A stretch of 64,000 nucleotides of DNA from a virus. The notes under the pieces are model-generated. The model searched no databases, was not told the origin of the DNA, and worked only from the letters and a program-made list of their open reading frames with translations. Position 1 is the first letter of the stretch, and every line of letters starts with the position of its first letter. This document shows positions 1 through 64,000 of this stretch, piece after piece. Made by a program: the position numbers and the translations under genes. The DNA is taken from the UHGV virus genome UHGV-0057547. One strand, given 5' to 3'.

Positions 1-99
1 TACACTGTCCATACACCACCTATTCCCTATAAATAAGTAAAAGAGGGGGTACTTTATGATAATATCAATTACTGAATCAATAATATTACCTACATCCAT

Positions 100-520
100 A
101 TACACCATACCAATAAAATAACCACACTCTAATAAAACAACTATAAAAAAACGTGTTATTTTTGACCAATTTCAGTCTATTTTTAGCCAAAAACATACCA
201 TTTTTGACCAATTTTGGTACATTTTTGTACTATTTTTAATCAAAAATAACCATAAAATATACGATATATCATATAAAAAGTAATTATATAAAGTTATCCA
301 CAATTTCAACAAAGTTATCCACAGAATAATGTGGATTAAAAATAACGATAAATCACGAAAATATTAATATGACTATTTTTATATCCCATTAAGTCTCGTT
401 TTTATAGGGTAAATAAAAAAAATGTACGGTTAACCGAATAGGAAAAAATCCTACAAAAAATACATGGTTAACCGTACTCAAGAAATTGAAGTAAATAAAA
501 TACATGATTAATGATATATA
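100..520. promoter_or_regulatory. Putative replication origin: two consensus DnaA boxes TTATCCACA (294-302, 315-323) plus an inverted near-box (ttaatccaca on the minus strand); iterons ATTTTTGACCAATTT x2 (~162-230); repeated GGTTAACCG motif (~430-475)
   Basis: Direct sequence reading; DnaA box consensus TTATNCACA; AT-rich flanks. Confidence 0.45.
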
Positions 521-570
521 AAAGTGATAGAATGTAAAAAGGTTAAAGAAGTAATGAAAATAGACTACTA

Positions 571-1332
571 TTACTGTCTTAATTTGTCTTTTAAGTCAGC
601 ATTGAAATAAAAAAATTCATCCATCTTTCTTTCAAAATCATCTACACATGAACCTCTATTTAATTTTTCAATCCATTCTTCATATGATTTAGTTATGTAA
701 TGGTCTAAAGTTATTTTATCCATAGGCGTTAATCCATATGACATAGGACTATAAACTCTTTTGCAATTTGAATCAACAATAGTATTATAATTATTAGACA
801 TCATAGGAAAATGAGGTGACATTGCTACAATTCTATGAGCTTTAACTATACATTTTCCTCTAATATCATTATAATAAGGTACAACTTTTGTAAATCTTTC
901 TCTTACTAATCCATCTTCTTTTTTTATTTTGCCATTAGCATTATAAGTTAACCAATCTATATATAATCCATCATATTTTTCATATTGTTGCATAAAGTCA
1001 TTTATATTAGAATTATCCTTTATATTTATAAATTCATCAGTATCTATAAAAGCTATCCATTTTGATTCCCTACTATAATTATATAAACAATTGTTATAAC
1101 ATTTTATTTGAATATTACCATGTTCTTTTACATTTAATTTCCAATCTCTTATAGTACACTTATTTAAATATTCCTTGTTTATACTTTCTTTAATTGGTAC
1201 TGTTGACATATTATCATATATATAAAAATGATTAATACCTATACCAATATGATATTCTAACCATTCATTAATATAAGGATTTTCATCTTTGCATATAAGG
1301 CATATAGAAGTATTATATTTAAAATCCATCAT
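571..1332 (-). CDS. Glycosyltransferase-like protein (GT-A fold with DxD-like FIDTDEF motif)
   Basis: Motifs YHIGIGINHFYIYDN and WIAFIDTDEF resemble GT2/GT92-type phage glycosyltransferases. Confidence 0.4.
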   Translation of the reverse strand: MMDFKYNTSICLICKDENPYINEWLEYHIGIGINHFYIYDNMSTVPIKESINKEYLNKCTIRDWKLNVKEHGNIQIKCYNNCLYNYSRESKWIAFIDTDEFINIKDNSNINDFMQQYEKYDGLYIDWLTYNANGKIKKEDGLVRERFTKVVPYYNDIRGKCIVKAHRIVAMSPHFPMMSNNYNTIVDSNCKRVYSPMSYGLTPMDKITLDHYITKSYEEWIEKLNRGSCVDDFERKMDEFFYFNADLKDKLRQ

Positions 1333-1637
1333 TATTTTTCTTCTTTTCTATTTGCATTTGGAATAGTTTTTGGTTCAAAATAAACATTAGTTATATTTGT
1401 TGTTATATCTTCATTATCATTCAAATCTGTTGCGTTTAAACTATATACATCTGTATAAATATATAAGTTTTTATCTTTATCATTTATTTCTTTCAATCTT
1501 ATATCACTTGTTTCAACATATAAAATTTTAAAAGAAAGGCTATGTTAGCTAACTTTGTGATTAATTATATCTAAAATAGGCTATAATATAGGTATAGACT
1601 ATATTTCAACTAATTTACAGAAAGGATACCTAATATT

Positions 1638-2684
1638 ATGTCAAAAATAGATATAAAAGCTATGATAAAAGATTTAAAAAAGAATGAACTTACAGAGTTA
1701 ATTTCAGTAGCACAAGAAGTATTAAGTACTTTATTTAATTCTTCTGAAATTAGAGATAATGTTAAAGAAAGTAGATTTTCTAAAGGATACGAGTGCCCAA
1801 AATGTCAATGTAAAGATGTAAATAAAAATGGGAAATCTAATGGAAGACAAAGATATATATGTAAACGTTGTCGTACAAGTTTTGATGAGTTTACTATGTC
1901 CCCATTCTCTAATACAAAATTAGGGTTAGATAAATGGCTAAAATACTGCGAATTAATGATATTAGGACTTTCTATAAGAAAATGTGCTGAAGAAGTAGGA
2001 GTAGGTGTTAAAACGTCTTTTTACATGCGTCATAGGATACTTGATGTAATCAATTTATCATTAAAAAATGATAAAGTTGAAGGTATAGTTGAAGTAGATG
2101 AATGCTTTATTAAGGAGTCTTTTAAAGGGAATCATTCTAAAAGTACTACATTTGTAATGCCTAGAAATCCTAGAAAAAGAGGTAAAGGTAAAAATGATAA
2201 GAAGAAAAGAGGAATATCAAAAGAGCAGATTTGTATAGAGACAGCAATTGATAGAAAAGGAAATATCCTTATGGGTGCTGTTTGTAATGGTAGAATTACA
2301 ACAAATCAAATAGTTAACTTCTTTGACAATAAAATATGTGAAGATGCTACTTTTTGTGTAGATTCACATAAATCATATATGGGAATAAAGGATAAGTTGA
2401 ACATAGAGTTAAAGCAAGTTCCTAGAGGAAAATCAATGATAGATAGTGTTTATCATTTACAGCATATAAATGCTCTTCACAGTAGCTTTAAGAGATGGTT
2501 AATGACTTTTAATGGTGTATCCACAAAATATATCAATAATTATTTGGCTTGGTTTAAATTTCTACAACTAAGTAAGAAGAATAAAAAGAATGACCGAATT
2601 AAAGATATGCTAGTGAATGTAGCTACTAAGGATACATATGTAACTAGAGCCACTATTAGAAATAGATTCATTGAATTAACATAA
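1638..2684 (+). CDS. IS1595-family (ISXO2-like) transposase
   Basis: N-terminal zinc ribbon CPKCQC...RYICKRCRTSF followed by DDE region with VEVDECF motif. Confidence 0.65.
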   Translation: MSKIDIKAMIKDLKKNELTELISVAQEVLSTLFNSSEIRDNVKESRFSKGYECPKCQCKDVNKNGKSNGRQRYICKRCRTSFDEFTMSPFSNTKLGLDKWLKYCELMILGLSIRKCAEEVGVGVKTSFYMRHRILDVINLSLKNDKVEGIVEVDECFIKESFKGNHSKSTTFVMPRNPRKRGKGKNDKKKRGISKEQICIETAIDRKGNILMGAVCNGRITTNQIVNFFDNKICEDATFCVDSHKSYMGIKDKLNIELKQVPRGKSMIDSVYHLQHINALHSSFKRWLMTFNGVSTKYINNYLAWFKFLQLSKKNKKNDRIKDMLVNVATKDTYVTRATIRNRFIELT

Positions 2685-2817
2685 AGTAAGGAACTTTACT
2701 TCAAATTAATGAAACCATTTTATAATTGGAAAACAATTGAATACTTTATATAATATAATTAAGTTCGTAATTATTATATATTGAGAATTAATTATAAATA
2801 AAAAGGGGAAATTTTAT

Positions 2818-3525
2818 ATGGTAAAAGTAATTAGGTTAAGTTTATTTTTAATTGCTATATCATTATTTTTAACAGGGTGCAGTAATTCAAAAGAAGATAT
2901 AACTTTGGATATTAATAAAAATGAGAATTTAATTGATACTAATAATATTAATCAAATTATTTCTAATGATATTTATTCAAAAGAAACCGAAGAACAAGAA
3001 TTGATAAATATAATAGAATCAGTAGAAAAAAATAAACCTACTATGTCAGATGAAGAACGATATGATTTAAGAACTGATATATTCTTTAACTTAAATCAAG
3101 AGCAAGTTCTTAAATTTGGAGACTGTTATACTGCATTGAACCAAGTTATTTTTGATGATAGATATAAAGAATTATTCGATAAGGCAAATAATCGATGGGA
3201 TGCTTATGATAATAATGATTTATATGGAATTGTAAATACTATAAGATACATATCTAATTCAGTAAAAAATCAAGCGTTTAAAAATGATTTAAATAGAATT
3301 GAAGAATTGTGTTCATATGGATTAGAATATAGAGATATAATCGCACTTATTGATGCAAGAAGAATAATGAGAGATATTCAATATCACATATTTGAAGTTC
3401 CATATTTTAAAGAGGGAGATGCTATAGTTGAAATAAATGAAGAAGATTATAGCATATATTATGGAGCTAGTGAAGTATTAGAAGGAGATAGATATAAAAC
3501 TATAGGTATATATAGATATAAATAG
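2818..3525 (+). CDS. Lipoprotein, unknown function
   Basis: Signal peptide plus lipobox LFLTGC; RBS aaaagggg upstream. Confidence 0.5.
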   Translation: MVKVIRLSLFLIAISLFLTGCSNSKEDITLDINKNENLIDTNNINQIISNDIYSKETEEQELINIIESVEKNKPTMSDEERYDLRTDIFFNLNQEQVLKFGDCYTALNQVIFDDRYKELFDKANNRWDAYDNNDLYGIVNTIRYISNSVKNQAFKNDLNRIEELCSYGLEYRDIIALIDARRIMRDIQYHIFEVPYFKEGDAIVEINEEDYSIYYGASEVLEGDRYKTIGIYRYK

Positions 3526-3641
3526 TTTAACATAGCCTTTTATAAAATTAGGCTATGTTTTAAATAAGTGTTGAAAATGATATAATATAAACTAAATCGC
3601 AATTGTCATATATTGTGACTTATAAGTAAAACACTATAATA

Positions 3642-3998
3642 GTGTTGATTATGAAGAAAGGTGATGCGATGAAACAAGAAAAAAGGATATATATACGAAA
3701 GTATGTTTCAGCAATTATATTTTCTAACATAATAGTATGGTTTAGCTGGGCATTGCCATTAATACTACTAGATGGTATAAAACTTAATGATGAATATCTT
3801 TTACAATTGGGATTTCTGTTAAGAATAGTGCTAAGTACAATACCTTTCATAGTGCTATTTGATTATACTAAGAGGAAGTATAAAGAAAATAAATTTACGA
3901 AAATGTGCTATATTTGTAGTATTATAAGTATGTTGTTATTACCAACTTTGTTTTTCATATTACATCTTGAAATAGGATATGGAGGTTGGTTTTGGTAA
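3642..3998 (+). CDS. Small integral membrane protein
   Basis: Three hydrophobic helices; ORF track. Confidence 0.35.
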   Translation: MLIMKKGDAMKQEKRIYIRKYVSAIIFSNIIVWFSWALPLILLDGIKLNDEYLLQLGFLLRIVLSTIPFIVLFDYTKRKYKENKFTKMCYICSIISMLLLPTLFFILHLEIGYGGWFW

Positions 3999-4106
3999 AA
4001 GTTATAATTTATAGAAGTAGCTTAATAGACAATATTAATATATTACGAACAATTTATAGTAAGTTATATAATCAACCACATATTAGAATTCAATATATTG
4101 AAAATT

Positions 4107-4505
4107 CTAAGGTGTGGTTGTTTTTATGTCATATTTATCACGAAGATAGCTAACATAGCCAAAAGAAATATCAGTACCATATTGACTAGCTTTATAACAT
4201 ATTAATTCATTTTTTTTAACAATATAAACTGGCATGTCTTCATATGAATCATAAGAAAGTAAATTCTTTTTATCGAATAAAAGTGGAATATCTATGCTTG
4301 ATGTACCAACATCAACTATAACATGTATATATCCACCCATATCTAATAATTTTTCAATATTTACATCTTCCTGTGAAATGGTAGCATTACCATATGTATC
4401 TGAAGTAAATGTTATAGGAATCATTTTTGAATCATTAGTATTTACTCCACCTGTTTCATTATTGTTATTAACAATAAAACCAAATTTATTATTTTTATCA
4501 AACAT
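4107..4505 (-). CDS. Hypothetical protein, paralog of the following gene (shared MFDKNNKFGF N-terminus)
   Basis: N-terminal identity to the 4532..5689 product; near-identical upstream RBS/leader. Confidence 0.45.
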   Translation of the reverse strand: MFDKNNKFGFIVNNNNETGGVNTNDSKMIPITFTSDTYGNATISQEDVNIEKLLDMGGYIHVIVDVGTSSIDIPLLFDKKNLLSYDSYEDMPVYIVKKNELICYKASQYGTDISFGYVSYLRDKYDIKTTTP

Positions 4506-4531
4506 ATTATTTCTCCTTTCTATTCTTTTAT

Positions 4532-5689
4532 TTATTCACTTTTAGGTACAAATATTTTACTAACTCCATTTATTGTTACAACTAGTTCACCATTTTCATT
4601 AAAAGATAACATATTATTTAGACTATCATCTACATATTTTTTAGTAGCTATTTCATCAATTTCTAATATTTTTTTACTCTTTATAATTAAATCATTAGTA
4701 AACACATAATTTTTAACAGATGCTAATGCAGTACTACAAGTAACCAAGTTATTATTAGAAAATGTCATACATAACTCAATGACATGTCCATCTTCCAATT
4801 CGCAAAGAGTGCCAGTATATCCAACTGTTTTATTTGAAACATATGTTAATTCATTAATAATATCTCCATAACAAGCATAATAAATATGTTTTCCATCATT
4901 AGGATTTATAACATTTAAATTTTGACTTGGTGAAATTCCAGCTCCACTATCATTACATTTGTCCAACTCAGACTGTGGTACAGTTAAAACAGTTTCTAAT
5001 TCATCAATTAAAAATTTATTATCTACATATCTTTTAGTTACTGGTTGATATGTATCTGTAGGTGTAAATTCATTAGAATTATCTAATGTTAAATAATTTC
5101 TTCTTCTCACATATACAGATACAACACTATTTTTAATTGAATTAATATCTTCTTCTGATATATATCCTGATGAGATTCTTACTTGCAATACACAATAAGA
5201 ATTATCATCTATTGTTGTTGTAGCGTTTGTACATCTCTTATTAGGTAATACTTTTACTGCTATATAACCATATTTTATTTTAACGCCGGAATAATTGATT
5301 GCATCTGATAATTCCATTTGAAAAGATTTTCCATATTTAATATCACCTGATATAGCACCAGTTTTTATTTCGTTTCCAATTTTATATTTTACACTAAAGA
5401 ATAATTCATCTAAATCATTTAAACCATCTAAAGATTTATTTATATTACAAACGAATAAAGGTGCTTTATAATTATTGTTGACAGTTGAGTTTCTCATTTG
5501 TTCAAATGAAATTATATCAGATAATTTTGATTCTACAATTAAAAAATTTTTTGAATATAAATTTTCACTAATAGTTTGGATATTTTTAAGTTCTAAAACA
5601 TCAGCTTTATCATCTATATATTTTTTTATATCTGAACTATTTGATTCATTGTTATTAATGAATCCAAATTTATTATCTTTATCAAACAT
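4532..5689 (-). CDS. Hypothetical protein (MFDKDNKFGF N-terminus; possible virion or cell-surface binding protein)
   Basis: ORF with RBS; duplicated N-terminal module and upstream region. Confidence 0.45.
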   Translation of the reverse strand: MFDKDNKFGFINNNESNSSDIKKYIDDKADVLELKNIQTISENLYSKNFLIVESKLSDIISFEQMRNSTVNNNYKAPLFVCNINKSLDGLNDLDELFFSVKYKIGNEIKTGAISGDIKYGKSFQMELSDAINYSGVKIKYGYIAVKVLPNKRCTNATTTIDDNSYCVLQVRISSGYISEEDINSIKNSVVSVYVRRRNYLTLDNSNEFTPTDTYQPVTKRYVDNKFLIDELETVLTVPQSELDKCNDSGAGISPSQNLNVINPNDGKHIYYACYGDIINELTYVSNKTVGYTGTLCELEDGHVIELCMTFSNNNLVTCSTALASVKNYVFTNDLIIKSKKILEIDEIATKKYVDDSLNNMLSFNENGELVVTINGVSKIFVPKSE

Positions 5690-5769
5690 TTTATTTCTCC
5701 TTTCTATTTATTATAAAAAAATAAAGGGAAATATATAGAATCATATCTATTATTTCCCTTTATACAAAA

Positions 5770-6033
5770 TTAATTTAACCCTATATATCTAACTTTTGAA
5801 CCACTTTCAACAACAACTATTGATTCTATTATTACATTTCCTAAACTTAAAGTTTCATTAGCACGCATTAATATTTTGTCTCCGTCATTGAATATAACAT
5901 TTATTTCTCCTTCACCCATGTTTTGAACTTGAACGTTAGTTATTGATTCTATAGTTCCTTCATTACCATCAGATAATATTTCTTGATTTTCTTTTTCAGT
6001 TGTAACTACTTTACCTCTAACTTTAACTGCCAT
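5770..6033 (-). CDS. Hypothetical small protein (start at MAVKVRG preceded by aaggaggtg RBS)
   Basis: Strong RBS before internal Met; ORF track. Confidence 0.4.
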   Translation of the reverse strand: MAVKVRGKVVTTEKENQEILSDGNEGTIESITNVQVQNMGEGEINVIFNDGDKILMRANETLSLGNVIIESIVVVESGSKVRYIGLN

Positions 6034-6127
6034 TGTCTTCACCTCCTTAATTACATTATACATATATAATATAATACTTGATTTTTAAAAAAAACATTAG
6101 TATAATAAAATTAAAAGGAGAGATTTA

Positions 6128-6295
6128 ATGGAAGAAAAGAAAGTAAGTTGTGGATTTTGCAAATATTTTAGGGTAAAAGATTTAGGAAATGGATTTTGTG
6201 AAATCCTATGTGATAAAAATGAAGTAAATTTACCTTATCAACCTTGCGAGGTTTATGAAGAAAAACTAAAATCTAATGAACAGAATGGAGAATAA
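6128..6295 (+). CDS. Small Cys-rich protein (55 aa), translationally coupled to the next ORF
   Basis: RBS aaaaggagag; CGFC..C..C motif; stop adjacent to next ATG. Confidence 0.3.
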   Translation: MEEKKVSCGFCKYFRVKDLGNGFCEILCDKNEVNLPYQPCEVYEEKLKSNEQNGE

Positions 6296-6297
6296 AT

Positions 6298-6540
6298 ATG
6301 GATAAAAAATACAACAAAATGGATATGGAAATGTTAAATGTACCTTGTGGTAGTGTTATTATGGAATTTGAAAAAGATGGAGAAGAATATAAGGCTGAAA
6401 TAATAAAAATACCTATTAAATATTTTTTAATAACTGATATGCTAGATGGATTTATGAAAAGAATTATAGAAGATTTATATAAGCAAGGTTGGGATTTTTC
6501 TAAAGCAATAGATTTTACTGAAATAGTTAATGAAGATTAG
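6298..6540 (+). CDS. Hypothetical protein
   Basis: ORF track. Confidence 0.35.
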   Translation: MDKKYNKMDMEMLNVPCGSVIMEFEKDGEEYKAEIIKIPIKYFLITDMLDGFMKRIIEDLYKQGWDFSKAIDFTEIVNED

Positions 6541-6566
6541 AGAGGATACTATCCTCTCTTTTTATA

Positions 6567-7526
6567 TTATTTATAATCTCTAAATACCATAATAATACCA
6601 TTATTTCTTAAGACTATATAACCTGTTTTTACAGTAAAAGAATATTCATATCTACTTCTAAATAATTTCATATTTTTTACATTTGCTCTAAGACCTAAAT
6701 TGTTCATCTTTAAAAGATGGTCTTCATATTTATGGCAAGGAATACCATATAATGTATATGCCATTTGAATAAAATCTAAACTATCTTTATCTTTAGGTAT
6801 TATCTTATTGTTCATATCATTTAATCTATCTAATTTATCAACTATAAATCTTATTTCATCATAAGAATAATTAAGTATACTCTTAAGAAATACATCTTTA
6901 TCTCTAGGTAAACTAAAACTTAATGTTCTCCAACGAACATCTTTTTTATATCTTACTTTACATTTATTTAATAAAACTTCCCAAGGTTTCATGGTTTTTT
7001 CAAACTTTTCAATAGATTCATCTCTCATATCCAAAGTGCATACATTAGATTTGTCTATATTTCCATACATTATACTTCTTAACATTAGTTCCATTTTATT
7101 TTCTGTTAATTGACTGCTAGTATTAGAAATATAAGTAAAAGTATTTATAAATAAAAAATGAGAAAATATTGATTTTTTAAGTGGAATATCTTTAGTCATA
7201 ATATCTACATATCTATTATCATGTCTAAATATTACATCTCCATATTCATTTATACTAGTATCTCTATATTTACCAAAGAATATTCCTTCATCATTTATTA
7301 ATATATCTAATTTTCTTTGAAAAGTAATCCTATTTAATCCTTTAGATTTTCTTTTAATATAATTGAGTGGTAATAATAATTCAACATGTTTATCTTTAGG
7401 AAAATATGTTAATACCTTTTCTCCTTTTTTATAATCTTTTATATATTTCCATTCTTGTCCATTAAAATACTCCATATTTTCTCCAAAGAAAGTATTTCTT
7501 GTTTCTAATCTTGGCATTAATATCAA
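6567..7526 (-). CDS. Hypothetical protein
   Basis: ORF track, 319 aa, no recognisable motif. Confidence 0.4.
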   Translation of the reverse strand: MILMPRLETRNTFFGENMEYFNGQEWKYIKDYKKGEKVLTYFPKDKHVELLLPLNYIKRKSKGLNRITFQRKLDILINDEGIFFGKYRDTSINEYGDVIFRHDNRYVDIMTKDIPLKKSIFSHFLFINTFTYISNTSSQLTENKMELMLRSIMYGNIDKSNVCTLDMRDESIEKFEKTMKPWEVLLNKCKVRYKKDVRWRTLSFSLPRDKDVFLKSILNYSYDEIRFIVDKLDRLNDMNNKIIPKDKDSLDFIQMAYTLYGIPCHKYEDHLLKMNNLGLRANVKNMKLFRSRYEYSFTVKTGYIVLRNNGIIMVFRDYK

Positions 7527-7743
7527 TCCTTTCTATTTTATTTACATATATTAAATAAGACAATAAAATTTTATACGATATTTCGAGTAATTTATTTTAC
7601 TTTTAATAAAATTATGAGTATAATATATATAAAATAAATAAAAACAAAGGGGAGATAACAGTTAAAGATAAGTTATAAAATTTTATAAAATACTATTGAT
7701 TTTTATCACTTATCTTAGTATTTTATAATAAAGAGGTGATAAA

Positions 7744-8874
7744 ATGATAAAATCATTCACTATTAAATTATATCCAAATAAACAACAAGAATTATTATTT
7801 TATAAACATATTAATTGCCAAAGATATATTTATAATTGGGCATTAAATTTAAATAATGAATTGTATAAAAAAGATAAAAAGAAATATTCTTCAACAGAAT
7901 TAGGTAAAATACTAACGCAATATAAAAAGCAAGAAATTTGGTTGAATGAAGTTTCTAATGCAACATTAAAAGAATCAATTAGAAATTTAGACAAAGCATA
8001 TACTAATTTTTATAAGAAAAAAGCAAATTTACCTAGATTTAAAAGTAAAAAGAAATCTAAATTAAGTTTCTATAGTAGATATGAGAAAATTAAATTTTAT
8101 GAAAATAATAGAGTTAATTTAGAAAAAATAGGTAAAGTTAAATATAAATCTAGTTACAATATTGATTTTAGTAAAGAAACTTCATTCAAGAATCCACATG
8201 TTAGTTATAATGGTAGATGTTGGATTTTAACTTTTGCATTAGATATTGAAGATAAAATTGAGTTTTTGACAAATGAAGTAATAGGAATAGATTTAGGAAT
8301 TAAATATTTAGCAATTTGTAGTGATGGTGTTGTTTACAAAAATATCAATAAAGAAATGAAAGTTAAAAAATTAGAAAAAAGATTAAAGAGATTACAAAAA
8401 CAAGTAAGTAGAAAATATGAAATGAATAAGAAAGGAGGTCGTTACTTTAAGACTAATAATATTAAAAAGTTAGAAAAAGACATTAAACGTATTCATCGAA
8501 GACTTAAAAATATAAGATTGAACTATTTACATCAAACAACTGCTGATATTGTGAAAACCAAACCATACAGAGTTGTAATGGAAGATTTGAGTATAACTAA
8601 TATGATGAAGAACAAATCAATAGCTAAGCAAGTATCTAAATTAGGCTTGTATGAGTTTATAAGACAAATGAAATATAAATGCGAGTGGAATGGTATTGAA
8701 TTTATACAAGTAAATAGATATTATCCTTCAAGTAAAAAATGTAGCAATTGTGGAAATATTAAAAAAGATTTGAAGTTATCAGATAGAGTTTATAAATGTG
8801 ATAAATGTGGATTAGATATTGATAGAGACTTTAATGCTAGTTTAAATCTTATGAATTATGGATTATCACATTAA
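7744..8874 (+). CDS. tnpB: TnpB (IS200/IS605-family OrfB, RuvC-like RNA-guided endonuclease), solo without TnpA
   Basis: C-terminal zinc finger CSNCG...CDKCG and RuvC-III-like DRDFNASLNL; N-terminal IKLYPNKQQ typical of OrfB. Confidence 0.8.
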   Translation: MIKSFTIKLYPNKQQELLFYKHINCQRYIYNWALNLNNELYKKDKKKYSSTELGKILTQYKKQEIWLNEVSNATLKESIRNLDKAYTNFYKKKANLPRFKSKKKSKLSFYSRYEKIKFYENNRVNLEKIGKVKYKSSYNIDFSKETSFKNPHVSYNGRCWILTFALDIEDKIEFLTNEVIGIDLGIKYLAICSDGVVYKNINKEMKVKKLEKRLKRLQKQVSRKYEMNKKGGRYFKTNNIKKLEKDIKRIHRRLKNIRLNYLHQTTADIVKTKPYRVVMEDLSITNMMKNKSIAKQVSKLGLYEFIRQMKYKCEWNGIEFIQVNRYYPSSKKCSNCGNIKKDLKLSDRVYKCDKCGLDIDRDFNASLNLMNYGLSH

Positions 8875-9010
8875 AAGATAACCATAATATGTACCTATTC
8901 GTTAGTGGGGAATTTAAGTCCTTCAAATATTATTACTAGAGTAGGTTTGCTGAAATAGAATAATAAAAGGAAATTATAACTTTTTTATAAGTTTTAAGTA
9001 ACGGAGATAG
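8875..9010 (+). ncRNA. Candidate omega-RNA / right end of the TnpB element
   Basis: Inference from established TnpB architecture (guide RNA encoded at tnpB 3' end and downstream); not verified structurally. Confidence 0.25.
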
Positions 9011-9012
9011 AT

Positions 9013-10155
9013 ATGAACGAATTTGAAAAATTCATGATAATAAATGAAAATAAAAGTTTAAAGAAAGAAATTGAAAATTTAGAAAAAATAATAAAAGGTT
9101 ATGAAAACAATAAATGTGATGAAAGTAATGAAGAAGTTGAAGGAATAGAATGTGCATATGACTATGATACTTCTAAAGAATTTGAAAATCAACTTAAAGA
9201 AATAAGAAGAAAACAAAAAGTGTTAATTAAAAATAAAGAAGCTATAATACATGACATGGAATGGACAGTTCAAGGAAGTGAAGCTAAAGGTAATAAGCTT
9301 ATGAAAGATATATCTAACTTAGCACTTATGAGTTTCAATGATTATTGCGATACATTAATAATTAAATTAAAATATAGTGGAATTGACAAAGTAAAAGACA
9401 ATATTACAAATAAATATAATAAAATAAATAAATTACTTAAATCTTTCTGTACAAGAATATCTGTTGATTTACTTAAATTAAAATATATAGAAGCTGATTT
9501 ACGATGTGGCTGGTTAAGAAAAAAAGAAGAAGAAAAAGAAGAAATTAGAAGAAAAGAAGCTGAAATAAGAGAACAATTAAAATTAGAAGAAGAAATAAAC
9601 AAAGCTAAAGAAAAAATACAATATGAACAAGCACAGTATAATTCTGAGATAGTAAGATTACAAGAACAATTAATTAATGAACAAGGTAATAATAAAGTTA
9701 TAAAGAAACAATTAGCTAAATTAGAAGACAAAATAGCTAAATTAGAAGAAAAGAAAAAAGATGTATTAAATAGACAAATAAATAAAAAGGCTGGTTGGGT
9801 ATATGTAATAAGTAATGATTCATTTGAAGGTAAAGAAGTATACAAAGTGGGAACAACAAGAAGATTAGAACCTTTAACTAGAGTTGCAGAATTATCTAGT
9901 GCTTCTGTTCCATTTAAATTTAAAGTACATTCAATAATATTTAGCGAAGATTGTTATGATTTAGAGTCTACTTTACATAAGGCTTTAGATGACAAACGTT
10001 GGAATTTAGCAAACAAACATAAAGAGTTTTTTGTTTGTAGTCTTGATGAAATAAAAGAAGAAGTATTAAAATATAATCCTACTGCAACATTCATAGATAA
10101 TCCAACTGATGATGAATATGAAATAACTCAACAATTAAGTAAGAAGGTGATTTAA
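9013..10155 (+). CDS. DUF4041-like coiled-coil N-terminus plus C-terminal T5orf172/GIY-YIG-like domain protein
   Basis: C-terminal GWVYVISN...YKVGTT...R......PF..K.H motif pattern; long coiled coil. Confidence 0.5.
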   Translation: MNEFEKFMIINENKSLKKEIENLEKIIKGYENNKCDESNEEVEGIECAYDYDTSKEFENQLKEIRRKQKVLIKNKEAIIHDMEWTVQGSEAKGNKLMKDISNLALMSFNDYCDTLIIKLKYSGIDKVKDNITNKYNKINKLLKSFCTRISVDLLKLKYIEADLRCGWLRKKEEEKEEIRRKEAEIREQLKLEEEINKAKEKIQYEQAQYNSEIVRLQEQLINEQGNNKVIKKQLAKLEDKIAKLEEKKKDVLNRQINKKAGWVYVISNDSFEGKEVYKVGTTRRLEPLTRVAELSSASVPFKFKVHSIIFSEDCYDLESTLHKALDDKRWNLANKHKEFFVCSLDEIKEEVLKYNPTATFIDNPTDDEYEITQQLSKKVI

Positions 10156-10159
10156 TTAT

Positions 10160-10621
10160 ATGGGGTTTTTTAAGGAAAGAAAAGATAGAAAAAATGAAGA
10201 AAAAAGAATGAAAGAATATATTAGAGAATATATAAAAGTATGTGATACAATATGCTATGAAGATATTTATATGAAAGAAATTATTATACAATATGATGAA
10301 TTAATACCTGATATGTTTATTAGTATACATGTTGATAATAAAGATATAGATGAAGTTTTATATGATATATACAATAGAAGATTACATGAAGTTTTATTAA
10401 AGTTTCCAAATGGACTTGAAGAAAAATGTAAAGTTAATGGAAAAATAGAGAAACGTATTGTTGATGAATTAAATGATGTAATATGGGAAGAACCTTTAGT
10501 AAAACTAAAACATTATAAAATAGATGTATCATTATTTGATTTAATAGCTCAAGATGTTAAAGTCTATATATTAGATTATGATTTGAAAGGAATTGATATT
10601 GATGAAAACACAAGAAGATAA
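10160..10621 (+). CDS. Hypothetical protein
   Basis: ORF track. Confidence 0.35.
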   Translation: MGFFKERKDRKNEEKRMKEYIREYIKVCDTICYEDIYMKEIIIQYDELIPDMFISIHVDNKDIDEVLYDIYNRRLHEVLLKFPNGLEEKCKVNGKIEKRIVDELNDVIWEEPLVKLKHYKIDVSLFDLIAQDVKVYILDYDLKGIDIDENTRR

Positions 10622-11111
10622 GAGTATATGTTCAACTTGTAAACATTTGAAAGGTATATTTACTTACACCGAAGATGGTATTAAACCTAGTTATATATGT
10701 ATGGCTAATGATAACTGTTGGATAACAATAACAGAATTGTGTACTAATAAAGATTTTGCTGAATGTGAAGATTATGAAAGTTTTGATAGGTTATTAACAG
10801 AAGATGTGTCAATATGTCCAATTAAATATGATAATAATGGTGAAATTAACCCAACTGATTGTACTAACTGTGCATATTTTTTAACTACACCGATTCAATT
10901 TCCTTGTGGGCATTGTATGATAAAGACTGACTTGAATGTTGGCTGTTTTAGATTTTGTGAACACTTTACAACAGAAAGACCAAAAATGCAATTACGAATT
11001 GAAGCAAATGATATGGACTTACAAAAACTTTATATACAAAGAAATCAATTATTATTAAAGAAAGCAACTAAAAATAAAAGAAAGGATAACGAAAATGATG
11101 GAAGTAACTAA
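10593..11111 (+). CDS. Cys-rich hypothetical protein
   Basis: ORF track; many Cys pairs. Confidence 0.35.
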   Translation: MILMKTQEDKSICSTCKHLKGIFTYTEDGIKPSYICMANDNCWITITELCTNKDFAECEDYESFDRLLTEDVSICPIKYDNNGEINPTDCTNCAYFLTTPIQFPCGHCMIKTDLNVGCFRFCEHFTTERPKMQLRIEANDMDLQKLYIQRNQLLLKKATKNKRKDNENDGSN

Positions 11112-11574
11112 TGTAGATAAATATTATTCATTGTTAGGCATAAGACCCTCAATGATAAATGATTCAATATTTGGAAATGTATATGTATTAATTAATTTAG
11201 ATAAGTCAAATTATCCTAAAGTATTCATAGGATATTCAACTAAGAAAGAAAAGTTTTATTTATTTAACTGTATATATCTTGAAGATGCTATTTATCCTTT
11301 TGGGAAATTAGTAGAATATATAGTAGTTGATTTAACATCAGCAGATTTATTTAAGATTGTAAATAAAGGAACAAAAATAAAAGACATATATGATAATAAA
11401 ACAATATTTTCATATGTAATAGATGATACAGATGGTGACTTAGAACAAGTACAAAAAAGTTATTTATCCAAAGAAGAAGATATATCAAATGTAAATTTTT
11501 ATGATACTTTAGAAATGGAACTTAAATTAACAAATGAACAATTTAATGAAATTATTTTATTATCTGCTCTTTAG
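11095..11574 (+). CDS. Hypothetical protein
   Basis: ORF track. Confidence 0.35.
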   Translation: MMEVTNVDKYYSLLGIRPSMINDSIFGNVYVLINLDKSNYPKVFIGYSTKKEKFYLFNCIYLEDAIYPFGKLVEYIVVDLTSADLFKIVNKGTKIKDIYDNKTIFSYVIDDTDGDLEQVQKSYLSKEEDISNVNFYDTLEMELKLTNEQFNEIILLSAL

Positions 11575-11585
11575 AAAAAATAAAA

Positions 11586-11612
11586 AAGAAGAGATTAATT
11601 CTCTTCTTTATC
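11586..11612. terminator. Bidirectional rho-independent terminator hairpin (aagaagag-attaatt-ctcttctt)
   Basis: Perfect 8-bp stem flanked by A/T runs. Confidence 0.5.
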
Positions 11613-11856
11613 TTCTAAACATTCTCCAAAAACCAATAATGGATAAATAAAAATCATGATAATGCCACTAAGTAAATCTAATAAACTTAAACATATATTA
11701 TATATAATTTTTATAATATCTTTTATTAAATTTATAATAATTTCAAAATGAAAATTTTTAATATATCTTTTTATAAATTTCATTCTATCAACTCCTTTGG
11801 GTTTTATATAAATTATACTAAAAATTTTATTAGAAGTAAATAATAAATAAAGAAAG

Positions 11857-12081
11857 GTGAAAAATATGAAAAAATTTTTAGAAAAAATAGGAAAGAAATT
11901 ATGTAAGGATTATTTACAAACTGTCAATGCAGAATCAGAAAACTTAAAACTTATGTTAGAAAAAAGTAGTAAAGATTTTGAAATGTTACATAAAGAAATC
12001 GAAGAATTAAGAAGTGAATTAAACATAGAAGAACCTAAAGAAATAATTGAAGAATTAGATGAAGAAGAAAAAGAAGAATAA
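11857..12081 (+). CDS. Small coiled-coil protein
   Basis: ORF with RBS aaaggtg. Confidence 0.35.
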   Translation: MKNMKKFLEKIGKKLCKDYLQTVNAESENLKLMLEKSSKDFEMLHKEIEELRSELNIEEPKEIIEELDEEEKEE

Positions 12082-12087
12082 AAAAAT

Positions 12088-12116
12088 AGCCTACTTAATA
12101 GTAGGCTATTTTAATT
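12088..12116 (+). terminator. Rho-independent terminator (atagcctact-taat-agtaggctat + T run)
   Basis: 10-bp perfect stem followed by tttaattttt. Confidence 0.6.
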
Positions 12117-12200
12117 TTTCTTTTAAACTTATACTAAGATTCACTATATTTATTATATCTATTTTTTTAATATTTTAAGATATTATTCATTAATAATTTA

Positions 12201-14543
12201 TTATCCATAGACAATTACTACACCTAACCATTCTGTGGTATAAGTGAAAATAAACTCATATGTTTTATTAGCTGAAATTGTTGGAATATTTCCATTTTGC
12301 CACTTACAAGTTGGTAATGTTAAAGTTAAATCTGCTGTTGTACTAAAGAATAAATGAATTTTTGTAAAAGAAGTAACTGCTGGTAATGTAATTTCAGTAC
12401 CATTTACGATAGTAGCAGTTTGATATTTGTCTGTTGTTAATGATAAAGTAGTACCTGATATATTAGTAGTTACTAGAGTATTATTAATTTTATCGTCTAA
12501 GTATTTCTTAGTAACTACATCCATATCATCAGTAGGATTTTTACCTACAGTTAATTTACCTGCATACCAAGCATTACCTTGCCAATCTAAAGTGTGTGCA
12601 TTTGACCTTTTAGCATCACCAGCACCATTACCTACTATATGAGCATATTTATTAGCAGTATCTTCTATATTATATTTACCTTGTACATGTTGATATTTAG
12701 AAGAAGCTTTAGTATTATTACCTTCTGCATGTGAAGATTCACCTGAAGCTGTTGTCGTAGAGCCTTCTGCATGTGAACCATAATTACCTGAAGCTGTTGT
12801 ATTATTACCTTCTGCATGTGAACCATAACTACCTGAAGCTGTTGTATTATTACCTTCTGCATGCGGACCATAATCACCTGAAGCCTTTGAAGACCATCCT
12901 TCTGCATGTGAAGAATAACCTGAAGCCTTTGAAGACCATCCTTCTGCATGTGAACAATCACCTGAAGCTTCTACATCTTCTCCCGTAGTAAAACTATTTT
13001 CTCCTACTGTAGTCCCTTCTTTTCTTCCTAAACTTACACTTCCTGTAAATACTGGATTATTTGTAGTAGCATATCCATTCAAACTTTGATGTTCTGTTAA
13101 ATATTGACTATGTGTATGTGAAGTTACATCACCAGTTAATTTAGCTTCTATTTCTGCTTTAGTTATATCACTATTTTTCTGTGCTGTACTTGGTGCATGA
13201 GCTGCTTGACTATGTGTATAAGCAGCATCATAATTAGATTTTAAAGCATTAGTTAAGTCATTAGTAGATAAACCTTTACCTGTTTCTTTTTTAACGAAAT
13301 TTGAGGTATCAACAGTTGTTCCTCCTGAACCTTTATTTGCATCGAAGTATTTCTTAGTAACTACATCCATATCATCAGTAGGTTCTTTACCTACAGTTAA
13401 TTTACCTGCATACCAAGCATTACCTTGCCAATCTAAGGTATGGGCATTGGAATTTTTACCATCCTCACCATTACCAACTATATGTGCATAAGTACCATTT
13501 AAGTCTTCTATATTATACTTACCTTGCACGTGTTGATTTTGAGAAGAAGCAATAGTACTAGCGCCTTCTGCGTGAGAATTTTCTCCCGAAGCTGTTGTAC
13601 AATTACCTTCGGCATGAGAACAATATGCTGAAGCAGTCGTACTATCACCTTCGGCATGCGAAGATTCACCTGAAGCTGTTGTATATTTACCTTCTGAGTG
13701 AGAATTTTCTCCTGAAGCAGTCGTACTATCGCCTTCTGCATGTGAATAATAATTTGAAGCAGTTGTAGAACTGCCTTCAGCATGAGAAGCAACACCACTA
13801 GCTATTGTATTACTACCTTCAGCATGTGAACCATAATCACCTGAGGCAGTTGTACCTTCACCTTCTGTATGTGAACCATTACCTGAAGCAGTTGTATCAC
13901 TACCTTCTGCATGTGAATAATCGCCTGAAGCTATTGTCATAGAGCCTTCAGCATGTGAATAATCGCCTGAAGCTGTTGTCATAGAGCCTTCAGCATGTGA
14001 ATTCATACCTGAGGCAGTTGTACCTTCACCTTCTGCATGTGAACAATCACCTGAAGCTTCTACATGCATACCTATAGCACTACTTCCTGCTCCTATATCT
14101 CCTACTCTTCCTAAACTTATACTATTTTGTAATACTAAATCAGTTTCTAAATATTTACTATCTAAATATTTAACTTCTTCTTCGTAAATAACTAAATCAG
14201 TAAAAGTATTAGTAGTAATATCATTTTTACCTAGTTCAATAAGTAACATTATATTTGTTAAATCCTCAAATGCTTGTATACTATAATTGCCAATACTACA
14301 TACAATACAATTACCAATTTCTTCACTTACTAATAAAGTACATAATTTTTTACTACCTAAGAATTCTATATAATATCTTCTATCTTTATTAATAGAAACA
14401 TTATTTACAGTAATATTATCATTTAATTTTATATCACTAGCAGGTACAGTAACTAATACTTTACTAGAAATAGTTTTTATTACATTATTATCATTGTTAT
14501 TTCCATTGGTTTTATCTTCTCTAATAAACCCCATTAAATTCAT
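12201..14543 (-). CDS. Tail fibre / receptor-binding protein with two tandem SHAEG-repeat beta-helix modules
   Basis: About 25 copies of x-SHAEG-xxTTASG-xx; duplicated module ending NAHTLDWQGNAWYAGKLTVGK-PTDDMDVVTKKY. Confidence 0.55.
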   Translation of the reverse strand: MNLMGFIREDKTNGNNNDNNVIKTISSKVLVTVPASDIKLNDNITVNNVSINKDRRYYIEFLGSKKLCTLLVSEEIGNCIVCSIGNYSIQAFEDLTNIMLLIELGKNDITTNTFTDLVIYEEEVKYLDSKYLETDLVLQNSISLGRVGDIGAGSSAIGMHVEASGDCSHAEGEGTTASGMNSHAEGSMTTASGDYSHAEGSMTIASGDYSHAEGSDTTASGNGSHTEGEGTTASGDYGSHAEGSNTIASGVASHAEGSSTTASNYYSHAEGDSTTASGENSHSEGKYTTASGESSHAEGDSTTASAYCSHAEGNCTTASGENSHAEGASTIASSQNQHVQGKYNIEDLNGTYAHIVGNGEDGKNSNAHTLDWQGNAWYAGKLTVGKEPTDDMDVVTKKYFDANKGSGGTTVDTSNFVKKETGKGLSTNDLTNALKSNYDAAYTHSQAAHAPSTAQKNSDITKAEIEAKLTGDVTSHTHSQYLTEHQSLNGYATTNNPVFTGSVSLGRKEGTTVGENSFTTGEDVEASGDCSHAEGWSSKASGYSSHAEGWSSKASGDYGPHAEGNNTTASGSYGSHAEGNNTTASGNYGSHAEGSTTTASGESSHAEGNNTKASSKYQHVQGKYNIEDTANKYAHIVGNGAGDAKRSNAHTLDWQGNAWYAGKLTVGKNPTDDMDVVTKKYLDDKINNTLVTTNISGTTLSLTTDKYQTATIVNGTEITLPAVTSFTKIHLFFSTTADLTLTLPTCKWQNGNIPTISANKTYEFIFTYTTEWLGVVIVYG

Positions 14544-14704
14544 CTCCTTTAAAGATATTTTTACATATCTTAATTTTTTAATAATCTACATTACGATAAT
14601 AAGACCAGCCTATTATATTTAATTATGATTTATCATACATTTTATTTGACTTTTAATAACTATATTAGTATAATTTATGTAAAATATAATTTGGTGGGTG
14701 ATGA

Positions 14705-17018
14705 AATGAGCAAACTTATAAAATTAGATAATCCTATTGAAATAGAATTTACTTTGGATAAAAAGGTATATAAAAGTCCTAATAGCAACTTTATGATATT
14801 AAGAATATTCAGTGACACAATGGAAATTAAACCTTATTTAAATCCTGTATACAACAATGTTAGTATGAAAGTAAATACAGTAGGAGATATAAAATATAAT
14901 GTAAAATATAAAGCTAAAATAATGGAATTAGAATACGATAAAAAATGGGGGTATTCAATCAAAGGACAAGAGATAATACCTTCTGACTTTTCAGCAGATT
15001 CCATTAATGATGATGATACAATGTTAAATTTTATAGAATTATTTATAGGTGAAAGTGTAGCAGATAAATTAAAAAATGTAATCGGTATATGTGATATAAT
15101 AAAAAATAAAAATACTGAAGAATTATTAAAGGTACATGGGATAGGAGAAAAGACAGTAAATAAAATATATAATTCTTATCAAGAGAATGTTGAAAATGCA
15201 CATTATCTTATGACATTAAAACAATTAGGATTTACAGATAATGCTATAAATAAATTAAACACAGTATATAATAAAAATTTATATGAAGCATGTCAACAAA
15301 TAAAGAGTAATATATTTGATTTAGTATTTAAAGGATTTAGATTAGATATTATAGATAATATATTCTTAAGCAAAATGGAAGGAAATAAAAGAGACGAAAG
15401 AAGATTAGAATGTTATACTTATAAAGCTATTAATGATGTATTATATGAAGATTTTGAAAGTTTTATAAGTATTAGTAGATTTATGAGATTACCAGTAATA
15501 GAAAATACAATAGATAATGTTGGAGATAAAATATTTAATAAATGTATAGATAAATTAATAAAAGATAGAAAGATTTATATCATAGAAGATAAGTATATAA
15601 CAACTTATGGTATTTATAATTGCGATGTTAATTTATATAGAAATTTAAGAAGATTAATAAATGGAGATAACAAAAGTAATGTAAACATAGATATAGATAA
15701 AGAAATAAATTATGAAGAAGAAAGATTAGGAGTAAAATTAAACAAAGGACAAAGAAATTGCGTTAAATCTGTATTAACTCATAATATATCTCTATTAACA
15801 GGTGGTGGAGGTGTTGGTAAGACTTTCACTTTAAACATAATATTAAATATAATGGATAGATTATATGAACCATTCTTACCTACTTTAGTAGCCTTAAGTG
15901 GTAAAGCTAGTGGAGTATTAGCTGAATCAACTCATAGAGAAGCAAGTACAATCCATAGAGCTTTAGGTTTCTCAGGTGGATTTTTTATGTATGATAAAAC
16001 TAACCCATTAAAAACTGATATACTAGTTATAGATGAAGTTTCTATGGTATCAAATGAATTAATGCTAGATTTATTAAGTGCTATTGAGACTGGAACTAAA
16101 ATATTATTTATAGGAGATGAAAAACAATTAACTAGTATTGGACATTCTAATACTATAAATGATTTAAATAAATTACCAATAAATAAATGTCAATTAACTG
16201 AACCTATGAGACAAGCGATGAAAAGTGGTATATTAAATGTATGTACAGACATAAGAAATGATAAGAATCCATTTGTAAATAAAAAATCTGCATTATATGG
16301 TGAATTAAAAGATATGTCAGTTACTATAGGTGATGATAAATATTGGGAAATGATTAATGATTATGTAGAAAACTTTGATGTTAATAATAAATTAGATTAT
16401 GTAGTTTTAGCTTGTACTAAAAAAGAAACAAGTAAAATAAATATAGATATTCAAAATGAATTAATTAAAAAAGGTAAACTTAATAAAAACAGTAATTATA
16501 TAGAAATTAGTACTGACCTTAAGGAAAATGATAAAAAAGTTAAAATGAAAATATACCCAGGAAGTGTATTACTTATAACAAAAAATAAATATAACGTATT
16601 ATCAGAAGAAGATTATTATAACAATAGAAAAGATGGAAATAAAAGTTTATTCAATGGTAATACAGTAATAGTAGAAGAAATATATTCTGATGCAATTAAA
16701 GTTAGTTTCAATAATGAAAACTTTATAATTCTTAGTGCATTTTATGATATATTAAGTGGTGGCTATAGCTATTCAATACATCGTTCTCAAGGAAGTACTA
16801 TAAAGTATTTATATATCTACTTAAGCAACACATATGTTGTAAAAGAAATGTTATTAGTAAATGAAGCATTATACACTGCTATATCAAGAGGAAAAATAAG
16901 ATGTAAGCTATATGTAGAAAAATACATTGTATTGACAAAAGCAATAAATAATAGAGAGATAAACAAAAGACAAACAATATTAGAATTATTAATAGATGGT
17001 AAAATATCTCTTAGATAA
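14705..17018 (+). CDS. RecD-like SF1 DNA helicase (HhH + AAA_30 + UvrD_C)
   Basis: Walker A LLTGGGGVGKTF, Walker B ILVIDEVSMV, SIHRSQGST motif, HGIGEKT helix-hairpin-helix; start chosen at ATG with RBS ggtgggtga. Confidence 0.7.
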
Positions 17019-17317
17019 TTTATAAGTTGTATTTGCTTTAGGAATGTTTATAAAAGGAGAGTAAAAATACTCTTCTTTTTTTAAAAGAATTAAATAATTT
17101 CATGAGCTTAAGCAATGAAAAAAATGTAAAACTGTCAATATAAATTGTACATAATTTAAAGAAACTCGTACATCTTTTAAAAATGTAAAAAAATTAATTA
17201 CTAATGTCTTATAGTATATATGAAAAACAAATAAAGGTAGGTGAAAAATTTTGTACAGAATATAATTATTATTATATATTATATATTATATATATATTAT
17301 AATAAGATTCTAATTCT

Positions 17318-18730
17318 GTGCAAAAAATAAATATGAATATAGAAAATCTAGAGTTAAATAAAGAGTATACATGGAAACAAATTTGTGAATTAACCGATAT
17401 ACCATATAAAACGGGTAATACTAAAGTAAAACAAATGAAACAATTTGAAAGTCTATGTAGATTTACTAAAGAAAAAACTAAATTTACAATACATGAAATA
17501 TATAATAAACCTAAAGAAATAGAAGATGGTAGGAAAAATAATGGAAGTTTTGATAGAAAAAGTAAATATGAACCTTTAGACGACCAACTGTTTGCAATGT
17601 TTGATGATATACTTGAGAATAATTCCAATTTACCTATTATAGAAGATAAAACAAATGAGTTATATAAAGTGTATCTTTGGACAAGTGAAATAAAGAAAGT
17701 AACTGGAATGGTCAATAGTGAATTTAAAGGAAATAGAAACGATACGACAAAAACACATATTAAAGAAAGTGTAAAAAATATTACCCCTTATGAAAAATAT
17801 AAAAAAAATATTAAAGAGGATATAAAAAACGAGGAGGAGATACTTATAAAAGAATATGAAAAATATGTTGATGAGAGTGTTAATTTAATATTTAATGATA
17901 TATTCCCAACTTGTAAACAAAGAACAGATGAAATGTTACATGGAGCTTTAGGAAGGTTAGAAAAACAACATGTGATATTTGTAAATAGAGCCTATATGTT
18001 GCAATTTAAATATGAGACTGGAGAATATGATGAAGATGGGAATGAAATAATTTTATATTGTCAACAATATACAAATGGAGTAGAAGAAACAGCTGTAATA
18101 GATAATATAAAGTTATCAGTAATTGAAGATTGGAATAAAATACTTGATAGAAAAAAATTTATTAAAGGAATTGAATTAAAAATATATAAATATTTTAAAA
18201 ATAGAAAAGATGAAAATGGTAATATAAGAAAAATATCTAATATGAATGATATACCTAATGATTTATTGAATATATTTAATAAATGTTTTAAAGAAAAAAT
18301 GATAAAAAAATTTGGAGATTCTGCAATGTATTTTGATGGTGCTTTTGCTTGTAATGAAGTATTAATTAATAAAAAAATGATGAATTTTAAATATGATGAT
18401 AATAAAAGAAAACAAATAATAACTTGTAAAAAGGATTTAACTAATAAAAAGAAAATTAATCAATTAGTTACAACTAGTTTAGTTAATACTTTTAAAAAGA
18501 AAATAGAAAATTCTAAAAACAATACTTCATCTTTTAGTAATAAAAAATATGATAAGGTAAGAAATGATTTTGAGGAAATATATCTAACAACAGTTGAGGA
18601 TAAAGTAAGAATAGATTTCAAGAAAGATAATTCAGAAATACTTAGATTATCATCACCAAAAATAAAAAATGAAAGTGATACAATAATTAATTTGCTTAAA
18701 GATGATGATGATAGTAAGAATATTAAATAG
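17318..18730 (+). CDS. Hypothetical protein (470 aa, Lys/Asn-rich)
   Basis: ORF track. Confidence 0.4.
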   Translation: MQKINMNIENLELNKEYTWKQICELTDIPYKTGNTKVKQMKQFESLCRFTKEKTKFTIHEIYNKPKEIEDGRKNNGSFDRKSKYEPLDDQLFAMFDDILENNSNLPIIEDKTNELYKVYLWTSEIKKVTGMVNSEFKGNRNDTTKTHIKESVKNITPYEKYKKNIKEDIKNEEEILIKEYEKYVDESVNLIFNDIFPTCKQRTDEMLHGALGRLEKQHVIFVNRAYMLQFKYETGEYDEDGNEIILYCQQYTNGVEETAVIDNIKLSVIEDWNKILDRKKFIKGIELKIYKYFKNRKDENGNIRKISNMNDIPNDLLNIFNKCFKEKMIKKFGDSAMYFDGAFACNEVLINKKMMNFKYDDNKRKQIITCKKDLTNKKKINQLVTTSLVNTFKKKIENSKNNTSSFSNKKYDKVRNDFEEIYLTTVEDKVRIDFKKDNSEILRLSSPKIKNESDTIINLLKDDDDSKNIK

Positions 18731-18883
18731 TAATTATATTGTGCAAAAATGTGGAGTAAGCTTAAATAGAGCTTGTGCAAAAATGTGGAGTAAGCTCATA
18801 TGAAAACAGTATATTTTGTACATAAACTAAAATCTTTCTATAGGATAAGAAGTTTGTGTGAAAATAAAAAAAGGAACAGAAAA

Positions 18884-19618
18884 TTAATCTGTTCCTTTTT
18901 TGCTATCTAAAACCTTATTAATTATATTCATTCCATTTTTCTCTTTATGTTTATTAAATGATAAGAGATAATCTTTGGCACTTTGTTTTTTAGGTTTTTT
19001 TAATAACTTATCAATTATTTTCTTATTTGTTTTGGTGTTTGTTCTTCTAACAGTGACACCCTCATGTTTTTCTTTTTTAGATTTTTTAGGAGTTTTATCT
19101 TCTATTGATTTAATTCCATGCATTTGTTTTAATAACATATGATAATATCCATTATCACATCCATTTTCTACCCAATACATATCTCCTAAATCTTGTATAT
19201 AATGACATGAATTAAAATAGTAAGTGTTGGATTTTCTAACTCCTGACATTACAGCAAGTTTATCAATCATTGCTTTATAACCATCTTTGATATTTTTAAA
19301 TCTCATCCAACCATGAGTAGCTTTTAAACCTCCAGGGTTATTATAGCTTCTAAAAAGATGACTTTTACCATAGCCTGTTTCTATGCTTGTCATTGCTATA
19401 ACTAATGTTGCATCTATTCCTACTTTATCACAGTATTCATAGATATAATCAACACAACCCATTAATTTTTTACTAGTGTTTCTATTGTATAAAAATACTT
19501 TAGCTTGATAAGGTGTTGATGTATTATCAGTTGCTATTATTGGTTTACTCGCATAACTAGAGCAAGGAAGTAAAACCATTAATGCACATAAAAATAAAGT
19601 AAATATTTTCTTTTTCAT
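18884..19618 (-). CDS. Secreted N-acetylglucosaminidase (GH73/FlgJ-like) cell-wall hydrolase
   Basis: Signal peptide; AMTSIETGYGKS...YNNPGGLKA matches glucosaminidase catalytic motif. Confidence 0.6.
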   Translation of the reverse strand: MKKKIFTLFLCALMVLLPCSSYASKPIIATDNTSTPYQAKVFLYNRNTSKKLMGCVDYIYEYCDKVGIDATLVIAMTSIETGYGKSHLFRSYNNPGGLKATHGWMRFKNIKDGYKAMIDKLAVMSGVRKSNTYYFNSCHYIQDLGDMYWVENGCDNGYYHMLLKQMHGIKSIEDKTPKKSKKEKHEGVTVRRTNTKTNKKIIDKLLKKPKKQSAKDYLLSFNKHKEKNGMNIINKVLDSKKGTD

Positions 19619-20508
19619 TATTTATCATCTCGACGATAATAAATATTCATATCAACTTTACCTATGCCATCAACATAACCCTTATCTGTATATTGCCACA
19701 TTTTAAACTTACCTACTTTTATACATTTTCCATTCCATGAAGCAATCCATGTATAGTGATTATTTAATAAATCTTTTGTAAAATAATTATCGCTAAAATC
19801 TAAATTTGTATATATACCACTATCGTATCCATCTTTTTCTACTATTCTACAGAATTCGTCACCAAGAGATGTAACTAATTTCTTAGTAGGTATAACTCCA
19901 AATTGAGTAGAATATCGTACTGAATCATATTCATAGTCAAACCATACTCCTAATGTTATATGTTTTCTGTATGGTTCAATTAATTTTAAACAGAGGCTTG
20001 TCTCTTTCTTGACATCATTTAAATTCATAGCATAACTGAAATGATACACACCTATTTCCATATCATTTTTTATCGCTTGTTCTATATTGTATTTAAATTT
20101 ATAATCTTCTGTTTTAGCATATCCAGTTCTTATTATACAAAAGTCTATCCCTGCCTTTTTAACTCTCTTCCAATCTATAGTCCCATTCCATTTAGAAACA
20201 TCTATTCCTTTAAGTTGTTTCTTATCTGATTTTATATTACCCTTCTTTTTAGATTCTTTATTTATCTCTTTTTCTAATTCTCTACTGTTGCTTATTACTT
20301 TAGTTTTCTCTTCTTTGTTTTTCTTACTTTCTTCAACTTTAGAATTCTTTCCGATAAGAGAATTTATCAAATCTAAACCATTACTTTTTGGTCTTTGATT
20401 GCTATTGTCTAAAATATTGTAAATAATGTCAGCTGGTTGGGCATTAATTGTTTGTATTGGGAAAGTTAATACACATAAAGTAATTAAAAAAGACAGTATC
20501 TTTTTCAA
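19618..20508 (-). CDS. GH25 muramidase (lysozyme) with signal peptide
   Basis: GIDVSKWNGTIDW...GVYHFSYA motifs typical of GH25. Confidence 0.7.
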   Translation of the reverse strand: MKKILSFLITLCVLTFPIQTINAQPADIIYNILDNSNQRPKSNGLDLINSLIGKNSKVEESKKNKEEKTKVISNSRELEKEINKESKKKGNIKSDKKQLKGIDVSKWNGTIDWKRVKKAGIDFCIIRTGYAKTEDYKFKYNIEQAIKNDMEIGVYHFSYAMNLNDVKKETSLCLKLIEPYRKHITLGVWFDYEYDSVRYSTQFGVIPTKKLVTSLGDEFCRIVEKDGYDSGIYTNLDFSDNYFTKDLLNNHYTWIASWNGKCIKVGKFKMWQYTDKGYVDGIGKVDMNIYYRRDDK

Positions 20509-20509
20509 T

Positions 20510-21124
20510 CTAGTCGTCTTCTTTATCTTTTGGTATTATTACTTTAAAAGTTAATATACCAGCGACAACAAATAATCCCATTTTAAACAAATCAACCAAA
20601 ATATTAACAAAACTTTCTTGTAGAGTTGTAAACCATGCTCCTTGTGGTGATATGCCTAAAGCTAAAACGAACATGATTGCCCACATTATCCCAATTGCTA
20701 GTTTCTTTTTATTTCTTTGAAACCAAGTTTTTTTAGGATGAGGACAACATTTTTCACAATGACATCCTGTTGGATGTTGTTCAGTTTTAGGAGATTCAAC
20801 GACTACTTTCTTTTCCACAATACAGGATTCAACGCCTTTACAAGTAAGAGGTTCGTATTGTTCTCGTTGTTGAATTTCACCATTAATAGGACAACCTATT
20901 CCATTTTTACTTGTGCTGTTTAAGATGTTATTTATTTCATCTAGTTTCTTCATTTCAGCACATAACTCATCTTTTTTCAATCTTATGTCTAAGTTTTGAG
21001 TTTCTCTTATTCTTTTTTCCTCTAAAGCTTCTTTAATTTCACGAATGTTCTCATTTCTATCTTTTTCATTCATAGTGATTTTTTCAGCTCCTTCTAACAT
21101 ATTTTTGATTTTTAGAGATTTCAT
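20510..21124 (-). CDS. Membrane protein with N-terminal coiled coil and C-terminal transmembrane helices (possible holin-like lysis partner)
   Basis: Position immediately upstream of the two hydrolases on the same strand; two C-terminal TM segments. Confidence 0.35.
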   Translation of the reverse strand: MKSLKIKNMLEGAEKITMNEKDRNENIREIKEALEEKRIRETQNLDIRLKKDELCAEMKKLDEINNILNSTSKNGIGCPINGEIQQREQYEPLTCKGVESCIVEKKVVVESPKTEQHPTGCHCEKCCPHPKKTWFQRNKKKLAIGIMWAIMFVLALGISPQGAWFTTLQESFVNILVDLFKMGLFVVAGILTFKVIIPKDKEDD

Positions 21125-21321
21125 GCTTCCACCTCACAATCTCTTATTATTTTGGTGATAATTATTTTACATATATTTAATAATACATTTTTATTAATTT
21201 TATATTAAAACTATTTACTTTTAATAAAAACATTAGTATATTATATATATAAAATTTTTTAAACATATTTACTTTTAATGAGAATCATAGTATAATATAA
21301 ATAAAGGAAGGAGATGAAGGT

Positions 21322-21645
21322 ATGAAAAATCCAGCTAATCAAATTCATAAGAAGATGTTAGAAGAATTTGAGAATAAAAGAAAATACAACAAAAGAATGA
21401 TAGAAGAAGATATATCTTGGAGAAAAGTACCATTTGAAGTAAAGGAAATGTTTTATAATGCATATGATTTAACAAATGAATTATCAGATAAATTATTAGT
21501 AAAAATAGAGAATAGTAAAGAAGAATTTGATTATGAGGTAGATGAATACTTTAATTATATTACATTAGAAGAAGAATGGTATAATTTAATATTTTTCTCA
21601 TTATGTAAGAAATATGGAATAAAGAAAAGTGTTTTATCAATTTAG
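21322..21645 (+). CDS. Hypothetical protein
   Basis: ORF track; promoter motif upstream. Confidence 0.35.
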   Translation: MKNPANQIHKKMLEEFENKRKYNKRMIEEDISWRKVPFEVKEMFYNAYDLTNELSDKLLVKIENSKEEFDYEVDEYFNYITLEEEWYNLIFFSLCKKYGIKKSVLSI

Positions 21646-21699
21646 TAAAATATAAAATAAAAATAAAGTAAATATAGTTAGAAAATGGAGAGATAATAA

Positions 21700-22725
21700 A
21701 TGGAAGAAAAGGAAAAAAGAGCAATAGATATAGAAGATATGTTTGAAATCTGTGTTATAAAAGATGAACATGGAGAAGATGGTTATAGTCTAGGAACATA
21801 TAAGGATAGACAAGCTTTAAGTGGTTTTTATATAAAAGCAAAAAAAGATAGTTTATTGGAAAAAGTAGAAGGTTTCTTTTGTGGTAAATTTAAGTTAGAA
21901 AATGACCCTGAAAATTATAGACAAGAAGCAAGGATAGAGCTTTGGTTGTCAATAGATAAATACTATAATAAGCTTGGTTATGATGATACTGTTAAAGGAG
22001 ATGGGTTAATATTTACCAATTGCAAATATAAGGCAATGGATATGGCTAAATTAGCTAAAGGAAACGTATCTGTTTGTGATAGAACAACTGGTAAATATTA
22101 TATAAATAAAATAGAATCATTTGAGCAGAAATTTATTGAAGAAAATGATAAAATGAGAAATCAAAAAGATGAAAAATACTTAAGTGAAAAATATAATATT
22201 GAAGATTTTAATAAAGTATTTACAGGAGAATATGAGACAACAAATGAATTTATTCGATGGTTTGAAAAAAATAAAAGTTACATATTAACAAAAAAACAAA
22301 TAGATTATTTAAATGGAGATGCAATAATAAAAAACGCAAGTGGTGTTTGGATAATAAATAAAAATATAAGAAAAAGAGTAGAAAGTTGTTATGCAAACGA
22401 TAAATTAAAAAAAGAAAGAATTAAGAAATTAAATAAAAAATTAAAAAATGTAAATTATTTATTGGATTTCAGTGATGAAGAAGATTTGATTAATAGACTT
22501 AAGAAAATGTCTAAGAGAAAAGATGATAGAATCTTAATGAAATTATTTGAATATCTAACTAAAGACGAATGTATTCTATTAACTAGAATATTAAATGATA
22601 AAGATTATGAAGTTGAAAATAAAAAATTTTATTATAACATAATAGAAATATTGATAAATGAAGAAGCATACATTAATAATTTAATTGAAAATATGAAGAA
22701 GGAAGGTGAAATCCCTTGGGATTAA
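21700..22725 (+). CDS. Hypothetical protein (341 aa)
   Basis: ORF track. Confidence 0.35.
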   Translation: MEEKEKRAIDIEDMFEICVIKDEHGEDGYSLGTYKDRQALSGFYIKAKKDSLLEKVEGFFCGKFKLENDPENYRQEARIELWLSIDKYYNKLGYDDTVKGDGLIFTNCKYKAMDMAKLAKGNVSVCDRTTGKYYINKIESFEQKFIEENDKMRNQKDEKYLSEKYNIEDFNKVFTGEYETTNEFIRWFEKNKSYILTKKQIDYLNGDAIIKNASGVWIINKNIRKRVESCYANDKLKKERIKKLNKKLKNVNYLLDFSDEEDLINRLKKMSKRKDDRILMKLFEYLTKDECILLTRILNDKDYEVENKKFYYNIIEILINEEAYINNLIENMKKEGEIPWD

Positions 22726-23321
22726 AAAGAAGAAATGTTAGAAGTGTTAATAAAAAAGATAAAGATATTGGTGGAATAAGTTTAAGTGATTATCAAAAAG
22801 AAGCAATAAAAATAGCAATAGCTAATAAAAAAGAAAATAATAAAATAGAGATATGTACTTCAGAGGAAAATAAAGAAGATATAAAGGAAGTTGCTACTGA
22901 AAAGGTAGAATTAGCTAATGACATGGTTAAAACTCCAACAGAGCCAATTAATGAGCTTACAGATACAACTGAAGAAGATACTAATGTTGCAGAAGTAGCT
23001 GAAGAAAAGGTAATTGAAGTTCAAGAAGAAAAAGTAGTAGTCGAAGATGTTGATGCCGAAGAAAAAGAAGAAAAAGAAGTAGAAGATTTAAATACAGAAA
23101 AAGATGATGTAGCAAAAATAATAGAAGAAGAAAACAATAAATCTGAAGAAGATAAAAGGGTTATATGTTTAGATACTGGAATAGTATATGAAAACAGTAA
23201 AGATGCAGAAAGTAAAACTGTTGCCAAAGCCAATGCTATCACTAGGTGTTGTAGAGGAAATTGTAAAAAAGCTGGTAAATTGAGATGGCAATACTATAGT
23301 GATTATTTACTTGAAAAATAA
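22716..23321 (+). CDS. Acidic protein with C-terminal NUMOD1/IENR-like DNA-binding motif
   Basis: C-terminal VICLDTGIVYENSKDAESKTVAKANAITRCCRG..AGKLRWQY resembles the nuclease-associated HTH motif. Confidence 0.35.
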   Translation: MGLKRRNVRSVNKKDKDIGGISLSDYQKEAIKIAIANKKENNKIEICTSEENKEDIKEVATEKVELANDMVKTPTEPINELTDTTEEDTNVAEVAEEKVIEVQEEKVVVEDVDAEEKEEKEVEDLNTEKDDVAKIIEEENNKSEEDKRVICLDTGIVYENSKDAESKTVAKANAITRCCRGNCKKAGKLRWQYYSDYLLEK

Positions 23322-23482
23322 AATAAAAACATTTGACTTTTAATGAAAGTCTTAGTATTATATAAGTAAAGCTACGATAAATCAATAAAAAATATATATA
23401 GTTGTCTTACATAAAAAATGTAATATTTCGATTAATGCACCATAAATGGTATATTAATTAATATGTAAGGAGAGATGCGACA

Positions 23483-24268
23483 ATGACTGAAAAAGAATTT
23501 GTAAGGGCATTGGTAGCAGAATGTAAAAGGAATGGTTATAGAATATCGCAACCCAATGTTAAAAAAGTAATAAAATCTTTAAGAAATTTGACATTTAAAA
23601 CTTGCTTAGAAGGAGAAGAAGTTAGATTGTTAGGATTTTGCACATTTACACCTGAAGAAACAAGAGATGTAATCCTACCAAATGGAGAACATAATAAAAA
23701 GAGAACAGTCATAAGAGTAAAATTAACAGAAGTGTTTAAAAGAAGATTTAGAGATACAGCAGTATTAGTAAGAGATGGAGCTATGGATTTATCAGATATT
23801 CATTATAATATGTTTTTTGAAGATGATGAAGAATATGATGATTTGTTTGATGACTTAGACGAAGAAATAGAGGAAATAGAAGAACAGATAGCAGAATTAG
23901 AAGATGAGGACGACGAAGATGAATCAGAGGATGAGGATGATACTGACACAGGTGATGAAGAAGATACAGATAGTGAAGATGTTGAAGATGATGTAAGTGA
24001 AGAAGATAGTGACACAGATGACGATGAAATTGGTACAGAAGATGAAGAAATCATTGAAGAAGAAGACGATACAGAAGAAATGGAAGAAGACGAAGATGAT
24101 GAAAATACAGATGACGATACTGATTCTGATGATGAATTAGAAGATGAAGACGACGAAGAAGATACTAATAGTGATGAAGAAGATGAAAATTCTGAAACAG
24201 AAGAATTATTAGAAAAATTAAATAGTTTATATGAAGAATTTAAAAATAATTTAAGAGGTGAAAAATAG
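23483..24268 (+). CDS. HU/IHF-like DNA-binding protein fused to an ~150-aa poly-acidic (D/E) tail
   Basis: N-terminal 90 aa match the HU fold pattern (..LLGFCTFTPEETRDVILPNGEH..); C-terminus almost entirely D/E. Confidence 0.5.
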   Translation: MTEKEFVRALVAECKRNGYRISQPNVKKVIKSLRNLTFKTCLEGEEVRLLGFCTFTPEETRDVILPNGEHNKKRTVIRVKLTEVFKRRFRDTAVLVRDGAMDLSDIHYNMFFEDDEEYDDLFDDLDEEIEEIEEQIAELEDEDDEDESEDEDDTDTGDEEDTDSEDVEDDVSEEDSDTDDDEIGTEDEEIIEEEDDTEEMEEDEDDENTDDDTDSDDELEDEDDEEDTNSDEEDENSETEELLEKLNSLYEEFKNNLRGEK

Positions 24269-24660
24269 TGGAATTAAAAGCTATAAACAATATTAGTGAT
24301 GTAATCATAAGTACAGAAAATTGTAATAAATATTTATTAAAAACAATTAATTCTATAAAATTAATTTATTACAATAATGAAATCTATATTAAACTATCTA
24401 TTGAAGTATTTTCAGAAAAAGAAATAGAATTATATAAGAAGTTCATACAAAAAACAATAGAAAAAGAAAAAAGTAAAGTATTTGTAGATTTTCATATAAA
24501 TGAAGTAAATACAAATGGTAAAAAACATAATAAATATAATCATTTAAGTTGTTCTTATGGTATACCAAATAATATATGTTTATTAGAATTAAATTACACT
24601 GAAATCACATCAATAGATTATTATTTTAAAATTAATGATATTAATGAATTAAATTTATAA
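24268..24660 (+). CDS. Hypothetical protein
   Basis: ORF track; GTG start overlapping previous stop. Confidence 0.3.
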   Translation: MELKAINNISDVIISTENCNKYLLKTINSIKLIYYNNEIYIKLSIEVFSEKEIELYKKFIQKTIEKEKSKVFVDFHINEVNTNGKKHNKYNHLSCSYGIPNNICLLELNYTEITSIDYYFKINDINELNL

Positions 24661-24681
24661 TTAAAAAGGAGAGATGTTATT

Positions 24682-24891
24682 ATGGCAAAAATTTCAAAAA
24701 GTATGAGTTTTAAAAATTTTAGTTTTCGCATTAATAAAGATGAAGTGTTAAATAAAGATGTTATATATTTAGTTGAAGAAACTAAAGATGACCAATTATT
24801 CCATTCATTAGATGAAATATTAGAATATTTTGCTGGTGAAGATGGATTATCAATGACTATAAAAATAGAAAAGAACCTTGGCGAAGAATAG
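24682..24891 (+). CDS. Hypothetical small protein
   Basis: ORF with RBS aaaggagag. Confidence 0.3.
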   Translation: MAKISKSMSFKNFSFRINKDEVLNKDVIYLVEETKDDQLFHSLDEILEYFAGEDGLSMTIKIEKNLGEE

Positions 24892-24929
24892 TAATTAAAA
24901 AGAAAAAAAATAATAGAGGTGAAATAACA

Positions 24930-25199
24930 GTGATAACAAGTCCAAAAAGATTAAGAAGTAAACATGGGGTATTTGATAAAGAATATGATATGATAGAATA
25001 TCCTGAAGGCGTTGATATACAATTAGCTTATGAATTTAATGTTTATAACTTAGGTGAAGAAAATGTAGAAATACAATTTAACAAAGAAGGAGATTTCTTA
25101 ACTTTAGAACCTGGTGAAGGATTTGAAGTTTTCTTACCTATAACTCATGCAGTAGTTAAAACTGCTAATTCGAGATTGAAATATTCTTATTGGTGTTAA
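24930..25199 (+). CDS. Hypothetical small protein
   Basis: ORF with RBS agaggtg. Confidence 0.3.
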   Translation: MITSPKRLRSKHGVFDKEYDMIEYPEGVDIQLAYEFNVYNLGEENVEIQFNKEGDFLTLEPGEGFEVFLPITHAVVKTANSRLKYSYWC

Positions 25200-25518
25200 T
25201 AATATTTTTTTCAAAAAGTGTTTACAAAATTAAATAAAAATGTTATATTATATATATAAGATAAAATAAGGCTACGATAATTATTCCTTCTAATTATATA
25301 AAATAAAAGATTAGGAAATATAAATATAATTATACCGTCTATCGGTATAATGAAAGTATAATTATCAATTTCCTTATTAATAAATAAAATTATGTTTGGC
25401 TATATTAATTATTCCTTCTAATTGGTGCAGATTACATATATATAATTAATGCTTTCCAAACAACAATATAATTTTATAATAAATATTTCATATACATCAC
25501 CCCCTTTTATATATAATA

Positions 25519-25640
25519 TCCACTCGGTTCGTTCGAGTGGATATTTTTCAAAGGTTAAATTAATGAATTTTCCTTTTGATAGTATGTCGCATTATATATG
25601 GCTATGTGTTTAGAATAAACAATTTCCATTAAATATAATG
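25519..25640. promoter_or_regulatory. Two strong hairpins in the intergenic region (atccactcg-gttcgtt-cgagtggat; long imperfect inverted repeat around tcgcattatat...atataatgcga)
   Basis: Inverted repeats read directly from sequence. Confidence 0.35.
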
Positions 25641-25734
25641 CGACTTTTATTGTTTATGTGTTGAACAGATGGAGATAATAATTTTTATCTCTATGTATTG
25701 AATATATAAATAAAAATTAAGGAGTTGGTATTTA

Positions 25735-27840
25735 ATGAAAGAAATGAACACTATGTATTTAAGAAGAAGAAATAAAATGATAGTTAGCTTTAATGACAAA
25801 GATAGCGAAAAAGTTAGTGAACAAATAATAGCAACTTCATTAGTAAATTTAGAAAGTTATGGATATACATTTTCAGAAAAACTTATAGAAGAATTAAAAT
25901 TATTATCTGTTGAACAATATATAGATTTTTATAATATGACAGTATCAATAATTAAAGAATTAGTAGGAGCAGATAAAGTTACCGAACCTATGTATCCTAA
26001 TTTCCCACAACAAGTAATGGAAATGGATGAAGTTGAATTATATCTTAATGCAATAATTCATTATGCTACTGATGGTCAATTAGTTCCTGAATATGAAAAG
26101 AAAGAAAGATTCCCTTTAATAGGAAATTATGACTTAACTGTTATAGACTTAGGAAATGTTGAAGATTTCAATACAATATTTACTAATTTAGTATCTTCTA
26201 AAGTAAGTATATCTGCTTCAGATAAATCAGATATATCATGGTTTTTAAAAAAATTCAATAAAGAATATCTAAAGAAAATTATGCCTGAAGAAATTCCATT
26301 TAAAGAAATATTGAGTTATGTGACTTCTGAATTATGGTTTGGTGAATACAATGATGACATTAAAGAAATATTGATACCTTATTATAAAACAGCCACTGAT
26401 GTCTTAAGATTAGCAACAGTTTTAAGTGATGGAGATGAAAGTTTATCAAAAGATTATTATTATAATTCATTTAAAAGAAAAGACAGAAGAATACTATTAA
26501 CAATGTTAGAAAATGCAAATAACATAGAAGAGGATATGCTTAGATATAAAAATAGATGGATAAGATTAGGAGAGGTATTACACCCAGGTGAATATAAGAA
26601 ATTTAAAAAAGTTAATAGAGCATTTGATAAAATAAGAAATGATAAAAAAATAGATACATTTAATAGTAATATAGAAAAAGCATTTGAAGAAAAAGACTTA
26701 GATAAAATTCTTGAATTATTAACTAGTAGACCTGGTGAATTCGCTAGAAGATTAGATAGAACTCTTAGATTAGCAACTGATAAAAATGAAAGCAATAAAA
26801 TAGTATTAGCATTTAGTCAAATAGCTGAAAAAATTCCTACTCCTCTTTTACTACAAATTAGAAGTTATTTCATAAAAAGAAAAGAAAACAACAACTTAAG
26901 AGTTTTCTCAATAAAAGGTTCAGGAAAATTATATGGTAAAGAAAATGATTTAAAAGAACTAGATAAAATAACTTGTACTAGAATAGAAAACATTTGTAAT
27001 CTTAGATTAATGAATGAATATTCTAAAAGAGATTATTTAGGGAAAGTTTATATAGACGAAGAATTAAAAGATTATATAGCACCAACATCTCAAAGAAACT
27101 CTAGTAAAGCATTAAAATCAATGGCAAAAGGTAGTAAAATGAAAATAAAAGATGGAACAAATTTTTTAAGAAATTTCGTATATTGGAAACAAAAAAATGG
27201 TTGTAGAACAGATTTAGACTTGAATGCATTATGTTTTACTAATGAGTTAGAAGTTATTGATGAAATATGGTATGGTAATTTAAGAGGTCGTAAAACAAAT
27301 ATTTGTCATAGTGGAGATTTTATATCAGCTAAAGATGGTGCAAGTGAATTTATTGACATTGATATTGAAAAATGTAAAGAAAGTGGCGTTAGATATATCT
27401 TAGTTTCAATTAATAGTTTTTCAGAAGAATATTTCAGTGAATTAGAAGATTGTTTTATAGGTTACATGGAATTAGATAATAATACAACTGGCGAAGTATT
27501 TGAGCCAAAAGCAGTAGCCAATAAATCTGACTTAAGTTCTGATTGTGAACAAGTAATCGCTAACATAATAGATTTAGAGGAAATGTGTATTTATTGGGCT
27601 GATATGCCAGTATCAAAAAGCTATGGATATAATAATATAAAATTTAATAAAAAGAATTTGACATATACCCTAGAATCAATAATGAATATATGCAAACCTA
27701 ATTTATACGATGTAATATTCATGAATGCAATTGCTAGAGGAGAAGTAGTAGATAATAAAGAAGAAGCAGAAATAGTTTATTCAACAGATGGAGATATTAC
27801 ACCATTTGATGTAGATATAATTGTCGGAGAATATATATAA
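25735..27840 (+). CDS. Large hypothetical protein (701 aa), unknown function
   Basis: ORF with RBS aaggag; no confidently recognisable motif. Confidence 0.45.
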   Translation: MKEMNTMYLRRRNKMIVSFNDKDSEKVSEQIIATSLVNLESYGYTFSEKLIEELKLLSVEQYIDFYNMTVSIIKELVGADKVTEPMYPNFPQQVMEMDEVELYLNAIIHYATDGQLVPEYEKKERFPLIGNYDLTVIDLGNVEDFNTIFTNLVSSKVSISASDKSDISWFLKKFNKEYLKKIMPEEIPFKEILSYVTSELWFGEYNDDIKEILIPYYKTATDVLRLATVLSDGDESLSKDYYYNSFKRKDRRILLTMLENANNIEEDMLRYKNRWIRLGEVLHPGEYKKFKKVNRAFDKIRNDKKIDTFNSNIEKAFEEKDLDKILELLTSRPGEFARRLDRTLRLATDKNESNKIVLAFSQIAEKIPTPLLLQIRSYFIKRKENNNLRVFSIKGSGKLYGKENDLKELDKITCTRIENICNLRLMNEYSKRDYLGKVYIDEELKDYIAPTSQRNSSKALKSMAKGSKMKIKDGTNFLRNFVYWKQKNGCRTDLDLNALCFTNELEVIDEIWYGNLRGRKTNICHSGDFISAKDGASEFIDIDIEKCKESGVRYILVSINSFSEEYFSELEDCFIGYMELDNNTTGEVFEPKAVANKSDLSSDCEQVIANIIDLEEMCIYWADMPVSKSYGYNNIKFNKKNLTYTLESIMNICKPNLYDVIFMNAIARGEVVDNKEEAEIVYSTDGDITPFDVDIIVGEYI

Positions 27841-27954
27841 TAATAATTTATGGTAGAAAAGTAATTTTCTACCTTTTTTTATTTACTTTTAATAAGAATC
27901 TTAGTATAATATAAGTAAAAAGGATAATAACAGATATAGAAGGAGAGATTGTAT

Positions 27955-29208
27955 ATGTTAGATGAAAAGTTCTTAAGAAAAGAAAATGAAACATTAGAAG
28001 AATATCAACTGAGATTATCTGTGATGAAATTAAAAGATGGAGAAGATATAGAATGGCAAGACATTAAAGAGTTATTAGATAGTGACGAACATAGAGATAC
28101 TCTTAGAAGAAAAGGAAAAGGTCTTGTTATGGCTTATGATATATACGAAGAAAAAATAGCAAAATTAGAAGATGAATATTACTACAAACTTAAGAAAATG
28201 AGAGAAAAAGTTGATGAAGACATAGAAGATAAAAGATTAAGAGAAATCAATAACAAAGTGTTACAGCTTGAAAAAGAAAAAATTAAATTAAAAGACCAAA
28301 GAAATGATTTAAATGCAACAAAAAGAACAATAGCTAGAGTAGAACATTTAGTTGAATGCATGGAAGATAAAATAGAAGAATTAAGTAAAGCTAAACCATT
28401 ACTTGAAAAAGAAGTTATTAAACCAATTAATAATACAATTGGGATAGCAATGATATCAGATATTCACTTAGGAGTTGGAGTTGATAATGAATTATCACAA
28501 TATAATCCTGAGATATGTAAGAAAAAAATGAATCATTATATCAATGAAGTTATTAGATATGGAGAATTTAATAATATAAGTGAATTGTATGTATTAGGCT
28601 TAGGCGATTATGTTACTGGAATTATAAGAAATACAAATAGATTAGAATCAAGATTAAATATAGTTCAACAAGTTTTAGTAGTAAGTGAATTGTTATCTGA
28701 AGCCATTGGAAGACTATCAGAACATTTTATATGTAAAGTTGGTTTAGTTCAAGGTAATCATGATGAGATTAGATTGGGTGATAAGGATAATACATTGATA
28801 GAAGAATCATTTACATTTTTTATAGATGAATATATAAAACAAAGATTAAAAGAAAATAAAAATGTTGAATTCTTACCAACTGAAGATAAAGAAAAAGAAT
28901 ACATAACTTTTAAAATAAATGGATTAAATTTCTTTGCATCTCATGGACAACGAGATAAAGATAGACAACTTGATAGAACTATTGAAATGTTTGATGAAAG
29001 AATAGATGTTGTATTAAGAGGACATTTTCATCAACCGTCAAAACATTATAAGAATAAAACATTGGTAATAACCAATGGTTGCTATTCCGGTGAACCTTAT
29101 TCAAAAAGAGCTAGATTGTATACACCTAGTATTCAAAAATTCTTAATATTTGATGAATATGGATTAGTATGTGATTACGACATCAATATAGATAGATATG
29201 AAAATTAA
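27955..29208 (+). CDS. Calcineurin-like metallophosphoesterase with N-terminal coiled-coil
   Basis: Motifs DIH, GDYV, GNHD, SHGQ and RGHFH in canonical order; RBS aggagag 7 nt upstream of ATG. Confidence 0.55.
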   Translation: MLDEKFLRKENETLEEYQLRLSVMKLKDGEDIEWQDIKELLDSDEHRDTLRRKGKGLVMAYDIYEEKIAKLEDEYYYKLKKMREKVDEDIEDKRLREINNKVLQLEKEKIKLKDQRNDLNATKRTIARVEHLVECMEDKIEELSKAKPLLEKEVIKPINNTIGIAMISDIHLGVGVDNELSQYNPEICKKKMNHYINEVIRYGEFNNISELYVLGLGDYVTGIIRNTNRLESRLNIVQQVLVVSELLSEAIGRLSEHFICKVGLVQGNHDEIRLGDKDNTLIEESFTFFIDEYIKQRLKENKNVEFLPTEDKEKEYITFKINGLNFFASHGQRDKDRQLDRTIEMFDERIDVVLRGHFHQPSKHYKNKTLVITNGCYSGEPYSKRARLYTPSIQKFLIFDEYGLVCDYDINIDRYEN

Positions 29209-29452
29209 CACATATAAATTTTATTATACGGTGAGAAATTAATTAAAGATATTAAAAATGTAAAAAGTAGTCTTATAAAAATAGTGTAAGTCAATGTGGA
29301 AGGACGGTTTCACAGCTTACAATTTCCTTCTTTTTTACTATACTATTCTTATAATAATCTATATTTACTTTAATATCTCTCCGATTTGGGTATCATAGTC
29401 CTTTCAACTATGATACCCTTTTTTTATTATATAAAACAGAAAGGAGAAAAAT

Positions 29453-30006
29453 ATGGCAAAAGCAAAAAAAGAAATAAAGAAAATAATATGTACTACATGT
29501 GGAAGAGAATTGCCTGAAAAAGACTTTGGTAAATCTTATTCATTTAGAGATAAGTTAAATGGAAGATTACCGATTTGCAAAGACTGTTGTGCTAGTTTAT
29601 ATGATAAGTTAATGGTAGATTATCAAGATGAAATGAAGGCGTTATATAGATTTTGTATGATATTAGATTTATATTTTTCTAAAGATACAGTTATGGGATT
29701 AATAAGTAAGAATAGAAATTCTGAAAGTAATCTTGGATATCTATATGTATTAAAATATAATTTGGTACAATATAAAAATAAAACATTTCAAGATACAACA
29801 GCATTTGTAAATATATTTGGTATGACAGAAGAAGAGATGGAAGAAGCATTATATTTAAATACTGAAAAAACAAAAGAAGAAATAGAAAGAAAAACTAAGA
29901 AAATAGTTACTCCGGAAGTAATCAAACGTTGGGGCTCGGATTTAGAGCTAGACGATTATATTTTTCTTGAAGATAGATATAACCAAATGCTTCTTGCTTA
30001 TGATGT
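29453..30006 (+). CDS. Terminase small subunit-like protein, exon 1 (zinc-ribbon N-terminus)
   Basis: Position directly upstream of the terminase large subunit gene; ORF reads through into the intron for 6 codons; P1 pairing gatgt/gcgtc defines the 5' splice site. Confidence 0.4.
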
Positions 30007-31417
30007 AATTATGCGTCCTATGTAAAGAAATTTGCATAGAAAATCTCCTTAATTGCAGGTAATTCCTAAAGCCTTACACCAAAACGGAAGGTGAAAACCT
30101 AAACGGCAACGGTACGAAAGTAGAAAAAACGTAAGGATGGATATAAGGTTAAATCCTAAGTATCCAAACATATTTATATATGTTAAAATGGATGTTCATG
30201 CAGGTAAGATTCTAAATTAAATTATTTTAAATACTTAACTTTTAATAAGATAAATTGTATAATATAAATAAAGAGAGGTGATAAAATGGCAAAAAAGAAA
30301 TCTCATGAGGAGTTTGTTAATGAATTAAATATAAAAAATCCTAATATAAAAGTATTGAATAAATATGTAAATGTGTCTACGAAAATAATGGTTAAATGTA
30401 TAATTTGTGGAAATGAATGGATGGCAATACCTGGTAGTTTATTAAATGGAACTGGGTGTCCAAAATGTGCAAATAAAAATAAATCAAATAAACAAAGAAA
30501 GACAAAAGAACAATTTATAGAAGAGATGAAAATTATTAATCCTAATGTTAAAATAATCGGTGATTATATTAATAATCATACGAAGATAAAATGTGAATGT
30601 TTAATATGTGGGAATATATATTTTATGATACCTAAAAATTTAAGGAAAGGGCAAAATTGTCCTGAATGTGCTATGAAACAAAGAGTATCTAAAAAATCTA
30701 AAATTCATGAACAATTTATAATTGAATTAAATGATATAAATAAAAATATTAAAGTATCAAATAAATATATAAATGCAAAAACAATCATGGAATGTTCTTG
30801 TGATATTTGTGGTCATAAATGGAAATCTAATGCTGATAATTTATTAAGAGGTCATGGGTGTCCAAAGTGTGCAATAGAAAATAGTAGAGGTGAAAATAAC
30901 CATAATTGGAATCCTAATCTTACACAAGAAGATAGAGAAAATAAAAGAAATTATATGGAATATAAAGAATGGAGAAAAAATTGTTATGAACGAGATGATT
31001 ATACTTGTCAAGTTACAGGGAAAAGAGGAGTAGAATTATGCGTACATCATTTATATTCTTATAATAAATATTATTGTTTAAGAACTGCATTAGATAATGG
31101 TATAACAGTATCTAAAGAAATACATGAATTGTTTCATAAAATATATGGACGAGGAGATAACACATTAGAACAATGGGAAGAATTTATTAAAAGTTTAGAA
31201 TAATTTAATATGAATCAAAGCTCAACGACTATTCCGTAAGGAAGTAAAACCACAAGCTATTGGTGGAAGAAAAGGGAGATACCTTAACAGATAATGCTGA
31301 AGGTGAAGAAATAGTCTACTCTCATATGAAAGTATGAGCAGTTTTGTATATATACAAAACGGATTAAGTGTAGCGAACTTAATTGAATATAAAGGATAAG
31401 AATCCCTCATCCCTTTG
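30007..31417 (+). mobile_element. Group I intron carrying an HNH-type homing-endonuclease ORF
   Basis: P1 and P2 hairpin ctatg..catag; conserved 5' core; P7 elements caacGACTA ... gaaATAGTCTa; 3' end inferred from frame (ccctttg|g). Confidence 0.6.
30286..31203 (+). CDS. Intron-encoded homing endonuclease: three zinc-ribbon repeat modules plus C-terminal HNH domain
   Basis: Repeats CxxC...GxGCPKC; C-terminal CQVTG...CVHHL..YN...DNG motif; own promoter and RBS. Confidence 0.6.
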   Translation: MAKKKSHEEFVNELNIKNPNIKVLNKYVNVSTKIMVKCIICGNEWMAIPGSLLNGTGCPKCANKNKSNKQRKTKEQFIEEMKIINPNVKIIGDYINNHTKIKCECLICGNIYFMIPKNLRKGQNCPECAMKQRVSKKSKIHEQFIIELNDINKNIKVSNKYINAKTIMECSCDICGHKWKSNADNLLRGHGCPKCAIENSRGENNHNWNPNLTQEDRENKRNYMEYKEWRKNCYERDDYTCQVTGKRGVELCVHHLYSYNKYYCLRTALDNGITVSKEIHELFHKIYGRGDNTLEQWEEFIKSLE

Positions 31418-31696
31418 GTCATATCAAGAAATATGTATGAATTATTTACTCCTTAGAAAAGATAGAGGAAATGTTCAACTTCAAAAAAGTATTCAAGAAA
31501 TTAATAGTAAATTACAAGCTGACTGTAAAATGAAATTATCACAAATAGATAATGATGATGATGACAATGCTTGTTTTGGGAAATTTATAGATAGAATAGA
31601 ATTATATGAACCATGTAATAAAAAGTTACCATTTTTTGAAGATATAGATGGAATAAGACAATACTTAAAACGATGGAAACAAAAAGCCACGACTGT
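31418..31696 (+). CDS. Terminase small subunit-like protein, exon 2
   Basis: Only open frame; phase matches exon 1 (2-nt carry-over); P1 ctgt|at with IGS atatgcag. Confidence 0.4.
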
Positions 31697-32088
31697 ATAG
31701 AAATATGCAGTGGACACAGATTTAATTGCAGGTAATTCCTAAAGCCTTACACCAAAACGGAAGGTGAAAACCTAAACGGCAACGGTACGAAAGTAGAAAA
31801 AACGTAAGGATGGATATAAGGTTAAATCCTAAGTATCCAAACATATTTATATATGTTAAAATGGGTGTTCATGCAGGTAAGATTCTAAGTGATAATTTTA
31901 TATCATATGAATAAACTTCAACGACTAGAATGCAAATTCGTAGGGTGTAAGCGATTGACACTCGAAAAGGTCTGCCCTTAACAGGTAATGCTGAAGGTGA
32001 AGAAATAGTCTAGTCACTCTAGGAAACTAGGTGCTTAGAATTAACTAAGGTTTATAGTGTAGCGACTATAAGTAAATATTAACGTTTG
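31697..32088 (+). mobile_element. ORF-less group I intron (3' boundary 32088 or up to 32110)
   Basis: 5' half nearly identical to 30031-30285; contains caacGACTAg and ATAGTCTAg P7 strands; ends aacgtttg. Confidence 0.55.
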
Positions 32089-32110
32089 TTTTGCCTTTTG
32101 CGAAGCAGTG

Positions 32111-32259
32111 GAAATTAGCTAAAAATGATGTTTTAGGGGGAGAAGAAGGAATAGAAGATTATGAAGATGTAGATAAAATATACAATGAACAAAATAAGAA
32201 TAATACCGAAGTAGAAAATGAAGTAGAAGATGAAGTAGGTGAGGAAAACAATGACAAGT
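32111..32259 (+). CDS. Terminase small subunit-like protein, exon 3 (acidic C-terminus); start uncertain
   Basis: 53-codon open frame ending in a stop that overlaps the ATG of the next gene; boundary chosen by frame. Confidence 0.3.
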
Positions 32260-32401
32260 AGTCCAAAAGAAAATGTTGAAAAAGAAGAAATACTTTCCGA
32301 TGATGTCATGAAAAGTCCTCATAGAAAAAGAAGGAATTTATCCCAAAGAAAAAAAGATAGATTAAATGAAGGTATGAAAATATGGACTGCATTTTATAGG
32401 T
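32251..32401 (+). CDS. terL: Terminase large subunit, exon A
   Basis: ATG overlapping upstream stop; exon ends ttttatagg-t with P1 pairing to IGS gctta. Confidence 0.5.
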
Positions 32402-32747
32402 TAAATATTTAGCTTATTTTATTAGGTAACTAATAATCTAAACCCTTTGAATTGCTGGAAAGGACTTAGAGCCTATTGAACTACAACGTGACTAGAAATG
32501 GTGAGCGTGAATGTTTAAAAATCAATAGGATTGTTTAATCAGCAGGTAAGATTCTAAATTGCTATAAACAATATGAATAAACTTCAACGACTAGAGTTTA
32601 AACTCGTAGGCTACAAGTTATTGGTAGTCGAAGCGGAGGGCATCCTTTCATAGGATGAAGATATAGTCTGTTCTTATATGAAAATATAAGTAGTTCTTTA
32701 TTTAATAAAGAACAGTATGTATGTAGCGAATACATATGAACATTTAG
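32402..32747 (+). mobile_element. ORF-less group I intron
   Basis: Conserved 5' core (aattgctggaaagg...cagcaggtaagattctaa) directly joined to 3' core (aataaacttcaacgactag...gatatagtctg). Confidence 0.6.
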
Positions 32748-32863
32748 TAAACATCCATAGATTCGCACTGGATTTTTTGGGACTTAATTTATATCCGTTC
32801 CAAATTATATTGCTTTATATGATGAATATAATGTATAGCACTTGCCTAATATGTGCAAGGGGT
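32748..32863 (+). CDS. terL: Terminase large subunit, exon X (LxLxPFQ motif and start of P-loop ..CARG)
   Basis: Open in the phase set by exon A; ends ggggt before a P1/IGS gctcc and P2 hairpin. Confidence 0.5.
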
Positions 32864-34032
32864 AAATAGATATGCTCCATTATATAGAAATATATAATTA
32901 AAAATCAATCAAAATCGGTAAAAGTCTAAGTTTAATATTTACATTTTTTAGGAATATAAGTATAATATATAAAAGGGGTGAGATTAAATGGGTAAAATAA
33001 TAAATAAATATGATAGAATAGGTGAAACATCGATATCAAAAGAAGGATATGAAATGAAAATAATTGAATATATTGATGCAAGACATATTCTAATAGAATT
33101 TCAAGATGAACATAAAACTAGGTTAATGTGTCAATATGGTGACTTTAAATGTAGAAAAAATATTAAAAATCCATATCATCCAGCAGTATATAAAATAGGG
33201 TATTTGGGACAAGGTAAATATAATAAAAAAAATTATCAACGTATATATTGGACATGGAAAGATATGCTGAGAAGATGTTATAGTGAAGAGTACTTAAAAA
33301 GAGAACCTTCTTATAGAGGCTGTTGTGTTTGTGAAGAATGGCATAATTTCCAAAACTTTGCTAAATGGTATGAAGAAAATTATTATGAAGTTGAGAATCA
33401 AAGAATGCATTTAGATAAAGATATACTTGTAAAAATGAATAAAACATATAGTCCACAAACTTGTATATTTGTTCCACAAATAATTAATAGTTTATTTATA
33501 ACATCTAAGGCTATAAGAGGAGAATATCCTATTGGCGTTTCAAGAAAACAGAATAAATTAATTGTTCAAATTAATAAATATGATGAAAATATGAAAAAAT
33601 CAAAATATACAATGGTAAAAAAATTTGAAATAGAAGAAGTAAATGAAGCATTTTTTTGCTATAAAACAGAAAAAGAAAATGAAATAAAGAAAAGAGCCGA
33701 TTTATTTAAAGAATATATTCCAAAAAAATTGTATAATGCATTATATAAATATAAAATTGAAATAACAGATTAAATATGATAATACCGAGGTAAGATAGAA
33801 AATTAAAAAGTTCTATCCACTGTAGAGCATAGAGATTGAACCTTTGTAAGAACTATTATACAATAGTTCTTTTTTAATTGCAAAGAATAAAATATCTCCA
33901 AGAGTGATTGACACCTTACTATTAAGTTAAAGGTGAAAATATATGCCATACTGAGCTAGAATTGACTAGCTGATGAAAATGAGGGAAACCTCCAGAGGTT
34001 AAGATAAAAAACTTAACGTTAATAATGAATAG
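32864..34032 (+). mobile_element. Type-2 (T-family) intron carrying an HNH endonuclease ORF; 3' part is element T1
   Basis: P1 ggggt/gctcc, P2 attatatagaaatatataat, caaaatcggt block, internal promoter, ORF, then about 270-nt T1 element. Confidence 0.5.
32988..33773 (+). CDS. Intron-encoded HNH-family homing endonuclease (Bacillus-phage type: WTW-DML-RRC...CCVCEEW..F..F..W...LDKDIL motif)
   Basis: Diagnostic conserved motif set read directly; own promoter and RBS aaaagggg. Confidence 0.55.
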   Translation: MGKIINKYDRIGETSISKEGYEMKIIEYIDARHILIEFQDEHKTRLMCQYGDFKCRKNIKNPYHPAVYKIGYLGQGKYNKKNYQRIYWTWKDMLRRCYSEEYLKREPSYRGCCVCEEWHNFQNFAKWYEENYYEVENQRMHLDKDILVKMNKTYSPQTCIFVPQIINSLFITSKAIRGEYPIGVSRKQNKLIVQINKYDENMKKSKYTMVKKFEIEEVNEAFFCYKTEKENEIKKRADLFKEYIPKKLYNALYKYKIEITD

Positions 34033-34135
34033 TTATCGAAATCGTATATGACAGCAATATTCCTTTGTTGTAAAGCAATATTATATCCAAATAGTTTAAT
34101 TGTAGTTTCTTGTTCAACTAAGGAGCAAGCGAGAT
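34033..34135 (+). CDS. terL: Terminase large subunit, exon e34 (P-loop ..LSKSYMTAIF.. and LIVVSCSTKEQAR Q-motif)
   Basis: Joins exon X in phase to give ICARGLSKSY Walker A-like loop; ends gcgagat with IGS gtctc. Confidence 0.5.
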
Positions 34136-35567
34136 ATAATGTCTCCTATATTAAGTGATTAGTATAGCAAATCTTTTGAATTGCTGGAAACTCCTAAAGC
34201 TCAATTCACTACAACGTAAGGTTAAATCCTAAGCGTGAATGTTACGAAAGTAGAAAAAAGTAATTGAGATGGTATAAGGTTAAATCCTAAGTACTTTTAC
34301 AATGGACAATCAGCAGGTAAGATTTATATTTATTTTACTTTACTTTTAATAATTAATTTCGTATAATTTAAGTAAATGGAGGTGAAATATTATGGCATGG
34401 AAATATGAAGATGTGAAAAAGTATGTAGAATCATTTGGTTATAAATTAATATCAAAAGAATATAAGACTTGTAAAGATAAACTTCATTTAATGTGTCCTA
34501 ATGAAAGTGATTTTATTGTAAGATTTGATAATTTTAAAAATGCTAAACAACGTTGTAAATGTGATAAATGTAAAGGTAGAAATCCAAGAATGTTTTCTTA
34601 TGAATATGTAAAAGAATACATAGAAAAAGAAGGGTATAAATTAATATCAAAAGAATACAATGGAAATAAAAAACGTATAGAATTAGAATGCCCAAATGGT
34701 CATAAATGGAAAGTAAGATTTACTGATTTTAAAAATGGAAGAAGATGTTATTATTGTTCTTGTTGTTATAAACCTACCATTGGAGAAATTAGAATGAGAT
34801 TATCAAAATATGGTTATACATTGTTATCTGAAGAATATAAAAATGCAAATGAAAAAATTAATGTAAAATGCCCTAATGGTCATAAATATCCTACTACATA
34901 TCATAATTTTGATAATGGTAAAAGATGTCCATACTGTTATAATAAATATAGTAAAGGTGAGTATAGACTTATAAATTTATTTAATAATTATAAAATAAAC
35001 TATAAACATCAATATATTTTTAATGATTGTAGAGATATAAATCCTTTGCCATTTGATTTTTATTTATATGATTATAATTGTTGTGTAGAATTTGATGGAG
35101 AAGGGCATTATGAACCTAGAAATTGGAATGGAGCTTCAGATGAAAAAGCAATAGAAACATATAAAATAACGGTATTACATGATAAAATTAAAACACAATA
35201 TTGTAAGGATAATAGCGTAAAACTCATAAGAATACCATATTGGGAATTTAATAATATAGAAAACATTATTTGTCAAGAATTAAATATTAAAAGAAAACAA
35301 AGAAGAAAAGGTAATAAATTAAAATAAATATGAATAAACTTCAACGACTAAGTATCCTAGTAGTCTAGGTAGAGGAAGAGGTCTTATATTAATAAGATTG
35401 TGATATAGTCTGCTCTCATGCGAAAGCATGAGCAGTTCATAAAAGAACGGATAGAATAGTAACGATATTCTATTGAACATAAGGAATCTTATAAAGGAGA
35501 AGATAGCTAAAGAGCTATGTTCTCAATCGAAAATGTTAAATAGAGAAATTGCTAAAGTAGTCACTGG
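34136..35567 (+). mobile_element. Group I intron carrying a Zn-ribbon/DUF559 homing-endonuclease ORF (3' end approximate)
   Basis: P1 gagat/gtctc, P2 ctatattaagtgattagtatag; conserved 5' and 3' cores flanking the ORF. Confidence 0.55.
34392..35327 (+). CDS. Homing endonuclease, Zn-ribbon repeat modules plus DUF559/Vsr-like PD-(D/E)xK nuclease domain
   Basis: Three modules YEYVKEYIE..GYKLISKEY...CPNGH...F..FKNG.RC; C-terminal PLPFDFYL...VEFDGEGHYE...KLIRIPYWEF. Confidence 0.6.
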   Translation: MAWKYEDVKKYVESFGYKLISKEYKTCKDKLHLMCPNESDFIVRFDNFKNAKQRCKCDKCKGRNPRMFSYEYVKEYIEKEGYKLISKEYNGNKKRIELECPNGHKWKVRFTDFKNGRRCYYCSCCYKPTIGEIRMRLSKYGYTLLSEEYKNANEKINVKCPNGHKYPTTYHNFDNGKRCPYCYNKYSKGEYRLINLFNNYKINYKHQYIFNDCRDINPLPFDFYLYDYNCCVEFDGEGHYEPRNWNGASDEKAIETYKITVLHDKIKTQYCKDNSVKLIRIPYWEFNNIENIICQELNIKRKQRRKGNKLK

Positions 35568-35631
35568 TACTAATGAAACAGTGGTTATCTTTAACAATGG
35601 TAGTACCATTCAAGTTTAATGCTTTGCACAT
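35568..35631 (+). CDS. terL: Terminase large subunit, exon e35 (boundaries approximate)
   Basis: Only open frame; phases fit e34 (1-nt) and e38 (2-nt carry-over); P1 gcacat/gtgtgt. Confidence 0.35.
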
Positions 35632-35877
35632 TGAGTAATTAGTGTGTATAACCGATTGAATTGCTTGTAAATCCTAAAGCTAACTAAACTACAACGTAAC
35701 CTGAAAAGGTAAGCGTGAATGTAGCGAAAGCAGAAAAAATTAGTTAGATGGTATATGGTTAAATCCTAAGTACTTTTACAATGGAAGTCTAGCAGGGAAG
35801 ATTCTAAAATTATTTAAATTAAATATTTGACTTTTAATAATATAAGTTGTATAATATAAATAAATGGAGGTGATAAT

Positions 35878-36834
35878 ATGTCAAAAATAATGTGGGATGA
35901 AAAATCAATAAAAAAATTTGTTGAGCAATATAATCATGAATTCATTGAAATTATAGAATTTAATAACATAAGAAGTTTAATAAAAATTAAATGTAAAAAT
36001 AAAAAACACAAACCATTTGAAATAAAATTTACATCATTTAGACAAACTATGCTAAAAAATGGAAATTCTTGCAAAGAATGTAAAAAAGAAGCAAAAATGT
36101 TAAAAAGAGAAGATGTAGAAAACCTAATTAGAGAAAGAGGACTTATTTGGCTAGAGGGAGAGTATATAAGTAATGATACAAAAAATTTATTAGTATGGTG
36201 TGGAAATATTAATCATGAACCATTTTTAACAAGTCAAAATTATATATTATGTAATAATGGTAATAGTTGCAAAAAATGTGGTATAGAAAATAATGCAAAT
36301 AACAAAAGACTTTCATATGAGTATGTATATAACTATATAAAAAATGAGGGTGATGAACTATTATCAAAAACTTATGTAAACAATTCACAAAATTTAAAAA
36401 TTAAATGTGGTAAATGTAATAATGTATTTGAAACTTCATTTGGGCACTATCAAAATAAAGATAGAAGATGCTTATGTAAAGCTCAATCAAGAGGAGAATA
36501 TGAAATTAAACGAATATTTGATAAATATAATTTAATTGAAAATGTAGATTATGAATGTCAAAAAAAATACGAAGGATTAATTGGGGTTGGTGGTAGAAAA
36601 CTTTCTTATGATTTCTATATCAATAATACATTAATAGAATATCAAGGTTCTTATCATGATGGAACTGCTAGAAAACAAACAGATGAAGGATATGAGATAC
36701 AAAAGGAACATGATAAAAGAAAAAAAGATTATGCTAAAAATAATAACATTAATTTATTAGAGATATGGTATTGGGACTTTAATAATATAGAAAATATACT
36801 TATAGAAAATTTTAATTTAAATAATAATGAATAA
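35878..36834 (+). CDS. Homing endonuclease, Zn-ribbon repeats plus DUF559/Vsr-like domain
   Basis: Same modular architecture as 34392..35327; C-terminal LSYDFYI...IEYQGSYHD...NLLEIWYWDF. Confidence 0.55.
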   Translation: MSKIMWDEKSIKKFVEQYNHEFIEIIEFNNIRSLIKIKCKNKKHKPFEIKFTSFRQTMLKNGNSCKECKKEAKMLKREDVENLIRERGLIWLEGEYISNDTKNLLVWCGNINHEPFLTSQNYILCNNGNSCKKCGIENNANNKRLSYEYVYNYIKNEGDELLSKTYVNNSQNLKIKCGKCNNVFETSFGHYQNKDRRCLCKAQSRGEYEIKRIFDKYNLIENVDYECQKKYEGLIGVGGRKLSYDFYINNTLIEYQGSYHDGTARKQTDEGYEIQKEHDKRKKDYAKNNNINLLEIWYWDFNNIENILIENFNLNNNE

Positions 36835-37086
36835 CCTTCAACGAACAAGTATCCTAGTAGTCTAGGTAGTGGTCGGTATCCTTAGTAAAGGATAATGATA
36901 TGTTCTGCTCTCATGTGAAAGCATGAGCAGTTTATGTGATTAATTAAAATTCACAAATAAACGGTATAAGGTATAACGAACCTTATATGAACACAAATGC
37001 AGTAAACGCTTCTCAAAATACAAGAGGTAAATTTTTCATATCACTTTACATTTTTTAATAATTAGAGTATAATATAAACAAAGGGG

Positions 37087-37956
37087 GTGATTGAATTGAA
37101 ATGGACTAAGGATATGGAGCAATACTTAATTGATAATTATAATAAATTAACTATTGAAGAATTAGCTAAAAATATAGGAGTAACAAAATCCTCAATAATA
37201 AATAAAGCTTTTTCATTAAAAATAACAAATAATGTTAAAAATAAAGATAGAGGAAATATTAATATATTTAAAAATATAAATTCAGAAGAAAGTGCTTATT
37301 GGTTAGGATTTATATATGCTGATGGTTATATAGTTAAAAGTGAAAATGATAAAAAACATCATAATTATGAATTAGGTATAGAACTTCAAGAATCTGATAT
37401 TTCTCATTTGAAAAAATTTAATAAAATATTTAATGATTATTATAAAATAAAAACAAGAATCAGAAAAATGGATTCATTGGATATTTTAAATGGAAATGAA
37501 GTTTCAAATAGATTAAATAAAACTTGTTTGATAAGAATATATAATAAAGAAATAGTTAATGATTTAATAAAAAATAATATTGTTCAAAATAAAACTAATT
37601 CAGATATATTTCCTATTATAGATGATGACAATATGTTTTTACATTTTTTAAGAGGATATATTGATGGCGATGGTTCTTATGTTGTTGATAGTAAAAATAG
37701 ATACATAATATCAATTCAAGGTAATAATAAAAAATGTTTTGAATTTATATCTAATAAGTTATTAACAAGTTTTAATATTAATTCATATATAACAAAAGAT
37801 AAAACAGGTTGGAAATTAAATATAAGAAAAAAAGATGATGTTTTAAAATTAATAGATTTAATGTTTAATAATTCAAATATTTATTTAGATAGAAAATATG
37901 AGAAAGTAAAAGATATGAAAAAAGCCGTCTTTAATAGAAATATTAAAGATAATTAG
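37087..37956 (+). CDS. LAGLIDADG homing endonuclease (double-motif, single-chain)
   Basis: Two LAGLIDADG motifs: LGFIYADGYI and LRGYIDGDGS; GTG start after RBS aaaggggg. Confidence 0.7.
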   Translation: MIELKWTKDMEQYLIDNYNKLTIEELAKNIGVTKSSIINKAFSLKITNNVKNKDRGNINIFKNINSEESAYWLGFIYADGYIVKSENDKKHHNYELGIELQESDISHLKKFNKIFNDYYKIKTRIRKMDSLDILNGNEVSNRLNKTCLIRIYNKEIVNDLIKNNIVQNKTNSDIFPIIDDDNMFLHFLRGYIDGDGSYVVDSKNRYIISIQGNNKKCFEFISNKLLTSFNINSYITKDKTGWKLNIRKKDDVLKLIDLMFNNSNIYLDRKYEKVKDMKKAVFNRNIKDN

Positions 37957-38280
37957 AGAACAAAATCGGTCATAGTAAATCGTAAGATTAAGCTGATAAG
38001 AGAGCCTAAGTCCTTATAGGATATGGTAATACCGAGGTAAGATAGAAAATTAAAAAGTTCTATCCACCGTAACGCATAGAGATTGAACCTTTGTGAGAAC
38101 TATTATACAATAGTTCTTTTTTAATTACAAAGAATAAAATATCTCCAAGAGTGTTCTCCACCTTATCATTAAGTTGAAGGTGAAAATATATGCTGGACTG
38201 GGTATGAATTGACATACCATAATGCGAGGAAACTCCTAGAACTAGAGGATAAAAAGCCTTTAGGATAACAAAACGTTAAG

Positions 38281-38325
38281 ATGCCATGTACTCGTGGTTG
38301 ATGAGTATAGAATGATACAAGGAGT
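38281..38325 (+). CDS. terL: Terminase large subunit, exon e38 (Walker B ..CHVLVVDEYRMIQG)
   Basis: Open frame; ends ggagt paired to IGS gctcc of the next intron. Confidence 0.45.
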
Positions 38326-39865
38326 AATATATAGCTCCCTATGTTTATAAAAAGCATAGAAAAACTCTTTAATTGCTGGAAACTCCTAAAGTCCTATAAA
38401 CTACAACATGATTAGAAATAATGAGTGTGAATGTTACGAAAGTAGAAAAAATTATAGGAATGGTATATGGTTAAATCCTAAGTACTTTTACAATGGACAA
38501 TCAGCAGGTAAGATTTATATTTATTTTACTTTACTTTTAATAATTAATTTTGTATAATTTAAGTAAATGGAGGTGATAAAATGTTAAAATATAATAATGA
38601 TTATATTATCAATTATATAAATGAAAATTATAAAAATTTTAAAATAGTAAGTATAGATGGTAATGGAAAGGAAGCTATTGTAACTTTATGGTGTGGCGTT
38701 AGTGGTCATAAACATATACAATGCACATTTGCTAATCTTTTATATAAAGATAGTTTTCACTGTAGAGAATGTAAAAAAGATGATAAGATAAACGAAATAA
38801 AAAAGATTATAGGTGATGAATATCAAATAATCTCAATAGATTATATTAGTAATGATTGGATAAGAAGTAGAGCTATATTATGGTGTGGAATAGAAGGACA
38901 TGAATATATTGATGTATCTTTTAAATCAATAATAAATGGAAATATTATTGGATGTAAATTATGTAGAAAAAATAAACATATATTAAAAATAAAAGAAAAT
39001 GTAGAAAAAGTTAATAAAAAATTAATAGAAGTAAAAAAATATAATGAAAAAGATTATCACAAATCAAGAATAATAGTATCTTGTGGTAATGAAAAACATG
39101 AATTAATAGAGACTTCTTTAAATAAAATTATAAATTCAAACGTTAAATGTAAGGATTGCATAAAAGAAGATAATATTAATAAAATGATGCTATATATAAA
39201 TTCTACTCAATACAAATTTAATAAAATTGTAAAATATTGTGAATCAGATTATATAAAAAGTATGGTAGAAATAACATGTCCAAAAGATGAAACCCACATA
39301 TTTACAATGAGATTTTCTAATTTTAAATATGAAGGTAAAAGATGTCCTCATTGTGGTATGACTTATGGTGAACAAGAAGTTGCAAATGTATTAAAAAGAT
39401 ACAATATAAAATATAAATTTCAATATAAATATAAAGATTGTAGATTTATAAATCCTCTTCCTTTTGATTTTTATTTACCTGATTATAACATATTAATTGA
39501 ATACGATGGTAAACAACATTATGAATCAGTAGATTTATTTGGTGGAGAAAAAGGTTTTAAATATACAAAACAAAATGATGGAATAAAAAATCAATACTGT
39601 AAGAATAATAATATAAAATTAATAAGGATACCATATTGGTGTTTTAATAATATAGAAGAAATATTAATTAAAGAATTAAAAGTAAACATAAATAAATATG
39701 AATAAACTTCAACGACTAGAACGTAAGTTCGTAGGGTGTAAGTGATTGACACTCGAAATGGGAGTTACCTAATAATAGGTAGTGATATAGTCTAGTCTCA
39801 TATGAAAGTATGAGCAGTTCATAAGAGAACGTACATAACGTAGCGAATTATGTAGAATATAACGG
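38326..39865 (+). mobile_element. Group I intron carrying a Zn-ribbon/DUF559 homing-endonuclease ORF
   Basis: P1 ggagt/gctcc, P2 ctatgtttataaaaagcatag, conserved cores, P7 GACTA/TAGTC; ends ...gaatataacgg. Confidence 0.6.
38581..39705 (+). CDS. Homing endonuclease, Zn-ribbon repeats plus DUF559/Vsr-like domain
   Basis: Four Cys-pair modules; C-terminal PLPFDFYLPDYNILIEYDGKQHYE...NNIKLIRIPYWCF. Confidence 0.6.
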   Translation: MLKYNNDYIINYINENYKNFKIVSIDGNGKEAIVTLWCGVSGHKHIQCTFANLLYKDSFHCRECKKDDKINEIKKIIGDEYQIISIDYISNDWIRSRAILWCGIEGHEYIDVSFKSIINGNIIGCKLCRKNKHILKIKENVEKVNKKLIEVKKYNEKDYHKSRIIVSCGNEKHELIETSLNKIINSNVKCKDCIKEDNINKMMLYINSTQYKFNKIVKYCESDYIKSMVEITCPKDETHIFTMRFSNFKYEGKRCPHCGMTYGEQEVANVLKRYNIKYKFQYKYKDCRFINPLPFDFYLPDYNILIEYDGKQHYESVDLFGGEKGFKYTKQNDGIKNQYCKNNNIKLIRIPYWCFNNIEEILIKELKVNINKYE

Positions 39866-40021
39866 TTTTGATACATTAAACTCAGTATTAAGACCATTCT
39901 TAAACTGTGTTAGAATACCAAAATTTAAGAATAGAGATGATGGAAAATATGCAGATTATCCATCAGAGGAAAACCAAGAGATTTATTTGAGCAGTGCATT
40001 AAAACTAGTGCAAACTATGGT
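39866..40021 (+). CDS. terL: Terminase large subunit, exon e39
   Basis: 52-codon open frame in AT-rich DNA; phases consistent with both flanking exons. Confidence 0.45.
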
Positions 40022-40341
40022 GAAATGTAGATAGCTATAGTTGAGTATCAATCAAAATCGGTCATATGTATAGTGATATACATGGTAAGAAAGACTAAGT
40101 GTTAATTTAACATAAGTTGATACCGAGGTAAGTTAAGGAACTAAAAAGCCTTATCCACTGTAACGCATAGAGATTGAACCTTTGCAAGAACTATTATATA
40201 ATAGTTCTTTTTTAATTGCAAAGAATAAAATATCTCCAAGAGTGATTGACACACGCTACATTTATTGTGTGAAAATATATGCTGAACTTATAGGAAACTA
40301 TAAGAACTAAAGGATAAAAAGCCTTTAGGATAACAATTTGG
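40022..40341 (+). mobile_element. Standalone ORF-less T-family intron (element T3); 5' boundary 40022 or 40033
   Basis: P1 atggt/gctat, caaaatcggtcatatg block, about 300 nt, shares covarying hairpins with T1, T2 and T4; both boundary choices give a consistent terL frame. Confidence 0.45.
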
Positions 40342-41428
40342 GTTCGAGAATCATTGGAGTTATGACCTCTATTCTTCCCATGTTAAGAAAATGTTAGCAG
40401 GTGATGATTATTTTGTATGTAATTTACCTTATCAATTATCTGCTTATCATGGAATATTAACTAAAAAAAGAATACAAGATATTTTATCAGATGAGAATAT
40501 GTCGGAAATATCATTTATGATGGAATTTGAAGCATTATTTTATTCTGATAAAGATACTAGTTATTTTAAATCAAGTGACATATTACCTTGTAGAACATTG
40601 GAATATGCATGGTATCCTCCAACACCTGAGGAATATTATAGAAATAAAAATAAAGAGAAAAAGAGTTATCATTTGAAGAAATTAAATGATAAAGAACTTA
40701 GAATAATTAGTTGTGATATAGCCTTAATGAATAGTAAAAATGGACATGACAACGATAATGCCGTATTTACTTTTATAAGAAGTATTCCAAAGAATCAAAA
40801 TTATATATCACAAGTTTTATGGCAGGAAACCTATGATGGTTGTACAGCTAAACAATTAGCATTAAATATAAAAAGATTATATTTTGACACTCAAAGTGAT
40901 TATATAGTACTAGATACTGCCGGTAATGGGATATCTGTGTTAGATGAGTTAGGTGAATATACAACAGATGTAGAAAGAGGAATAGTTTATCCTCCATTGA
41001 AAGCAATGAATGATGAAAAATATGAAGAACGTTGTGGTTATTCTGAGGCACAAAAATCTATATTTTGTGTTAATGGTAACTCAAAGTTTAACCACGAAAT
41101 TGCAGTAACCCTTAAAACAGCATTTCAAAATAAAACCATTAGATTATTAAAAACACAATTTGAAGCAGATGACTTTATAGAAGGATATCATAAGATGTCT
41201 CCTAAAGAACAAGCTGACAAATTAATGCCTTATATTCAAACTTCTTTAATGCAAGATGAAATAACTCAATTGGAATATGAAATAAAAGATTCTTATATTA
41301 AACTTTATGAAACCACAGGTAAACGTAAGGATAGATATTCAAGTTTAGCTTATGGTAATTATTTTATAAGAGAAAGAGAAAAAAAATTAAAGAAAAAGAA
41401 AAAAGGTGGATTAGCTAATCTATGGTAG
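40342..41428 (+). CDS. terL: Terminase large subunit, final exon (C-terminal RNase H-like nuclease domain)
   Basis: RIISCDIALMNS..GHDNDNA, LDTAGNGIS and DRYSSLAYG catalytic-Asp regions typical of TerL nuclease domain. Confidence 0.65.
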
Positions 41429-41465
41429 TCTTATTAAAATATTGAGAAAGAAAGGGATGATATGA

Positions 41466-42364
41466 GTGAGTGAAGAAAAAAAGCAAAAGAAGTTGTTTGC
41501 AGAAACTTCTGTAGCTAACAATGCACAAAAATATACAACTAAACCAGTTAAATATAGTGCTAGTGAAATAATGGGATTCTTAGAAGACCCACAAGCAAAT
41601 GCACTTAACTTACAAAAAGCTAGTATTTGGTTGTATTATAATAGTGGTATATACAATAGAATAATTAATAACTATGCTGGTATGAATATCTATGATTTAT
41701 ATTTATATCCAACTACAATTAGTAAATTTTCTAAATCAAAAAGAAAAATAACACCTGATAAATTATATAAAGATTATTTAGATATAAGTAATTTATTAGA
41801 AAGAATTAGTTGGAAATCAAATTATCGTAATATAGGAGTTAACCTTATGATACAAGGAGAAGTTTTCTTATATGATGTATCTGATAATCAAGGTACTATA
41901 TTAAAAGAAATACCAACTGAAATATGTAAAATATGTAAGGTTATAAATGATAATTTATATAAATATGCAATCAATGTAAATAAATTAGGTACAGCAGAAT
42001 ATTATTCAATGATGCCTTTAGGATTACAAAGATTATATGACCAACATAAAGCAGGTTCACTATCACCTGAACAATATTTAGGAACTGCTGGTTCAGGTTA
42101 TGTAATAGTAGATGACCCTGAAGCAATATGTTTAAGTTTAAATAATATGACTTCAACAAAATCTGTTCCAACTTTATCTTATTTATTTCCTTCATTATTA
42201 AGATTAATGGAAGAAGAAGAAAATGAAGTTGTGGAAAATAAAGCTAATAATTTAAAAATGATACATATGCAATATGATGTAGATGAAGAAGGCGAATCAA
42301 GAATAGCTGAAGCTGACCTTATAAAAATGCATAATTCAGCTAAAGCCAATTTACCAGTAGGAGT
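41466..42364 (+). CDS. Portal protein, exon 1
   Basis: Gene order after terL, size and acidic C-terminus of the spliced product; exon ends ggagt (2-nt carry-over). Confidence 0.5.
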
Positions 42365-43679
42365 AACATATAGCTCCCTATGTTTATAAAAAGCATAGAA
42401 AACTCTTTTAATTGCTGGAAACTCCTAAAGCTCAATTCACTAAAACATAATCTGAAAATGATAAGTGTGAATGTTACGAAAGTAGAAAAAAGTAATTGAG
42501 ATTACCCAAGGTTAAATCCTAAAGGTGAATGAATGGACAATCAGCAACCAAGATTTTAAGTTTAATTCATTGATTTTTAATATAATATAAAATAAAGTGA
42601 GGTAATTAATATAGCATTAAAATGGACTGAAGAAAAAATAATAGAATTTATAAATAATGAAAATTATATAGTAAAAAAAATAATAAGTGGAATTGGAAAA
42701 GAAACGAGATTATTGGTATGGTGTGGTAATCCTAATCATAAACCATATAAAGTTATTTTTAATAATTTTAAAAGAGGAACAAGATGTCAGTCTTGTTATG
42801 ATGAAAGAAGAAGAAAATGGACTGATGAAATTATTAAAGAATATTTAGAAAGTTATAAATATAAACTAATAGAAATTATAAAATCTAAAGGCGTTCAATC
42901 TATTGTAAAAATAAAATGTCCTAAATGTGGATATGTATATACTATTAAATTTGATACATTTAGAAATGGTCGTAGATGTATGCAATGTTTTCTTAAAGAA
43001 AATAGAATTAGTGAAGAAGAAATAAAAAAAATAATAAAAGATAATAAAGATATATTAATAGATATTGAGTATCATAGTTTAGATAGTATTTTATATTTAT
43101 ATTGTAATAAATGTAAAAAAAATTATCCTATTACATTTTATTGGTATTTAAAAGGCGGAAGATGCAAGTTTTGCAAAGAATCAAGAGGGGCTAGAAAAAT
43201 AAGAGAATATTTAGAAAATAAACAATATAATTTTAAACAAGAATTTAGAATTAAAGAATGTAGATATAAATTTCCATTACCATTTGATTTTATGGTTACT
43301 ATAAATGATAATATTATTTTAATAGAATTCGATGGGTTAGAACATTATGAACCTATTGAGTATTTTGGAGGTATAGTTAAATTTAATGAAAGAAAAAGAA
43401 ATGATAATATTAAAAATCAATATTGTAAAGATAATAATATAAAACTTATAAGGATTCCATATTGGGAATATGACAACATAGATGAAATATTAAATAAAGA
43501 ATTAAACTTAAAATAAGGTTCAACGACTAGAGCGTAAGCTCGTAGAGTGTAAGTGATTGACACTCGAAATGGAGAGTATCTAATAATAGGTAGTGATATA
43601 GTCTAGTCTCATATGAAAGTATGAGCAGTTCATAAGAGAACGGATTAGGAGTAGCGACCCTAATTGAATACAACGTTTG
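42365..43679 (+). mobile_element. Group I intron carrying a Zn-ribbon/DUF559 homing-endonuclease ORF
   Basis: P1 ggagt/gctcc; cores as in the other type-1 introns; 3' end aacgtttg fixed by reading frame. Confidence 0.6.
42713..43516 (+). CDS. Homing endonuclease, Zn-ribbon repeats plus DUF559/Vsr-like domain; conserved N-terminal region extends to an ATA at 42611 behind a good RBS (possible start-codon mutation)
   Basis: TTG at 42713 is the first canonical start; upstream in-frame IALKWTEEKIIEF matches paralog N-termini. Confidence 0.5.
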   Translation: MVWCGNPNHKPYKVIFNNFKRGTRCQSCYDERRRKWTDEIIKEYLESYKYKLIEIIKSKGVQSIVKIKCPKCGYVYTIKFDTFRNGRRCMQCFLKENRISEEEIKKIIKDNKDILIDIEYHSLDSILYLYCNKCKKNYPITFYWYLKGGRCKFCKESRGARKIREYLENKQYNFKQEFRIKECRYKFPLPFDFMVTINDNIILIEFDGLEHYEPIEYFGGIVKFNERKRNDNIKNQYCKDNNIKLIRIPYWEYDNIDEILNKELNLK

Positions 43680-44241
43680 TGTAAATACTAACCCTTTGAA
43701 AGTACAAGCATTAACATTACAAAGAACTGGTAATGTAAATGCAAGTAATAGACAAACATTAACTGAATTAGTTTATAATAATTCAGGTGTTAATAGTGAG
43801 ATATTCAATGGTAATCAAAGTAATAACCAAGCTATACTTACTGGAGTAACAGCAGATGAAATATATTGTGATGTTTTAAATAATGTATTTGAAAACTATA
43901 CTAAATATAGAGTAAAACAATTAAAAAGAAATCCTTTATGGATGGTTAGATTTGTAAGAAACACTCAATACAATAAACAAACTTTAGTAACAGAATCAAT
44001 GCAAGGTTGTACAGTAGGATTATCAAGAATGAAATTTTTAGCTTGTAATCATTATGCACCATTAGAAGCATTATCATTACTTGAATTTGAAACTGAAAAT
44101 GGTATAGATGAATTCTTTGTACCTCTAGCTACTTCTTACACTCAAAGTGGAGATGAAGAAGAAGAATTAGGTAGACCTAAGAATTCAGAAAACCCTGATA
44201 ATCAAAAAGATGTTGGCGAGAATCCTGATAGCACTAAATAA
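43680..44241 (+). CDS. Portal protein, exon 2
   Basis: Frame continuity with exon 1 across the intron. Confidence 0.5.
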
Positions 44242-44327
44242 TACTTCATTTTTCGATATTTTATTAAAAATATCGTCTTATAAATAATATGTAAGATTGA
44301 CATTTTTCAAAGGAGAGTGTTGCTTTT

Positions 44328-44522
44328 ATGCTTGTTTATACGACTGATGAAAGTATAAAAGATAAATTGTTAGATAATAAACAAGTTCTAAAAAAACAAA
44401 AAGAAGTTAATGGAGAAATGATTTATGTATTCTTTATTAATGATATGAGTTTATTAAATAGAAATTTTAGTAAAGAAGAAAATAGTAAAATAATATTAGT
44501 AAATAACAAATTTACCTTCTAA
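44328..44522 (+). CDS. Hypothetical small protein
   Basis: ORF with RBS aaaggagag. Confidence 0.3.
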   Translation: MLVYTTDESIKDKLLDNKQVLKKQKEVNGEMIYVFFINDMSLLNRNFSKEENSKIILVNNKFTF

Positions 44523-44523
44523 T

Positions 44524-45098
44524 TTGAAAGGAGGTGTAATTATGAATAACAAACTTAGATTACCTATTAAAAGATTTGAAAGTACAGATGAAGTTTTAGT
44601 TAATACAAACTTTAAAAAAGTTAAAATATACATTATGCATACAGGTGAAAACCTTAATGGTTCTGTATTTTCAGTAGATAGTATAAATGATTCAATAGAT
44701 ACACTTGCAAACATTCCAATATTGGCATTTGTTGAAAAAACTGATGGACAAGATAACAAAGATTTTGCAGGACATGAAACTGATTTAGATATATTTACAG
44801 ATGAAGATGGAACAATTAAAGTAAGAGAATACTATAAAGAAGTACCTATTGGAGTAATACCTGAAAGTAATGATTATTTCTTTGAAGAAAAAGATGGAGA
44901 AACATACTTAGGGTGTTATGGTTACATATGGAAATGTTATTCTAATGATGCTTATGACATATTAGAAGAAGACCAAGAAAAAGAAGTCTCTATGGAAATT
45001 TATATAAATAATTGTTCTTATGATAGAAAACAAAGATGTAATATTAATAAATTTGAATTTCTTGGAGTTACAGTGTTAGGTGCTAAATACCCAGGAGT
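44524..45098 (+). CDS. Prohead protease/scaffold-like protein, exon 1
   Basis: Position between portal and capsid genes; exon ends ggagt paired to gctcc. Confidence 0.4.
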
Positions 45099-45491
45099 GA
45101 TTAGCTCCCTATATGGAGTGATTCATATAGCAAACTCTCTGAATTGCTTGTAAATCCTAAAGCTAACTAAACTACAACGTGATTGGAAACAATGGGCGTG
45201 AATGTGGCGAAAGCAGAAAAAATTAGTTAGATGGTATATGGTTAAATCCTAAGTACTTTTACAATGGAAGTCTAGCAGGTAAGATTCTAAATTACTATAA
45301 GTGATATGAATAAACTTCAACGACTATTGAAATAATTGTAAGAACCTTATTACAATTAAAGTAAAGTACATTCAAGTGAATGGAAGTAGAGAGTGTCTTA
45401 TTTAATTAATGTAAGATAATGATATAGTCTCAACGTTTAGCGAAAGCTAAAGAAGTTCATAAGAGAACTGCATAAGAATAACGAACTTATG
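45099..45491 (+). mobile_element. ORF-less group I intron (3' boundary within 45483-45509)
   Basis: P1 ggagt/gctcc, P2 ctatatggagtgattcatatag, complete 5' and 3' cores without ORF. Confidence 0.55.
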
Positions 45492-46707
45492 TGAAGATAT
45501 TGCTATGGGGGAAGATTGTGTACTTAGTATGAATTTTTCTAAAGAAGATAGTGAATATAAAGAATATTTATCTTCTGTTGAAAAATTAAATAAATTATTA
45601 AAATGTCAAAGAGAGGAGGGATTAAGTGTGGATGTAAATAAAGAAACTTCTACTGTTGAAAACAAAGAAGAATTTGCTGAAGAAAACAAAGATGAAGAAG
45701 TTTGTCCTGAATGTGGTGAAAATCCTTGTGTATGCAAAAAAGAAAATCATGCAGTTAATGATGATGAAGAAGATAAAGCAGATGACAAAAAAGATGATGA
45801 TAAAGAAGACGATAAAGACAAAGAAGATGAATCTTGTAAAAAGAAAAATCATGCAACTGAAGATAAAGCAGATGATGATAAAAAAGACGATAAAGCAGAT
45901 GACGAGGAAGACGACGACAAAGATGATGATAAATCAGATGAAGAAGATGACAAAGATAAAGACAAAGAAGATGAATCTTGCAAAAAGAAAAATCATACAG
46001 TAGAAGATGACAAAGCAGACTTTGGACTTTCTTTAAATAATACATTTAAAGCTATAAGAAAACAATTAGAATCTTACACTTATGAATATGTGAGCTATTG
46101 GGGTGACACTTATACTTGGAGAAAATATTACGTAGTAGAATTAATCCCTGAAGATTCTGTTGTTGTTATAGAAGATGAAGAAGAAAATGAATTCTATGGA
46201 GTAACTTATTCTATAAATAATGATGATGTTACTTTAGATTTGGATAATAAAGCATTATATATTCAAGAATGGAGACCTAAAGAAACTAGTTCTGCTAGAT
46301 TTGAAAATACTGATAAAAAAGAAAAATATACTGCTAAAGATGAAATGTATCAAGCAGTTGGAAAAGAATTAAAAGAACTTAGACAATTTAAAGCTGATAT
46401 AGAAGCTCAAGAAGAAAAGGCTCAATTCGATGAAAAAGTTAATGCTATCTTATCACAATTTGAATTCAATGAAGAAGAAACTTCTGATTTAGTAGAAAAA
46501 GTTTATAACAAATCAATTAATTTAGATATGTTTGAAACTTGCTTATTTGCTTTAGAAGCTAAAAAGAATAGAGCAGAAAAAGAAAAATTTGCTAAAATGG
46601 AAAAAGAAAACAGTTTAAATATAGTTGATTCTAAAAAAGAAGAACCAGCAAAACCAAAATCAAGATTTGATTATCTATTAAAAGAATTTGGAAACAAAAA
46701 TAAATAA
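45492..46707 (+). CDS. Prohead protease/scaffold-like protein, exon 2 (acidic tandem repeats, coiled-coil C-terminus)
   Basis: Three repeats of KEDESCKKKNH.(T/V)EDKADD; scaffold-like composition. Confidence 0.4.
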
Positions 46708-46726
46708 TAAAAGGAGCATGAAAAAC

Positions 46727-47251
46727 ATGGATGTAAAAAATATAGTTAGATTAGACATAATCGAAGGTAAACCAAGAACATTTGTTCATAGTGAAAACTT
46801 ACAAAATGGACTTTTCCTAGAAATAGATGGAAAAGTTGAAAATGCTGTACTAGGAGTTGAAGCTGATTATGAAGCTTATAAAGTTAAATTAGCTACTGCT
46901 GATACTAAAAGAGCTAATTTATTATTCCATTGCAGTGTTGCAAACCAATACGATGAAAGAAAATTACCTTGCGAATTTGAATTAGAAGCAGGTAGACCAG
47001 GAAGAGGATATCAACCAGTTTTAGGTGATATAGTTACAATACCTGAAGCATTAGTTGCTGATACAGTAGTTGAAAAAGACGAATTAAAATTAGGAGCAGA
47101 TGGTAAATTAGCTAAAGCTACTACTGGTGACACTGTAATAGCTGTTGTTGAAGCTAAAGAAGACATAGTAATACCTATGTATAAATATGAATTTGGAAAA
47201 CAAGGTGTAGACGATACAGTACAAAAATCATTAGTAATAAGATTTGTATAA
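46727..47251 (+). CDS. Hypothetical virion protein (possible head decoration protein)
   Basis: Position between scaffold and major capsid genes. Confidence 0.35.
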   Translation: MDVKNIVRLDIIEGKPRTFVHSENLQNGLFLEIDGKVENAVLGVEADYEAYKVKLATADTKRANLLFHCSVANQYDERKLPCEFELEAGRPGRGYQPVLGDIVTIPEALVADTVVEKDELKLGADGKLAKATTGDTVIAVVEAKEDIVIPMYKYEFGKQGVDDTVQKSLVIRFV

Positions 47252-47287
47252 AATATAAAATAAATAAAATATAAGATAAAAAGGAGA

Positions 47288-47737
47288 ATGAGACGAATGT
47301 CAGAATTAAATATAACTGATGTAAGAGATATGGCTTACAGTCTATATAAAGGTAAAACTGCTAATTTCGATGCAGAATCTGCAAATGAAGCTATAAAAAA
47401 TATAATACTTAAAACAGCTGGATGTGAAGATGGTTGGGATATGTATAAATTCATGGATAACAAATACAAAGTATTTGCTATAATGAGAGAAATATTAACT
47501 CCAGTTGTAGCTGAAAATGTTTTAGCTAGATTTGAATCTTGGGTAGACATAGAAGATATAGCTTTAGGTGATACTAAAGACTTTGAAGTTATGAACCAAG
47601 AATTATTTGAAATAGGATATGTAGCTGATGGTACTTCTGAATTAAGAAGACAAAACTTAACTCATGGTAAAATTACTATGACTGGTTTCCAATTAGGTGC
47701 TAAATTATATACTGAATTTGATGACTTTAGAAGGGGT
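47288..47737 (+). CDS. Major capsid protein, exon 1
   Basis: Position and size; exon ends ggggt paired to IGS gcccc (compensatory change relative to ggagt/gctcc). Confidence 0.5.
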
Positions 47738-49092
47738 AACTTAGTTTACTAGACAGCCCCCTATGTTTGTAAAAAGCATAGCAAATCCTTTTAATTGCTG
47801 GAAACTCCTAAAGCTCAATTCACTACAACGTAAGGTTAAATCCTAAGCGTGAATGTTACGAAAGTAGAAAAAAGTAATTGAGATTACCCAAGGTTAAATC
47901 CTAAAGGTGAATGAATGGACAATCAGCAGGGAAGATTTTAATTAACACTTAATTTTTTATAAGTTTATGAGTATAATATAAATAAGTGGAGGTGATGAAA
48001 ATGACAAGAAAGATTTGGAATGAAATTACAATAAAAGAATTTATAGAAAATGAAACAAATTATAAATTCATATCAATGGTTAAATTAAATGGAATGAAAT
48101 CAATAGTGCTAGTATGGTGCGGTAATACTAATCATAAACCTTATAAAGTTCGATTTGATGCATTTAAAGGTACTTCTAAAAAAGAAGGAACGAGATGTGA
48201 ACAATGTAGAAGAGAAAAGGATACTATTTGGACTAAAGATGAAATTATAAAATATGTAGAATCTCAAGATTATAAATTTATAAGATTTGTAAAATTTAAT
48301 AAATATGCAAGTATAATAGAAATTCAATGTAATAAAGGACACGAATCATATGAAACATACTTTAGTAATTTCTATAATAATAGAAGATGTTTTCAATGTC
48401 ATATAATATGGTCTAAAAAAGATATTATTAATTTTATAGAATCTCAAAATTATAAATTTATAAGATTTATAACATATGAAAAAAATAATAGTTTAATAGA
48501 GATAAAGTGTCCTAAAGGACATATGAATCAAGTTAGATTTAGAAAATTTAAAGAAGGAACTAGATGCACAGAATGTAATAAGTCTAAAGGTGAGGAAAAA
48601 GTAAAAGATATATTAAAAGAAATGTGTATAGATTTTAAATCACAATACAAATTCAAAGATTGTAAATGTAAAAAAGAGTTGCCATTTGATTTTTACATAC
48701 CTTCATTAAATATTGCAATAGAATATGATGGAATACAACATTTTGAAATATTACCACATTGGGGTGGTATTGATAAACTTATAGAAACTAAAATACATGA
48801 TGAAATAAAAACACAATATTGTAAAAGAAAAAGAATAAAACTTATTAGAATTCCTTATTGGGAATTTAAAAATATAGAAAACATACTTATAAAAGAATTA
48901 GTGTTAAATTAGAATAACCTTCAACGACTAGAGCATAAGCTCGTACACTCAAGTGGGTGGAAATGGAGGATACCTAGAAATAGGTAGTGATATAGTCTTG
49001 TCTCATGTGAAAGCATGAGCAGTTCATAAGAGAACGGATTAGGAGTAACGACCCTAGTCGAAAATAAACGCAGAACTGATTTTGCTGAATGG
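47738..49092 (+). mobile_element. Group I intron carrying a Zn-ribbon/DUF559 homing-endonuclease ORF
   Basis: P1 ggggt/gcccc; P2 ctatgtttgtaaaaagcatag; 3' end ...gattttgctgaatgg fixed by frame. Confidence 0.6.
47986..48912 (+). CDS. Homing endonuclease, Zn-ribbon repeats plus DUF559/Vsr-like domain
   Basis: ELPFDFYIPSLNIAIEYDGIQHFE...KRIKLIRIPYWEF. Confidence 0.6.
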   Translation: MEVMKMTRKIWNEITIKEFIENETNYKFISMVKLNGMKSIVLVWCGNTNHKPYKVRFDAFKGTSKKEGTRCEQCRREKDTIWTKDEIIKYVESQDYKFIRFVKFNKYASIIEIQCNKGHESYETYFSNFYNNRRCFQCHIIWSKKDIINFIESQNYKFIRFITYEKNNSLIEIKCPKGHMNQVRFRKFKEGTRCTECNKSKGEEKVKDILKEMCIDFKSQYKFKDCKCKKELPFDFYIPSLNIAIEYDGIQHFEILPHWGGIDKLIETKIHDEIKTQYCKRKRIKLIRIPYWEFKNIENILIKELVLN

Positions 49093-49638
49093 ATAAGCAG
49101 ATTAGGAAAATCATTTGAAGTTAAAATAGGTGAATATATAGTTAGAGGTATAGAAGATGCTTACTCTAGTTTAGGTGCTAAATTCGGTGTGACTGGTGCA
49201 TACCAAGATGAAAAAATGGTTGAATTAATAGAAAGAGTTGAAGCTAAAACTGGACAAAAAGCTACTATATACGGAACTAAAACTGCTTTAGCTAAATTAA
49301 GAACTGGTGCAGATGGTGCATTCCAAGCATACTTATCAGATAGCGACAAAGAAAACATAAGCAAAACTGGTAGAGTTGGAGATTACTACGGAACTCCTGT
49401 TGTTGAAATACCTCAATCAGTTAACAGAAAAGATGAATTTATGTTAAGTAATAAAATGCTTTATGTAATACCTAACGGAACTAAAATAATAAAATTATTA
49501 TTTGAAGGCGATGTAGATGTTATAGAAGTATCTGACCCAGCAGTAAGAAAAGATATGCAATTTGAATATATGTTCATGAGAAGAATACAATTAGGTGTTT
49601 GTAAAGCTTCTGTTTATGGAATATACAAAATGAACTAA
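49093..49638 (+). CDS. Major capsid protein, exon 2
   Basis: Continuous frame with exon 1 after intron removal. Confidence 0.5.
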   Translation: MSRLGKSFEVKIGEYIVRGIEDAYSSLGAKFGVTGAYQDEKMVELIERVEAKTGQKATIYGTKTALAKLRTGADGAFQAYLSDSDKENISKTGRVGDYYGTPVVEIPQSVNRKDEFMLSNKMLYVIPNGTKIIKLLFEGDVDVIEVSDPAVRKDMQFEYMFMRRIQLGVCKASVYGIYKMN

Positions 49639-49704
49639 TTTATAAATAGTAAAAAAGGGAGGATATAATTTCTCCCTCGTATAATTATTTAAAGGAGAGA
49701 TAAT

Positions 49705-50295
49705 ATGCGTGAAAGAAAAAAAGATAGATTAGATAAAAAAACAATCAGTGAGATGAAAAGAGATTTAAAGGATGCAGATATAACAATTAAAAATAATTCT
49801 ATATTTGAAGTCGTTCTTAGAAGTGATAAAAATGGTGGAAGCTATATATCTTTAAAACCAACTGAAGAAGAAGATATAACTTTTAGTGATTTACAAAGTA
49901 TAGTAAAAAAACAAAAGAGCTTATTTGAAGATTTCTCAGTATTAATAGAAGATGTATATTGTCCGAATAATGAAAATATTGGTATAGAAGAATTAGAACA
50001 AATAGTAGGATTAGGAAGAATTAAAAAAGGCATGGAAGAAATCCCTGATGAAGAGTATTTTGATGATTTACTTTCAGCTGACTGTAGTGTAGATGAGTTT
50101 TTCTATGAAGTAGATAAAATGAAAATCCAAGTAATTAATAGATTGATTGAAAGAGCTATTTATTTATATAAAGAAAAAGAGTTTTCTAATAATTTCAAAA
50201 TGTCATATTTAGAGAAAAAACTCGGTGTACAAAATGTTTTTGATGATATAGATAGAAGTATGAAGAAGATACAATCAGATGTAGATAGATTATAA
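49705..50295 (+). CDS. Hypothetical head-tail connector region protein
   Basis: ORF track; gene order. Confidence 0.35.
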   Translation: MRERKKDRLDKKTISEMKRDLKDADITIKNNSIFEVVLRSDKNGGSYISLKPTEEEDITFSDLQSIVKKQKSLFEDFSVLIEDVYCPNNENIGIEELEQIVGLGRIKKGMEEIPDEEYFDDLLSADCSVDEFFYEVDKMKIQVINRLIERAIYLYKEKEFSNNFKMSYLEKKLGVQNVFDDIDRSMKKIQSDVDRL

Positions 50296-50302
50296 GAAGG
50301 AG

Positions 50303-50770
50303 GTGTTCATAATGACACCTGTTTCAAACATATATGCAAGAATATCAGTTCTTATTGAGGATTCGAGATATTGCAAAATATCTGATGAAGAAATTGAGTT
50401 TATATTTGAAAAATATATAGAAACTGCAATTGTTCTTTTTAAAGAATTAAATAAAAAATATAAACCTAGAGTAGTTGAAGATGAATTTGGTGAAAAATTT
50501 ATTAAGAAAACTATAAATTCTGATGATGAAGATTTAGATTTAGATGAAGAAGTTATATTGGCTCATGGTATGATAATATCATGGCATAATAGTGTAGTTC
50601 TTAGAGATAGATTCTTAAAACAAAACCTTAATACAAGCGATTTCCAACAATTATCTAATGCTACAATGTTAGCTAATAATGAAGTTTTACATGAAAGAAT
50701 TGAAAAAGATTTCATTAAAATGAGGATAAGATACAGAAATAGAGATTGGTCAGGTGATGGATTTGAATAA
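50303..50770 (+). CDS. Hypothetical head-tail joining protein
   Basis: ORF track; gene order. Confidence 0.35.
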   Translation: MFIMTPVSNIYARISVLIEDSRYCKISDEEIEFIFEKYIETAIVLFKELNKKYKPRVVEDEFGEKFIKKTINSDDEDLDLDEEVILAHGMIISWHNSVVLRDRFLKQNLNTSDFQQLSNATMLANNEVLHERIEKDFIKMRIRYRNRDWSGDGFE

Positions 50771-51734
50771 TAAAGATTATCTTCAAATATTTAGAAGAAG
50801 AATGTATACTAATAGAGTTTGTAATCCATCAGAAGCAGGAACACAGGAAGCGAGAGAAACCTTCGATGATTTAATAGATAATAAACTTGCACCAACTGTA
50901 CATACAGTTCCTTATGTAAAAAGAGAGAATGTTGGAAAGAGTACTAAAGATTGTGAAATCAATGTTTTAGTTGAAGATACTTCTAAGAATGACCAAAAAA
51001 CTAATGATGAAAAATATTTTAGCTTTAAATGGGATATGGATGTTAATAGTGGAGATATATTATTTTGGCATGGACTATGGTGGGTAATGTATCATGAAGA
51101 AAAGAAAGCCGTATTATCACATAAAACTTTTACAGCTAAAAAATGTAATTTTTCATATGCATTTGATTTTCATGGAAAAAGATATATCATACCAATGTTA
51201 GTAACAAACTTAACACTATATAGTGATGGTTTAAAAGACAAGGTTTATATGTCTAATGAAGATGGTAAAAGAAGATTAACTTTTACAGATAATGAATTAA
51301 CAAAACCACTTGATTGTGGTCTTAAAATAATGGTTAGTGGTAAAGTCTTTGAAATTACTCATATAGATGATTTCAGTAGACCAGGTGTAAAAGATTGTAT
51401 TGTCGGACAAATTTTTTCAACATCACTGGATGATAAAAAGAATAATCATGCTTATAATAAAGTAAATGATGAAGTTGATGAAAGTGGAATTATAGGTCTT
51501 GATTATATATATTTAGGTGGTAATGAAGTTTATACAACAAATCATGAAGTTATCAGATGGGAAATAGAAGCCAAAGATAACTGTGTTTACATAGATACTA
51601 AATACAATGGTAAAGGTTGTAGGATAATTTGTACGGATGATATTGATTATATAGGCACTAAGGTTAAATTAAAAATAATAAGAAGAAATCAAGAAGATAT
51701 AGTTAAAGAAATTTTAGTGAAGGGGATGTTTTAG
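50754..51734 (+). CDS. Hypothetical virion protein
   Basis: ORF track. Confidence 0.35.
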   Translation: MMDLNNKDYLQIFRRRMYTNRVCNPSEAGTQEARETFDDLIDNKLAPTVHTVPYVKRENVGKSTKDCEINVLVEDTSKNDQKTNDEKYFSFKWDMDVNSGDILFWHGLWWVMYHEEKKAVLSHKTFTAKKCNFSYAFDFHGKRYIIPMLVTNLTLYSDGLKDKVYMSNEDGKRRLTFTDNELTKPLDCGLKIMVSGKVFEITHIDDFSRPGVKDCIVGQIFSTSLDDKKNNHAYNKVNDEVDESGIIGLDYIYLGGNEVYTTNHEVIRWEIEAKDNCVYIDTKYNGKGCRIICTDDIDYIGTKVKLKIIRRNQEDIVKEILVKGMF

Positions 51735-51737
51735 AAT

Positions 51738-52238
51738 ATGGCATTATATGGTTATACGAATAAAGTGTTAGCTGAGATTCATGCACATTTATTAAAACAC
51801 CCTGAGCTAACAAAATTCTTATATTATACTGATAATGAATATAAAGAAAAAGATATATTAGAACAAGAAAAACCAAAAGTTAGTGATATAGCAAATAAAA
51901 AGATATTCATGTATAAAAGAGTAGAAGAAACAGTTAAAGATGCTGGTGCTTATATGTTTATAGATGTATATAGAATTACTCCTACAACAATTGGGGGTAA
52001 AATTAGAGAAGTAACTTTTACAGTAGATATATTAGTTCATCAAGATTGTGTTGATACAATGCATGGTAATAGAGCAATTTGTATATTAAGTGCCTTAGAA
52101 GAAGCATTAGGTGAATATGTGAAAAAACATTCCATTGGTTCTATTGATTTAATTAGGGTCGCTCCTATATTAGGTATAATTAAACAATTCACCGGATACC
52201 AAATGCAATTCAGAGCCTATGGATTTAATGGAGATTAA
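51738..52238 (+). CDS. Hypothetical tail-completion-like protein
   Basis: ORF track; gene order. Confidence 0.3.
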   Translation: MALYGYTNKVLAEIHAHLLKHPELTKFLYYTDNEYKEKDILEQEKPKVSDIANKKIFMYKRVEETVKDAGAYMFIDVYRITPTTIGGKIREVTFTVDILVHQDCVDTMHGNRAICILSALEEALGEYVKKHSIGSIDLIRVAPILGIIKQFTGYQMQFRAYGFNGD

Positions 52239-52241
52239 TAT

Positions 52242-53066
52242 ATGAAAAAGGTAAAGGAAGAAAAATTATATTTTGGTATACCTATAAAGTTTAATGATGA
52301 AGTTACTTTATATCAACCAACTTTAAAAGATATAATTTATAGTGACTTATCTTTTGAAGCTTTAGTAGAACCATTTATGTCTTTAGATAAAAGAAATTTT
52401 GAATCAGAAGAAGAAAATAGTGAATTAGAAAATTTTGATATGTTTTTTATTCAAATATTTACTTCTTATCTATCTGTGCTTAAAAATGGTGAAAGTATCA
52501 CTTTGCAAGAATGGTTAGATTCAGAACTCTCTAAAGGCTTGGTACTTAATAGACTTGTAAAAGTTATTAAATTTTTGTTCAAGACTGATGATGTTCAAGT
52601 TTCAATGTGTGAAAATATCATTGATAAATTGGATGATAACTATATTTTAATCAATAAGTCTTATAAAATAAATAGAAGTAACTATGAGGACTTTAAATGG
52701 ATAATCTGTGATATATTTGATACAGATATGAAAGTAGAAAAGAAACGCCCTCAAACTGAAGAAGAAGATGAACTTGCTAAAAGATTCGCTAAGAAGAAAG
52801 CAAGTTATGAGAAACAATATGGTAGAGAGGCTAGAGAAGGTAAAAATAAAGACCATTTAACAATTTATACTCTAGTTAACTACATAGTAAATAATAAAAA
52901 TTCTCAATATACTTATGAGAGTATACAAAATTTAACAATATATCAAATTAAAAACACTTTCAAATATTATCAAAATCAAGAAAGTTATGATATAGATATC
53001 AGATATAGAACCAGTGGTAATTTTAAAGTAGATAAACAAAGTGAACATTGGTTCTTTGATAAATAA
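52242..53066 (+). CDS. Hypothetical virion protein
   Basis: ORF track. Confidence 0.35.
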   Translation: MKKVKEEKLYFGIPIKFNDEVTLYQPTLKDIIYSDLSFEALVEPFMSLDKRNFESEEENSELENFDMFFIQIFTSYLSVLKNGESITLQEWLDSELSKGLVLNRLVKVIKFLFKTDDVQVSMCENIIDKLDDNYILINKSYKINRSNYEDFKWIICDIFDTDMKVEKKRPQTEEEDELAKRFAKKKASYEKQYGREAREGKNKDHLTIYTLVNYIVNNKNSQYTYESIQNLTIYQIKNTFKYYQNQESYDIDIRYRTSGNFKVDKQSEHWFFDK

Positions 53067-53107
53067 AATATAAAATAATAAAATAATTAAAAGAAAGGTG
53101 ATTACAA

Positions 53108-53253
53108 ATGGCTACACTATTTGCTATAAAAGATGCAATAGATTTAAAAATAACTAAAAAAGGTGAATCAGCAGTTTTCACTACAATAGACTACTTAAAT
53201 GAATGTCAAATACAAATGGACTCAGAACAAGTATATGCTCTTAAAAAAGGAGT
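53108..53253 (+). CDS. Major tail protein-like, exon 1
   Basis: Exon ends ggagt paired to gctcc; spliced product ends in an Ig-like-looking C-terminal exon. Confidence 0.4.
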
Positions 53254-54610
53254 AATTTGCTCCCTATGTAAGTAAATTGCATAGCAAATCCTTTTAATTG
53301 CTGGAAACTCCTAAAGCCTTGCAAACCACAACGCAACTTGAAAAAGTAAACGTGATGGTGACGAAAGTAGAAAAAATTGTAAGGATTACCCAAGGTTAAA
53401 TCCTAAAGGTGAATGAATGGACAATCAGCAGGTAAGATTTATATTTATTTTACTTTACTTTTAATAATTAATTTCGTATAATTTAAGTAAATGGAGGTGG
53501 TAGATATAAAATGGACAGAAGATAGAATTAAAGAATATGTTGAAAATCAAGGATATACTTATATAAAAAGAATTGAAGGAAAAGCAAGTATGTCGATTAT
53601 AGAAGTTTGGTGTGGAAATCTTAATCATAAATCTTATAGGGTTATGTTTAAAAATTTTAAAGGTAATAAAGCAAAAAAACCAACAAGATGCCCATATTGT
53701 AGTAAAAATAAAAAATTAACCATTGAAGAAGTAAGAGTATTTGTTGAAAAATATGATTTTAGTTTATTATCTGTAGAATATATTAATAATAGAACTCCAT
53801 TAACACTACAATGTAAAAATGGACATATATTTTCAATAAGATTAGATAATTTTAAACAAAGTTTAAAATGTCCAATGTGTTATAGACATTATGGTGCTTA
53901 CACCGAAGATGAAGTTAAGCAATACCTTGAAAGTTTTGGTTATGAATTACTGAATAAATATATAGATATACATAAAAAAATAATAATTAAATGCCCTAAA
54001 GGTCATATTTATAAAACTTCATTTAATAGTTTTAAAAATAATGGAACTAGATGTTCTATTTGTAGAAAATCAAAAGGTGAAGAAAAAATATCTAAAACAT
54101 TAAAAGAATTAAAAATAAAATTCATAAGTCAATTTGTATTCGATGATTGTCAATATAAAACATATCTTCCATTTGATTTTTATTTACCTGAATATAATAT
54201 ATTAATTGAATACGATGGGATTCAACACTATGAACCTGTAGACTTTGGTGGTAAAGGAAATGAATGGGCAAATAAACAACTCGAATTAACAAAAATAAAA
54301 GACAATATAAAAACACAATATTGTGAAAATAATAATATAAAACTTATAAGAATATCTTATTGGGAATTTGATAGCATAGAAAATATATTAAGTAAAGAGT
54401 TAAAAGTAAGAAAATAAATATGAATAAACTTCAACGACTATTCCGTAAGGAAGTAAAGCCACAAGCTATTGGTGGAAGAAATGGAGGATACCTAGAAATA
54501 GGTAGTGATATAGTCTGTTCTCATGTGAAAGCATGAGCAGTTTATATTGAATGAGTATAAACGATGTATGTGTAGCGAACATATGTGAACACAAAGATAA
54601 CTATATATCA
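53254..54610 (+). mobile_element. Group I intron carrying a Zn-ribbon/DUF559 homing-endonuclease ORF (3' end approximate)
   Basis: P1 ggagt/gctcc, P2 ctatgtaagtaaattgcatag; cores and P7 present. Confidence 0.55.
53491..54417 (+). CDS. Homing endonuclease, Zn-ribbon repeats plus DUF559/Vsr-like domain
   Basis: YLPFDFYLPEYNILIEYDGIQHYE...NNIKLIRISYWEF. Confidence 0.6.
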   Translation: MEVVDIKWTEDRIKEYVENQGYTYIKRIEGKASMSIIEVWCGNLNHKSYRVMFKNFKGNKAKKPTRCPYCSKNKKLTIEEVRVFVEKYDFSLLSVEYINNRTPLTLQCKNGHIFSIRLDNFKQSLKCPMCYRHYGAYTEDEVKQYLESFGYELLNKYIDIHKKIIIKCPKGHIYKTSFNSFKNNGTRCSICRKSKGEEKISKTLKELKIKFISQFVFDDCQYKTYLPFDFYLPEYNILIEYDGIQHYEPVDFGGKGNEWANKQLELTKIKDNIKTQYCENNNIKLIRISYWEFDSIENILSKELKVRK

Positions 54611-54639
54611 TTCTCAAGTGGTAGAACAGGAACATTAAC

Positions 54640-55026
54640 AATGAACTGTAACTAGTACAGCGTATGTAAAGAAATTTACATAGGACACAACCTTAAAACC
54701 AGTAACTCCTAAAGCTCAACAACTACAACAAAGGATAGAATCAGAAACCTTTGTGAATGTGAGGAAACTCTGAAACAATAGTTGAGATGATATATGGCGA
54801 GAGCCTAAGTATTGTAACAATGGATGTTTGGTCGCCAAACTTAGAAATAAGAAGGTCAAACGACTATGATTTGAAAGAATCATAAAGCCTCAAGCGAATG
54901 GAGGAAGAAATGGGTTGCCCCTAACAGATAATGCTGAGGGTGAAGAAATAGTCTAGTCACTCTAGGAAACTAGGTGCTTAGAATTGACTAAGGTTTATAA
55001 GTTGCGATTATAAATAAATATTAACG
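54640..55026 (+). mobile_element. ORF-less group I intron directly downstream of the previous intron, separated by a putative micro-exon within ~54611-54650
   Basis: P2-like hairpin atgtaaagaaatttacat, 5' core aactcctaaagctcaacaactacaac...tagttgagatgatatatgg (ctcaaca/tagttgag covariation), P7 caaacgactatg...gaaatagtctag. Confidence 0.5.
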
Positions 55027-55381
55027 TCAAGTAATGGATGAAGACTTCTTATGTATGATGCTTGGTGCTACTAAAGGTGCAGATGGTAAAATATCTGTAA
55101 CATCTTCAGTTCCAAACCAAAGTTATACAGCAGAAGGTACTTTCAGAACTACTTCATTAAATGGAGACCAATACAAAAAAATAAAATTCTACAACTTAAA
55201 AGCACAAGTTTCAGCTGACTTAACTTTATCTGCTTCTGATGTTTCTGAATTCTCATTAGTATTAGATATAATGGCTGACGATGCTGGTAAAATATTAGAT
55301 ATAGAAAACACTGCTGGTGGAGTATCTGCTGGATTTAATGAACCTGAAATTGTTTCTATAAAAGCTAAAGCTGATAAATAA
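55027..55381 (+). CDS. Major tail protein-like, terminal exon
   Basis: Open frame begins immediately after ...attaacg of the intron. Confidence 0.4.
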
Positions 55382-55484
55382 TTAAATATATACTTGATAA
55401 ATGGTGAGAGATAACTACTATCTCTTACCATTTTTTTTATGCCCCAATAGTCTTATTTTAGATATGTAAAATAAAAAGAAGGAG

Positions 55485-56039
55485 ATGATTTTTGTGGATA
55501 GATTAGCATTCACAAGCGATTTAATCGCAGATGATATAAGATGTAAATTAAAAGTTATAAGCAAAGAGGATGGTGAACCTAGTTACATAACTATATGGAA
55601 CATCAAAGGTGATAGAAGACAAGAAGTATTAAATGAATTAAACACTATTATGGAATTACATAATGAAGATGATGAAAAATTATTTAATATGTTTTATACT
55701 AGTCTTATTTTAGAATTCACTGATTTAGTAATAGATACAGATGATGTATTATTTTTATTAAATGATAGCACATTAACTGGAAAAATGTTAATGCAAGAAT
55801 TTAATGATATGATATATGAAATACAATATGAAATAGCTATGGATAACTTACAACAAACTAGAAATTTAGCTATGGCTTTAATAGCTAAGTCTACAATAGA
55901 TGAAATGAATTATGCACAAGAAAGAGTAGACCGTGCTAAAGATAAAAGAGATAAGAATATTTTTATAGATTTAGAAAAAGAAAAAAGAGAAAAACATCTT
56001 GCCTGTAAAAGAAAAGGAAATAAAAAATATAGAAAATAG
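55485..56039 (+). CDS. Tail assembly chaperone-like protein
   Basis: Position between major tail and tape-measure genes. Confidence 0.35.
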   Translation: MIFVDRLAFTSDLIADDIRCKLKVISKEDGEPSYITIWNIKGDRRQEVLNELNTIMELHNEDDEKLFNMFYTSLILEFTDLVIDTDDVLFLLNDSTLTGKMLMQEFNDMIYEIQYEIAMDNLQQTRNLAMALIAKSTIDEMNYAQERVDRAKDKRDKNIFIDLEKEKREKHLACKRKGNKKYRK

Positions 56040-56042
56040 GAT

Positions 56043-56468
56043 GTGATTGAATTGGTTTTTGATTCAATGGAGCAACTAGAAGCATATGTATTAAAGGCAA
56101 TGGATGATTGTGCTAAATTAAGTGCAAAAAAAATGTTAGACATAATGACAGATGAATTAGAAAATAGAATTTATAATAATTATTCACCTAACCTATATGT
56201 AAGAACAGGTGATTTGATGAATACACCTCAAATAATTTCTGCTGATTCAACTGGAATGCATACTGAATTTGTAGATAATGGTGGTTGGTTTAGTTTAGTA
56301 AGTGCAACAAAAGGGCAACATTTCTTTGCTTTAGAAGGATTAGAAGGTGGTCATTCTTGGGGAAGAGAAGCAACAAATGCTTACCCATTTGCTTACACTA
56401 GATGTCTTTCTGAAATACCCGACTATTATAGAAGTTGTTTAGTGGCATTTGGGATACCAATAGTTTAA
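56043..56468 (+). CDS. Tail assembly chaperone-like protein (second of pair)
   Basis: Gene order; overlaps TMP start. Confidence 0.35.
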   Translation: MIELVFDSMEQLEAYVLKAMDDCAKLSAKKMLDIMTDELENRIYNNYSPNLYVRTGDLMNTPQIISADSTGMHTEFVDNGGWFSLVSATKGQHFFALEGLEGGHSWGREATNAYPFAYTRCLSEIPDYYRSCLVAFGIPIV

Positions 56469-56502
56469 TCAATCTATTAATAAGAAAGAGTGGTGGTAAT
56501 TT

Positions 56503-59500
56503 GTGAGTGAATTTGATATAAGAATTGGTACGCAACTAGATACTAGTAAAGCGTTACAACAATTGATGGAATTCGTCAAAAAATATGACAATAAAGAAAA
56601 GATAAATATAGACATAGGCCAAACAAAAGGTGCTAATAACATAAAAAACACAACCAAAGCTATGAAAGAAATGCAAAAGATAGCTAAGGCGTTAGGAAGC
56701 ACAAAGATTGACATAGGTGGCAATATAGGTAAGGCTACTGGTGAAGCTACTAAATCATTAGAAAATAGTATAGACAAACAAGCCAAATCTATTGCCAAAA
56801 TAACTAGTAATGCACAAAGAGATTTAACTAAAGATGCTCAAAAAGGTATTGGGAATAGTCTTAAAGGTATCAATGCAGAAATGAAAGATACCCAAAGAAA
56901 TGTCGAGAGAATGATTAGTACTCTTGAACGAGCTAAGAAAGTTGAATTAATAGACCAAAAAGGTTTAGATGAAGGGTTAGCTAAATTAAAAGATATGAAA
57001 GCTAATCTTAATATAGGTAATATTGACAATGTAGAAAAAAAATTAGGGGAAGTAGCAAGTGACTATAAGAAATTAATGACAGATGCAACTAAGGAAGCAT
57101 TTAATAATGTTGAAGTATCAGGGTTATTAGAAGACTTAAAAGTTGTCAGAGAAGCTATGTCAGCTAAAAACATGGATTTAAGTGGTGTTGATACTTTAAT
57201 TTCTAAAGCTAAACAACTTACTTCTTTAAGTGTTGACCAAATGTTACAACAGTACAAAGAATTAAGACAAGTATTTAGTAAAGAATTAAAGATACCATTA
57301 GGTTTAAGTGGCATAATGAACGCTGAAACTGCAATTAAAAATGTTCTAGATTATAAAAACAAACTAACTGCTAAAGTTTCAGTTGAAACAAATTCAGAAC
57401 AAATAGATATTTTAAAAGATAAAATAATAAGATGTGATGAAGTTGTTGAACAACTTAGAGGAGATTTAAACTTAGTAGGTAGAAGTACAGCATTAAATTT
57501 AATGGAACAAGCTAATGAAAGAGAATTAGATACATTAAGCGCTAAATTAAAAAAATGTAAAAATGATTATGCTAGTTTAGAAAAAGAAAGAGAAAGATTA
57601 AATAAAGATAGTAGATACCTTGGAACAGAAGATTTAAACAACATAGAGAAACAATCATTAGCCATAAAGAAAAACCTTGATAGTTTAAATGTTGGAAATT
57701 TAAATACTGATAAAATAAATAAAGTTACTGGTGACATAGATAATTTAAGAAAAACAATAGAATCAACTGGTAATTCAGCTAAAAAATTAGATATAGAAGC
57801 AACAGTTAAAGTAGATATGAAAAATGCTCAAGACCAATTAAATGGTATGTATTCTGCTTTAATAAAATCTAATAAATCTACCGTAATGGTTAAAAAATAT
57901 AAAGATGAATTAGAAGGATTATTTGATTTATCTAAGACTAACCCAGGTGTAGCACTAGACAAAATAAGTGGTTTTATAGAAAAAGTAAATAAAGAAGCCA
58001 AGAATAAAGGTTTAGGTAAAATAACTGGTGGTTTAGACCAATACAAACAATACTTAAAAGATTATGAATCATTAGTTAAAAAAGCTAGTGGTACTACTGA
58101 TATTGGTTTTGCAAAAGCTTACAAATCAGAAGTTACACAAATAGAAAAAGCATTAGACCAATTAGAAAGTGGATTTAACCAAACTCAAAAATCTATGGCT
58201 AAATCTTTGAGATTAGAGTCAATTAATAAGAATACTCAAGAATTTATTAATCAAGTTGAGAAATCTATTAAGAAAACTCAAGAATATAAAAAAGAATTAC
58301 AAACTCTTAATAATGATATAAATTTTGATGGTCTTACTTCTAAATTAGGTCAAAAAGTCAAAGAAGAATTTGACGGAATGATTAATAAAACTAATCAATT
58401 AGAAAAAAGACTTGGCAATATGTTATCATCAGGTAACATAAATACTACTGAACTATCTAAGTTAAAATCAGAACTTGAAAGTACTTTTTCCGGACTTTCT
58501 AAACTTAAGGATACTAGTATAAAAATTAAAACTGATGAAACTGTATCAGGACTTAATAAAATCAAAAAAGATTTAGAAACATTAGGACAAGATACTAGTC
58601 AAATAGAAAGAGTTATTAACGCATTAAAAGAACTTAAAGCCAATTTCAATGGTGGTACAGCAGGTTATAAAGAATTAGCCAATGGAATAAAATCTATTGG
58701 AAAAGATAATAACTTAGAAAAACTAAATAGTTCTTTAGAAAAATCAGTTAAGAAATTTAATAACTTAGCTAAAGCTGTCGGAGAACTAAAGGTTAAAAAT
58801 ATAGGTAATATAGACCAAGGTGCTTTTCAATCTTTAGATAGTCAAGTTGCACGAATACAATCTCATATAGAAGGTTTAAATAAAAATGATATATCTTTAA
58901 TAGATGTTAAAAAAGTTGAAGCAGAAGTAAATGAATTAAGCAACTGTGTAGAAAAAATGAGTAGTGAATTAACTCAATATAGTAAATATTTGGAAGAATA
59001 TAAAAGATTATCTAGTCAAGCAGGTAAAACAAATGATGTTAATTTAGCTACAAAATATCAACAAGAAGCAGAAGGTATAAAAGGTGTATTAACTCAATTA
59101 GAAAGTGAGTTTACACAAGCTCAAAAATCTATTGCTCAAGGATTAAAAACTGATGCTTTCTCTAATGCTAATGAAAAAATGTCTTCTGAAATTAATAAAT
59201 CAATTAAAACAGTTGATAATCTTAAAGAAAAACTTAATACATTAGATAAAGATGTACATTTTGAAAATATGACATCTGAATTAGGTAAAGAATTAAATAG
59301 TCAATTTGATACTTTAGCTAATAAAGGTGAAGAATTAAAAGATAAATTAAATAAAATATTAGCATCTGATAACGTAGATATTTCTGCTTTAAGTAAAATT
59401 AAAAAAGAAATAAGCGAATTTGCAAGTGAAGTTAATAATTTAAAAAATTCTGCAATGGATAATGTTATTAGAGAATCTTTTGATAACATTAAAATACCTA

Positions 59501-61630
59501 ATTTAAATAAACAACTAGAAGCCGTTAAAGATTTAATGTCACTTAAAAATATGGACACTAGTGGTATAGATACTTTAATAGAAAGAACTAAAAAATTATC
59601 AAGTTTAAGCGTAGATAAAATAGGTCAAGAGTTTAAGGAAATACAAAATGCACTTGGTAAAGAAATTAATTTACGTTTAGGTTCTAGTGGTATCAAAGAT
59701 ATAGAATCTGCATTAAAAGTTATATTACAATATAGAAATGAATTAAAAAATAAAATAGCAGTTGAAACAGATTCGTCAAAAGTAAAAGACCTTAATAACC
59801 AATTAGAAAAAACTGAGAATATAATAGAAAAGCTTAAAGGTCAAACTAGTGGTGGACTTGGTGCAAGTTTAATTAGCGATGCTAATAATAATAACTTAAA
59901 ACAATTAGAAGATACTGCTAATGGATTAGAGAAAACATTCTCTAATTTAGAAAATGAAGTAAATAAATTAAACAGCGAAGCATTGAATAAGGTTGACATA
60001 AGTCAATTAAGGGAAATGAATGAAGTTGTTAATGATGTAAAGAAAAATTTAGCATCTATTGGAGAAGGAAATGTTAATGTTGATTCAATAAATAAAACAG
60101 CACAAGATATAGAAAAATTAAAAAGACTAATAGAAAACACTAAAAAGACAATTAGTGATATGAAATTAGAAGTTTCATTTAATATTAAATCAAATGAAGC
60201 AGAACAATATTTAGCAGGTTTTGAATCAGCTTTATTAAGATTAGGTAAATCAACTAGTGGAATAAATGATTTAAAAAGTGAATTTGAAAGTATAAAAAAT
60301 TCAGCTAACGGAAATTTAAGTAGTGCCATAAAAATGATTGATGACTTTATTAATAAATTAAAACAAATGGGTAGCAAACAAGGTCTAGGTAATATAAGTG
60401 GTACTATATCTCAATATAAACAATATGCTAAAGAATTACAACAAGCTATGAGTGGAGCATTGAAATCTAGTGGTTCTGATACAGCTAAAGGATTTGAACA
60501 ACAAGCTGATAGAATAAAAAATGCTATGCAACGTTTAACTTCAAGTTTCAAAGAATCACAAAGAGAATCGGCTAATGCTTTTAACAGTAGTTCATTTAGT
60601 GGTTTTTCTTCTAAATATGAAGCTGAAATAAATAAAGTTGAAAAAAGTATAAACAGATTTAAATCATCAATGCAAAATTTAGATAAAGCTGTAAACTTCA
60701 AAAGTTTCCAAAGTGATGTAGGTAGAGGTTTATCTGAACAATTTGACCAAATAATGGCGAAAGCCGAACAATTAAGAGATAAACTAAAGAGTGCATTATC
60801 TTCAGGTACATTTGATATAAGTGAAATAAATAGAATAAAAGATGAATTAAAACAAGTTGAACAAGAAGCAGATTCATTAAAACAAAAATCTATTGTATTG
60901 AAATGTGCCGAAAGTATATCTGAATTAGAAAAGCTTAGTAGTAAACTAAGAGATATAGGTGGAGATACATCACAAATAGACAGATTAAGAGATGAATTTG
61001 TTTCACTTGGTTCAGGTATAAAAGAGGGTACTGCTGGAATAGATGATGCAATTTCTAAACTGAAATCTTTATCTTCGGAAGCACAAAGAACTTTTAGTTC
61101 TTTTGAATCATCTACTGGTAAAATAGGTTCTTTTGGTTCTAAAATACAAGGTTTCTTTGGTTCTATTAAGGATTCATTTAGGAATTTTACTATTGGTGAA
61201 TTAATGGCTGATGGTATAAATCAAGCTGTTTATCAAATAAAAGATACTATATCAGGTTTAGATGAAGCAATGTCCGAATTTAAAAGGGTTGCTCCTGATA
61301 ACTTTAGTTTAAACACATCTAACTTACAAAGTGTTGCTAATGAAGCAAGAGAAATAGGTATTAGTGTTGGGCAATCAGTAGAAGATGTTATCACTGGAAT
61401 GAGTACTGCATTACAAGCTGGTGCAGGCGACATTAAAACAGCTTCTGAAATAGCTAAAAGTTCTGCTATATTCCAAAATGTTACAGATATGGATGCAAAA
61501 AGTGCCTCAAAAGCTATTTCTTCAATGGTTAACCAATATTATGATATGGATTCAGCATTAAATCAAGTTGACCACGGTGTAGGTAAATCTGTAAAAGGAT
61601 ACAATAACTTAACTGAAGCGATGGATTTGG
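56503..61630 (+). CDS. Tape measure protein, exon 1 (about 1709 aa; internal approximately triplicated coiled-coil module)
   Basis: Length, coiled-coil repeats, position; ORF read-through of 11 codons into the intron; P1 tggt/gccg. Confidence 0.6.
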
Positions 61631-62695
61631 TAATTGATTTGCCGTTTATATTAGAAATAATATAAATTATTAGAGGGCAAAATCGGTGAAGACTAAATAT
61701 TTTAATTTATTTACTTTTAATAAAAAATATGGTATAATAATATAAAATAGGAGGGGATATAATGAGAAGATTGAGTTATGAATATGTAAAAGAGTATATA
61801 GAAAATTTTGGTTATAAATTATTATCAAAAGAATATAAAAACAATAAAACTGAATTAGAAATACAATGTAATGATTGTGGGAATATATTCCATATGAGAT
61901 TTAACAATTTTAAAGATGGTAAACATAGATGTGAATGTAAGAGCAAACCATTAGTTTTGACATATGAATATGTTAAAAATTATATTGAATCATGTGGATA
62001 TAAATTATTATCAAAAGAATATAAAAATAATGCAACCTATTTATTGGTTTGGTGTGGAAATCCTAATCACAAACCTTATAAAGTTAAATTTAATAATTTT
62101 AAAGATTGTAATAGTAGATGTCCTGAATGTAATACAACTTCAAAAGGTGAAGAAAAAATAAAAGAAATTCTAATAAAATATAATATAAAATTTAATCAAC
62201 AATATTTATTTAATGATTGTAGAAATACAAGACCACTTCCATTTGATTTTTATTTACCACAGTATAATATTACAATAGAATATGATGGGAGACAACATTA
62301 TAAATTAGATTGTTTTAATATGAATTTATTAGATTTAATGAATTTGAAATATAATGATAATAAAAAAACACAATATTGCAATAATAATAATATAAAACTT
62401 ATAAGAATACCATATTGGGATTTTAATAATATAGAAAAAATACTTAAAAAAGAATTAAAAGTAAATTGAATAAAGTACAAGTTAATACCGAGATAACTTA
62501 TTAGATTACGAAAAGGCTAATAAGTATTGTAGAGCATAGAGGATGAATAAATATAACTCCTCCAAGAGTGTCCTCCATCCTAACGTAAAGACGAGGATGA
62601 AAATATATGCCATACTGAATTGGAATAGACCAATTGATGAAAATGAGGGAAACCTCCAGAGCATAAGATAAAAAGCTTATGGATAATAACAATAG
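61631..62695 (+). mobile_element. Type-2 (T-family) intron carrying a Zn-ribbon/DUF559 endonuclease ORF; 3' part is element T4
   Basis: P2 tttatattagaaataatataaa, caaaatcggtgaagactaa block, internal promoter, ORF, then T4 with covarying hairpins. Confidence 0.5.
61762..62469 (+). CDS. Homing endonuclease, Zn-ribbon repeats plus DUF559/Vsr-like domain (shortest paralog)
   Basis: PLPFDFYLPQYNITIEYDGRQHY...NNIKLIRIPYWDF. Confidence 0.55.
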   Translation: MRRLSYEYVKEYIENFGYKLLSKEYKNNKTELEIQCNDCGNIFHMRFNNFKDGKHRCECKSKPLVLTYEYVKNYIESCGYKLLSKEYKNNATYLLVWCGNPNHKPYKVKFNNFKDCNSRCPECNTTSKGEEKIKEILIKYNIKFNQQYLFNDCRNTRPLPFDFYLPQYNITIEYDGRQHYKLDCFNMNLLDLMNLKYNDNKKTQYCNNNNIKLIRIPYWDFNNIEKILKKELKVN

Positions 62696-62708
62696 AAATT
62701 ACGCTGGT
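62696..62708 (+). CDS. Tape measure protein 13-nt micro-exon (aaattacgctggt) between two introns
   Basis: Flanked upstream by T4 3' end and downstream by P1 loop/IGS gccag complementary to its ctggt end; frame depends on exact splice sites. Confidence 0.35.
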
Positions 62709-63099
62709 TAGAATTAGCCAGGCTATATGGAGACATATAGTACAAATCTCTTTTGAATTGCTGGAAAGGACTTAGAGCCTATTGAACTACAACGTAGATG
62801 GAAACATCAAACGTGAATGTTAAAAAATCAATAGGATTGTTCAATCAGCAGGTAAAATTCTAAGTGATAATTTATCATATGAATAAACTTCAACGACTAT
62901 CCCTTGGATTTGCTAATTTAGTAAATCAATAGGAGTACGGCTCAAGCGATTGGAGTGGGTGAGAATCCCTTAAATGGAAGTGGAAGAGGACTTATAAAAG
63001 TTCAAGATATAGTCTACTCTCGTAGGAAATCTACGAGCAGTCCTTTTTTTGGACGGTATGTATATAGCGAATACATATGAATATTAAGGAATAACTTCG
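62709..63099 (+). mobile_element. ORF-less group I intron in the tape-measure gene (3' end 63089-63099)
   Basis: P1 ctggt/gccag, P2 ctatatggagacatatag, full 5' and 3' cores, P7 caacgactatc...agatatagtctac. Confidence 0.55.
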
Positions 63100-63473
63100 C
63101 AATTTCATCTGATGGTGTAACAGAAGCATTACAACGTGGTGGTTCTGTATTATCTAACTATGGAGTAGATTTAAAAGATTCCATTGCAATGATAACTGGA
63201 GCAAATGAATCTTTACAAGACCCTGCTCGTATAGGTAATGGTTTAAAATCTATAGCAATTAACCTTTCAGGTATTAAAACAAATGCACAAACAGGTGCTC
63301 TTGAATTAAATAAAACAGCAAAAGCATTACAAGAAACTGCTAAAATAGATATATTTACTGATAAATCTAAAACACAAGTTAAAGATATTGTTAGTATACT
63401 AGATGAAGTAAAAGATAAATGGGCTTCTTTGACTGATGTTGAACAAAAAGGATTATCAGAAGCCATAGCAGGT
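63100..63473 (+). CDS. Tape measure protein, further exon
   Basis: Open TMP-like frame from the intron end; exon ends gcaggt before another intron. Confidence 0.5.
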
Positions 63474-64000
63474 AGTATGTAAGATTTTGTCTTATTAATT
63501 TATTGAATAGACATTATACAAAAATAGTAGTATAATATAAGTAATAAATTAATAAGGAGGGAACTTTCATGGGGAAAAGTTCAAAAGATAAATATGAATT
63601 AGGTAAAGAAATGTTTTTACAAGGGAAAACAACAATGAATATAGCAAAAGAATTAAATATATCAAGAAGTAGATTTTCAAGATATTTAAGGGAGTGTGGA
63701 ATAGATAGTCAACAATATCATAAATTTCCTATAGATGAAAATGTTTTTAATGTAATAGATACAGAAGAAAAAGCGTACTGGTTAGGATTTTGGTTTGCAG
63801 ATGGATATGTAAGTTCAAATAGAAATACAGTAGGTATTGATTTAAAACCGAGCGATTTAAATCATCTAAATAAATTAAAAACATTTTTAAAATGGAAAGG
63901 CGATATAAAAGTAGAAGAAACTAGATGTAGATTAAATTTTAGAAATGATAAAATTAAGAATGATTTAATAAAATATGGATGTGTTCCAAATAAATCATTA
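63474..64000 (+). mobile_element. Start of a further intron in the tape-measure gene carrying a LAGLIDADG endonuclease ORF (continues beyond window)
   Basis: Internal promoter + RBS then ORF; intron identity inferred from context. Confidence 0.4.
63569..64000 (+). CDS. LAGLIDADG homing endonuclease (partial, runs off the window)
   Basis: First LAGLIDADG motif LGFWFADGYV; N-terminal HTH-like region. Confidence 0.6.
   Translation, partial: MGKSSKDKYELGKEMFLQGKTTMNIAKELNISRSRFSRYLRECGIDSQQYHKFPIDENVFNVIDTEEKAYWLGFWFADGYVSSNRNTVGIDLKPSDLNHLNKLKTFLKWKGDIKVEETRCRLNFRNDKIKNDLIKYGCVPNKSL

Follow-up and report, generated by a model that had tools for sequence, protein, structure and literature searches.

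The window analysed here is the whole stretch of 64,000 nt taken from the virus genome UHGV-0057547, with a G+C content of about 25% and with its genes on the + strand from about 22 kb on. Adjoining the large terminase gene there is a yonG-like gene that is predicted to be split into three exons by two group I introns, referred to as I1 and I2 (Table 1). The ORF at 29453 matched the PHROG family phrog_3314 (E=1e-27), the Pfam domain YonG_N was found on its homologues, and its distant relatives stand at the start of the packaging module in SPbeta-like and phiCD211-like phages; we regard it as a putative packaging gene, small-terminase-like, upstream of terL. The exon junctions, AYD|DKNPSS (30004|31395) and KRW|FVLPFA (31676|32085), were set by uninterrupted homologues and by intron-less alleles of related genomes. 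Those of L001, L006 and L008 fix AYD|DK, and the exon 3 motif F-V-x-P-F-A aligns with uninterrupted homologues and with the DNA of L008. Excising both introns in silico gives back the uninterrupted conserved frame (intron-less alleles in L001, L006 and L008 for I1, and in L008 for I2), and the predicted spliced product, of 336 aa, aligns without gaps to the uninterrupted homologues. For I1, the limits 30006-31395 fit the data as well as 30005-31394.

Table 1. Features of the interrupted yonG-like gene and its two predicted introns, in positions of the window.
Feature	Position	Strand	Remarks
Exon 1, yonG-like gene	29453..30004	+	552 nt, 184 codons, phase 0; PF27269 YonG_N, phrog_3314
Intron I1, predicted group I (IA2-like), ORF in P6 loop	30005..31394	+	1390 nt; cleanly missing in L001, L006, L007, L008
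I1-specific 5' segment	30005..30048	+	P1 3' strand/guide, P2, P3 5' strand
I1 P1 3' strand/guide GCGUC	30013-30017	+	
I1 P2 hairpin, GAAA loop	30018-30039	+	
I1 P3 5' strand AUCUCC	30043-30048	+	partner GGGAGAU at about 31275
Shared block, copy 1	30049..30215	+	J3/4, P4, branched P5, P5', P4', P6 5' strand; 166/167 vs 31722-31888
Promoter-like site (TTAACT-17-TATAAT) and Shine-Dalgarno (GAGAGGTG) for the I1 ORF	30235..30285	+	promoter scan
I1 ORF, putative homing endonuclease	30286..31203	+	305 aa; three N-terminal zinc-ribbon repeats and a C-terminal HNH nuclease
I1 3' half	31204..31394	+	P6 3' strand, J6/7-P7, P7.1/7.2, P3 3' strand, P8, J8/7-P7', P9, terminal hairpin
Exon 2	31395..31676	+	282 nt, 94 codons, both ends phase 0
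Intron I2, predicted group I (IA2-like), no ORF	31677..32084	+	408 nt; cleanly missing in L008 (AGATGG|TTCGTT)
I2-specific 5' segment	31677..31721	+	AAACAAA, short guide CCA, P2, P3 5' strand CAGAU
I2 P2 hairpin	31692-31711	+	
Shared block, copy 2, P4-P5-P6 domain	31722..31888	+	166/167 vs copy 1
I2 P6a hairpin of the ORF-less allele (GUGAUA...UAUCAU)	31889..31906	+	from comparison with L006, L007, L023, L022
I2 3' half	31907..32084	+	P6', P7, P7.1/7.2, P3', P8, P7', P9, terminal hairpin, last G 32084
Exon 3 (FVLPFAKQW... through the stop codon)	32085..32261	+	177 nt, phase 0

The two insertions appear to be separate group I introns of an SPbeta-like, AT-rich phage, each with its own site, guide, P2, P3 and P7-P9 half. 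The motifs of P4, P4'/P6, J6/7-P7 and J8/7-P7' come in order in both, and P3 covaries between the introns. I2 matched Rfam Intron_gpI (RF00028) at 31687-32033 with 45.7 bits (E=2e-8) against a gathering score of 50, and its orthologue in L022 scored 50.3 bits. Only the 3' half of I1 matched (31179-31338, 25 bits, E=0.03) because a 1-kb ORF splits its core, and a motif scan found P4, P4'/P6, J6/7-P7 and P7' all present. The IA2 subgroup was assigned by inspection, from the extra P7.1/P7.2 and the ORF in the P6 loop; in the Rfam alignment, P7.1/P7.2 corresponds to a 38-nt insertion between P7 and P3' in I2, with a similar one in another intron of the window, I3. That alignment would also take a conserved hairpin, CUAUGU...GCAUAG, as P1, with 5' splice sites at 30023 and 31696, an assignment that we rejected since the intron-less alleles put the junctions 19-20 nt upstream. 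The hairpin is instead P2, as it is conserved in introns of the portal, the capsid and other unrelated genes. Nor can the 19-20 nt be read as leftover exon sequence that travelled with the intron: the window and L002 differ by an indel that shifts the frame, and the bases nevertheless stay conserved. The 5' segment of I1 is 100% kept in L022 and L023, and kept in L002 with a compensated P2 pair, while that of I2 is kept at 45 of 45 positions in L006, L007, L022 and L023 and begins with AAACAAA, with a possible 7-bp pairing to the start of the 3' exon (UUUGUUU). The I1-specific 5' pattern had no match in the viral contigs searched, and the 3'-specific pattern of I1 was found in distant introns only (76%). 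The minimum-free-energy fold of I2 did not reproduce the pseudoknotted core and was used for local hairpins alone.

The I1 ORF, putatively a homing endonuclease, matched phrog_559, "HNH endonuclease" (E=9e-45). Its zinc-ribbon repeats, of a DNA-binding type, matched CapR (E=5e-17) and DUF4379 in Pfam, both above the cut-offs, and the match to HNH_2 was weak (16.9 bits, cut-off 21). The promoter-like site in front of it is a member of a repeated phage promoter family, D10/D11. L022 and L023 carry the protein with 97-100% identity. The HNH protein of I0, an intron inserted 70 nt upstream of the I1 site in L007, shares 57% identity with it; at this level of identity, a recent transfer of the HNH cassette between I0 and I1 was rejected. 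I2 of the window does lack an ORF, as had been noticed before, its sole frame of at least 40 aa being a spurious minus-strand one within the repeat.

The most identical long repeat of the window, by self-BLAST, lies within these two introns. The earlier note had described their 5' cores as almost base-for-base identical, and the 77-nt string that it quoted does occur in two exact copies (30072-30148 and 31745-31821, 0 mismatches; chance expectation in the window, 0). The complete shared block extends over 167 nt (TTAATTGCAGG...AAGATTCTAA), at 30049-30215 in I1 and 31722-31888 in I2, with 166 of 167 positions identical and the sole mismatch at block position 144, where I1 has A and I2 has G. 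From the start of one block to the start of the other there are 1673 nt, 282 nt of exon separate the two introns, and within the 64-kb window no copy of the block was found outside I1 and I2. The near-identity thus holds for these 167 nt, but the interval originally proposed for I1, 30031-30285, was too wide: its first part (30031-30048, P2/P3) resembles I2 only loosely, and its last (30216-30285) consists of the HNH ORF's promoter and leader, both missing from I2.

The limits of the block coincide with those of a structural unit. It runs from the last P3 pair through J3/4, P4, a branched P5 with two GAAA-capped hairpins, P5' and P4' into the P6 5' strand, and corresponds therefore to the P4-P6 domain (helices assigned via the Rfam alignment of I2, sub-hairpins via the fold). 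Both strands of every helix of the block lie inside the 167 nt, that of P6 excepted, whose 3' strand is outside. On either side the resemblance drops, P1-P3 and P7-P9 being 50-67% identical between the two introns, and P3 is made of AUCUCCU/GGGAGAU in I1 vs CAGAUU/GGUCUG in I2, with no cross-complementarity; in I2 the U that completes the 5' strand CAGAU is the first base of the block, and the partner GGUCUG lies at about 31968. Since P1, P2, the P3 5' strand and P7-P9 differ and only P4-P6 is common, this is not the duplication of a whole intron.

Seven related assemblies (L001, L002, L006, L007, L008, L022 and L023; like the window, all are metagenome assemblies) were used to follow both introns through the population. 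Outside the blocks, the compared genomes are 94-100% identical, and yet their intron content varies. L001 (Logan) lacks I1 and has I2, its contig stopping inside the block. I1 is also absent from L006 (IMG/VR contig 152729), where I2 has in P6 an ORF for a 322-aa endonuclease of another family, and from L007 (contig 159628), which carries I0 with an HNH ORF and I2 with an ORF. L008 (contig 163643) has an ORF-less I0 and neither I1 nor I2. Both introns are found in L023 (OIGD01000310), where I2 has the ORF, and in L022 (OJKW01000015), together with I0 and with an ORF-less I2. Finally, in L002 the host protein is 78% identical and the I1 site is occupied by an orthologue that shares its P1-P2-P3, the contig ending 45 nt into the block. 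On this distribution, both introns are established residents that occur independently.

A 99% identity across 167 nt at two sites of one gene might indicate that one intron is a recent duplicate or transposed copy of the other, arrived by ectopic homing or reverse splicing, with the differing parts replaced later. Against this, the identity ends sharply at P3 and P6 and the remainder falls to 50-67%; I2 occurs without I1 in three assemblies (L001, L006, L007); and two observations contradict it directly, the presence of I1 at the same site in the L002 host gene, only 78% identical, and the blocks of L022, a genome that has both introns at these two sites, which are just 79% identical. We consider such a duplication very unlikely. 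What survives of the very recent intragenomic duplication suggested in the earlier note is a recent transfer of sequence within the genome, with neither an intron nor an "intron half" duplicated as such. Its further suggestion of a spread by reverse splicing is superfluous, as nothing demands it and homologous recombination at the conserved flanks of the core is sufficient.

Comparison of the I1 and I2 blocks genome by genome gave 167/167 identical positions in L023, 166/167 in the window and 138/175 (79%) in L022, where they differ by several substitutions and a different distal hairpin. Paralogues that are closer within a genome than orthologues are between genomes, in a patchwork of tracts, are the signature of gene conversion, and the blocks of the window and of L023 show this relationship together with discrete tract limits. 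The I2 block of the window is 88% identical to the I2 block of L022. At block position 62, both window copies and I1 of L022 have a C, where both L023 copies and the I2 blocks of L006, L007 and L022 have a T; at position 144 a G is found in I2 of the window and I2 of L022 only. This pattern would fit tracts copied in both directions, with a genome-specific signal carried by two variable sites. To polarise the direction and number of the transfers, an outgroup with a complete block would be needed, that of L002 ending 45 nt in.

We also considered whether the identity could be produced by assembly, as a consensus or a mis-threaded repeat path in a mixed population. The sequences come from metagenomes, two of the related short-read contigs (L001 and L002) stop inside the block, and it is at exactly such repeats that short-read assemblers break or mis-thread. 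Nonetheless, the block is present in I2 of four independent assemblies and in I1 of two (the window and L023), with identical flanks, the L022 contig shows that assemblers do resolve divergent blocks, and the window copies differ at one base and were thus not collapsed by assembly, making an artefact highly improbable. P4-P6 has an important function in every group I intron, and for this reason extreme purifying selection on the ribozyme scaffold, without any exchange, could be put forward as well. However, no fewer than three types of block coexist: type A, the type of L022 I2 and I17, and a shorter one in I1 of L022. Among their differences are a distal hairpin that has been exchanged and a stem with a double compensation, CCUUAC/GUAAGG in one type and CUCUAC/GUAGAG in another. 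Identity to the block is 63-74% in the family's other introns, and L022 contradicts this explanation, to which we give next to no probability. The double compensation of the stem supports, in turn, the folded structure of the block.

The intron I17 mentioned above, a third one, is located in a tail gene (L005; contig 163643, 23 kb away) and has a block of the L022-I2 type. Since it belongs to the same block family, exchange is not confined to neighbouring introns, and the block might have reached I1 and I2 independently from a third donor, be it another intron of the genome or one of a co-infecting relative. The sharing of one block type by L022 I2 and I17 is in line with such a source, as is the 3' half of I2, a mosaic whose segments most resemble two other introns (by self-BLAST, 31905-31970 matches 39696-39761 at 92% identity, and 31964-32085 matches 54907-55027 at 90%). 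But within the 64-kb window the block is in I1 and I2 only, and the variation by genome at positions 62 and 144 is explained most simply by direct exchange between both. A third donor seems unlikely to us and, in any case, it would be a variant of the same mechanism rather than a true alternative. Our preferred reading, to which we assign a probability of about 0.8, is that the P4-P6 domains of I1 and I2 are kept near-identical by repeated gene conversion at the DNA level between separate resident introns.

Such conversion would proceed by non-reciprocal homologous recombination between intron copies, with crossovers probably falling in short sequences common to all introns of the family, UUAAUUGC(A/U)GG to the left of the block and GCAGGUAAGAUU to its right. 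A tract reaching further left would swap the P3 5' strand but not its partner, which is over 250 nt away downstream, and the host gene would no longer be spliced. Only tracts inside the autonomous domain should therefore survive, and the sharp limits of the block may be set by selection against separating the P3 strands. Endonuclease cuts, as well as mixed infections between genomes of different intron content, would be plausible triggers.

The ORFs carried in the P6 loop seem to be subject to a similar dynamic. At the position of the I2 P6a hairpin, L006, L007 and L023 have a 1046-nt cassette made of a promoter and an endonuclease ORF (969 nt), with flanks 96-100% identical. ORF-less copies had been thought to be possible endonuclease-loss derivatives, and for I2 a simple deletion is not borne out, as the P6a hairpins are absent from the ORF-bearing allele, and those of the window and L022 differ from each other by compensated changes. 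Because the ORF-less alleles have distinct compensated hairpins that the ORF-bearing ones lack, cassettes and hairpins replace each other, probably via the same kind of recombination as the blocks.

At least 16 introns are inserted within 33 kb of the window, and 1 of them (32392-32690, 92.8 bits) reaches the Rfam gathering score. The pairwise matrix of core identities that the earlier note had proposed as a check was calculated for the 11 introns with a complete core, and the pair I1-I2 does stand out, with 99% in the 5' core, all other pairs ranging from 52 to 92%. The 3' cores are 50-87% identical, and here I1-I2, with 67%, is unexceptional. The copies that had been grouped as "type-1" and called highly similar are indeed similar (76-92% to each other) but not near-identical. 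In other pairs the two halves also disagree, I6-I11 being 92% identical in the 5' core vs 50% in the 3' core and I8-I10 77% vs 87%, and the nuclease domains of the intron ORFs have 31-60% protein identity with a poor correlation to the 5' cores. Core halves, ORFs and sites have accordingly separate histories, and mosaicism is, judging by these comparisons, general among the introns of the window.

The predicted 5' splice sites deserve a separate comment. The junctions of I1 (GAU|GU...AAAG|G) are compatible with a U before the 5' site and a G as last base of the intron, at 31394. In I2 there is a G at -1 and an A at +1 (GAUGG|AAAC), the last base is a G, and P1 has merely 3 bp (UGG/CCA). The U(-1).G pair of group I introns is conserved and required for activity (PMC1891724). 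In a subfamily formed by I5, I10, I11, I12 and I0 (L007/L008), the pairing between guide and exon covaries over exon positions -4 to -1 (GGAG/CUCC, GGGG/CCCC, GAGA/UCUC), and an invariant U forms a wobble pair with a guide G. Provided that the introns end in G, this U must be the first base of the intron according to reading frames and intron-less alleles, and the exon would end in G or A. The junction residue in uninterrupted homologues is Ala for I11 (P-G-A-M), which fits G|CU but not GU|U. In the case of I12, every capsid homologue that is uninterrupted reads FRRGR(V/T/I)D(F/W), a sequence never obtained by cutting after U at one end and after G at the other, and the lone intron-less capsid allele, GGT AGA, would fit an exon ending in U plus an intron ending in C. 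One of the two standard rules of splicing, the U-ending exon or the G-ending intron, appears to be broken whichever way these junctions are read. Tentatively, and with the odds rather against it, I2 and this subfamily may splice at a 5' site without U(-1).G, a pair that is nearly universal. The sole usable calibration case was the lysK intron of phage K, which proved canonical when its junctions were tested in the same way; no annotated splice joins were found in the Twort, phiIPLA-RODI, DELF3 and Romulus records.

The pair I1/I2 offers a clean natural example of a folding domain of the ribozyme, P4-P6, acting as an exchangeable cassette, whose limits appear to be set by helices that need matched strands, tying RNA architecture to the outcome of recombination. 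Inside a single phage population, an intron's core, its ORF and its insertion site have each had a history of their own. In practical terms, short-read assembly and gene calling are both disrupted by repeated intron cores: the contigs of two relatives stop inside the block, and the yonG-like host gene gets called as truncated proteins. The predicted phase-0 exon of 282 nt lies between two introns with the same P4-P6, and its loss would leave an in-frame, shorter YonG. Closely related genomes that differ in intron content are ready material for studies of homing, intron competition and exon skipping.

Bryk and Belfort reportedly described in 1990 the shuffling of domains between the td, nrdB and sunY introns of phage T4 in laboratory recombinants. 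As there, homologous recombination at short conserved core elements gives rise to chimeric group I introns, and the 5' and 3' halves around the ORF loop act as separable units. Unlike the T4 case, which involved laboratory recombinants and introns in different genes, here the genomes are natural, the introns are separated by 282 nt of exon, and exchange is confined to P4-P6 and appears recurrent (concerted evolution). In the introns of I-HmuI and I-BasI, the ORF codes for an HNH nuclease, has its own promoter and lies inside a ribozyme loop. The I1 ORF is likewise predicted to be of the HNH type, with its own promoter-like site and in a ribozyme loop, and related enzymes act at neighbouring sites as may be the case for I0 and I1 (70 nt apart, HNH proteins 57% identical); it differs in its order, three N-terminal zinc-ribbon repeats followed by the C-terminal HNH. 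Both I-HmuI and I-BasI are listed as HNH homing endonucleases of SPO1-like and Bastille-like phage introns (PMC3984707). The nearest phage introns in GenBank are those of Twort-like staphylococcal phages, 68-73% identical across about half of the length. A Twort gene contains three similar introns with exon skipping (PMC3073962), resembling our case in that several closely related IA2-type introns are found within one phage gene, although the host gene and lineage of the window are SPbeta-like, not Herelleviridae, and here one domain alone is near-identical. The survey of the Bastillevirinae found 45 introns in 37 genes for the whole subfamily, vs at least 16 insertions in 33 kb of this window alone, and a terminase gene with two introns whose dominant product skips the internal exon (PMC11878797). 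Domain-level exchange between introns is not described in that survey, but the type of intron core is decoupled from the nuclease gene carried (PMC11878797), as in the introns of the window. The case of I1 and I2 is, then, not one of a newly duplicated intron but a natural and well-documented example of a known process.

The density of introns in the window is extraordinary, with at least 16 insertions within 33 kb (30005-63089) that split the yonG-like gene, terL (which alone carries at least six), the portal gene, the host gene of I11, the capsid gene, tail genes and the tape-measure gene. A full IA2-like core was found in 12 of the window's introns, and four others belong to another type with the core downstream of the ORF. 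I3 was the sole match to Rfam at gathering score among these 16 or more insertions.

Introns, splice junctions (slash, cut site) and promoter-like motifs in the window and related assemblies
Feature	Position	Character
I0	L007 6483-7838; L008 6483-6852; also L022; equivalent window site 29934/29935	
I1	30005-31394	full IA2-like core
I2	31677-32084	full IA2-like core
I3	32402-32747	full IA2-like core
I4	32864-34032	other type, core after ORF
I5	34135-35484	full IA2-like core
I6	~35616-36999	full IA2-like core
I7	~37000-38281	other type, core after ORF; LAGLIDADG ORF
I8	~38325-39865	full IA2-like core
I9	near 40.0-40.1 kb	other type, core after ORF
I10	42364-43675	full IA2-like core
I11	45098-45502	full IA2-like core
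I12	47737-49070	full IA2-like core
I13	~53253-54596	full IA2-like core
I14	54649-55026	full IA2-like core
I15	~61666-62700	other type, core after ORF
I16	~62709-63089	full IA2-like core
I17	L005 3683-4093 (contig 163643)	tail gene; ORF-less
5' junctions of subfamily	34134/34135, 42363/42364, 45097/45098, 47736/47737; L008 6482/6483	
Intron promoter-like motif and ribosome-binding site	30227-30283, 34331-34387, 35805-35877, 38522-38578, 47927-47999, 53446-53502	
Same motif upstream of ordinary genes	7588, 14638, 21206, 21260, 27874, 61702	

In one subfamily of introns, the U forming the wobble pair with the guide G is, as predicted from the sequences, the first base of the intron and not the last base of the exon, which leaves G or A as the final exon base. 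If the canonical cut after U were paired with a G as the last intron base, the reading frames of the portal, capsid and other genes would be shifted. Alignments with homologues favoured the junctions G/CU (Ala) for I11 and FRRG/R for I12.

Every intron ORF is accompanied, within the ribozyme loop, by a separate copy of the phage promoter-like motif (TTTACTTTTAAT...GTATAAT) and by a ribosome-binding site (GGAGGTG). A further intron (I0), inserted 70 nt before the I1 site, is present in relatives, some copies of it carrying an HNH ORF and others none. The I0 enzyme is 57% identical to that of I1, and the promoter and leader regions of both ORFs look nearly identical (two sequences read by eye). 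Within this sample of assemblies, the HNH ORF was found in I0 or I1, never in both, an either-or placement that might reflect competing homing elements at adjacent sites.

The P4-P6 block shared by I1 and I2 has a family member in I17, of the type seen in the I2 of L022; the corresponding position in the window, near 55.12 kb, is intron-free. Its presence there shows that the block has been exchanged between genes ca. 23 kb apart. Logan short-read contigs stop within the repeated block (L001 at 10880-10905, L002 at 10341-10385), and gene callers give truncated products for the host gene (285 aa and 196 aa) that read into intron stop codons.

Elsewhere in the window, families D1, D2 and D8 form arrays whose period is 42-45 nt; they lie within 12500-14100, where G+C is raised (34% versus about 25%). 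Among genome collections, YonG has its closest relatives, at about 50-55% identity, in metagenome-assembled genomes (L024-L028) that carry the labels Bacilli bacterium and Candidatus Scatovivens (Clostridia), and for this reason the phage host is probably an uncultured low-G+C gut Bacillota.

Exon 2 of the yonG-like gene (31395-31676) has a length of 282 nt and, like exons 1 and 3, is in phase 0. Splicing directly from the I1 5' site to the I2 3' site would therefore keep the frame, with an in-frame YonG minus 94 residues as the predicted product. In the terminase gene of another phage, skipping of the exon between two introns has been described (PMC11878797).

Follow-up and report, generated by a model that had tools for sequence, protein, structure and literature searches.

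A phage terminase large subunit gene interrupted by seven predicted group I introns of two classes

The locus described here raises the question of how a terminase large subunit could be produced from a gene of which no piece is a complete open reading frame. The window analyzed is a 64,000-nt stretch of a low-GC gut phage genome (UHGV-0057547), and when SPbeta YonF and phiCD211 TerL were compared with it by tblastn, seven colinear plus-strand pieces in three frames were recovered between positions 32350 and 41428, none of them a complete ORF. The terL gene is a standard marker for phage detection and classification, and public databases hold only its last exon here, as a 345-aa "hypothetical protein." A first-pass annotation had proposed that terL consists of many exons scattered across 9.2 kb, which would have to be joined in the RNA, a proposal upheld by homology, intron-less alleles, and ribozyme structure, with splicing itself remaining an inference. 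We consider it very probable that terL of this SPbeta/phiCD211-like phage (32251–41428, plus strand) is a single gene of eight exons and seven group I introns (I1 to I7, with exon joints J1 to J7), the transcript of which self-splices to one mRNA. The primary transcript would fold into seven ribozymes, which would excise themselves and ligate the eight exons into an 1800-nt mRNA for a 599-aa terminase. In the absence of RNA data, the splicing, its order, its efficiency, and its dependence on guanosine are all inferred.

The joined coding sequence is 1800 nt long, in frame, and free of internal stops. It encodes 599 aa rather than the approximately 575 aa first estimated, and the earlier count of at least seven exons was right about fragmentation but missed a 29-nt exon; the smallest exons are 29 and 49 nt, not 45–64 nt. 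Exon 1 (32251–32401, 151 nt), which matches YonF residues 32–50 by tblastn, begins with an ATG at 32251 preceded by GAGGAAAA and ends in UAUAGGU. Exon 2 (32748–32863, 116 nt) contains LGLNLYPFQ and NIHRFALDFLGLNLYPFQ and ends in LICARG, the first half of Walker A, which is completed across J2 (ICARG/LSKSYMTAIF; slashes mark joints) by exon 3 (34033–34134, 102 nt), running from LSKSYMTAIF to LIVVSCSTKEQAR. Exon 4 (35485–35614, 130 nt) runs from NLIKEKI to NNGSTIQ and ends one base into an Ala codon. The overlooked micro-exon 5 (37000–37028, 29 nt), located between two endonuclease ORFs, supplies the last two Ala bases and then VNASQNTRG, in which the N, R, and G of NTRG are invariant among 13 aligned homologues; it is contiguous with its neighbors in three intron-less alleles (sister contigs L006, L007, and L008). 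Exon 6 (38276–38324, 49 nt) encodes LRCHVLVVDEYRMIQG, including Walker B (HVLVVDEY), and exon 7 (39865–39999, 135 nt) runs from GFDTLNSVLRPFL to EIYLSSA, with the SSA coupling motif, and stops one base into a Trp codon. Exon 8 (40341–41428), 1088 nt long with its stop codon and matched by tblastn at E = 3e-65 and 6e-70, contains the end of the ATPase domain and the nuclease domain. All motifs named in the first-pass annotation are thus present and in place.

The introns all lie within the first 712 nt of the terL coding sequence, corresponding to the ATPase domain. I1 is inserted near the N-terminus, I2 inside Walker A, and I3 after TKEQAR; I4 and I5 flank the NTRG segment, I6 lies seven residues past the Walker B Asp-Glu, and I7 directly follows SSA.

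The conceptual protein shares 67–72% identity over 95–100% of its length with approximately 20 uninterrupted homologues (594–603 aa, E = 2.5e-289 to 2e-270), and, as the reconstruction required, it aligns with them without gaps across all seven joints. Among terminase profiles, PHROG 2 ("terminase large subunit") matched at E = 2.7e-20, and Pfam Terminase_6N reached 19.9 bits, just below its 22-bit cut-off. A profile search of the PDB matched T4 gp17 (3ezk). Structural comparison used an AF2 model of a 72%-identical homologue (pLDDT 86.7) and not the spliced protein itself; its best Foldseek matches were the T4 gp17, HK97, Sf6, and D6E terminases (E = 1.6e-16 to 1e-11), including T4 gp17 (3cpe) at E = 1.6e-16 and the nuclease domains 5m1f and 3c6a. 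ARGLSKS (Walker A), VVDEY (Walker B with the catalytic Glu), and LSSA (coupling motif) are conserved. The P-loop ARGLSKS, described earlier as deviant, is present but not peculiar to this protein, being common to 11 of 13 aligned homologues, and the designation of LIVVSCSTKEQAR as a Q-motif was probably mistaken. The invariant glutamine is instead Q69 of "PFQ," approximately 20 residues upstream of the P-loop and unchanged in 72 sequences, the position occupied by the adenine-binding Q motif in T4 gp17-type ATPases. The gene order YonG-like, TerL, portal is that of SPbeta. On the basis of sequence and the homologue model, the predicted product qualifies as a terminase large subunit with a T4 gp17-type ATPase and an RNase H-like nuclease.

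Public assemblies contain the fragmented terL on at least 24 contigs, of which the ten displayed represent ten separate samples, and the locus occurs on large contigs of 170–210 kb in at least six different samples. Sister contig exons are 92–100% identical and in frame, and each contig lacks different introns: between three and seven are present in each sister phage, drawn from nine distinct sites within the first 716 nt of coding sequence, and the shortest exon is 23 nt (L005). Intron-less alleles match J1 to J6 to the nucleotide, covering the I2 site (n = 5), the I3 site (L007 and L004), the I4 site (n = 4), the I5 site, and the I6 site (n = 4). At J1, the L006 allele reads TATAGGC/TAAACATCC, which fixes the boundaries of I1. 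J7 is bridged by an allele with an intron 4 nt downstream, and L007 is uninterrupted across the I7 site. Junctions initially placed by the rule that exons end in U and introns in G gave a 601-aa product with three junctions 3–12 nt off; these were replaced because homologues showed errors of +1, +4, and −3 residues at J3, J4, and J6, and because of the intron-less alleles.

Gene callers find only fragments at this locus, as they would if terL were a pseudogene in a defective prophage, riddled with endonucleases and never reassembled. Relatives have been binned into bacterial MAGs, so the element may indeed be a prophage, and canonical splicing would leave stop codons at I3 and I6. Decay is nonetheless very improbable given the in-frame conservation of all eight exons across contigs, the retention of invariant catalytic residues, the recurrence of the locus on 170–210 kb contigs, and nucleotide-precise insertions at conserved sites with intact ribozyme cores. 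Portal and other structural genes likewise contain precise, in-frame insertions with ribozyme cores.

Some phage genes are split by free-standing endonuclease genes, and five of the intervening segments here contain endonuclease ORFs, which could suggest that the pieces are translated separately and then assemble, or are joined by inteins. We regard joining at the protein level as close to untenable. The exons of 29, 49, 102, and 116 nt lack both a start codon and a ribosome-binding site, and four joints (J1, J4, J6, and J7) split a codon (phase 1). Read in the exon frame, the intervening sequences run into stops; they also contain ribozyme structures, and no Hint/intein domain was found by domain search. 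In view of the missing Hint domain and the exon-frame stops, an intein was rejected, and group II introns were rejected because there is no reverse transcriptase domain, the introns are 341–1540 nt long, and the exon frame is interrupted by stops. Self-splicing of a single transcript by group I introns remains the preferred reading.

Four of the introns (I1, I3, I4, and I6; class A) are, by covariance-model alignment to Rfam, on which their architecture rests, predicted group I ribozymes of the Rfam type with cores like those of Staphylococcus phages. I1 (32402–32747, plus strand, 346 nt, no ORF) scores 92.8 bits against RF00028 (E = 1.6e-22; gathering score 50 bits) and has a canonical U(-1)•G pair; approximately 57 nt of additional 3′ hairpins lie past the Rfam model end at 32690. 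A 3′ site at that model end would be in frame and add 19 residues, and was ruled out by the L006 intron-less allele. The other three, all on the plus strand, contain endonuclease ORFs: I3 (34135–35484, 1350 nt) has one of 311 aa (34392–35327) in the P6 loop, I4 (35615–36999, 1385 nt) one of 318 aa (35878–36834), and I6 (38325–39864, 1540 nt) one of 374 aa (38581–39705). In the window, these ORF-containing introns fall below the RF00028 gathering score, and I4 has no covariance-model match to RF00028, only nhmmer profile matches (halves at E = 1e-48 and 2e-29). ORF-less orthologues reach 77.6 and 79.3 bits (I3, in L006 and L008) and 66.1 bits (I6, in L007). All four class A introns match both 5′-half and 3′-half profiles by nhmmer at E ≤ 1e-26, and by megablast the I4 core shares 90% identity over 119 nt with the intron in the tail-tube gene of Staphylococcus phage phiIPLA-RODI. 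With boundaries taken from intron-less alleles or homology, all seven terL introns end in G (omega-G), as do eight further class A introns of the window, which holds 15 group I introns within 33 kb.

The earlier expectation that every junction obeys the usual rules held for the terminal G but not for the upstream exon base, which is A at I3 and G at I4 rather than U, with the same reading also fitting I6 best. The U(-1)•G wobble is satisfied by I1, I2, I5, and I7. The insertions at I3 and I4 span exactly U...G: the U•G pair of P1 is present, but its wobble U is the first intron base and not the last exon base. The exon joins on this reading are GCGAGA/AAUCUU at J3 and CAAG/CAGUAAAC at J4. At J6, the U...G reading gives GGAG/GUUUUG and fits best; a canonical U(-1)/terminal-G reading (GGAGU/UUUUG) is also in frame and changes Gly to Val. 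Canonical cleavage after the wobble U, with ligation past the terminal G, leaves one extra base and produces a stop codon at I3 and I6, and when canonical in-frame solutions at I3 and I4 were sought through other G positions, upstream or downstream, every candidate introduced either a stop or seven additional residues. The two boundary readings could not be told apart by P10 pairing.

It is a serious possibility, to which we give somewhat less than even chances, that splicing of terL is partly non-canonical or regulated: the 5′ site of I3 and I4 (and probably I6) may lie one base upstream of the wobble U, or some micro-exons may be partly skipped, with the intron load throttling terminase output. 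Exact U...G insertions with a purine at position −1 occur in nine class A introns of the window, namely I3, I4, and I6 (the last on its preferred reading) and six in portal, YonG-like, and tail-region genes. Around one of these introns, A10 (53.3–54.6 kb), the exons and the intron-less allele now differ in DNA sequence, and only the U...G reading preserves the Gly-Asp-Asn of the protein. There is documented exon skipping between neighboring group I introns of phages (PMC11878797), and it has been reported for Twort orf142 and SIOphi terL, but a transcript without the 29-nt or the 49-nt exon would be frameshifted. Against a displaced 5′ site, we found no precedent in the literature for cleavage 5′ of the wobble U, and the U-G pair is treated as completely conserved in a group I intron database paper (PMC11835236). 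Moreover, the closest Staphylococcus-phage relative, the intron of phiIPLA-RODI, follows the canonical rule with U(-1)•G (junction derived from phage G1), whereas the wobble U of I3 and I4, and of I6 on its preferred reading, lies inside the insertion. Records of homologous Staphylococcus-phage introns contain no joined CDS, and the part of the Bastillevirinae supplement available to us gives no junction coordinates. We propose only tentatively, and with more doubt than belief, that an endonuclease-bearing intron lineage (I3, I4, I6, and the six others) is excised as exactly U...G, the 5′ cut being made one base upstream of the P1 wobble U, where the preceding purine is in a Watson-Crick pair. 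If this is true, such introns "bring their own U" and need none at the target site; target-site choice would then be relaxed, which could help explain how many sites came to be colonized in one gene. Should cDNA bear out the U...G boundaries, group I introns would no longer obey without exception a rule that is regarded as universal, and the rule would have to be revised.

The remaining introns, I2, I5, and I7 (class B), gave no RF00028 match even at E values up to 10. I2 (32864–34032, plus strand, 1169 nt), inside the P-loop (ARG/LSKS), and I5 (37029–38275, plus strand, 1247 nt) are both similar to I7 by blastn, and I5 is homologous to an ORF-less copy in L003. The I5 guide sequence GCCGUCUU at 37927 lies within the 3′ end of its ORF. 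I7 (40000–40340, plus strand, 341 nt) has no ORF in the window; its P1 is UGCAU/GUGCA with a U•G pair, and its split codon (U/GG) restores a Trp found in all 13 aligned homologues. In an alignment of 36 class B sequences with I7 as the first row, 95.1% of cells pair, vs. 69% in shuffled and 29–45% in slid controls. Compensatory changes on both sides were found in 35 of 47 pairs, including all six of P3, which crosses P7, and covariation extends over P3, P6, P7.1, P8, P9, and P9.1; P4 and P7 are invariant and hence uninformative in this respect. Class B accordingly qualifies as a predicted group I fold, with core helices P3–P9 and a P3/P7 pseudoknot supported by covariation.

Homing-endonuclease ORFs are present in five of the seven introns (I2 to I6). 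Those of I3, I4, and I6 match PHROG 559 (E = 2e-64 to 8e-42), which has been described as a VSR endonuclease (VSR/EDxHD-like) of terL introns (PMC11878797). The only Pfam matches to these three are N-terminal CapR and zinc-ribbon domains, as in the I3 ORF, and phmmer comparison of the I6 ORF with PDB sequences returned nothing at E values up to 1. The I2 ORF (32988–33773, 261 aa) matches PHROG 953 ("HNH endonuclease") and is 40% identical to a 263-aa ORF that sister phages carry within I7; Pfam AP2 matched weakly, and only on the 40%-identical relative in L003. The 289-aa ORF of I5 (37087–37956), in the P1 loop, matches Pfam LAGLIDADG_3 (PF14528) at 54.2 bits (cut-off 22.5 bits, E = 1.7e-14) and by family match is a putative LAGLIDADG homing endonuclease. 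Activity is inferred for all of these proteins. In co-infections the five homing endonucleases would cut intron-less alleles, and the intron would be copied in; homing of this kind would account for sister phages with different intron subsets at identical sites, and their variable intron sets constitute a natural experiment on the process.

The terL gene of Lactobacillus phage LL-H contains a group I intron with an endonuclease gene. Similar terL introns are known from Herelleviridae, including Bacillus Bastillevirinae and the Staphylococcus phages Romulus and Remus, according to the text and Table S1 of PMC11878797. These share with the present gene the host gene, the group I ribozyme, the endonuclease ORF in a peripheral loop, and the PHROG 559 family, but have one to three introns, whereas here there are seven in a single allele and nine sites in the population, the exons shrink to 29 nt (and to 23 nt in L005), and one gene combines two ribozyme classes. 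Class A cores are 80–90% identical over approximately 120 nt to introns of Staphylococcus phages, among them the tail-tube introns of Twort and Kayvirus; Twort orf142 (tail tube) is likewise a late gene with multiple introns, three compared with seven in terL. The crAss-like Zeta and Delta phages are also gut phages with very dense group I introns in core genes and broken automatic annotation, for which the reported maxima are five fragments for an MCP and 14 introns for a genome (Yutin et al., 2021, PMC7886860); the present SPbeta-like lineage, with its likely low-GC Bacilli host, has a single gene in eight fragments and 15 introns within 33 kb. SPbeta YonF and phiCD211 TerL are orthologous (37% identity over the C-terminal 330 residues) and SPbeta has the same YonG-YonF-YonE order, but both terL genes are uninterrupted. 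No phage gene with more than about four introns was found in the literature searched; the element is of a known kind, at a density for which we found no precedent. A gene with seven introns and micro-exons of 29 and 49 nt poses the questions of how its adjacent ribozymes fold without exon skipping, in what order splicing proceeds, and whether the intron load times or throttles packaging.

Class B represents a blind spot of Rfam, which does not detect it. At least 119 IMG/VR contigs nevertheless contain its core motif, and in phages of Streptococcus, Staphylococcus, and C. difficile the tape-measure gene is interrupted by related copies.

In the mechanical ORF list, the interval 32.2–40.3 kb lacks any long terminase ORF; in the region of the terminase large subunit gene (terL) it contained only five endonuclease-like ORFs and a 345-aa ORF at 40391–41428. 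With YonF and the TerL of phiCD211 as tblastn queries, we recovered seven colinear pieces of terL on the + strand, in changing frames, and an eighth, AVNASQNTRG, was found by eye at ~37000, between two endonuclease ORFs. The resulting + strand exons lie at 32251–32401, 32748–32863, 34033–34134, 35485–35614, 37000–37028, 38276–38324, 39865–39999, and 40341–41428, and are separated by introns I1 to I7. Joined, they give 1800 nt and a 599-aa product. The first-pass annotation had proposed at least seven exons and ~575 aa over 9.2 kb; the split gene and its colinear pieces stand, but the exons number eight and the product is longer. Its expectation that the conceptual protein would align across the exon joints was met, with gap-free alignment to uninterrupted homologues at all seven (J1 to J7). 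Joints initially placed with a U|...G rule (exon ending in U, intron in G) had given a stop-free 601-aa product, ruled out at I3, I4, and I6, where homologue alignment showed them to be wrong by +1, +4, and −3 residues. A database search with this 601-aa version returned ~20 uninterrupted proteins of 594–603 aa (67–72% identity, 95–100% coverage, E down to 2.5e-289).

The protein is a terminase according to its PHROG match, PDB profile, and homologue model. It matched PHROG 2 “terminase large subunit” (E 2.7e-20), and the family profile matched T4 gp17 in the PDB. The predicted structure, that of an uninterrupted homologue (P0001, 72% identical) and not of the spliced protein itself, had a mean pLDDT of 86.7; its best Foldseek matches were full-length terminases (T4 gp17, E 1.6e-16; PhiV-1, HK97, Sf6, and D6E), followed by ATPase-only and nuclease-only structures. 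The ARGLSKS P-loop is common to 11 of 13 aligned homologues.

The last-exon ORF (P0026, 345 aa, 98% identical) is present on at least 24 contigs, from which ten loci were retrieved for allele comparison. Blastn of the spliced coding sequence showed exons 92–100% identical among contigs and a different intron set in each: L006 lacks I1, I2, I4, and I5; L007 lacks I2 to I5; L004 lacks I2 and I3; L003 lacks I2, I4, and I6; and L012 lacks I5 and I6. At J1 to J6, intron-less alleles are identical, nucleotide for nucleotide, to the spliced model derived from homology. No intron-less sister was found for J7 among the loci compared; L007 and L011 are uninterrupted across this site, their own intron lying 4 nt downstream of it. 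At J7, joining the split codon U|GG restores a Trp found in all 13 aligned homologues. Across the population there are nine terL insertion sites, all within the first 716 nt of coding sequence (positions 151–716), and among the alleles examined the seven-intron one described here carries the most introns. In sister phages, a site not occupied in this allele falls after coding position 551, inside LVV|DEY (L005 7458–7480; L004 9121–9449), and in L005 a 23-nt exon (7458–7480) lies between two introns of the class described below as B.

Introns I1, I3, I4, and I6 (class A) are of the Rfam group I type. I1 matches RF00028 at 92.8 bits; I3, I4, and I6, each with a ~1-kb ORF in the P6 loop, were not caught by this model, and ORF-less orthologues at the same sites match it (77.6–79.3 bits for I3, 66.1 bits for I6). 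Separate 5′-half and 3′-half profiles found both halves of all four and, across the window, twelve class A introns; these all lie on the + strand, at 30.0–63.1 kb. Over ~120 nt, the class A cores share 80–90% identity with Staphylococcus Herelleviridae introns.

I2, I5, and I7 (class B) resemble one another in sequence and have no Rfam match even at E up to 10. Relatives interrupt tape-measure genes of Streptococcus phages MissB1, Javan355, and phiJH1301-1, C. difficile phiCD211, and Staphylococcus phage 6ec, and at least 119 IMG/VR contigs contain a core motif of this class. A topology drawn from the alignment (P3, P4, P6, P7, a P7.1/7.2 arm, P3′, P8, P7′, P9, and P9.1) was tested on 36 diverse sequences, in which 95.1% of cells were paired vs. 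69% in shuffled and 29–45% in slid controls. Compensatory changes occurred in 35 of 47 pairs, P3 covaried in all six of its pairs, and P4 and P7 were invariant. Because of this covariation-tested fold, the P1 U•G, and the terminal G, we assign class B to the group I ribozymes, with an IA-like build. Separately, in phiCD211 (28653–29156) the tape-measure gene carries a class B element with a group I intron, annotated from Rfam, directly after it at a distance of ~22 nt, which suggests two tandem introns with a micro-exon between them in a published genome.

The wobble U is canonically the last exon base at I1, I2, I5, and I7, and at I1 and I2 this U is synonymous relative to the intron-less allele. 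At I3, I4, and I6 the insertion is exactly U...G, preceded by exon bases A, G, and G, respectively. The first-pass claim that every junction obeys the boundary rules thus held for the terminal G but not, on the U...G reading, for the wobble-U exon end at these three. The portal intron, the first intron of the YonG-like gene, and four more class A introns share the pattern, giving nine class A introns (30.0–55.0 kb) with U...G and a purine as last exon base. The P1 U pairing with G is the first inserted base in these introns, and in an I3 orthologue the Rfam model places that U at its conserved splice-site U. If cleavage followed the wobble U canonically and the exons were joined at the terminal G, the product would gain 1 nt, creating UAA at I3 and UGA at I6. 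If the U is instead left in the exon and the 3′ splice point moved by one base, the terminal G is lost in most cases and residues are altered. For one downstream intron (53.3–54.6 kb) the protein is conserved only on the U...G reading; I6 is the sole case in which a fully canonical reading stays in frame as well, at the cost of a Gly-to-Val change. The U–G pair has been treated as completely conserved (PMC11835236), and the nearest Staphylococcus relative of the anomalous ribozymes, unlike these introns, has a canonical splice junction. Without cDNA, the anomaly at I3, I4, and I6 remains unresolved.

The ORFs of I3, I4, and I6 are PHROG 559 proteins, a family reported as VSR-like in terL introns of Bacillus phages (PMC11878797). 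That of I2 belongs to PHROG 953 (“HNH endonuclease”) and is 40% identical to an ORF that I7 carries in sister phages; only this sister ORF gave a Pfam AP2 match, which was weak (E 7e-4) and below cut-off. I5 encodes a LAGLIDADG protein in its P1 loop, so that its guide sequence lies 900 nt from the splice site.

All 15 introns in the window fall within the + strand late-gene block, and no class A or class B copies were detected at 1–29000. Upstream of terL, the YonG-like gene (29453–32261) is also split: exon 1 (29453–30005) is followed by an intron (~30006–31394) with a 305-aa HNH/CapR ORF (30286–31203), and exon 2, ending at ~31697, by an ORF-less group I intron (31687–32033; RF00028, 45.7 bits). 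A third exon probably reaches the ORF end at 32261, overlapping the terL start. The portal gene (41466–44241), uninterrupted (486–487 aa) in L007, L011, and L012, carries a class A intron (~42364–43674) with a 267-aa PHROG 559 ORF (42713–43516). Five further class A introns (45101–45499, 47747–49067, 53254–54595, 54660–55023, and 62723–63087) interrupt structural genes further downstream, among them YonD-like and YonB-like ones. Of the five, two contain 308-aa ORFs and four have intron-less alleles in sister contigs; Rfam at gathering threshold reported none.

The best-supported reading is that seven putatively self-splicing, mobile group I introns occupy one essential gene, splicing being inferred. 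On this reading they are spread and maintained through homing by ORF products whose endonuclease activity is likewise inferred, and their insertion sites cluster on the best-conserved motifs of the ATPase. Elements of this kind are already known: up to three group I introns per gene have been described in phages, in Twort orf142 and in terL and pol of Bastillevirinae (PMC11878797), and crAss-like Zeta phages reach five fragments for an MCP and 14 introns in a genome (PMC7886860). With eight fragments of one gene and 15 introns within 33 kb, the present window exceeds anything in the literature searched. Its density, its micro-exons, the class that Rfam misses, and the anomalous boundaries set it apart as an unusual variant.

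The late-gene block, from ~29 kb on, has the gene order of SPbeta yonG-yonF-yonE and of phiCD211. Relatives occur on 170–210 kb metagenome contigs, whose sample names point to human-gut cohorts in at least some cases, and in MAGs labelled Bacilli bacterium, Candidatus Scatovivens, Anaeroplasma, and Sarcina. Based on gene order, contig sizes and samples, and MAG labels, we place the element among SPbeta-like phages or prophages of low-GC gut Firmicutes. The window contains no tRNA genes and has a G+C content of ~25%. At 12001–14000, local G+C rises to 0.31–0.38 (vs. ~0.25 elsewhere) and GC skew is reversed.

What the first reader, a model, noticed from the sequence alone, without database searches (positions are those of the whole stretch)
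33780..34055. Second family of ~280-nt structured elements (T1 here; T2 38020-38280, T3 40022-40341, T4 62475-62695)
Four copies share blocks: ataccgaggtaag..., a terminator-like hairpin gaactattatacaatagttcttttttaatt, tatctccaagagtg, ggtgaaaatatatgc. At least two hairpins covary between copies: gttaag/cttaac versus cataag/cttatg versus ctaaagg/cctttag, and gctag..ctagc versus ggtatg..atacc versus aattgg..ccaatt. T3 stands alone as a 300-nt intervening sequence with its own P1/P2 between two terL exons. T1 and T4 follow endonuclease ORFs that begin after a P1/P2 plus caaaatcggt block. The family shares agtgattgacac with the type-1 3' core but lacks an obvious GACUA/UAGUC P7. It may be a divergent mini group I intron, or a terminal domain that can act in composite introns.
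Basis: seen in the sequence. Interest (0 to 1): 0.8.

Follow-up and report, generated by a model that had tools for sequence, protein, structure and literature searches.

The report
Second group I intron family in phage
The four repeated elements are the catalytic 3' portions of four complete, mobile group I introns that split a phage terminase gene and a tail tape-measure gene. They are an ordinary kind of element, but they belong to a widespread lineage that the standard Rfam group I model does not detect.

Summary
Exactly four copies exist in the window, all on the + strand.

Each "T element" is the P4'-to-omegaG part of a full group I intron.

Exact intron bounds:
- T1 32864-34032
- T2 37029-38275
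- T3 40000-40340
- T4 61632-62695

Removing them restores continuous TerL and tape-measure sequence matching intron-less homologs. Closely related metagenomic phage contigs have empty T1 and T2 sites at exactly these junctions.

The "missing" P7 is GCAUA/UAUGC, in the same position and with nearly the same J6/7 and J8/7 flanks as GACUA/UAGUC in the type-1 introns.

A covariance model built here found more than 130 further copies in viral and bacterial contigs. Pairing is 98% and 28 of 32 pairs show compensatory changes. P3 and P4 covary across the ORF in 75 of 87 copies.

Rfam RF00028 detects none of 22 family members tested.

The "composite intron" idea is rejected. The neighbouring type-1 introns are separated from T1, T2 and T4 by real exons of about 105, 48-50 and 13 nt.

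Verdict: a new member of a known kind (subgroup IA group I introns). Splicing is inferred, not shown.

The parts
32864..34032 (+). T1: complete group I intron (1169 nt) in terL, between codons ...C-A-R-G | L-S-K-S... (Walker A motif)
   Evidence: tblastn of intron-less TerL homologs places residue 90 (G) at 32863 and residue 91 (L) at 34033. 24 homologs read ICARGLSKS. Five of six closely related contigs have 0 nt between the same 30-nt flanks, and L252 has a 1169-nt insert. The 5' splice site is GGGGU|A, with the U.G pair formed with IGS GCUCC. The last base is G.
32874..32919 (+). T1 5' core: IGS/P1' 32874-32878, P2 with GAAA loop 32879-32898, P3 TCAATCA 32905-32911, J3/4 AAA, P4 TCGGT 32915-32919
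   Evidence: Coordinates are and from the sequence. P3 pairs with TGATTGA at 33905-33911 and P4 with ACCGA at 33784-33788. The same long-range pairing is found in 75 of 87 relatives.
32988..33773 (+). T1 homing-endonuclease ORF (261 aa), inserted in the P5 region between P4 and P4'
   Evidence: PHROG 953 'HNH endonuclease', E 2e-54. No Pfam hit. A promoter-like site, TTTACA-17-TATAAT (11 of 12 matches), lies at 32938-32966 just upstream.
33784..34032 (+). T1 'T element': P4' 33784-88, P6 33794-33817, P7 33827-31, P7.1/P7.1a 33832-33898 (holds the terminator-like hairpin 33850-33879), P3' 33905-11, P8 33912-35, P7' 33942-46, P9 with inserted hairpin 33955-33992, P9.1 33998-34017, omegaG 34032
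   Evidence: Model R1 scores 154.9 bits, E 2.5e-30.
37029..38275 (+). T2: complete group I intron (1247 nt) in terL, between ...N-T-R-G | L-R-C-H-V-L-V-V-D-E... (Walker B motif)
   Evidence: Homologs read NTRGLRCH without interruption. Four of six related contigs have an empty site at exactly this junction. L247 and L249 carry a 263-nt ORF-less T-family intron there with the same IGS, GCCGTCTT.
37087..37956 (+). T2 LAGLIDADG endonuclease ORF (289 aa), sitting in the P1 loop. Its last ~35 nt run through IGS (37924-31) and P2 (37932-45), and its stop codon abuts P3 (37956-62)
   Evidence: Pfam LAGLIDADG_3, E 1.7e-14. Promoter-like site at 37045-37073, 11 of 12 matches. The position in L1 follows from the ORF-less allele in L247, where the IGS follows a 9-nt loop.
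38031..38275 (+). T2 'T element': P4' through omegaG (P6 38041-64, P7 38074-78, P7.1 38079-38145, P3' 38153-58, P8 38159-82, P7' 38189-93, P9/P9a 38201-35, P9.1 38242-63)
   Evidence: Model R1 scores 167.5 bits.
40000..40340 (+). T3: complete ORF-less group I intron (341 nt) in terL, splitting a Trp codon (gca u|gg) in LSSA-W-FENHWSY
   Evidence: 27 homologs read LSS[A/G]W....WSY. Splicing at 39999|40341 restores W, whereas read-through hits a stop after 8 codons. P1 is UGCAU|UA...UAGUGCA with U.G at the splice site, and it is recovered by the MFE fold (z = -4.1). In relatives the same site holds a 341- or 352-nt intron, or a 1185-1186-nt intron with a 263-aa ORF. Helices: P2 40013-42, P3 40048-54, P4 40058-62, P4' 40122-26, P6 40132-55, P7 40165-69, P7.1 40170-40236, P3' 40243-49, P8 40250-71, P7' 40278-82, P9 40288-40303, P9.1 40307-28.
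61632..62695 (+). T4: complete group I intron (1064 nt) in the tail tape-measure gene, between ...A-M-D-L-V | N-Y-A-G...
   Evidence: The intron-less Clostridioides phage AR1086-1 tape-measure protein reads ...NLTKFLDLSNYAGNNFAIT... without interruption. Phage LIBA2945 has an ORF-less T-family intron at the same codon. 5' core: IGS 61641-44, P2 61645-66, P3 61673-78, P4 61683-87. T element: 62487-62695, R1 111.8 bits. T4 lacks the P7.1a extension.
61762..62469 (+). T4 endonuclease ORF (235 aa) in the P5 region
   Evidence: PHROG 559 'HNH endonuclease', E 4e-57. PHROG 9084 'homing endonuclease' and PHROG 7140 'intron encoded nuclease' also match.
62696..62708 (+). 13-nt micro-exon (a-AAU-UAC-GCU-GGU, completing Val then N-Y-A-G) between T4 and the next (type-1) intron, which starts at 62709
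   Evidence: Protein continuity ...DLV-NYAG-NNFAISSDG... against AR1086-1 and LIBA2945. The type-1 core motifs follow at 62756, 62847 and 62889.

Best explanation
T1-T4 are the 3' catalytic portions (P4', P6, P7, P7.1, P3', P8, P7', P9, P9.1, terminal G) of four complete group I introns of subgroup IA type. Each has its own 5' portion upstream (P1 with internal guide sequence, P2, P3, J3/4 = AAA, P4).

Three of them interrupt the terminase large-subunit gene at its Walker A, Walker B and motif-III regions. One interrupts the tape-measure gene.

Inferred mechanism:
1. The transcript folds so that the upstream "CAAAAUCGGU" block pairs with the T element, forming the P3-P8 pseudoknot and the P4-P6 stack.
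2. The guide sequence pairs with the last exon bases to give a U.G wobble at the 5' splice site.
3. Exogenous guanosine bound in P7 (GCAUA/UAUGC) attacks that site.
4. The 3'-terminal G then takes the same pocket and the exons are ligated, restoring the reading frame.

T1, T2 and T4 carry endonuclease genes of three different families, placed in loops that tolerate insertions (P5 region or P1 loop). Each has its own promoter-like site and ribosome-binding site, and these genes presumably drive homing into empty alleles. T3 has no endonuclease gene, although relatives have one at the same site.

Shown here: the sequence family, the helices and their covariation, the exact exon junctions, and the presence/absence polymorphism. 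Inferred: self-splicing chemistry, guanosine binding and endonuclease-driven mobility.
For: **1. Exact excision restores the proteins.**
- Intron-less TerL homologs (66-71% identical) align without a missing or extra residue across the T1 and T2 junctions.
- Homolog motifs ICARGLSKS and LSSAW match the spliced product at T1 and T3.
- Intron-less tape-measure homologs are continuous across the T4 junction.

**2. DNA-level empty sites.** In six closely related contigs, the 30-nt flanks of T1 are adjacent (0 nt between them) in 5 of 6, and those of T2 in 4 of 6. Occupied sites hold 1169, 263, 341, 352 or about 1186 nt.

**3. Core helices.**
- RNAalifold on 8 sequences independently predicts P6, P7, P7.1, P7.1a, P8 and P9. 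24 of 39 pairs show compensatory changes.
- On 108 model hits (90 distinct rows), 98.3% of cells are paired and 28 of 32 pairs have double changes. 0 of 500 shuffles reach this. Slid controls give 29-46% paired.

**4. Long-range P3 and P4.** 75 of 87 distinct copies have, upstream, the reverse complement of their own P3', then AAAA or AAUA, then the reverse complement of their own P4'. The two controls give 10 and 11 of 87. More than 40 different P3/P3' combinations occur, and P4 covaries as UCGGU/ACCGA, ACGGU/ACCGU, ACGAU/AUCGU, UAGGU/ACCUA and UCGGG/CCCGA.

**5. Splice-site hallmarks.** All four copies have U at -1, paired as U.G with a guide sequence just 5' of P2, and G as the last intron base.

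**6. Parallel to the type-1 (RF00028) introns of the same window.** J6/7, P7, J8/7 and the P9-GAAA loop line up block by block.

**7. ORFs are endonucleases.** All three ORFs match endonuclease families.

**8. Family relatives split genes in the way introns do.** This is seen in phiCD211, LIBA2945, MissB1, Javan355, 6ec and ROSA.
Against: - No RNA data. Splicing, guanosine dependence and homing are inferred.
- Rfam RF00028 gives no hit on any T copy even at E <= 10. It also gives none on four phage relatives at E <= 1, and none on 14 IMG/VR relatives at the gathering score.
- The P5 region is variable and I did not model it.
- The guanosine-binding pair in P7 is assigned by analogy only. The first G-C pair is invariant in 90 of 90 rows.
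- In T2 the endonuclease ORF overlaps the IGS, P2 and the edge of P3, which could interfere with folding.
- The pair counts come from an alignment fitted to the model, which leans towards the structure. The independent RNAalifold result and the scripted P3/P4 and P9.1 tests do not share that bias.
Confidence: 0.93

Rival explanations
1. Composite or nested intron. The T element is a shared terminal domain that works together with the adjacent type-1 intron, or as a twintron, so that T plus type-1 is removed as one unit.
For: T1, T2 and T4 are each followed within 105, about 50 and 13 nt by a type-1 intron. The same tandem arrangement is seen in phiCD211-like tape-measure genes. Locus L010 has T, an RF00028 intron and another T within about 900 nt.
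Against: - The stretches between the introns encode residues conserved in intron-less homologs: LSKSYMTAIF...KEQAR, LRCHVLVVDEYRMIQG and NYAG. They must therefore stay in the mRNA.
- Every T copy has its own P1/IGS, P3, P4, P7 and terminal G.
- T3 and many relatives stand alone. Only about 7 of 96 distinct family members have a type-1-like core just downstream.
- Related contigs lack T1 or T2 at precise junctions.
Confidence: 0.03
2. Structured 3' UTR or terminator element of the endonuclease genes. It would stabilise or terminate their transcripts rather than act as a ribozyme. The terL and tape-measure fragments would then be separate polypeptides or pseudogenes.
For: T1 and T4 directly follow endonuclease ORFs. 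T1-T3 contain a hairpin followed by a U-run (33850-33879 and its copies). Public annotations of relatives call the split genes separate CDSs.
Against: - T3 has no ORF.
- In T2 the ORF lies 5' of P3, not next to the T element.
- P3 and P4 pairings span the ORF and covary in 75 of 87 copies.
- The hairpin has only 2 G-C pairs, is not called by the terminator scan, is absent from T4 and from about a third of relatives, and sits inside the covarying P7.1a stem.
- The exon fragments lack start codons and join into full-length conserved TerL only after precise removal.
Confidence: 0.02
3. True group I introns that are no longer autonomous ribozymes. Splicing in vivo would need a protein helper, for example the LAGLIDADG protein acting as a maturase or a host factor. 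Alternatively, some copies would be splicing-defective in this particular genome.
For: RF00028 does not recognise the core. There is only one P7.1 arm instead of P7.1 plus P7.2. The very AT-rich helices (29-35% GC) may fold weakly. Maturase-dependent group I introns with LAGLIDADG proteins are established in organelles (general knowledge).
Against: The core helices are 98% paired and strongly conserved across more than 100 copies. ORF-less copies (T3, LIBA2945, the 263-nt intron in L247) persist in essential genes, which argues that the RNA suffices or that any helper is not intron-encoded. terL is essential, so dead introns would be lethal.
Confidence: 0.1

Closest known systems
Subgroup IA2 group I introns of phages (T4 td/nrdB, SPO1, Staphylococcus phage Twort orf142), i.e. 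the 'type-1' introns of this window, matched by Rfam RF00028
   Same: - Same order of helices: P1-P2-P3-P4-P5-P6-P7-P7.x-P3'-P8-P7'-P9.
- J3/4 is AAA, and P4' is followed by 'GGUAAG'.
- J6/7 ends in AAC or AGA.
- J8/7 is GAARAUA.
- P9 is capped by GAAA.
- There is an extra arm between P7 and P3'.
- Endonuclease genes sit in peripheral loops, and the hosts are conserved phage genes.
   Different: - P7 is GCAUA/UAUGC instead of GACUA/UAGUC.
- P4 is UCGGU/ACCGA instead of GCUGG-type.
- There is one arm (P7.1, optionally extended) rather than P7.1 plus P7.2.
- The L6 and L9.1 loops are conserved and A-rich (AAUUAAAAAG and AUAAAAAG).
- RF00028 gives no hit on T copies, and model R1 gives no hit on type-1 introns at E <= 0.001.
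Group I introns of Bacillus cereus-group prophages in tape-measure and terminase genes (TMP-IVS3a/b, Term-IVS1/2; Tourasse & Kolsto 2008, PMC2504315), and the Staphylococcus phage ROSA intron
   Same: - Same host genes (tape measure, terminase large subunit).
- ORF-less and ORF-containing versions occur at one site, different introns occur at the same site, and endonuclease families vary.
- The ROSA intron, which that paper lists as the BLASTN match of Term-IVS2, scores 88 bits with my T-family model and has P7 GCGUA/UACGC.
   Different: I could not fetch the B. cereus sequences, so membership of TMP-IVS3 and Term-IVS in the T family is untested. The paper assigns its phage introns to IA1 or IA2 from drawn structures. 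I cannot place T in IA1 or IA3 with these tools.
Lactobacillus phage LL-H terminase intron (a terL gene annotated as joined from two parts, with an internal HNH endonuclease ORF168, in record NC_009554)
   Same: An intron in terL of a Firmicutes phage that carries an HNH endonuclease ORF (annotation).
   Different: Not the same RNA family. Model R1 finds nothing in the whole LL-H genome at E <= 1.

Membership tests
Group I intron | Conserved core topology with the P3-P8 pseudoknot: P3, P4, P5, P4', P6, P7, P3', P8, P7' in that order | tested here: met
   All helices are located in the four copies. P6, P7, P7.1 and P8 covary (98.3% of cells paired, 28 of 32 pairs with double changes). P3 and P4 pair across up to 3 kb in 75 of 87 copies, against 10-11 of 87 in controls.
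Group I intron | 5' splice site follows a U that forms a U.G wobble in P1 with an internal guide sequence | tested here: met
   The splice-site pairings are T1 GGGGU|...GCUCC, T2 AAGAGGU|...GCC(G)UCUU, T3 UGCAU|UA...UAGUGCA and T4 UGGU|AA...UUGCCG. Junctions were fixed independently by protein homology and by empty-site alleles.
Group I intron | Intron ends with a guanosine (omegaG) | tested here: met
   The last intron base is G in 4 of 4 copies...AAUAG|...AAACG|...AUUUG|...AAUAG|. The same holds in LIBA2945 and in the 263-nt L247 intron.
Group I intron | Guanosine-binding site in P7 | tested here: inconclusive
   P7 exists and covaries. Its first G-C pair and fourth U-A pair are invariant in 90 of 90 rows and are shared with type-1 P7. 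Which pair binds G cannot be decided from sequence.
Group I intron | Precise removal restores an uninterrupted, conserved coding sequence | tested here: met
   TerL is continuous at T1, T2 and T3 against intron-less homologs. The tape-measure protein is continuous at T4. Empty-site alleles show 0 nt between the flanks.
Group I intron | Guanosine-dependent self-splicing of the RNA | not testable with these tools
   This needs in-vitro transcription and splicing, or RT-PCR.
Rfam RF00028 (Intron_gpI) | Score at or above the gathering threshold of 50 bits | tested here: not met
   No match on T1-T4 even at E <= 10. None on four phage relatives at E <= 1. None on 14 IMG/VR relatives at the gathering score. 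Type-1 introns in the same window score 92.8, 45.7 and 25 bits. This is a limit of the model, not evidence against the fold.
Subgroup IA (Michel & Westhof classification; from general knowledge) | Extra helical element(s), P7.1/P7.2, inserted between P7 and P3' | tested here: met
   The P7.1 stem immediately follows P7. All five of its pairs show compensatory changes and 99.1% of cells are paired. An optional P7.1a extension is present in about two thirds of members.
Subgroup IA2 (td / Twort type) | Two separate arms, P7.1 and P7.2, and a core similar to RF00028 seed members | tested here: not met
   Only one arm lies between P7 and P3', and there is no RF00028 hit. The assignment to IA1 or IA3 is left open because no subgroup models are available.
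Mobile (homing) intron | Intron-encoded endonuclease, and presence/absence polymorphism at identical sites among related genomes | tested here: met
   Endonuclease ORFs are present in T1, T2 and T4. Sites are empty or occupied at identical junctions in six related contigs. Cleavage activity and homing themselves are not testable here.

The most novel reading that the evidence does not exclude
The T family is a distinct, widespread lineage of subgroup-IA group I introns that current curated RNA models do not represent.

Its features are a single P7.1 arm, P7 = GCAUA/UAUGC, and conserved A-rich L6 and L9.1 loops.

As a consequence, split terminase and tape-measure genes in many Firmicutes phages are annotated as separate CDSs. 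This is seen in phiCD211, LIBA2945, MissB1, Javan355 and 6ec.

In intron-dense genomes such as this one, T introns form tandem arrays with IA2 introns, separated by micro-exons as short as 13 nt. Correct joining of such arrays may need ordered or cooperative splicing.
Probability: 0.4. Interest if true: 0.45.

Novelty: new member of a known kind. Interest (0 to 1): 0.35.

Why it matters
**Practical.** The standard detector (Rfam RF00028) misses this lineage entirely: 0 of 22 members tested. Yet a simple model built from 8 sequences finds more than 130 copies in a sample of viral and bacterial contigs. Genes split by these introns are being annotated as fragments. A curated model would correct the annotation of terminase and tape-measure genes in many Bacillota phages and prophages.

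**Biological.** The family gives a clean natural experiment in intron mobility.
- The same three terL sites are empty, occupied by ORF-less introns, or occupied by introns with unrelated endonucleases, in near-identical gut phage contigs.
- A terL gene carrying seven introns from two families, with micro-exons of 13-50 nt, is a good system for asking how many ribozymes in one transcript fold and splice without exon skipping.

None of this changes what is known about group I chemistry.

Tried and rejected
- **Wrong first boundary for T3.** I first took T3's 9-bp helix AACUAUGGU/GCUAUAGUU as P1, with the splice site at 40021|40342. Homologs showed 8 extra residues. The true junction is 39999|40341, restoring Trp, and that helix is P2.
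- **Wrong first boundary for T4.** I first read the exon after T4 as continuing for about 40 nt. The reading frame and the homologs show it is only 13 nt.
- **Full-length T-element model.** I modelled P4' to P7' (153 positions) and tested P3/P4 and P9.1 by script instead.
- **Rfam.** It gave no matches to T at any threshold.
- **Genome-collection pattern scan.** It returned mostly chance matches. Only about 10 of 80 loci were confirmed by the model, mostly Bacillota. I make no claim about a wide taxonomic range.
- **LL-H terL intron.** It is not a member of the family.
- **Literature searches.** Searches for P7.1a and for phiCD211 introns gave nothing useful. I could not settle IA1 versus IA3.
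- **Terminator reading of the P7.1a hairpin.** Not supported by the scan.
- **T plus type-1 adjacency as a family-wide rule.** Rejected: about 7 of 96 members.
Full report
**Observation**

The four copies are real and specific. Each quoted block (CAAAATCGGT, ATACCGAG, GCATAGAG, CCAAGAGTG, AAATATATGC) occurs exactly four times in the 64 kb window, on the + strand and in the same order. The T parts are 59-82% identical pairwise.

The window is an AT-rich phage region with no close relative among deposited phages. Only short 80-90% matches appear, to intron cores of Staphylococcus, Enterococcus and Bacillus phages.

Rfam RF00028 recognises only the other ("type-1") introns: 92.8 bits at 32392-32690, 45.7 bits at 31687-32033 and 25 bits at 31179-31338. 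It gives nothing on T1-T4 even at E <= 10.

**Exact boundaries**

I assembled a putative spliced TerL and retrieved homologs. I then ran tblastn of intron-less homologs (66-71% identical) against the window.

| Site | Last exon position | Next exon position | Residues joined | Intron |
|---|---|---|---|---|
| T1 | 32863 | 34033 | ...ICARG (90) / LSKS... (91) | 32864-34032 |
| T2 | 37028 | 38276 | NTRG / LRCHVLVVDE | 37029-38275 |
| T3 | 39999 | 40341 | LSSA-W-FENHWSY (gca u\|gg) | 40000-40340 |
| T4 | 61631 | 62696 | ...AMDLV / NYAG... | 61632-62695 |

- At T3 my first junction gave eight extra residues. Homologs read LSS[A/G]W....WSY (27 sequences), which fixes the junction so that the Trp codon is rebuilt.
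- T4 lies in the tape-measure gene (ORF 56503-61665). Intron-less Clostridioides phage AR1086-1 reads ...DLSNYAGNNFAIT... without interruption. Phage LIBA2945 has an ORF-less relative of T4 at the same codon.
- T4 is followed by a 13-nt exon (62696-62708) and then a type-1 intron.

Six contigs from closely related phages clinch the junctions (they share the terL 3' exon product, which is 98% identical to the window's). With 30-nt flanks as probes:
- The T1 site is empty (0 nt between the flanks) in 5 of 6 and holds a 1169-nt insert in one.
- The T2 site is empty in 4 of 6 and holds a 263-nt ORF-less intron in two.
- The T3 site holds 341, 352 or about 1186 nt. The longer versions carry a 263-aa ORF.

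**Structure**

The upstream "caaaatcggt" block is P3-J3/4-P4. It pairs with the T element.
- P3/P3': T1 and T3 TCAATCA/TGATTGA, T2 GAGAAC/GTTCTC, T4 GAGGGC/GTCCTC.
- P4/P4': TCGGT/ACCGA.

The rest of the structure is as follows.
- P7 is GCATA/TATGC.
- Between P7 and P3' lies one arm, P7.1. In T1-T3 it is extended (P7.1a) and holds the "terminator-like" hairpin.
- P8, P9 (GAAA loop) and P9.1 follow.
- P1 forms a U.G pair at each 5' splice site, using a guide sequence directly 5' of P2.
- Each intron ends in G.
- An unconstrained fold of T3 recovers P1, P2, P3, P7.1a, P8, P9 and P9.1 (z = -4.1).

**Relatives and covariation**

A blastn search of deposited phage genomes found T-like sequence splitting tape-measure genes in phiCD211, LIBA2945, Streptococcus phages MissB1 and Javan355, and Staphylococcus phage 6ec. 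Endonuclease genes sit inside some of these.

RNAalifold on 8 sequences predicted P6, P7, P7.1, P7.1a, P8 and P9, with 24 of 39 pairs compensated.

I built a covariance model of P4' to P7' (R1).
- A pattern scan of IMG/VR brought in 118 loci.
- R1 found 108 hits in the first 100 sources and 33 more in the next 100.
- In the window it hit only T1-T4.
- On 90 distinct rows, 98.3% of cells are paired, 28 of 32 pairs show double changes, 0 of 500 shuffles reach this, and slid controls give 29-46%.
- P7 itself shows C-G to A-U and A-U to G-C changes.

That alignment is fitted to the model, so I added two independent scripted tests.
- **P3/P4:** 75 of 87 distinct copies carry, upstream, the exact complement of their own P3', then AAAA or AAUA, then the complement of their own P4'. 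Controls give 10-11 of 87. More than 40 P3 variants and five P4 variants occur.
- **P9.1:** 84 of 92 have a perfect 6-bp stem around the RUAAAAAR loop, with 46 different stems. None pair when slid.

**ORFs**

- T1's ORF matches PHROG 953.
- T4's ORF matches PHROG 559. Both families are named HNH endonuclease, and T4's ORF also matches "homing endonuclease" and "intron encoded nuclease" families.
- T2's ORF is LAGLIDADG.

The three best promoter-like sites in 32700-40500 (11 of 12 matches) lie directly upstream of intron ORFs.

T2's ORF sits in the P1 loop. The 263-nt allele in L247 has the same guide sequence, GCCGTCTT, after a 9-nt loop.

**Composite-intron idea**

The stretches between T1, T2 or T4 and the following type-1 introns encode conserved residues, so they are exons. 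T and type-1 occupancy varies independently among relatives. Adjacency is seen in only about 7 of 96 family members.

**Comparison with known families**

The architecture matches group I subgroup IA, which has an arm between P7 and P3'. It parallels the IA2-type introns of the same window block by block. It differs in P7 and P4 sequence and has one arm instead of two.

RF00028 finds 0 of 22 members tested.

The Staphylococcus phage ROSA intron is a member (88 bits). Tourasse & Kolsto 2008 (PMC2504315) list ROSA as the match of a B. cereus prophage terminase intron. They describe IA1 and IA2 introns in tape-measure and terminase genes. Members of this lineage have therefore very probably been recognised as group I introns before. 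The LL-H terL intron is not a member.

I could not decide between IA1 and IA3.

**Verdict**

These are genuine, very probably functional, mobile group I introns. They are a new member (lineage) of a known kind. Interest is modest for the RNA itself and higher for the context: seven introns in one terL gene, at least 15 group I introns in 64 kb, micro-exons, and site polymorphism.

Noticed in passing
window 32251-41428: The terminase large-subunit gene is split into 8 exons by 7 group I introns. Four are type-1 (about 32402-32747, 34138-35475, 35617-36989, 38324-39860) and three are T-type (T1, T2, T3). Some exons are only 39-50 nt long (36990-37028, 38276-38323). The type-1 splice sites are approximate.
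   Followed up: partly
window 20795-63100: Type-1 core motifs (AATTGCNGG, GCAGGKAAG, TTCAACGACTA) mark about 11 type-1 introns, with 5' cores at 30051, 31724, 32450, 34179, 35659, 38371, 42410, 45142, 47793, 53296 and 62756. Together with the four T introns this gives at least 15 group I introns in 64 kb. Only one of them passes the Rfam gathering score.
   Followed up: partly
window 62696-62708: A 13-nt micro-exon lies between the T4 intron and a type-1 intron in the tape-measure gene. The last 5 nt (CUGGU) form the downstream intron's P1 with GCCAG. Splicing order and the risk of exon skipping are open questions.
   Followed up: partly
window 32938-32966, 34339-34367, 35827-35855, 37045-37073, 38530-38558: Near-consensus sigma-70-type promoter-like sites (10-11 of 12 matches), each followed by a GGAGG-type ribosome-binding site, sit inside introns just upstream of every endonuclease ORF. 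This suggests the endonuclease genes are transcribed independently of the host gene.
   Followed up: no
window 37924-37962: The 3' end of the T2 LAGLIDADG ORF runs through the intron's guide sequence and P2. Its stop codon abuts P3, so translation and ribozyme folding compete for the same RNA.
   Followed up: no
window 33903, 40241 (T1, T3) and 39741, 43552 (type-1): The identical 12-mer AGTGATTGACAC occurs in two T introns (P3' plus the start of P8) and in the P7.2 loop region of two type-1 introns. It is too long to expect by chance, and its cause is unexplained (recombination between families, or a shared tertiary contact).
   Followed up: no
window 63470-64000: The tape-measure reading frame stops at 63482. 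It is followed by a promoter-like TATAAT, a GGAGG site and an ORF from 63571 containing 'LGFWFADGYV', which looks LAGLIDADG-like. This is probably yet another intron with an endonuclease, running off the end of the window.
   Followed up: no
L247-L252 (ENA metagenome contigs of 48-210 kb): The closest relatives carry genes with Pfam YonG, YonD, YonB, YomX, YomW and YomV families (Bacillus SPbeta-type proteins). The window therefore comes from a large SPbeta-like phage. Intron and endonuclease content differs between near-identical contigs at most sites.
   Followed up: partly
L010 1707-2594 (IMG/VR UViG_2740892352_000003); L001 2440-3010 (phiCD211): phiCD211-like tape-measure genes carry a T-type intron, an RF00028-type intron and (in L010) a second T-type intron within about 900 nt. 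In GenBank the gene is annotated as two separate tape-measure CDSs plus one Intron_gpI feature. The T-type intron is not annotated.
   Followed up: partly
window 33801-33810 / 34004-34011 and equivalents in T2-T4: Two loops of the family are conserved and similar to each other: L6 AAUUAAAAAG and L9.1 AUAAAAAG. They may be tertiary-contact modules specific to this lineage.
   Followed up: no
L250 6402-6461 versus window 32855-32863: The empty-site allele at T1 reads ...AGGGGG|UUA..., whereas the intron-bearing allele reads ...AGGGGU|. This is a synonymous change that creates the U needed for the U.G pair at the splice site, as expected from co-conversion or selection after insertion.
   Followed up: no

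Follow-up and report, generated by a model that had tools for sequence, protein, structure and literature searches.

The seven related open reading frames (ORFs) in the structural gene region of a 204-kb gut phage are, with a probability of about 80%, intron-encoded homing endonucleases of a family that combines CapR-like zinc ribbons with an EDxHD/Vsr-like domain. Each of these predicted homing-endonuclease genes lies in an intervening sequence of its own within a virus-particle gene. The window, by which the whole analysed stretch of 64,000 nucleotides is meant, contains about 16 such intervening sequences within 33 kb, namely 12 predicted group I introns (type A) and 4 elements of a second kind (type B), and the interrupted genes are those of the terminase (seven times), portal, scaffold, capsid, tail tube, tape-measure and a YonG-like protein of this SPbeta/phiCD211-like phage. 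A homing-endonuclease function had already been proposed in a sequence-only reading and is supported by the context, that is by the introns, the intron-less alleles and the decay of ORFs; that reading recognized the paralog family correctly, but missed the intron context of every paralog. The seven paralogs are:

HE34392: 34392..35327, + strand, 311 aa, three modules and Vsr-like domain, in a type A intron of TerL (terminase large subunit)
HE35878: 35878..36834, + strand, 318 aa, three modules and Vsr-like domain, in a type A intron of TerL
HE38581: 38581..39705, + strand, 374 aa, four modules and Vsr-like domain, in a type A intron of TerL
HE42713: 42611..43516, + strand, three modules and Vsr-like domain, in a type A intron of the portal gene
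HE47986: 47986..48912, + strand, three modules and Vsr-like domain, in a type A intron of the major capsid (YonB-like) gene
HE53491: 53491..54417, + strand, three modules and Vsr-like domain, in a type A intron of the tail tube (YomU-like) gene
HE61762: 61762..62469, + strand, 235 aa, two modules and Vsr-like domain, in a type B element of the tape-measure/minor-tail gene, the only paralog housed in such an element

All seven ORFs were found where they had been reported, and a tblastn search with the C-terminal domain returned exactly these seven and no further copies in the window. The N-terminal regions consist of Cys4/Cys3His zinc ribbons, which can be aligned as modules in all seven paralogs, and as the zinc-knuckle pairs correspond to 3, 3, 4, 3, 3, 3 and 2 modules in the order of the list, the earlier count of 2–4 copies is correct. 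Pfam detects CapR (E 2.2e-10) and DUF4379 (E 3.4e-06) in HE34392; the module matches are weaker in HE42713, HE53491 and HE61762, and three of the seven paralogs have no Pfam module match when searched as single sequences. PHROG 559 matches the paralogs at full length (E 1e-42 to 1e-68). The TTG start at 42713 in the earlier ORF list is too short, since the N-terminal helix of module 1 is encoded in frame from 42611, directly 3' of a ribosome-binding site, where the start position is occupied by an ATA codon. ATA is present at the expected start codon of HE42713 and HE53491, and these two may thus be poorly expressed or recently disabled. The mechanically assigned starts of HE47986 and HE53491 either fall within their own ribosome-binding sites or precede them, so that the real starts are a few codons downstream.

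The C-terminal motif described before is real, and identity to the first of the seven domains is 32-60%. Across 63 homologs, D37, F38, E48, G51, H54, D79, K82 and Y98 never vary; position 50 is D in 55 and Q in 7 of these 63, and HE35878 has EYQG in place of EYDG. A Vsr/EDxHD-like fold is predicted for this domain of about 100 aa (HE53491 was modelled), which agrees with the Vsr-like part of the former DUF559/Vsr-like assignment, whereas none of the seven matches a Pfam DUF559/Vsr profile at E <= 0.01. Pfam and NCBIfam scans of the domain gave no match to DUF559 (PF04480) or Vsr (PF03852), and Pfam returned only weak DUF2726 and PvuRts1I_N matches below cut-off for the paralogs. PDB sequence searches with one protein, with a 7-sequence and with a 63-sequence profile yielded no Vsr or I-Bth0305I match; ankyrin repeat and lactate dehydrogenase matches were rejected as spurious. 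An hhalign comparison of the 63-sequence profile with E. coli Vsr was not significant (E 0.14), and it is only in this weak alignment that D37 pairs with Vsr Asp51. D37, E48, H54, D79 and K82 may be the catalytic residues of a Vsr-fold nuclease.

Other endonuclease ORFs of the region are likewise hosted by intervening sequences, as are all the paralogs without exception:

HNH30286: 30286..31203, + strand, three CapR-type modules and HNH-like C-terminus, in a type A intron of the YonG-like (p20001 homolog) gene
ORF32988: 32988..33773, + strand, second HNH-like ORF, of an HNH-annotated endonuclease family (PHROG 953), in a type B element of TerL
LAGLIDADG endonuclease ORF: 37087..37956, + strand, in a type B element of TerL

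HNH30286 had been described as having the same N-terminal modules as the paralogs, which applies at the family level only: its CapR-type modules are clearly recognized by Pfam (E 4.7e-17), but they are 25-29% identical to those of the paralogs. Its proposed HNH C-terminus has matches to PHROG 119, 8446 and 5200 'HNH endonuclease' (E 4.7e-09 to 4.8e-04) and a readable C..VHH...N...H..FH motif, and the Pfam HNH_2 match stays below the cut-off (E 0.0057, 16.9 bits, cut-off 21); a PDB sequence search with this tail gave no relevant match.

The type A introns are distributed as follows:

30023..31393, + strand, with HNH30286, boundaries approximate, Rfam 28.1 bits on the 3' part
31677..32084, + strand, ORF-less, YonG-like gene, Rfam 45.7 bits
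32402..32747, + strand, ORF-less, first TerL intron, boundaries approximate
34135..35484, + strand, with HE34392, boundaries from analogy and reading frame
35615..36999, + strand, with HE35878, followed by a 29-nt mini-exon (37000-37028)
38325..39864, + strand, with HE38581, TerL
42364..43675, + strand, with HE42713, portal gene
45098..45502, + strand, ORF-less, scaffold (YonD-like) gene
47737..49070, + strand, with HE47986, capsid gene
53253..54596, + strand, with HE53491, tail tube gene
54649..55026, + strand, ORF-less, second tail tube intron, preceded by a 52-nt mini-exon
62708..63088, + strand, ORF-less, tape-measure/minor-tail gene, boundaries from reading frame

RF00028 scores 92.8 bits for 32392-32690 (gathering score 50), and the 12 copies show compensatory changes in 40 of 61 pairs. 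Conserved structured RNA halves on both sides of the ORF pair across it, and the guide pairing covaries (GGAG/GCUCC, GGGG/GCCCC, GAGA/GUCUC). Stretches of 65-130 nt in the cores are 77-94% identical to unannotated regions of Staphylococcus, Mammaliicoccus and Listeria phages. All resolved insertions end in G; at seven junctions compared with intron-less alleles, G is the last nucleotide of the exon and T the first of the insertion, so that the canonical 5' exon U was not found at any of these seven, and an eighth junction (31677) is preceded by G and begins with A. A 3' splice site before the conserved GAAYAYAA..G tail, which would make the tail a shared exon motif, was rejected, because the comparison with intron-less alleles identifies the tail as part of the intron.

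The type B elements form a second group:

32864..34032, + strand, with ORF32988, interrupting the TerL Walker A motif between ARG and LSKS
37029..38275, + strand, with the LAGLIDADG ORF, TerL
39999..40340, + strand, ORF-less, TerL, boundaries approximate
61632..62695, + strand, with HE61762, boundaries from reading frame and analogy, followed by a 12-nt mini-exon (62696-62707)

The ORF-less copy has no RF00028 match even at E <= 10 and only chance-level matches in Rfam. RNAalifold folds the four copies into 51 pairs, 18 of them with compensatory changes and including a P7-like GCAUA/UAUGC helix, and the boundaries are canonical, with exons ending in GGU and introns in G. A group II origin is excluded by the size of about 340 nt.

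The proteins can be pictured as flexible strings of 2-4 zinc-ribbon modules that would bind DNA, followed by the putative Vsr-fold nuclease. Each of their genes occupies a peripheral loop within a predicted self-splicing intron and has a promoter-like site (the total number of such sites is no higher than in shuffled sequence) and a ribosome-binding site of its own, and as the intron would be spliced from the mRNA, the interrupted essential gene should still work. In a mixed infection, the endonuclease would cut the intron-less allele of a related phage, and repair would then copy the intron together with its gene into the cut allele, as in the known homing mechanism. Free-standing, non-intronic homing-endonuclease genes (HEGs) were rejected, because a covarying helix pairs the flanks of the ORFs and the elements excise exactly in relatives.

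Uninterrupted alleles were found at ten sites in metagenomic phages (here L006 and L010 to L013) that are 96-99.6% identical. The type B element at 32864-34032 is precisely absent from L006, and both L006 and L010 lack the type B element at 37029-38275 as well as the whole HE38581 intron (38325-39864), while their counterpart of the type B element at 39999-40340 carries a 263-aa gene similar to ORF32988. The portal intron is absent from L006, L011 and L012, the scaffold intron from L012 and L013 and the capsid intron from L010 and L012, so that the portal is there one ORF of 487 aa, the scaffold of L013 one of 586 aa and the capsid one of 335 aa. L012 also lacks both tail tube introns (53253-54596, 54649-55026), which leaves the tube as one 183-aa ORF, and the intron 31677-32084 of the YonG-like gene. 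Endonuclease ORFs alone have disappeared in L012, where HNH30286 is deleted from an otherwise retained intron and HE61762 is deleted with its promoter relic kept, and in L013 the HE42713 homolog is split into 145 + 74 aa. Such uninterrupted alleles together with decayed or deleted endonuclease ORFs are the expected footprint of homing, and the presence or absence of introns among so closely related genomes points to recent movement, which could partly be loss instead of gain. It is extremely improbable that the crowding of introns arose from mis-joining of repeated introns in metagenomic assembly. A join of this kind is seen in contig L005, which jumps from the portal intron to the capsid intron and is most plausibly a chimera that was joined across the repeated intron, a natural deletion being rejected, but several independent samples and the records of two assemblers show the identical arrangement, on contigs of about 195-204 kb, the exon order is collinear with phiCD211 throughout the region, and the intron-less alleles correspond to exact excision with the reading frame kept.

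The decay in relatives, the ATA codons at two start positions, and the 6-7 of 16 elements in the window that have no ORF, some of the ORF-less derivatives with promoter or 3' remnants, would also fit proteins that have lost their role as homing nucleases or whose main role lies elsewhere, such as decaying relics or domesticated helpers (splicing maturases, regulators) in introns maintained by splicing alone. This is unlikely, as all seven ORFs are intact (235-374 aa), the residues of the putative active site and core do not vary among the seven paralogs and the 63 homologs, and the elements appear to have moved recently; to our knowledge, no known type of maturase is a Vsr-fold nuclease that has kept its acidic and His residues. 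That the endonucleases serve mainly as weapons against co-infecting phages and drag flanking markers along, as in the marker exclusion by T4-type HEGs, is distinctly unlikely as their main role, though it is compatible with homing and the two are not mutually exclusive. It would agree with sites in essential structural genes, with alleles that are highly polymorphic among close relatives in several samples, and with synonymous differences that cluster at the junctions (e.g. GGT vs GGG, TTA vs CTT), and also with the title of a paper, 'Nuclease genes occupy boundaries of genetic exchange between bacteriophages' (PMC10448857). Intron-encoded homing endonucleases remain the preferred interpretation.

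For five of the seven paralogs, an intron-less allele in a near-identical phage shows the presumed target site in its uncut form, and the intron-less alleles of L006, L010, L012 and L013 are candidate substrates. Together with the seven diverged paralogs, these sites constitute a ready-made experimental set, which bears on whether tandem zinc-ribbon modules read DNA modularly and on how homing endonucleases reach new sites. A more far-reaching and rather doubtful view is that no phage region described so far is as rich in introns (about 16 self-splicing elements in 33 kb, of which 7 lie in one terminase gene), that their spread was made possible by arrays of 2-4 CapR-like modules which recognize DNA piece by piece in the manner of zinc-finger or TALE arrays, with gain, loss and divergence of modules permitting one lineage to colonise many unrelated sites, and that the 5' splice site of type A introns may be a non-canonical one between G and U.

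The protein architecture is not new; it is that of PHROG 559, mislabelled 'HNH', and the tandem CapR-like + EDxHD/Vsr-like arrangement was already described computationally in 2025 (PMC12350094, PMC11878797). The HEGs of that description (Merk, Jones & Eddy-type, NAR 2025, PMC12350094; PHROG 559) share with the present ones several domains of about 60 aa distantly related to Pfam CapR/DUF4379/DUF723, a following domain of about 100 aa distantly related to EDxHD/Vsr, and the location in self-splicing introns of phage genes (predicted in the present case) with several homologs per genome. They have 3-5 modules and those of this phage 2-4, and the present region differs by its seven paralogs and an HNH-tailed relative in 33 kb, its two intron types in structural genes, and the natural intron-less target alleles from close relatives. 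Homologs of the paralogs occur in 554 phage records, with 2,549 in the protein collection. The family is widespread and usually mislabelled 'HNH endonuclease'. In Bastillevirinae, PHROG 559 proteins with a VSR signature likewise reside in TerL group I introns. DNA cleavage by a member of this architecture was not reported in the searched literature, and a search for 'CapR' with zinc ribbon gave nothing relevant. I-Bth0305I, the EDxHD enzyme from the recA group I intron of Bacillus phage 0305phi8-36 (PDB 3r3p), is biochemically characterised, unlike the paralogs, has NUMOD/helix-turn-helix elements where the paralogs have zinc ribbons and no NUMOD, and has no detectable sequence-profile match to them. 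The EDxHD family was related to Vsr by BLASTP (E < 1e-3), a similarity that was not found for the paralogs. Candidate counterparts of its catalytic E, D, H, D residues are D37, E48, H54 and D79, which are invariant here, and position 50, which is mostly D. Vsr itself differs from the paralogs: it consists of one domain, nicks DNA in mismatch repair, and has a zinc site of its own as well as intercalating Trp residues. The group I introns of Twort-like and T4-like phages and Bastillevirinae are, like type A, of the RF00028 type with the HEG in a peripheral loop, but compared with known phage group I introns the type A junctions, with an exon G before an inserted T...G, look non-canonical. A 2025 survey counted about 100 known phage introns overall and at most two or three per phage gene, as compared with about 16 in 33 kb and seven in TerL here; the seven-way split terminase gene thereby bears on the intron load that is tolerable for a lytic phage, and intron density and the natural set of target sites are more notable than the protein architecture.

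The morphogenesis module lies at 28-64 kb of the window, which is 100% identical to the metagenomic contig ENA ERZ1310023 NODE_1 (204,438 bp), and the phage is a large one, related to the Clostridioides phage phiCD211/LIBA and to SPbeta. Window gene products match the exonuclease, TerL, portal, capsid and tail proteins of phiCD211, and the precomputed Pfam labels of the morphogenesis genes are YonG, YonD, YonB, YomU, YomV, YomW and YomN. When the phiCD211 proteins were mapped on the window, genes contiguous in phiCD211 were found to be interrupted exactly at the endonuclease ORFs, a context that the sequence-only reading had not given. Broken in comparison with phiCD211 are the genes of the capsid, portal, scaffold-like p20005, minor tail/tape measure, TerL and p20001, and TerL is divided into eight parts, two of them mini-exons (29 and 49 nt), and its Walker A motif is split between ARG and LSKS. 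About 16 such insertions within 33 kb make the phage module unusually intron-dense, and intron-plus and intron-minus alleles are mixed in the population. In phiCD211 itself, a group I intron is annotated at 28891-29156, just upstream of the tape-measure gene and near the region interrupted in the window.

Intervening sequences per gene
YonG-like gene, 2
TerL, 7
Portal, 1
Scaffold, 1
Capsid, 1
Tail tube, 2
Tape measure, 2

The non-coding flanks of the ORFs sort into two sequence types, A and B. Type A is present in 12 copies, which house six of the Vsr-like paralogs and HNH30286 (an ORF with CapR-type modules and an HNH-like tail), five copies being ORF-less. The Rfam group I model gave 92.8 bits for one ORF-less copy and 45.7 and 28 bits for two others; alignment of the 12 cores with the ORFs deleted yielded 61 consensus pairs, 40 of them with compensatory changes, and one long-range helix is formed between the upstream and downstream flanks of the ORF. 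Type B, in four copies, houses ORF32988 (PHROG 953, HNH-annotated), a LAGLIDADG gene and the paralog HE61762, and one copy is ORF-less. It has no match in Rfam; its conserved helices hold 18 compensatory pairs in a comparison of the four copies and its junctions are canonical (exon ending in GGU, intron in G), and we infer that type B belongs to a group I intron subclass missed by the Rfam model.

The guide sequence of a canonical group I intron pairs with a U that is the last exon base. Type A appears to depart from this, the U paired with the guide (GCUCC, GCCCC) being the first inserted base and not the last exon base: seven type A insertions, compared with intron-less alleles, are exactly T...G following an exon G. 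Before the insertion, the exon reads GGAG in four cases and GGGG and CTG in one case each, and the portal junction fits the canonical reading too. An eighth insertion, at 31677, also follows G and begins with A. The guide-exon pairing covaries from site to site.

Type A 5' junctions with T after exon G, as placed by intron-less alleles
42364
38325
45098
47737
53253
54649

The seven paralogs with repeated modules and a common C-terminal domain, which had been described from the sequence, were all recovered, and a tblastn search with that domain gave 7 copies in the window and no more. Also the count of two to four modules per protein holds, since zinc-knuckle pairs give 3, 3, 4, 3, 3, 3 and 2 modules in the order from HE34392 to HE61762, that is 21 modules of about 56 aa in addition to the 3 of HNH30286. 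Pairwise identity is 30-60% among the modules and 32-60% among the C-terminal domains of ~115 aa. Module 1 corresponds by position in HE42713, HE47986 and HE53491 (45-56% identity), and the two modules of HE61762 are closest to each other (60%). The Pfam matches of the modules are CapR (PF21817) and DUF4379, a 'probable treble clef zinc finger'; they are obtained for four of the seven paralogs and are strong for HNH30286. In a full-length AlphaFold model of HE61762 (pLDDT 89.5, pTM 0.54), each module is predicted as helix-strand-strand-strand-helix and the linkers are of low confidence, which would be consistent with modules arranged as beads on a string.

Three of the listed starts, those of HE42713, HE47986 and HE53491, are wrong. 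The frame of HE42713 is open upstream to 42611, where the module 1 helix absent from the listed ORF is found after a ribosome binding site (RBS), and the listed GTG start of HE47986 falls within its own RBS. In HE42713 (42611) and HE53491 (about 53506; GGAGGTG, then ATA AAA TGG), the codon 5-7 nt downstream of the GGAGGTG RBS is ATA instead of the ATG of the other paralogs, and this suggests either a non-AUG initiation that may keep expression low or a recent loss of the start codon. Upstream of every ORF stand TTGACT/TTTACT-17 nt-TATAAT and GGAGGTGA. In a promoter scan, the six best plus-strand matches lie about 22-25 nt upstream of start codons of endonuclease ORFs, and the total of promoter-like sites over the whole scan is not above that of shuffled sequence.

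The core of the interpretation of these paralogs as DUF559/Vsr-like homing endonucleases was supported. Profile matches were not obtained: the C-terminal domain has none in Pfam or NCBIfam, PDB sequence searches with 7- and 63-sequence profiles returned none, and an hhalign comparison with E. coli Vsr was insignificant (E 0.14), PFDF...IEYDG being aligned to PDF...FTHGC. We infer nuclease activity, specificity and splicing. It had further been proposed that HNH30286 carries the same modules with a swapped catalytic domain. CapR-type modules do occur with either a Vsr-like or an HNH-like nuclease, but the three modules of HNH30286 cluster together (43-52%) and are at most 25-29% identical to any module of a Vsr-type paralog, and because they group apart in this way, the combination is real but old, and the modules are 'the same' at family level only. 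More telling is the mix-and-match of endonucleases and introns: type A introns house Vsr-type and HNH-type proteins alike, type B elements house Vsr-type, HNH-annotated and LAGLIDADG proteins, and ORF32988 and HE61762 are inserted in the same loop of type B.

Look-ups of two window proteins led to contigs of near relatives from other samples, 96-99.6% identical over the shared parts. One of them, L006, is exactly without four elements (type B with ORF32988, type B with the LAGLIDADG gene, type A with HE38581 and type A with HE42713), and its portal is a single gene of 487 aa. Unbroken are also the capsid gene in L010 and L012 (335 aa), the tail tube gene in L012 (183 aa) and the scaffold gene in L013 (586 aa). 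In L006 and L010, a 263-aa ORF32988-like gene occupies the type B element whose window copy has no ORF, the HE42713 homolog of L013 is broken into 145 + 74 aa, and L012 keeps the introns of HE61762 and HNH30286 with the ORFs deleted, a promoter relic remaining in the former. At the tail tube and TerL sites, other strains have different family members (237 and 247 aa). Such a pattern of gain, decay and loss is that expected of homing endonuclease genes, and the intron-less alleles of the relatives provide uncut target sequences for the putative endonucleases.

ORF-less type A introns hold a short remnant, ..ATTCTAAGTGATAATTT..ATATGAATAAACTTCAACGAC (62830-62890, 31880-31920, 32550-32585 and 45285-45320), which is identical to sequence after the stop codons of HE34392 and HE53491; these introns look like deletion derivatives of ORF-bearing ones. 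Over stretches of 65-130 nt, the intron cores match unannotated DNA of phages of Staphylococcus, Mammaliicoccus and Listeria, and of a rodent-faeces virus, at 77-94% identity, and the intron lineages appear to circulate widely in phages of Firmicutes.

Intron-core stretches matching other phages
40270-40340
45127-45258
45411-45495
47791-47904

In L005 (ERZ501540 NODE_53), the portal intron is joined directly to the capsid intron at 11031-12339, and window 43669-47754 is skipped. This is probably a chimeric assembly via the repeated type A intron, and it calls for caution with assemblies of intron-repeat phages.

The G+C content of the window is 22-29% nearly everywhere, with a single stretch of 34%, and several further genes were noted.

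Further genes in the window
1638-2684 (+), IS1595/ISXO2-like transposase, E 5.6e-09; outside the structural module
6567-7526 (-), 319-aa ORF; no family match
7744-8874 (+), TnpB/IS605 OrfB-type ORF; Pfam HTH_OrfB_IS605, OrfB_IS605 and Cas12f1-like TNB, E 1e-13 to 1e-23
9013-10155 (+), DUF4041 + T5orf172/MUG113 protein, E 5.6e-17; outside the structural module
12201-14543 (-), 780-aa ORF rich in SHAEG/TTASG-type repeats, no Pfam match; overlaps the sole G+C-rich stretch (0.34 vs about 0.25)
25735-27840 (+), 701-aa protein with a TerD domain, E 2.6e-07; directly upstream of the exonuclease and terminase genes

The genes at 1638-2684 and 9013-10155 are additional mobile-element or nuclease-type genes.

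The protein family is widespread. Homologs were found by tblastn in 554 phage records, 155 at >=80% protein coverage, with phages of Staphylococcus, Enterococcus, Streptococcus, Campylobacter, Bacillus, Lactococcus and Escherichia among them, and a profile search with the C-terminal domain gave 2,549 homologs. In PHROGs, the full architecture corresponds to phrog_559, whose label 'HNH endonuclease' is a mislabel for these paralogs, and also to phrog_9084 ('homing endonuclease') and phrog_7140 ('intron encoded nuclease'). A literature search found no biochemical work on any member of the zinc-ribbon family, and a limited one no report of a comparable intron density. I-Bth0305I has an N-terminus of NUMOD/HTH repeats and no zinc ribbons (PMC3239194), whereas the window paralogs carry zinc-ribbon modules. 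Group I introns in the TerL genes of Bastillevirinae contain members of PHROG 559 that bear a VSR signature, according to a 2025 paper (PMC11878797). The paralogs are more members of a kind of protein described in 2025, and what is added is their context: a recent survey speaks of 'two or even three introns' per gene, and the intron density of the window is well above that.

Follow-up and report, generated by a model that had tools for sequence, protein, structure and literature searches.

Phage genes with tandem group I introns, with small internal exons and with exon skipping have been described before; Twort orf142 is reportedly another example, and the arrangement described here is a further one. 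The closest described systems are found in the Bastillevirinae, phages that carry multiple group I introns in their terL and pol genes (PMC11878797). Their terL, like the terL described here, is split by group I introns, two or three in number, and the nucleases also belong to phrog_559, a family that has been assigned to CATH 3.40.960.10, the VSR-endonuclease fold (PMC11878797). cDNA sequencing in that system revealed exon skipping in SIOphi TerL and, in phiNIT1 rNDPL, a small exon flanked by two introns (PMC11878797). The differences are in numbers, in the type of virus and in the kind of data: here there are seven terL introns and exons down to 29 and 49 nt, the genome is that of an uncultured SPbeta/phiCD211-like virus of ~200 kb, and splicing is predicted from sequence.

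It is also useful to compare the locus to Staphylococcus phage Twort, whose nrdE-I1 and nrdE-I2 introns (AF485080) and orf142 introns have homologous ribozyme cores and, like the introns described here, are located in multi-intron genes. The homing enzymes I-AniI and I-CreI are the reference point for one of the two endonucleases, and twintrons are the reference point for the question of whether the two neighbouring ribozymes described below are parts of one element.

The interrupted terminase gene and its 29-nt exon

The first-pass annotation of the window, i.e. of the whole 64-kb stretch of viral DNA analysed here, had singled out positions 35632-38280 as one composite intervening region of terL that carries two endonuclease genes. 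The boundaries need correction, as the intervening stretch runs from 35615 to 38275. The gene in question, terL, encodes a large terminase like SPbeta YonF and that of phiCD211, and tblastn with the phiCD211 and SPbeta TerL proteins recovers it in pieces. It spans 9190 nt, of which 7378 (80%) belong to its seven introns, and when it is spliced at the seven inferred junctions, the coding sequence is 1812 nt long, stop-free, and encodes 603 aa. The exons, the introns and the elements within the flagged interval are listed in Table 1, where the E4/mini-exon/E5 junctions were taken from intron-less alleles of relatives.

Table 1. Coordinates of terL exons and introns, and of the elements within introns I4 and I5
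Feature	Position	Strand	Description
E1	32239-32401	+	exon of terL
I1	32402-32747	+	intron of terL, type-1
E2	32748-32863	+	exon of terL
I2	32864-34032	+	intron of terL, type-2
E3	34033-34134	+	exon of terL
I3	34135-35484	+	intron of terL, type-1
E4	35485-35614	+	130 nt; encodes NLIKEKIAKELCSQSKMLNREIAKVVTGTNETVVIFNNGSTIQ and the first base of an Ala codon; placed by tblastn, homologue alignment and intron-less alleles
I4	35615-36999	+	1385 nt, type-1 group I intron (putatively self-splicing); in flagged interval
I4 P1	35611-35626	+	exon CAAG (35611-35614) and U35615 pair with G35621 and CUU(U)G; loop UUAAU
I4 5' ribozyme core, P3-P8 region	35654-35806	+	nhmmer E=1e-45; Rfam alignment of ORF-less homologue
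Promoter-like site, I4 endonuclease gene	35827-35855	+	TTGACT-17-TATAAT, 11/12 positions; consensus match only
I4 homing-endonuclease gene	35878-36834	+	318 aa; phrog_559 E=8e-42, phrog_9084 'homing endonuclease' E=2e-14
I4 3' ribozyme half	36835-36999	+	J6/7-P7, P9 and tail UGAACACAAAUG to omega-G 36999; aligned with I3, I6; Rfam alignment
Mini-exon	37000-37028	+	29 nt, CAGTAAACGCTTCTCAAAATACAAGAGGT; encodes (A)VNASQNTRG just before Walker B; in flagged interval
I5	37029-38275	+	1247 nt, type-2 group I intron (putatively self-splicing); in flagged interval
Promoter-like site, LAGLIDADG gene	37045-37073	+	TTTACA-17-TATAAT, 11/12 positions; consensus match only
LAGLIDADG gene in I5	37087-37956	+	PF14528 54.2 bits (cut-off 22.5), E=1.7e-14; PF14527 30.7 vs 23.2; phrog_4645 E=4e-38
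I5 internal guide sequence	37924-37931	+	GCC(G)UCUU pairs with exon AAGAGGU (37022-37028)
I5 ribozyme core, earlier 'element T2'	38014-38274	+	nhmmer E=3e-71, type-2 profile; aligned with I2, I7 and the L004 copy
E5	38276-38324	+	49 nt; encodes LRCHVLVVDEYRMIQG = Walker B
I6	38325-39864	+	intron of terL, type-1
E6	39865-39999	+	exon of terL
I7	40000-40340	+	intron of terL, type-2
E7	40341-41428	+	last exon of terL

The window as a whole contains 16 group I cores (12 type-1-like and 4 type-2), in every case on the + strand, and relatives of both ribozyme types are present in Staphylococcus, Enterococcus, Clostridioides and Streptococcus phages. Rfam applied to the window itself detected only I1 (92.8 bits, above the gathering score) and one weak upstream intron, i.e. 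the ORF-bearing introns and the type-2 family were missed, and this blind spot was bypassed by scanning natural ORF-less copies of the introns. No host or prophage relative was found among the GTDB representative genomes scanned, and a literature search found no report of intron-dense SPbeta-like phages. To our knowledge, with seven introns in the gene and 16 cores in 64 kb, this terL carries one of the densest intron loads known in a phage gene.

Using an approximate spliced TerL as query we retrieved many uninterrupted TerL homologues of 595-603 aa, with ~70% identity. Across the site the intron-free homologues read NGSTIQAINASQNTRGLRCHVLVVDEY, and the aligned uninterrupted sequences have the form ...NGSTIQAINASQNTRG[LM]RCHVLVVDEYRMI..., i.e. 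NGSTIQAINASQNTRG[LM]RCHVLVVDEY. The decapeptide (A)VNASQNTRG encoded at 37000-37028 corresponds to AINASQNTRG of these homologues, and 14 aligned sequences show no variation at its residues A, N, A, S, N, R and G. The mature terL mRNA would thus read ...NGSTIQ-AVNASQNTRG-LRCHVLVVDEY..., with the RNA junctions ...ACCATTCAAG / CAGTAAACGCTTCTCAAAATACAAGAGGT / TTAAGATGCC..., and the mini-exon would act as 3' exon for I4 and as 5' exon for I5.

It had been proposed in the first-pass annotation that joining exon 4 directly to exon 5 restores the Walker B region. When the two are joined at their true ends, the product is ...STIQVKMPCTRG followed by two stops, i.e. the frame is shifted and translation ends at once. 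The peptide NALHICHVLVVDEY can be read only if the frame set by the conserved NNGSTIQ of exon 4 is shifted by +1, and this shifted frame is closed upstream; the "NALHI" of the direct join is I4 sequence. The idea that everything between exons 4 and 5 leaves in one piece, with two unrelated endonucleases sharing one intervening sequence, arose from this frame error and is refuted; the 29-nt exon lies inside. Among the three options that had been listed, one intron and a twintron are set aside, and two introns with a tiny exon is the correct one. It had also been foreseen that a frame-keeping exon between 36990 and 37047 would turn the stretch into ordinary tandem introns; both the homologues and the intron-less relatives place such an exon at 37000-37028 and, since it keeps the frame, the introns are ordinary tandem ones.

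The two introns and their endonuclease genes

I4 is paralogous to I3, I6 and I1, the last of which passes the Rfam gathering score on its own, and both its 5' and 3' halves align with these introns. The 5' core has 79-90% identity to the intron cores of Staphylococcus, Enterococcus and Clostridium phages. I1 and the Twort nrdE introns, whose omega-G is confirmed, have tails homologous to that of I4, in which the terminal guanosine is G36999. The endonuclease gene is situated in a peripheral loop (P6 region), between the 5' core and the 3' half. In a relative that carries ORF-less copies of both introns (L006), I4 and I5 give two separate matches to RF00028, with 43.5 bits (E=1e-9) for I4 and 27.2 bits (E=9e-5) for I5, both below the gathering score of 50.

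I5 has a different layout, with the LAGLIDADG gene located inside the P1 loop and the ribozyme core downstream; the guide sequence overlaps the last codons of the ORF. U37028 pairs with G37924 to form the U(-1)·G pair, the core is present and G38275 is the terminal guanosine. The same P1 pairing is seen in the ORF-less copies of two relatives (L004 and L006) and in the P1 assignment of Rfam. In I2 and I7, its type-2 paralogues, U(-1) and omega-G are likewise canonical, and their P1 helices covary with their own exons (GGGGU/GCUCC in I2 and UGCAU/GUGCA in I7). From these features we infer that both I4 and I5 are group I introns and would be self-splicing. The alignments, together with the Rfam matches of the ORF-less copies, confirm what the first-pass annotation had said of the ribozymes, namely that a type-1 ribozyme surrounds the first ORF and that the core of 'T2' follows the second.

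It was likewise correct that two endonuclease genes of unrelated families lie between the terL exons, one of phrog_559 and the other of the LAGLIDADG type (PF14528, phrog_4645). The I4 protein has Cys-rich N-terminal repeats and a C-terminal nuclease domain of the ...DFY...IEYxG...IPYW type, and paralogues are present in I3 and I6. The IEYDG motif has Q in the I4 endonuclease where the paralogues have D, so this copy may be inactive. The label Zn-ribbon/DUF559 had been attached to this gene; Pfam gave a weak Zn-ribbon match, and DUF559 was not detected at E<=0.1. A PDB profile search with the phrog_559 nuclease of I4 found no relative by sequence.

The second protein contains two LAGLIDADG motifs, WLGFIYADGY and FLRGYIDGDGSY, with Pfam scores over the cut-offs. 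Its start is probably TTG 37096, judged from the Shine-Dalgarno spacing. Like I-AniI and I-CreI, it is a two-motif LAGLIDADG protein encoded in a group I intron, with Pfam LAGLIDADG_3 above cut-off, but the sequence match to solved structures is only weak (E about 0.01, with I-AniI as a weak match), and it differs in its extra N-terminal HTH-like region and in the position of the gene in the P1 loop, overlapping the guide sequence. The promoter-like sites of the two genes are the two best sigma-70-like matches of the region and lie directly upstream of the ORFs. The earlier description of the LAGLIDADG ORF as promoter-driven thus stands as far as an 11/12 consensus match goes. Use of the two promoters, as well as endonuclease activity and homing at both ORFs, is suggested by these sequence features.

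Occupancy of the two sites in relatives and the alternative explanations

Several metagenomes contain 170-210 kb contigs in which the last terL exon recurs with 98% identity. The exons of these relatives match those of the window at ~97% identity, but their intron content varies. In four of them (L007-L010) neither intron is present, and exon 4 runs straight through the mini-exon into exon 5 (...ACCATTCAAGCAGTAAATGCTTCTCAAAATACAAGAGGTTTGCGTTGTCACGTA...). I4 is absent in L004, which has an ORF-less I5 of 263 nt, while I5 is absent in L005 and L011, which have an I4 of 1402 nt with its ORF, and in L013, which has an ORF-less I4 (this contig begins inside the intron). L006 has both introns in ORF-less form, I4 with 355 nt and I5 with 263 nt. 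Together with the window, in which both are complete (Table 1), the relatives thus present all presence/absence combinations of I4 and I5, plus endonuclease-less forms. Since the exon is retained and each unit occurs alone, I4 and I5 are independent insertions.

Relatives also have another type-2 intron, which interrupts the Walker B codons 23 nt beyond the I5 site; L006 consequently has successive exons of 29 and 23 nt.

We are confident that I4 and I5 are complete mobile group I introns that are independent of one another and sit 29 bp apart in terL, each with an endonuclease gene and together flanking a real exon. I4 and I5 would each splice independently. When phages co-infect, either endonuclease presumably cleaves the allele that lacks its intron and so drives that intron in; homing by each endonuclease would explain all the combinations seen in the relatives. 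That a pair of recognisable terL exons encloses two ribozyme-like halves along with two endonuclease genes could also point to one composite intron or a twintron, in which ~35632-38280 would be removed as a unit (or nested) and exon 4 joined to Walker B. A twintron is an intron within an intron, the outer of which splices only after the inner has been removed, and the resemblance consists in two ribozyme units and two ORFs being close together between recognisable exons. However, there is no nesting here: a conserved coding exon separates the units, their presence and absence are independent, and each is found alone. Joining E4 directly to E5 breaks the frame, every intron-free homologue conserves the 29-nt exon, relatives without either intron retain it, and each half occurs without the other. 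Exon retention and solitary occurrence effectively rule out both a single composite intron and a twintron, and we regard this explanation as hardly credible.

Two introns could also be present with exon skipping as the predominant outcome, the 5' site of I4 being joined to the 3' site of I5 so that the mini-exon is often lost and TerL is throttled. Exon skipping is said to occur in Twort orf142, too, and an exon of 29 nt gives little pairing for P10 and P1. For adjacent phage group I introns, those of SIOphi TerL, skipping is the dominant in vitro product (PMC11878797). Skipping, however, shifts the frame and brings immediate termination, which excludes it as the productive way of expressing an essential gene, and we think it unlikely that skipping predominates. 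Finally, the interrupted terL might be a decaying pseudogene or a mis-assembled contig, with inserts that do not splice; introns make up 80% of the gene span and the type-1 5' junctions look non-canonical. Against this, none of the eight exons is damaged and the predicted splicing keeps them all in frame, the ribozyme cores show conservation, and the same introns are found at the same sites in several independent 170-210 kb contigs from different samples, with exons ~97% identical, which makes decay or mis-assembly very improbable.

With two separate introns the apparent oddity of the locus disappears, as there is no intron with two endonucleases here, and an exact exon map is obtained for annotating a terminase gene that gene callers fragment. 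The natural population, with every occupancy state and with loss of endonuclease genes, is suited to the study of homing dynamics and of how ribozymes handle exons of 23-49 nt. What makes the locus worth following up is the intron density and an anomaly at the type-1 5' junctions.

The 5' junctions of the type-1 introns

Group I introns near-universally need a U at the insertion site, and the 5' splice follows the U of P1 that is paired with a G of the guide sequence. In the type-1 introns the 5' strand of P1 consists of four bases of the exon and an invariant U; beyond the loop, an invariant G precedes the complement. At 11 distinct type-1 sites 90.9% of the P1 positions are paired, giving a covariation score of 0.731 that was reached by 0 of 500 shuffles, and the pairing register is unambiguous, register 0 being far above +-1. 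The boundary of the I4 insertion is nevertheless 1 nt 5' of the wobble U, i.e. exon position -1 is G and U35615 is the first inserted base. The same holds at all nine type-1 sites with an intron-less relative (I3, I4, I6, sites in yonG-, portal-, yonD- and yonB-like genes, and two others): the insertion has the form 'U...G' and the upstream exon ends in G, or in A at I3.

A canonical cut after the U combined with a cut after the terminal G leaves one extra base, which at I3 gives AGA UAA. If the U is kept exonic instead, the last intron base is not G, and Tyr or Val replaces a homologue-conserved residue at 6 of the 9 sites. Combinations of canonical U(-1) and omega-G were tried for I3 and I4; these broke the frame or added a residue and were dropped given the intron-less alleles. 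A metagenome scan for alternative spliced I4 junctions returned six matches, all unrelated chance ones. For the Silviavirus tail-lysin intron, the full-length matches listed were all ~690-800 bp and in two pieces, meaning that the intron is present and that there is no intron-less allele among them. The Staphylococcus phage records looked at for annotated joins give no usable coordinates. A literature search found no report of non-U 5' splice sites.

Either the P1 or the splice-site chemistry of I4 would be unusual, or the mRNA would be one base off the prediction from the intron-less alleles. We tentatively suggest, with the balance lying slightly against us, that the type-1 introns of this lineage may splice 1 nt 5' of the invariant wobble U (at I3, I4, I6 and at least six more). 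If this is true, the U·G pair of P1 would be wholly intron-encoded, leaving the upstream exon free to end in G or A. The lineage would be freed from the near-universal insertion-site U, which could help explain its colonisation of many sites per genome, and the one-nucleotide offset, if real in RNA, would call into question the rule of group I insertion after a U.

It is instructive to compare this design to that of Twort nrdE-I1, which shares with I4 a short exon helix, a U·G pair adjoining the loop and then P2. The two differ in where the wobble U falls: it ends the exon in nrdE-I1, an intron that has been studied experimentally, and is the first inserted base in I4 and its paralogues. An exact look-up agrees with the Twort assignment: the deposited NrdE protein AAM00816.1 is reproduced only by the join that keeps the U exonic.

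Group I introns of the window

Sixteen group I intron cores, all on the + strand, were detected between 30046 and 62865 of the 64-kb window. Seven of these introns (I1-I7) split terL, the large terminase gene, so that 80% of the gene span is intron, and the yonG-, portal-, yonD- and yonB-like structural genes are interrupted as well. One intron of the yonG-like gene, which lies directly upstream of terL, is at 31687-32033 (RF00028, 45.7 bits, E=3e-9) and was found in every relative examined.

Coordinates of group I intron features in the window and in related phage contigs (L numbers)
Feature	Location	Strand
Type-1-like cores	30046, 31719, 32445, 34174, 35654, 38366, 42405, 45137, 47788, 53291, 54689, 62751	+
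Type-2 cores	33774-34030, 38014-38274, 40106-40340, 62475-62689	+
P1 of I3	34131-34146	
P1 of I4	35611-35626	
P1 of I6	38321-38338	
Further type-1 P1 helices	directly upstream of cores at 30046, 42405, 45137, 47788, 53291, 54689	
ORF-less I4 / I5 derivatives	L006 6811-7165 and 7195-7457; L004 8318-8580; L013 1-249	
Extra ORF-less type-2 intron, Walker B codons	L005 ~9120-9425; L006 from 7481; L011 (L005 allele)	

Possible gain and loss of endonuclease genes

The ribozyme of I2 (32864-34032) is homologous to that of I5, but the endonuclease gene of I2 is an HNH-type member of another family, phrog_953, and occupies another loop (P5 region), which implies that endonuclease genes entered homologous ribozymes independently. 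Relatives carry derivatives without the ORF, 355 nt long for I4 and 263 nt for I5, at the same sites as in the window, and remnants of the last LAGLIDADG codons persist in the I5 derivative. These forms are consistent with cycles of gain and loss of the endonuclease gene.

At 36630-36650 (residues ~252-258) the I4 endonuclease has the motif IEYQG; the corresponding motif is VEFDG in the I3 paralogue and IEYDG in the I6 paralogue. As the replaced Asp is possibly a catalytic residue, the I4 copy may be inactive. Within 37080-37098, the LAGLIDADG ORF of I5 probably starts at TTG 37096, since the spacing from the upstream Shine-Dalgarno sequence (GGGGGTG, 37083-37089) equals that in I2. Its final codons also serve as the I5 guide sequence (37924-37932), and therefore translation and formation of P1, the helix pairing guide and 5' exon end, could interfere with each other.

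Type-1 boundaries and an additional type-2 intron

Judging from intron-less alleles, the upstream exon at the nine type-1 sites whose P1 is tabulated ends in G or A (position -1), and the introns have the form U...G. The boundary so defined falls 1 nt 5' of the U that is invariant in the U·G pair of P1. Canonical cleavage would leave one surplus base. Twort nrdE-I1, which is homologous to the type-1 introns, is canonical.

An additional ORF-less type-2 intron occurs in relatives within the Walker B codons, 23 nt 3' of the I5 site, with the junctions GTGGT/AGTTATCTGCC...CTTTG/AGATGAG. Because of this position, L006 has consecutive mini-exons of 29 and 23 nt.
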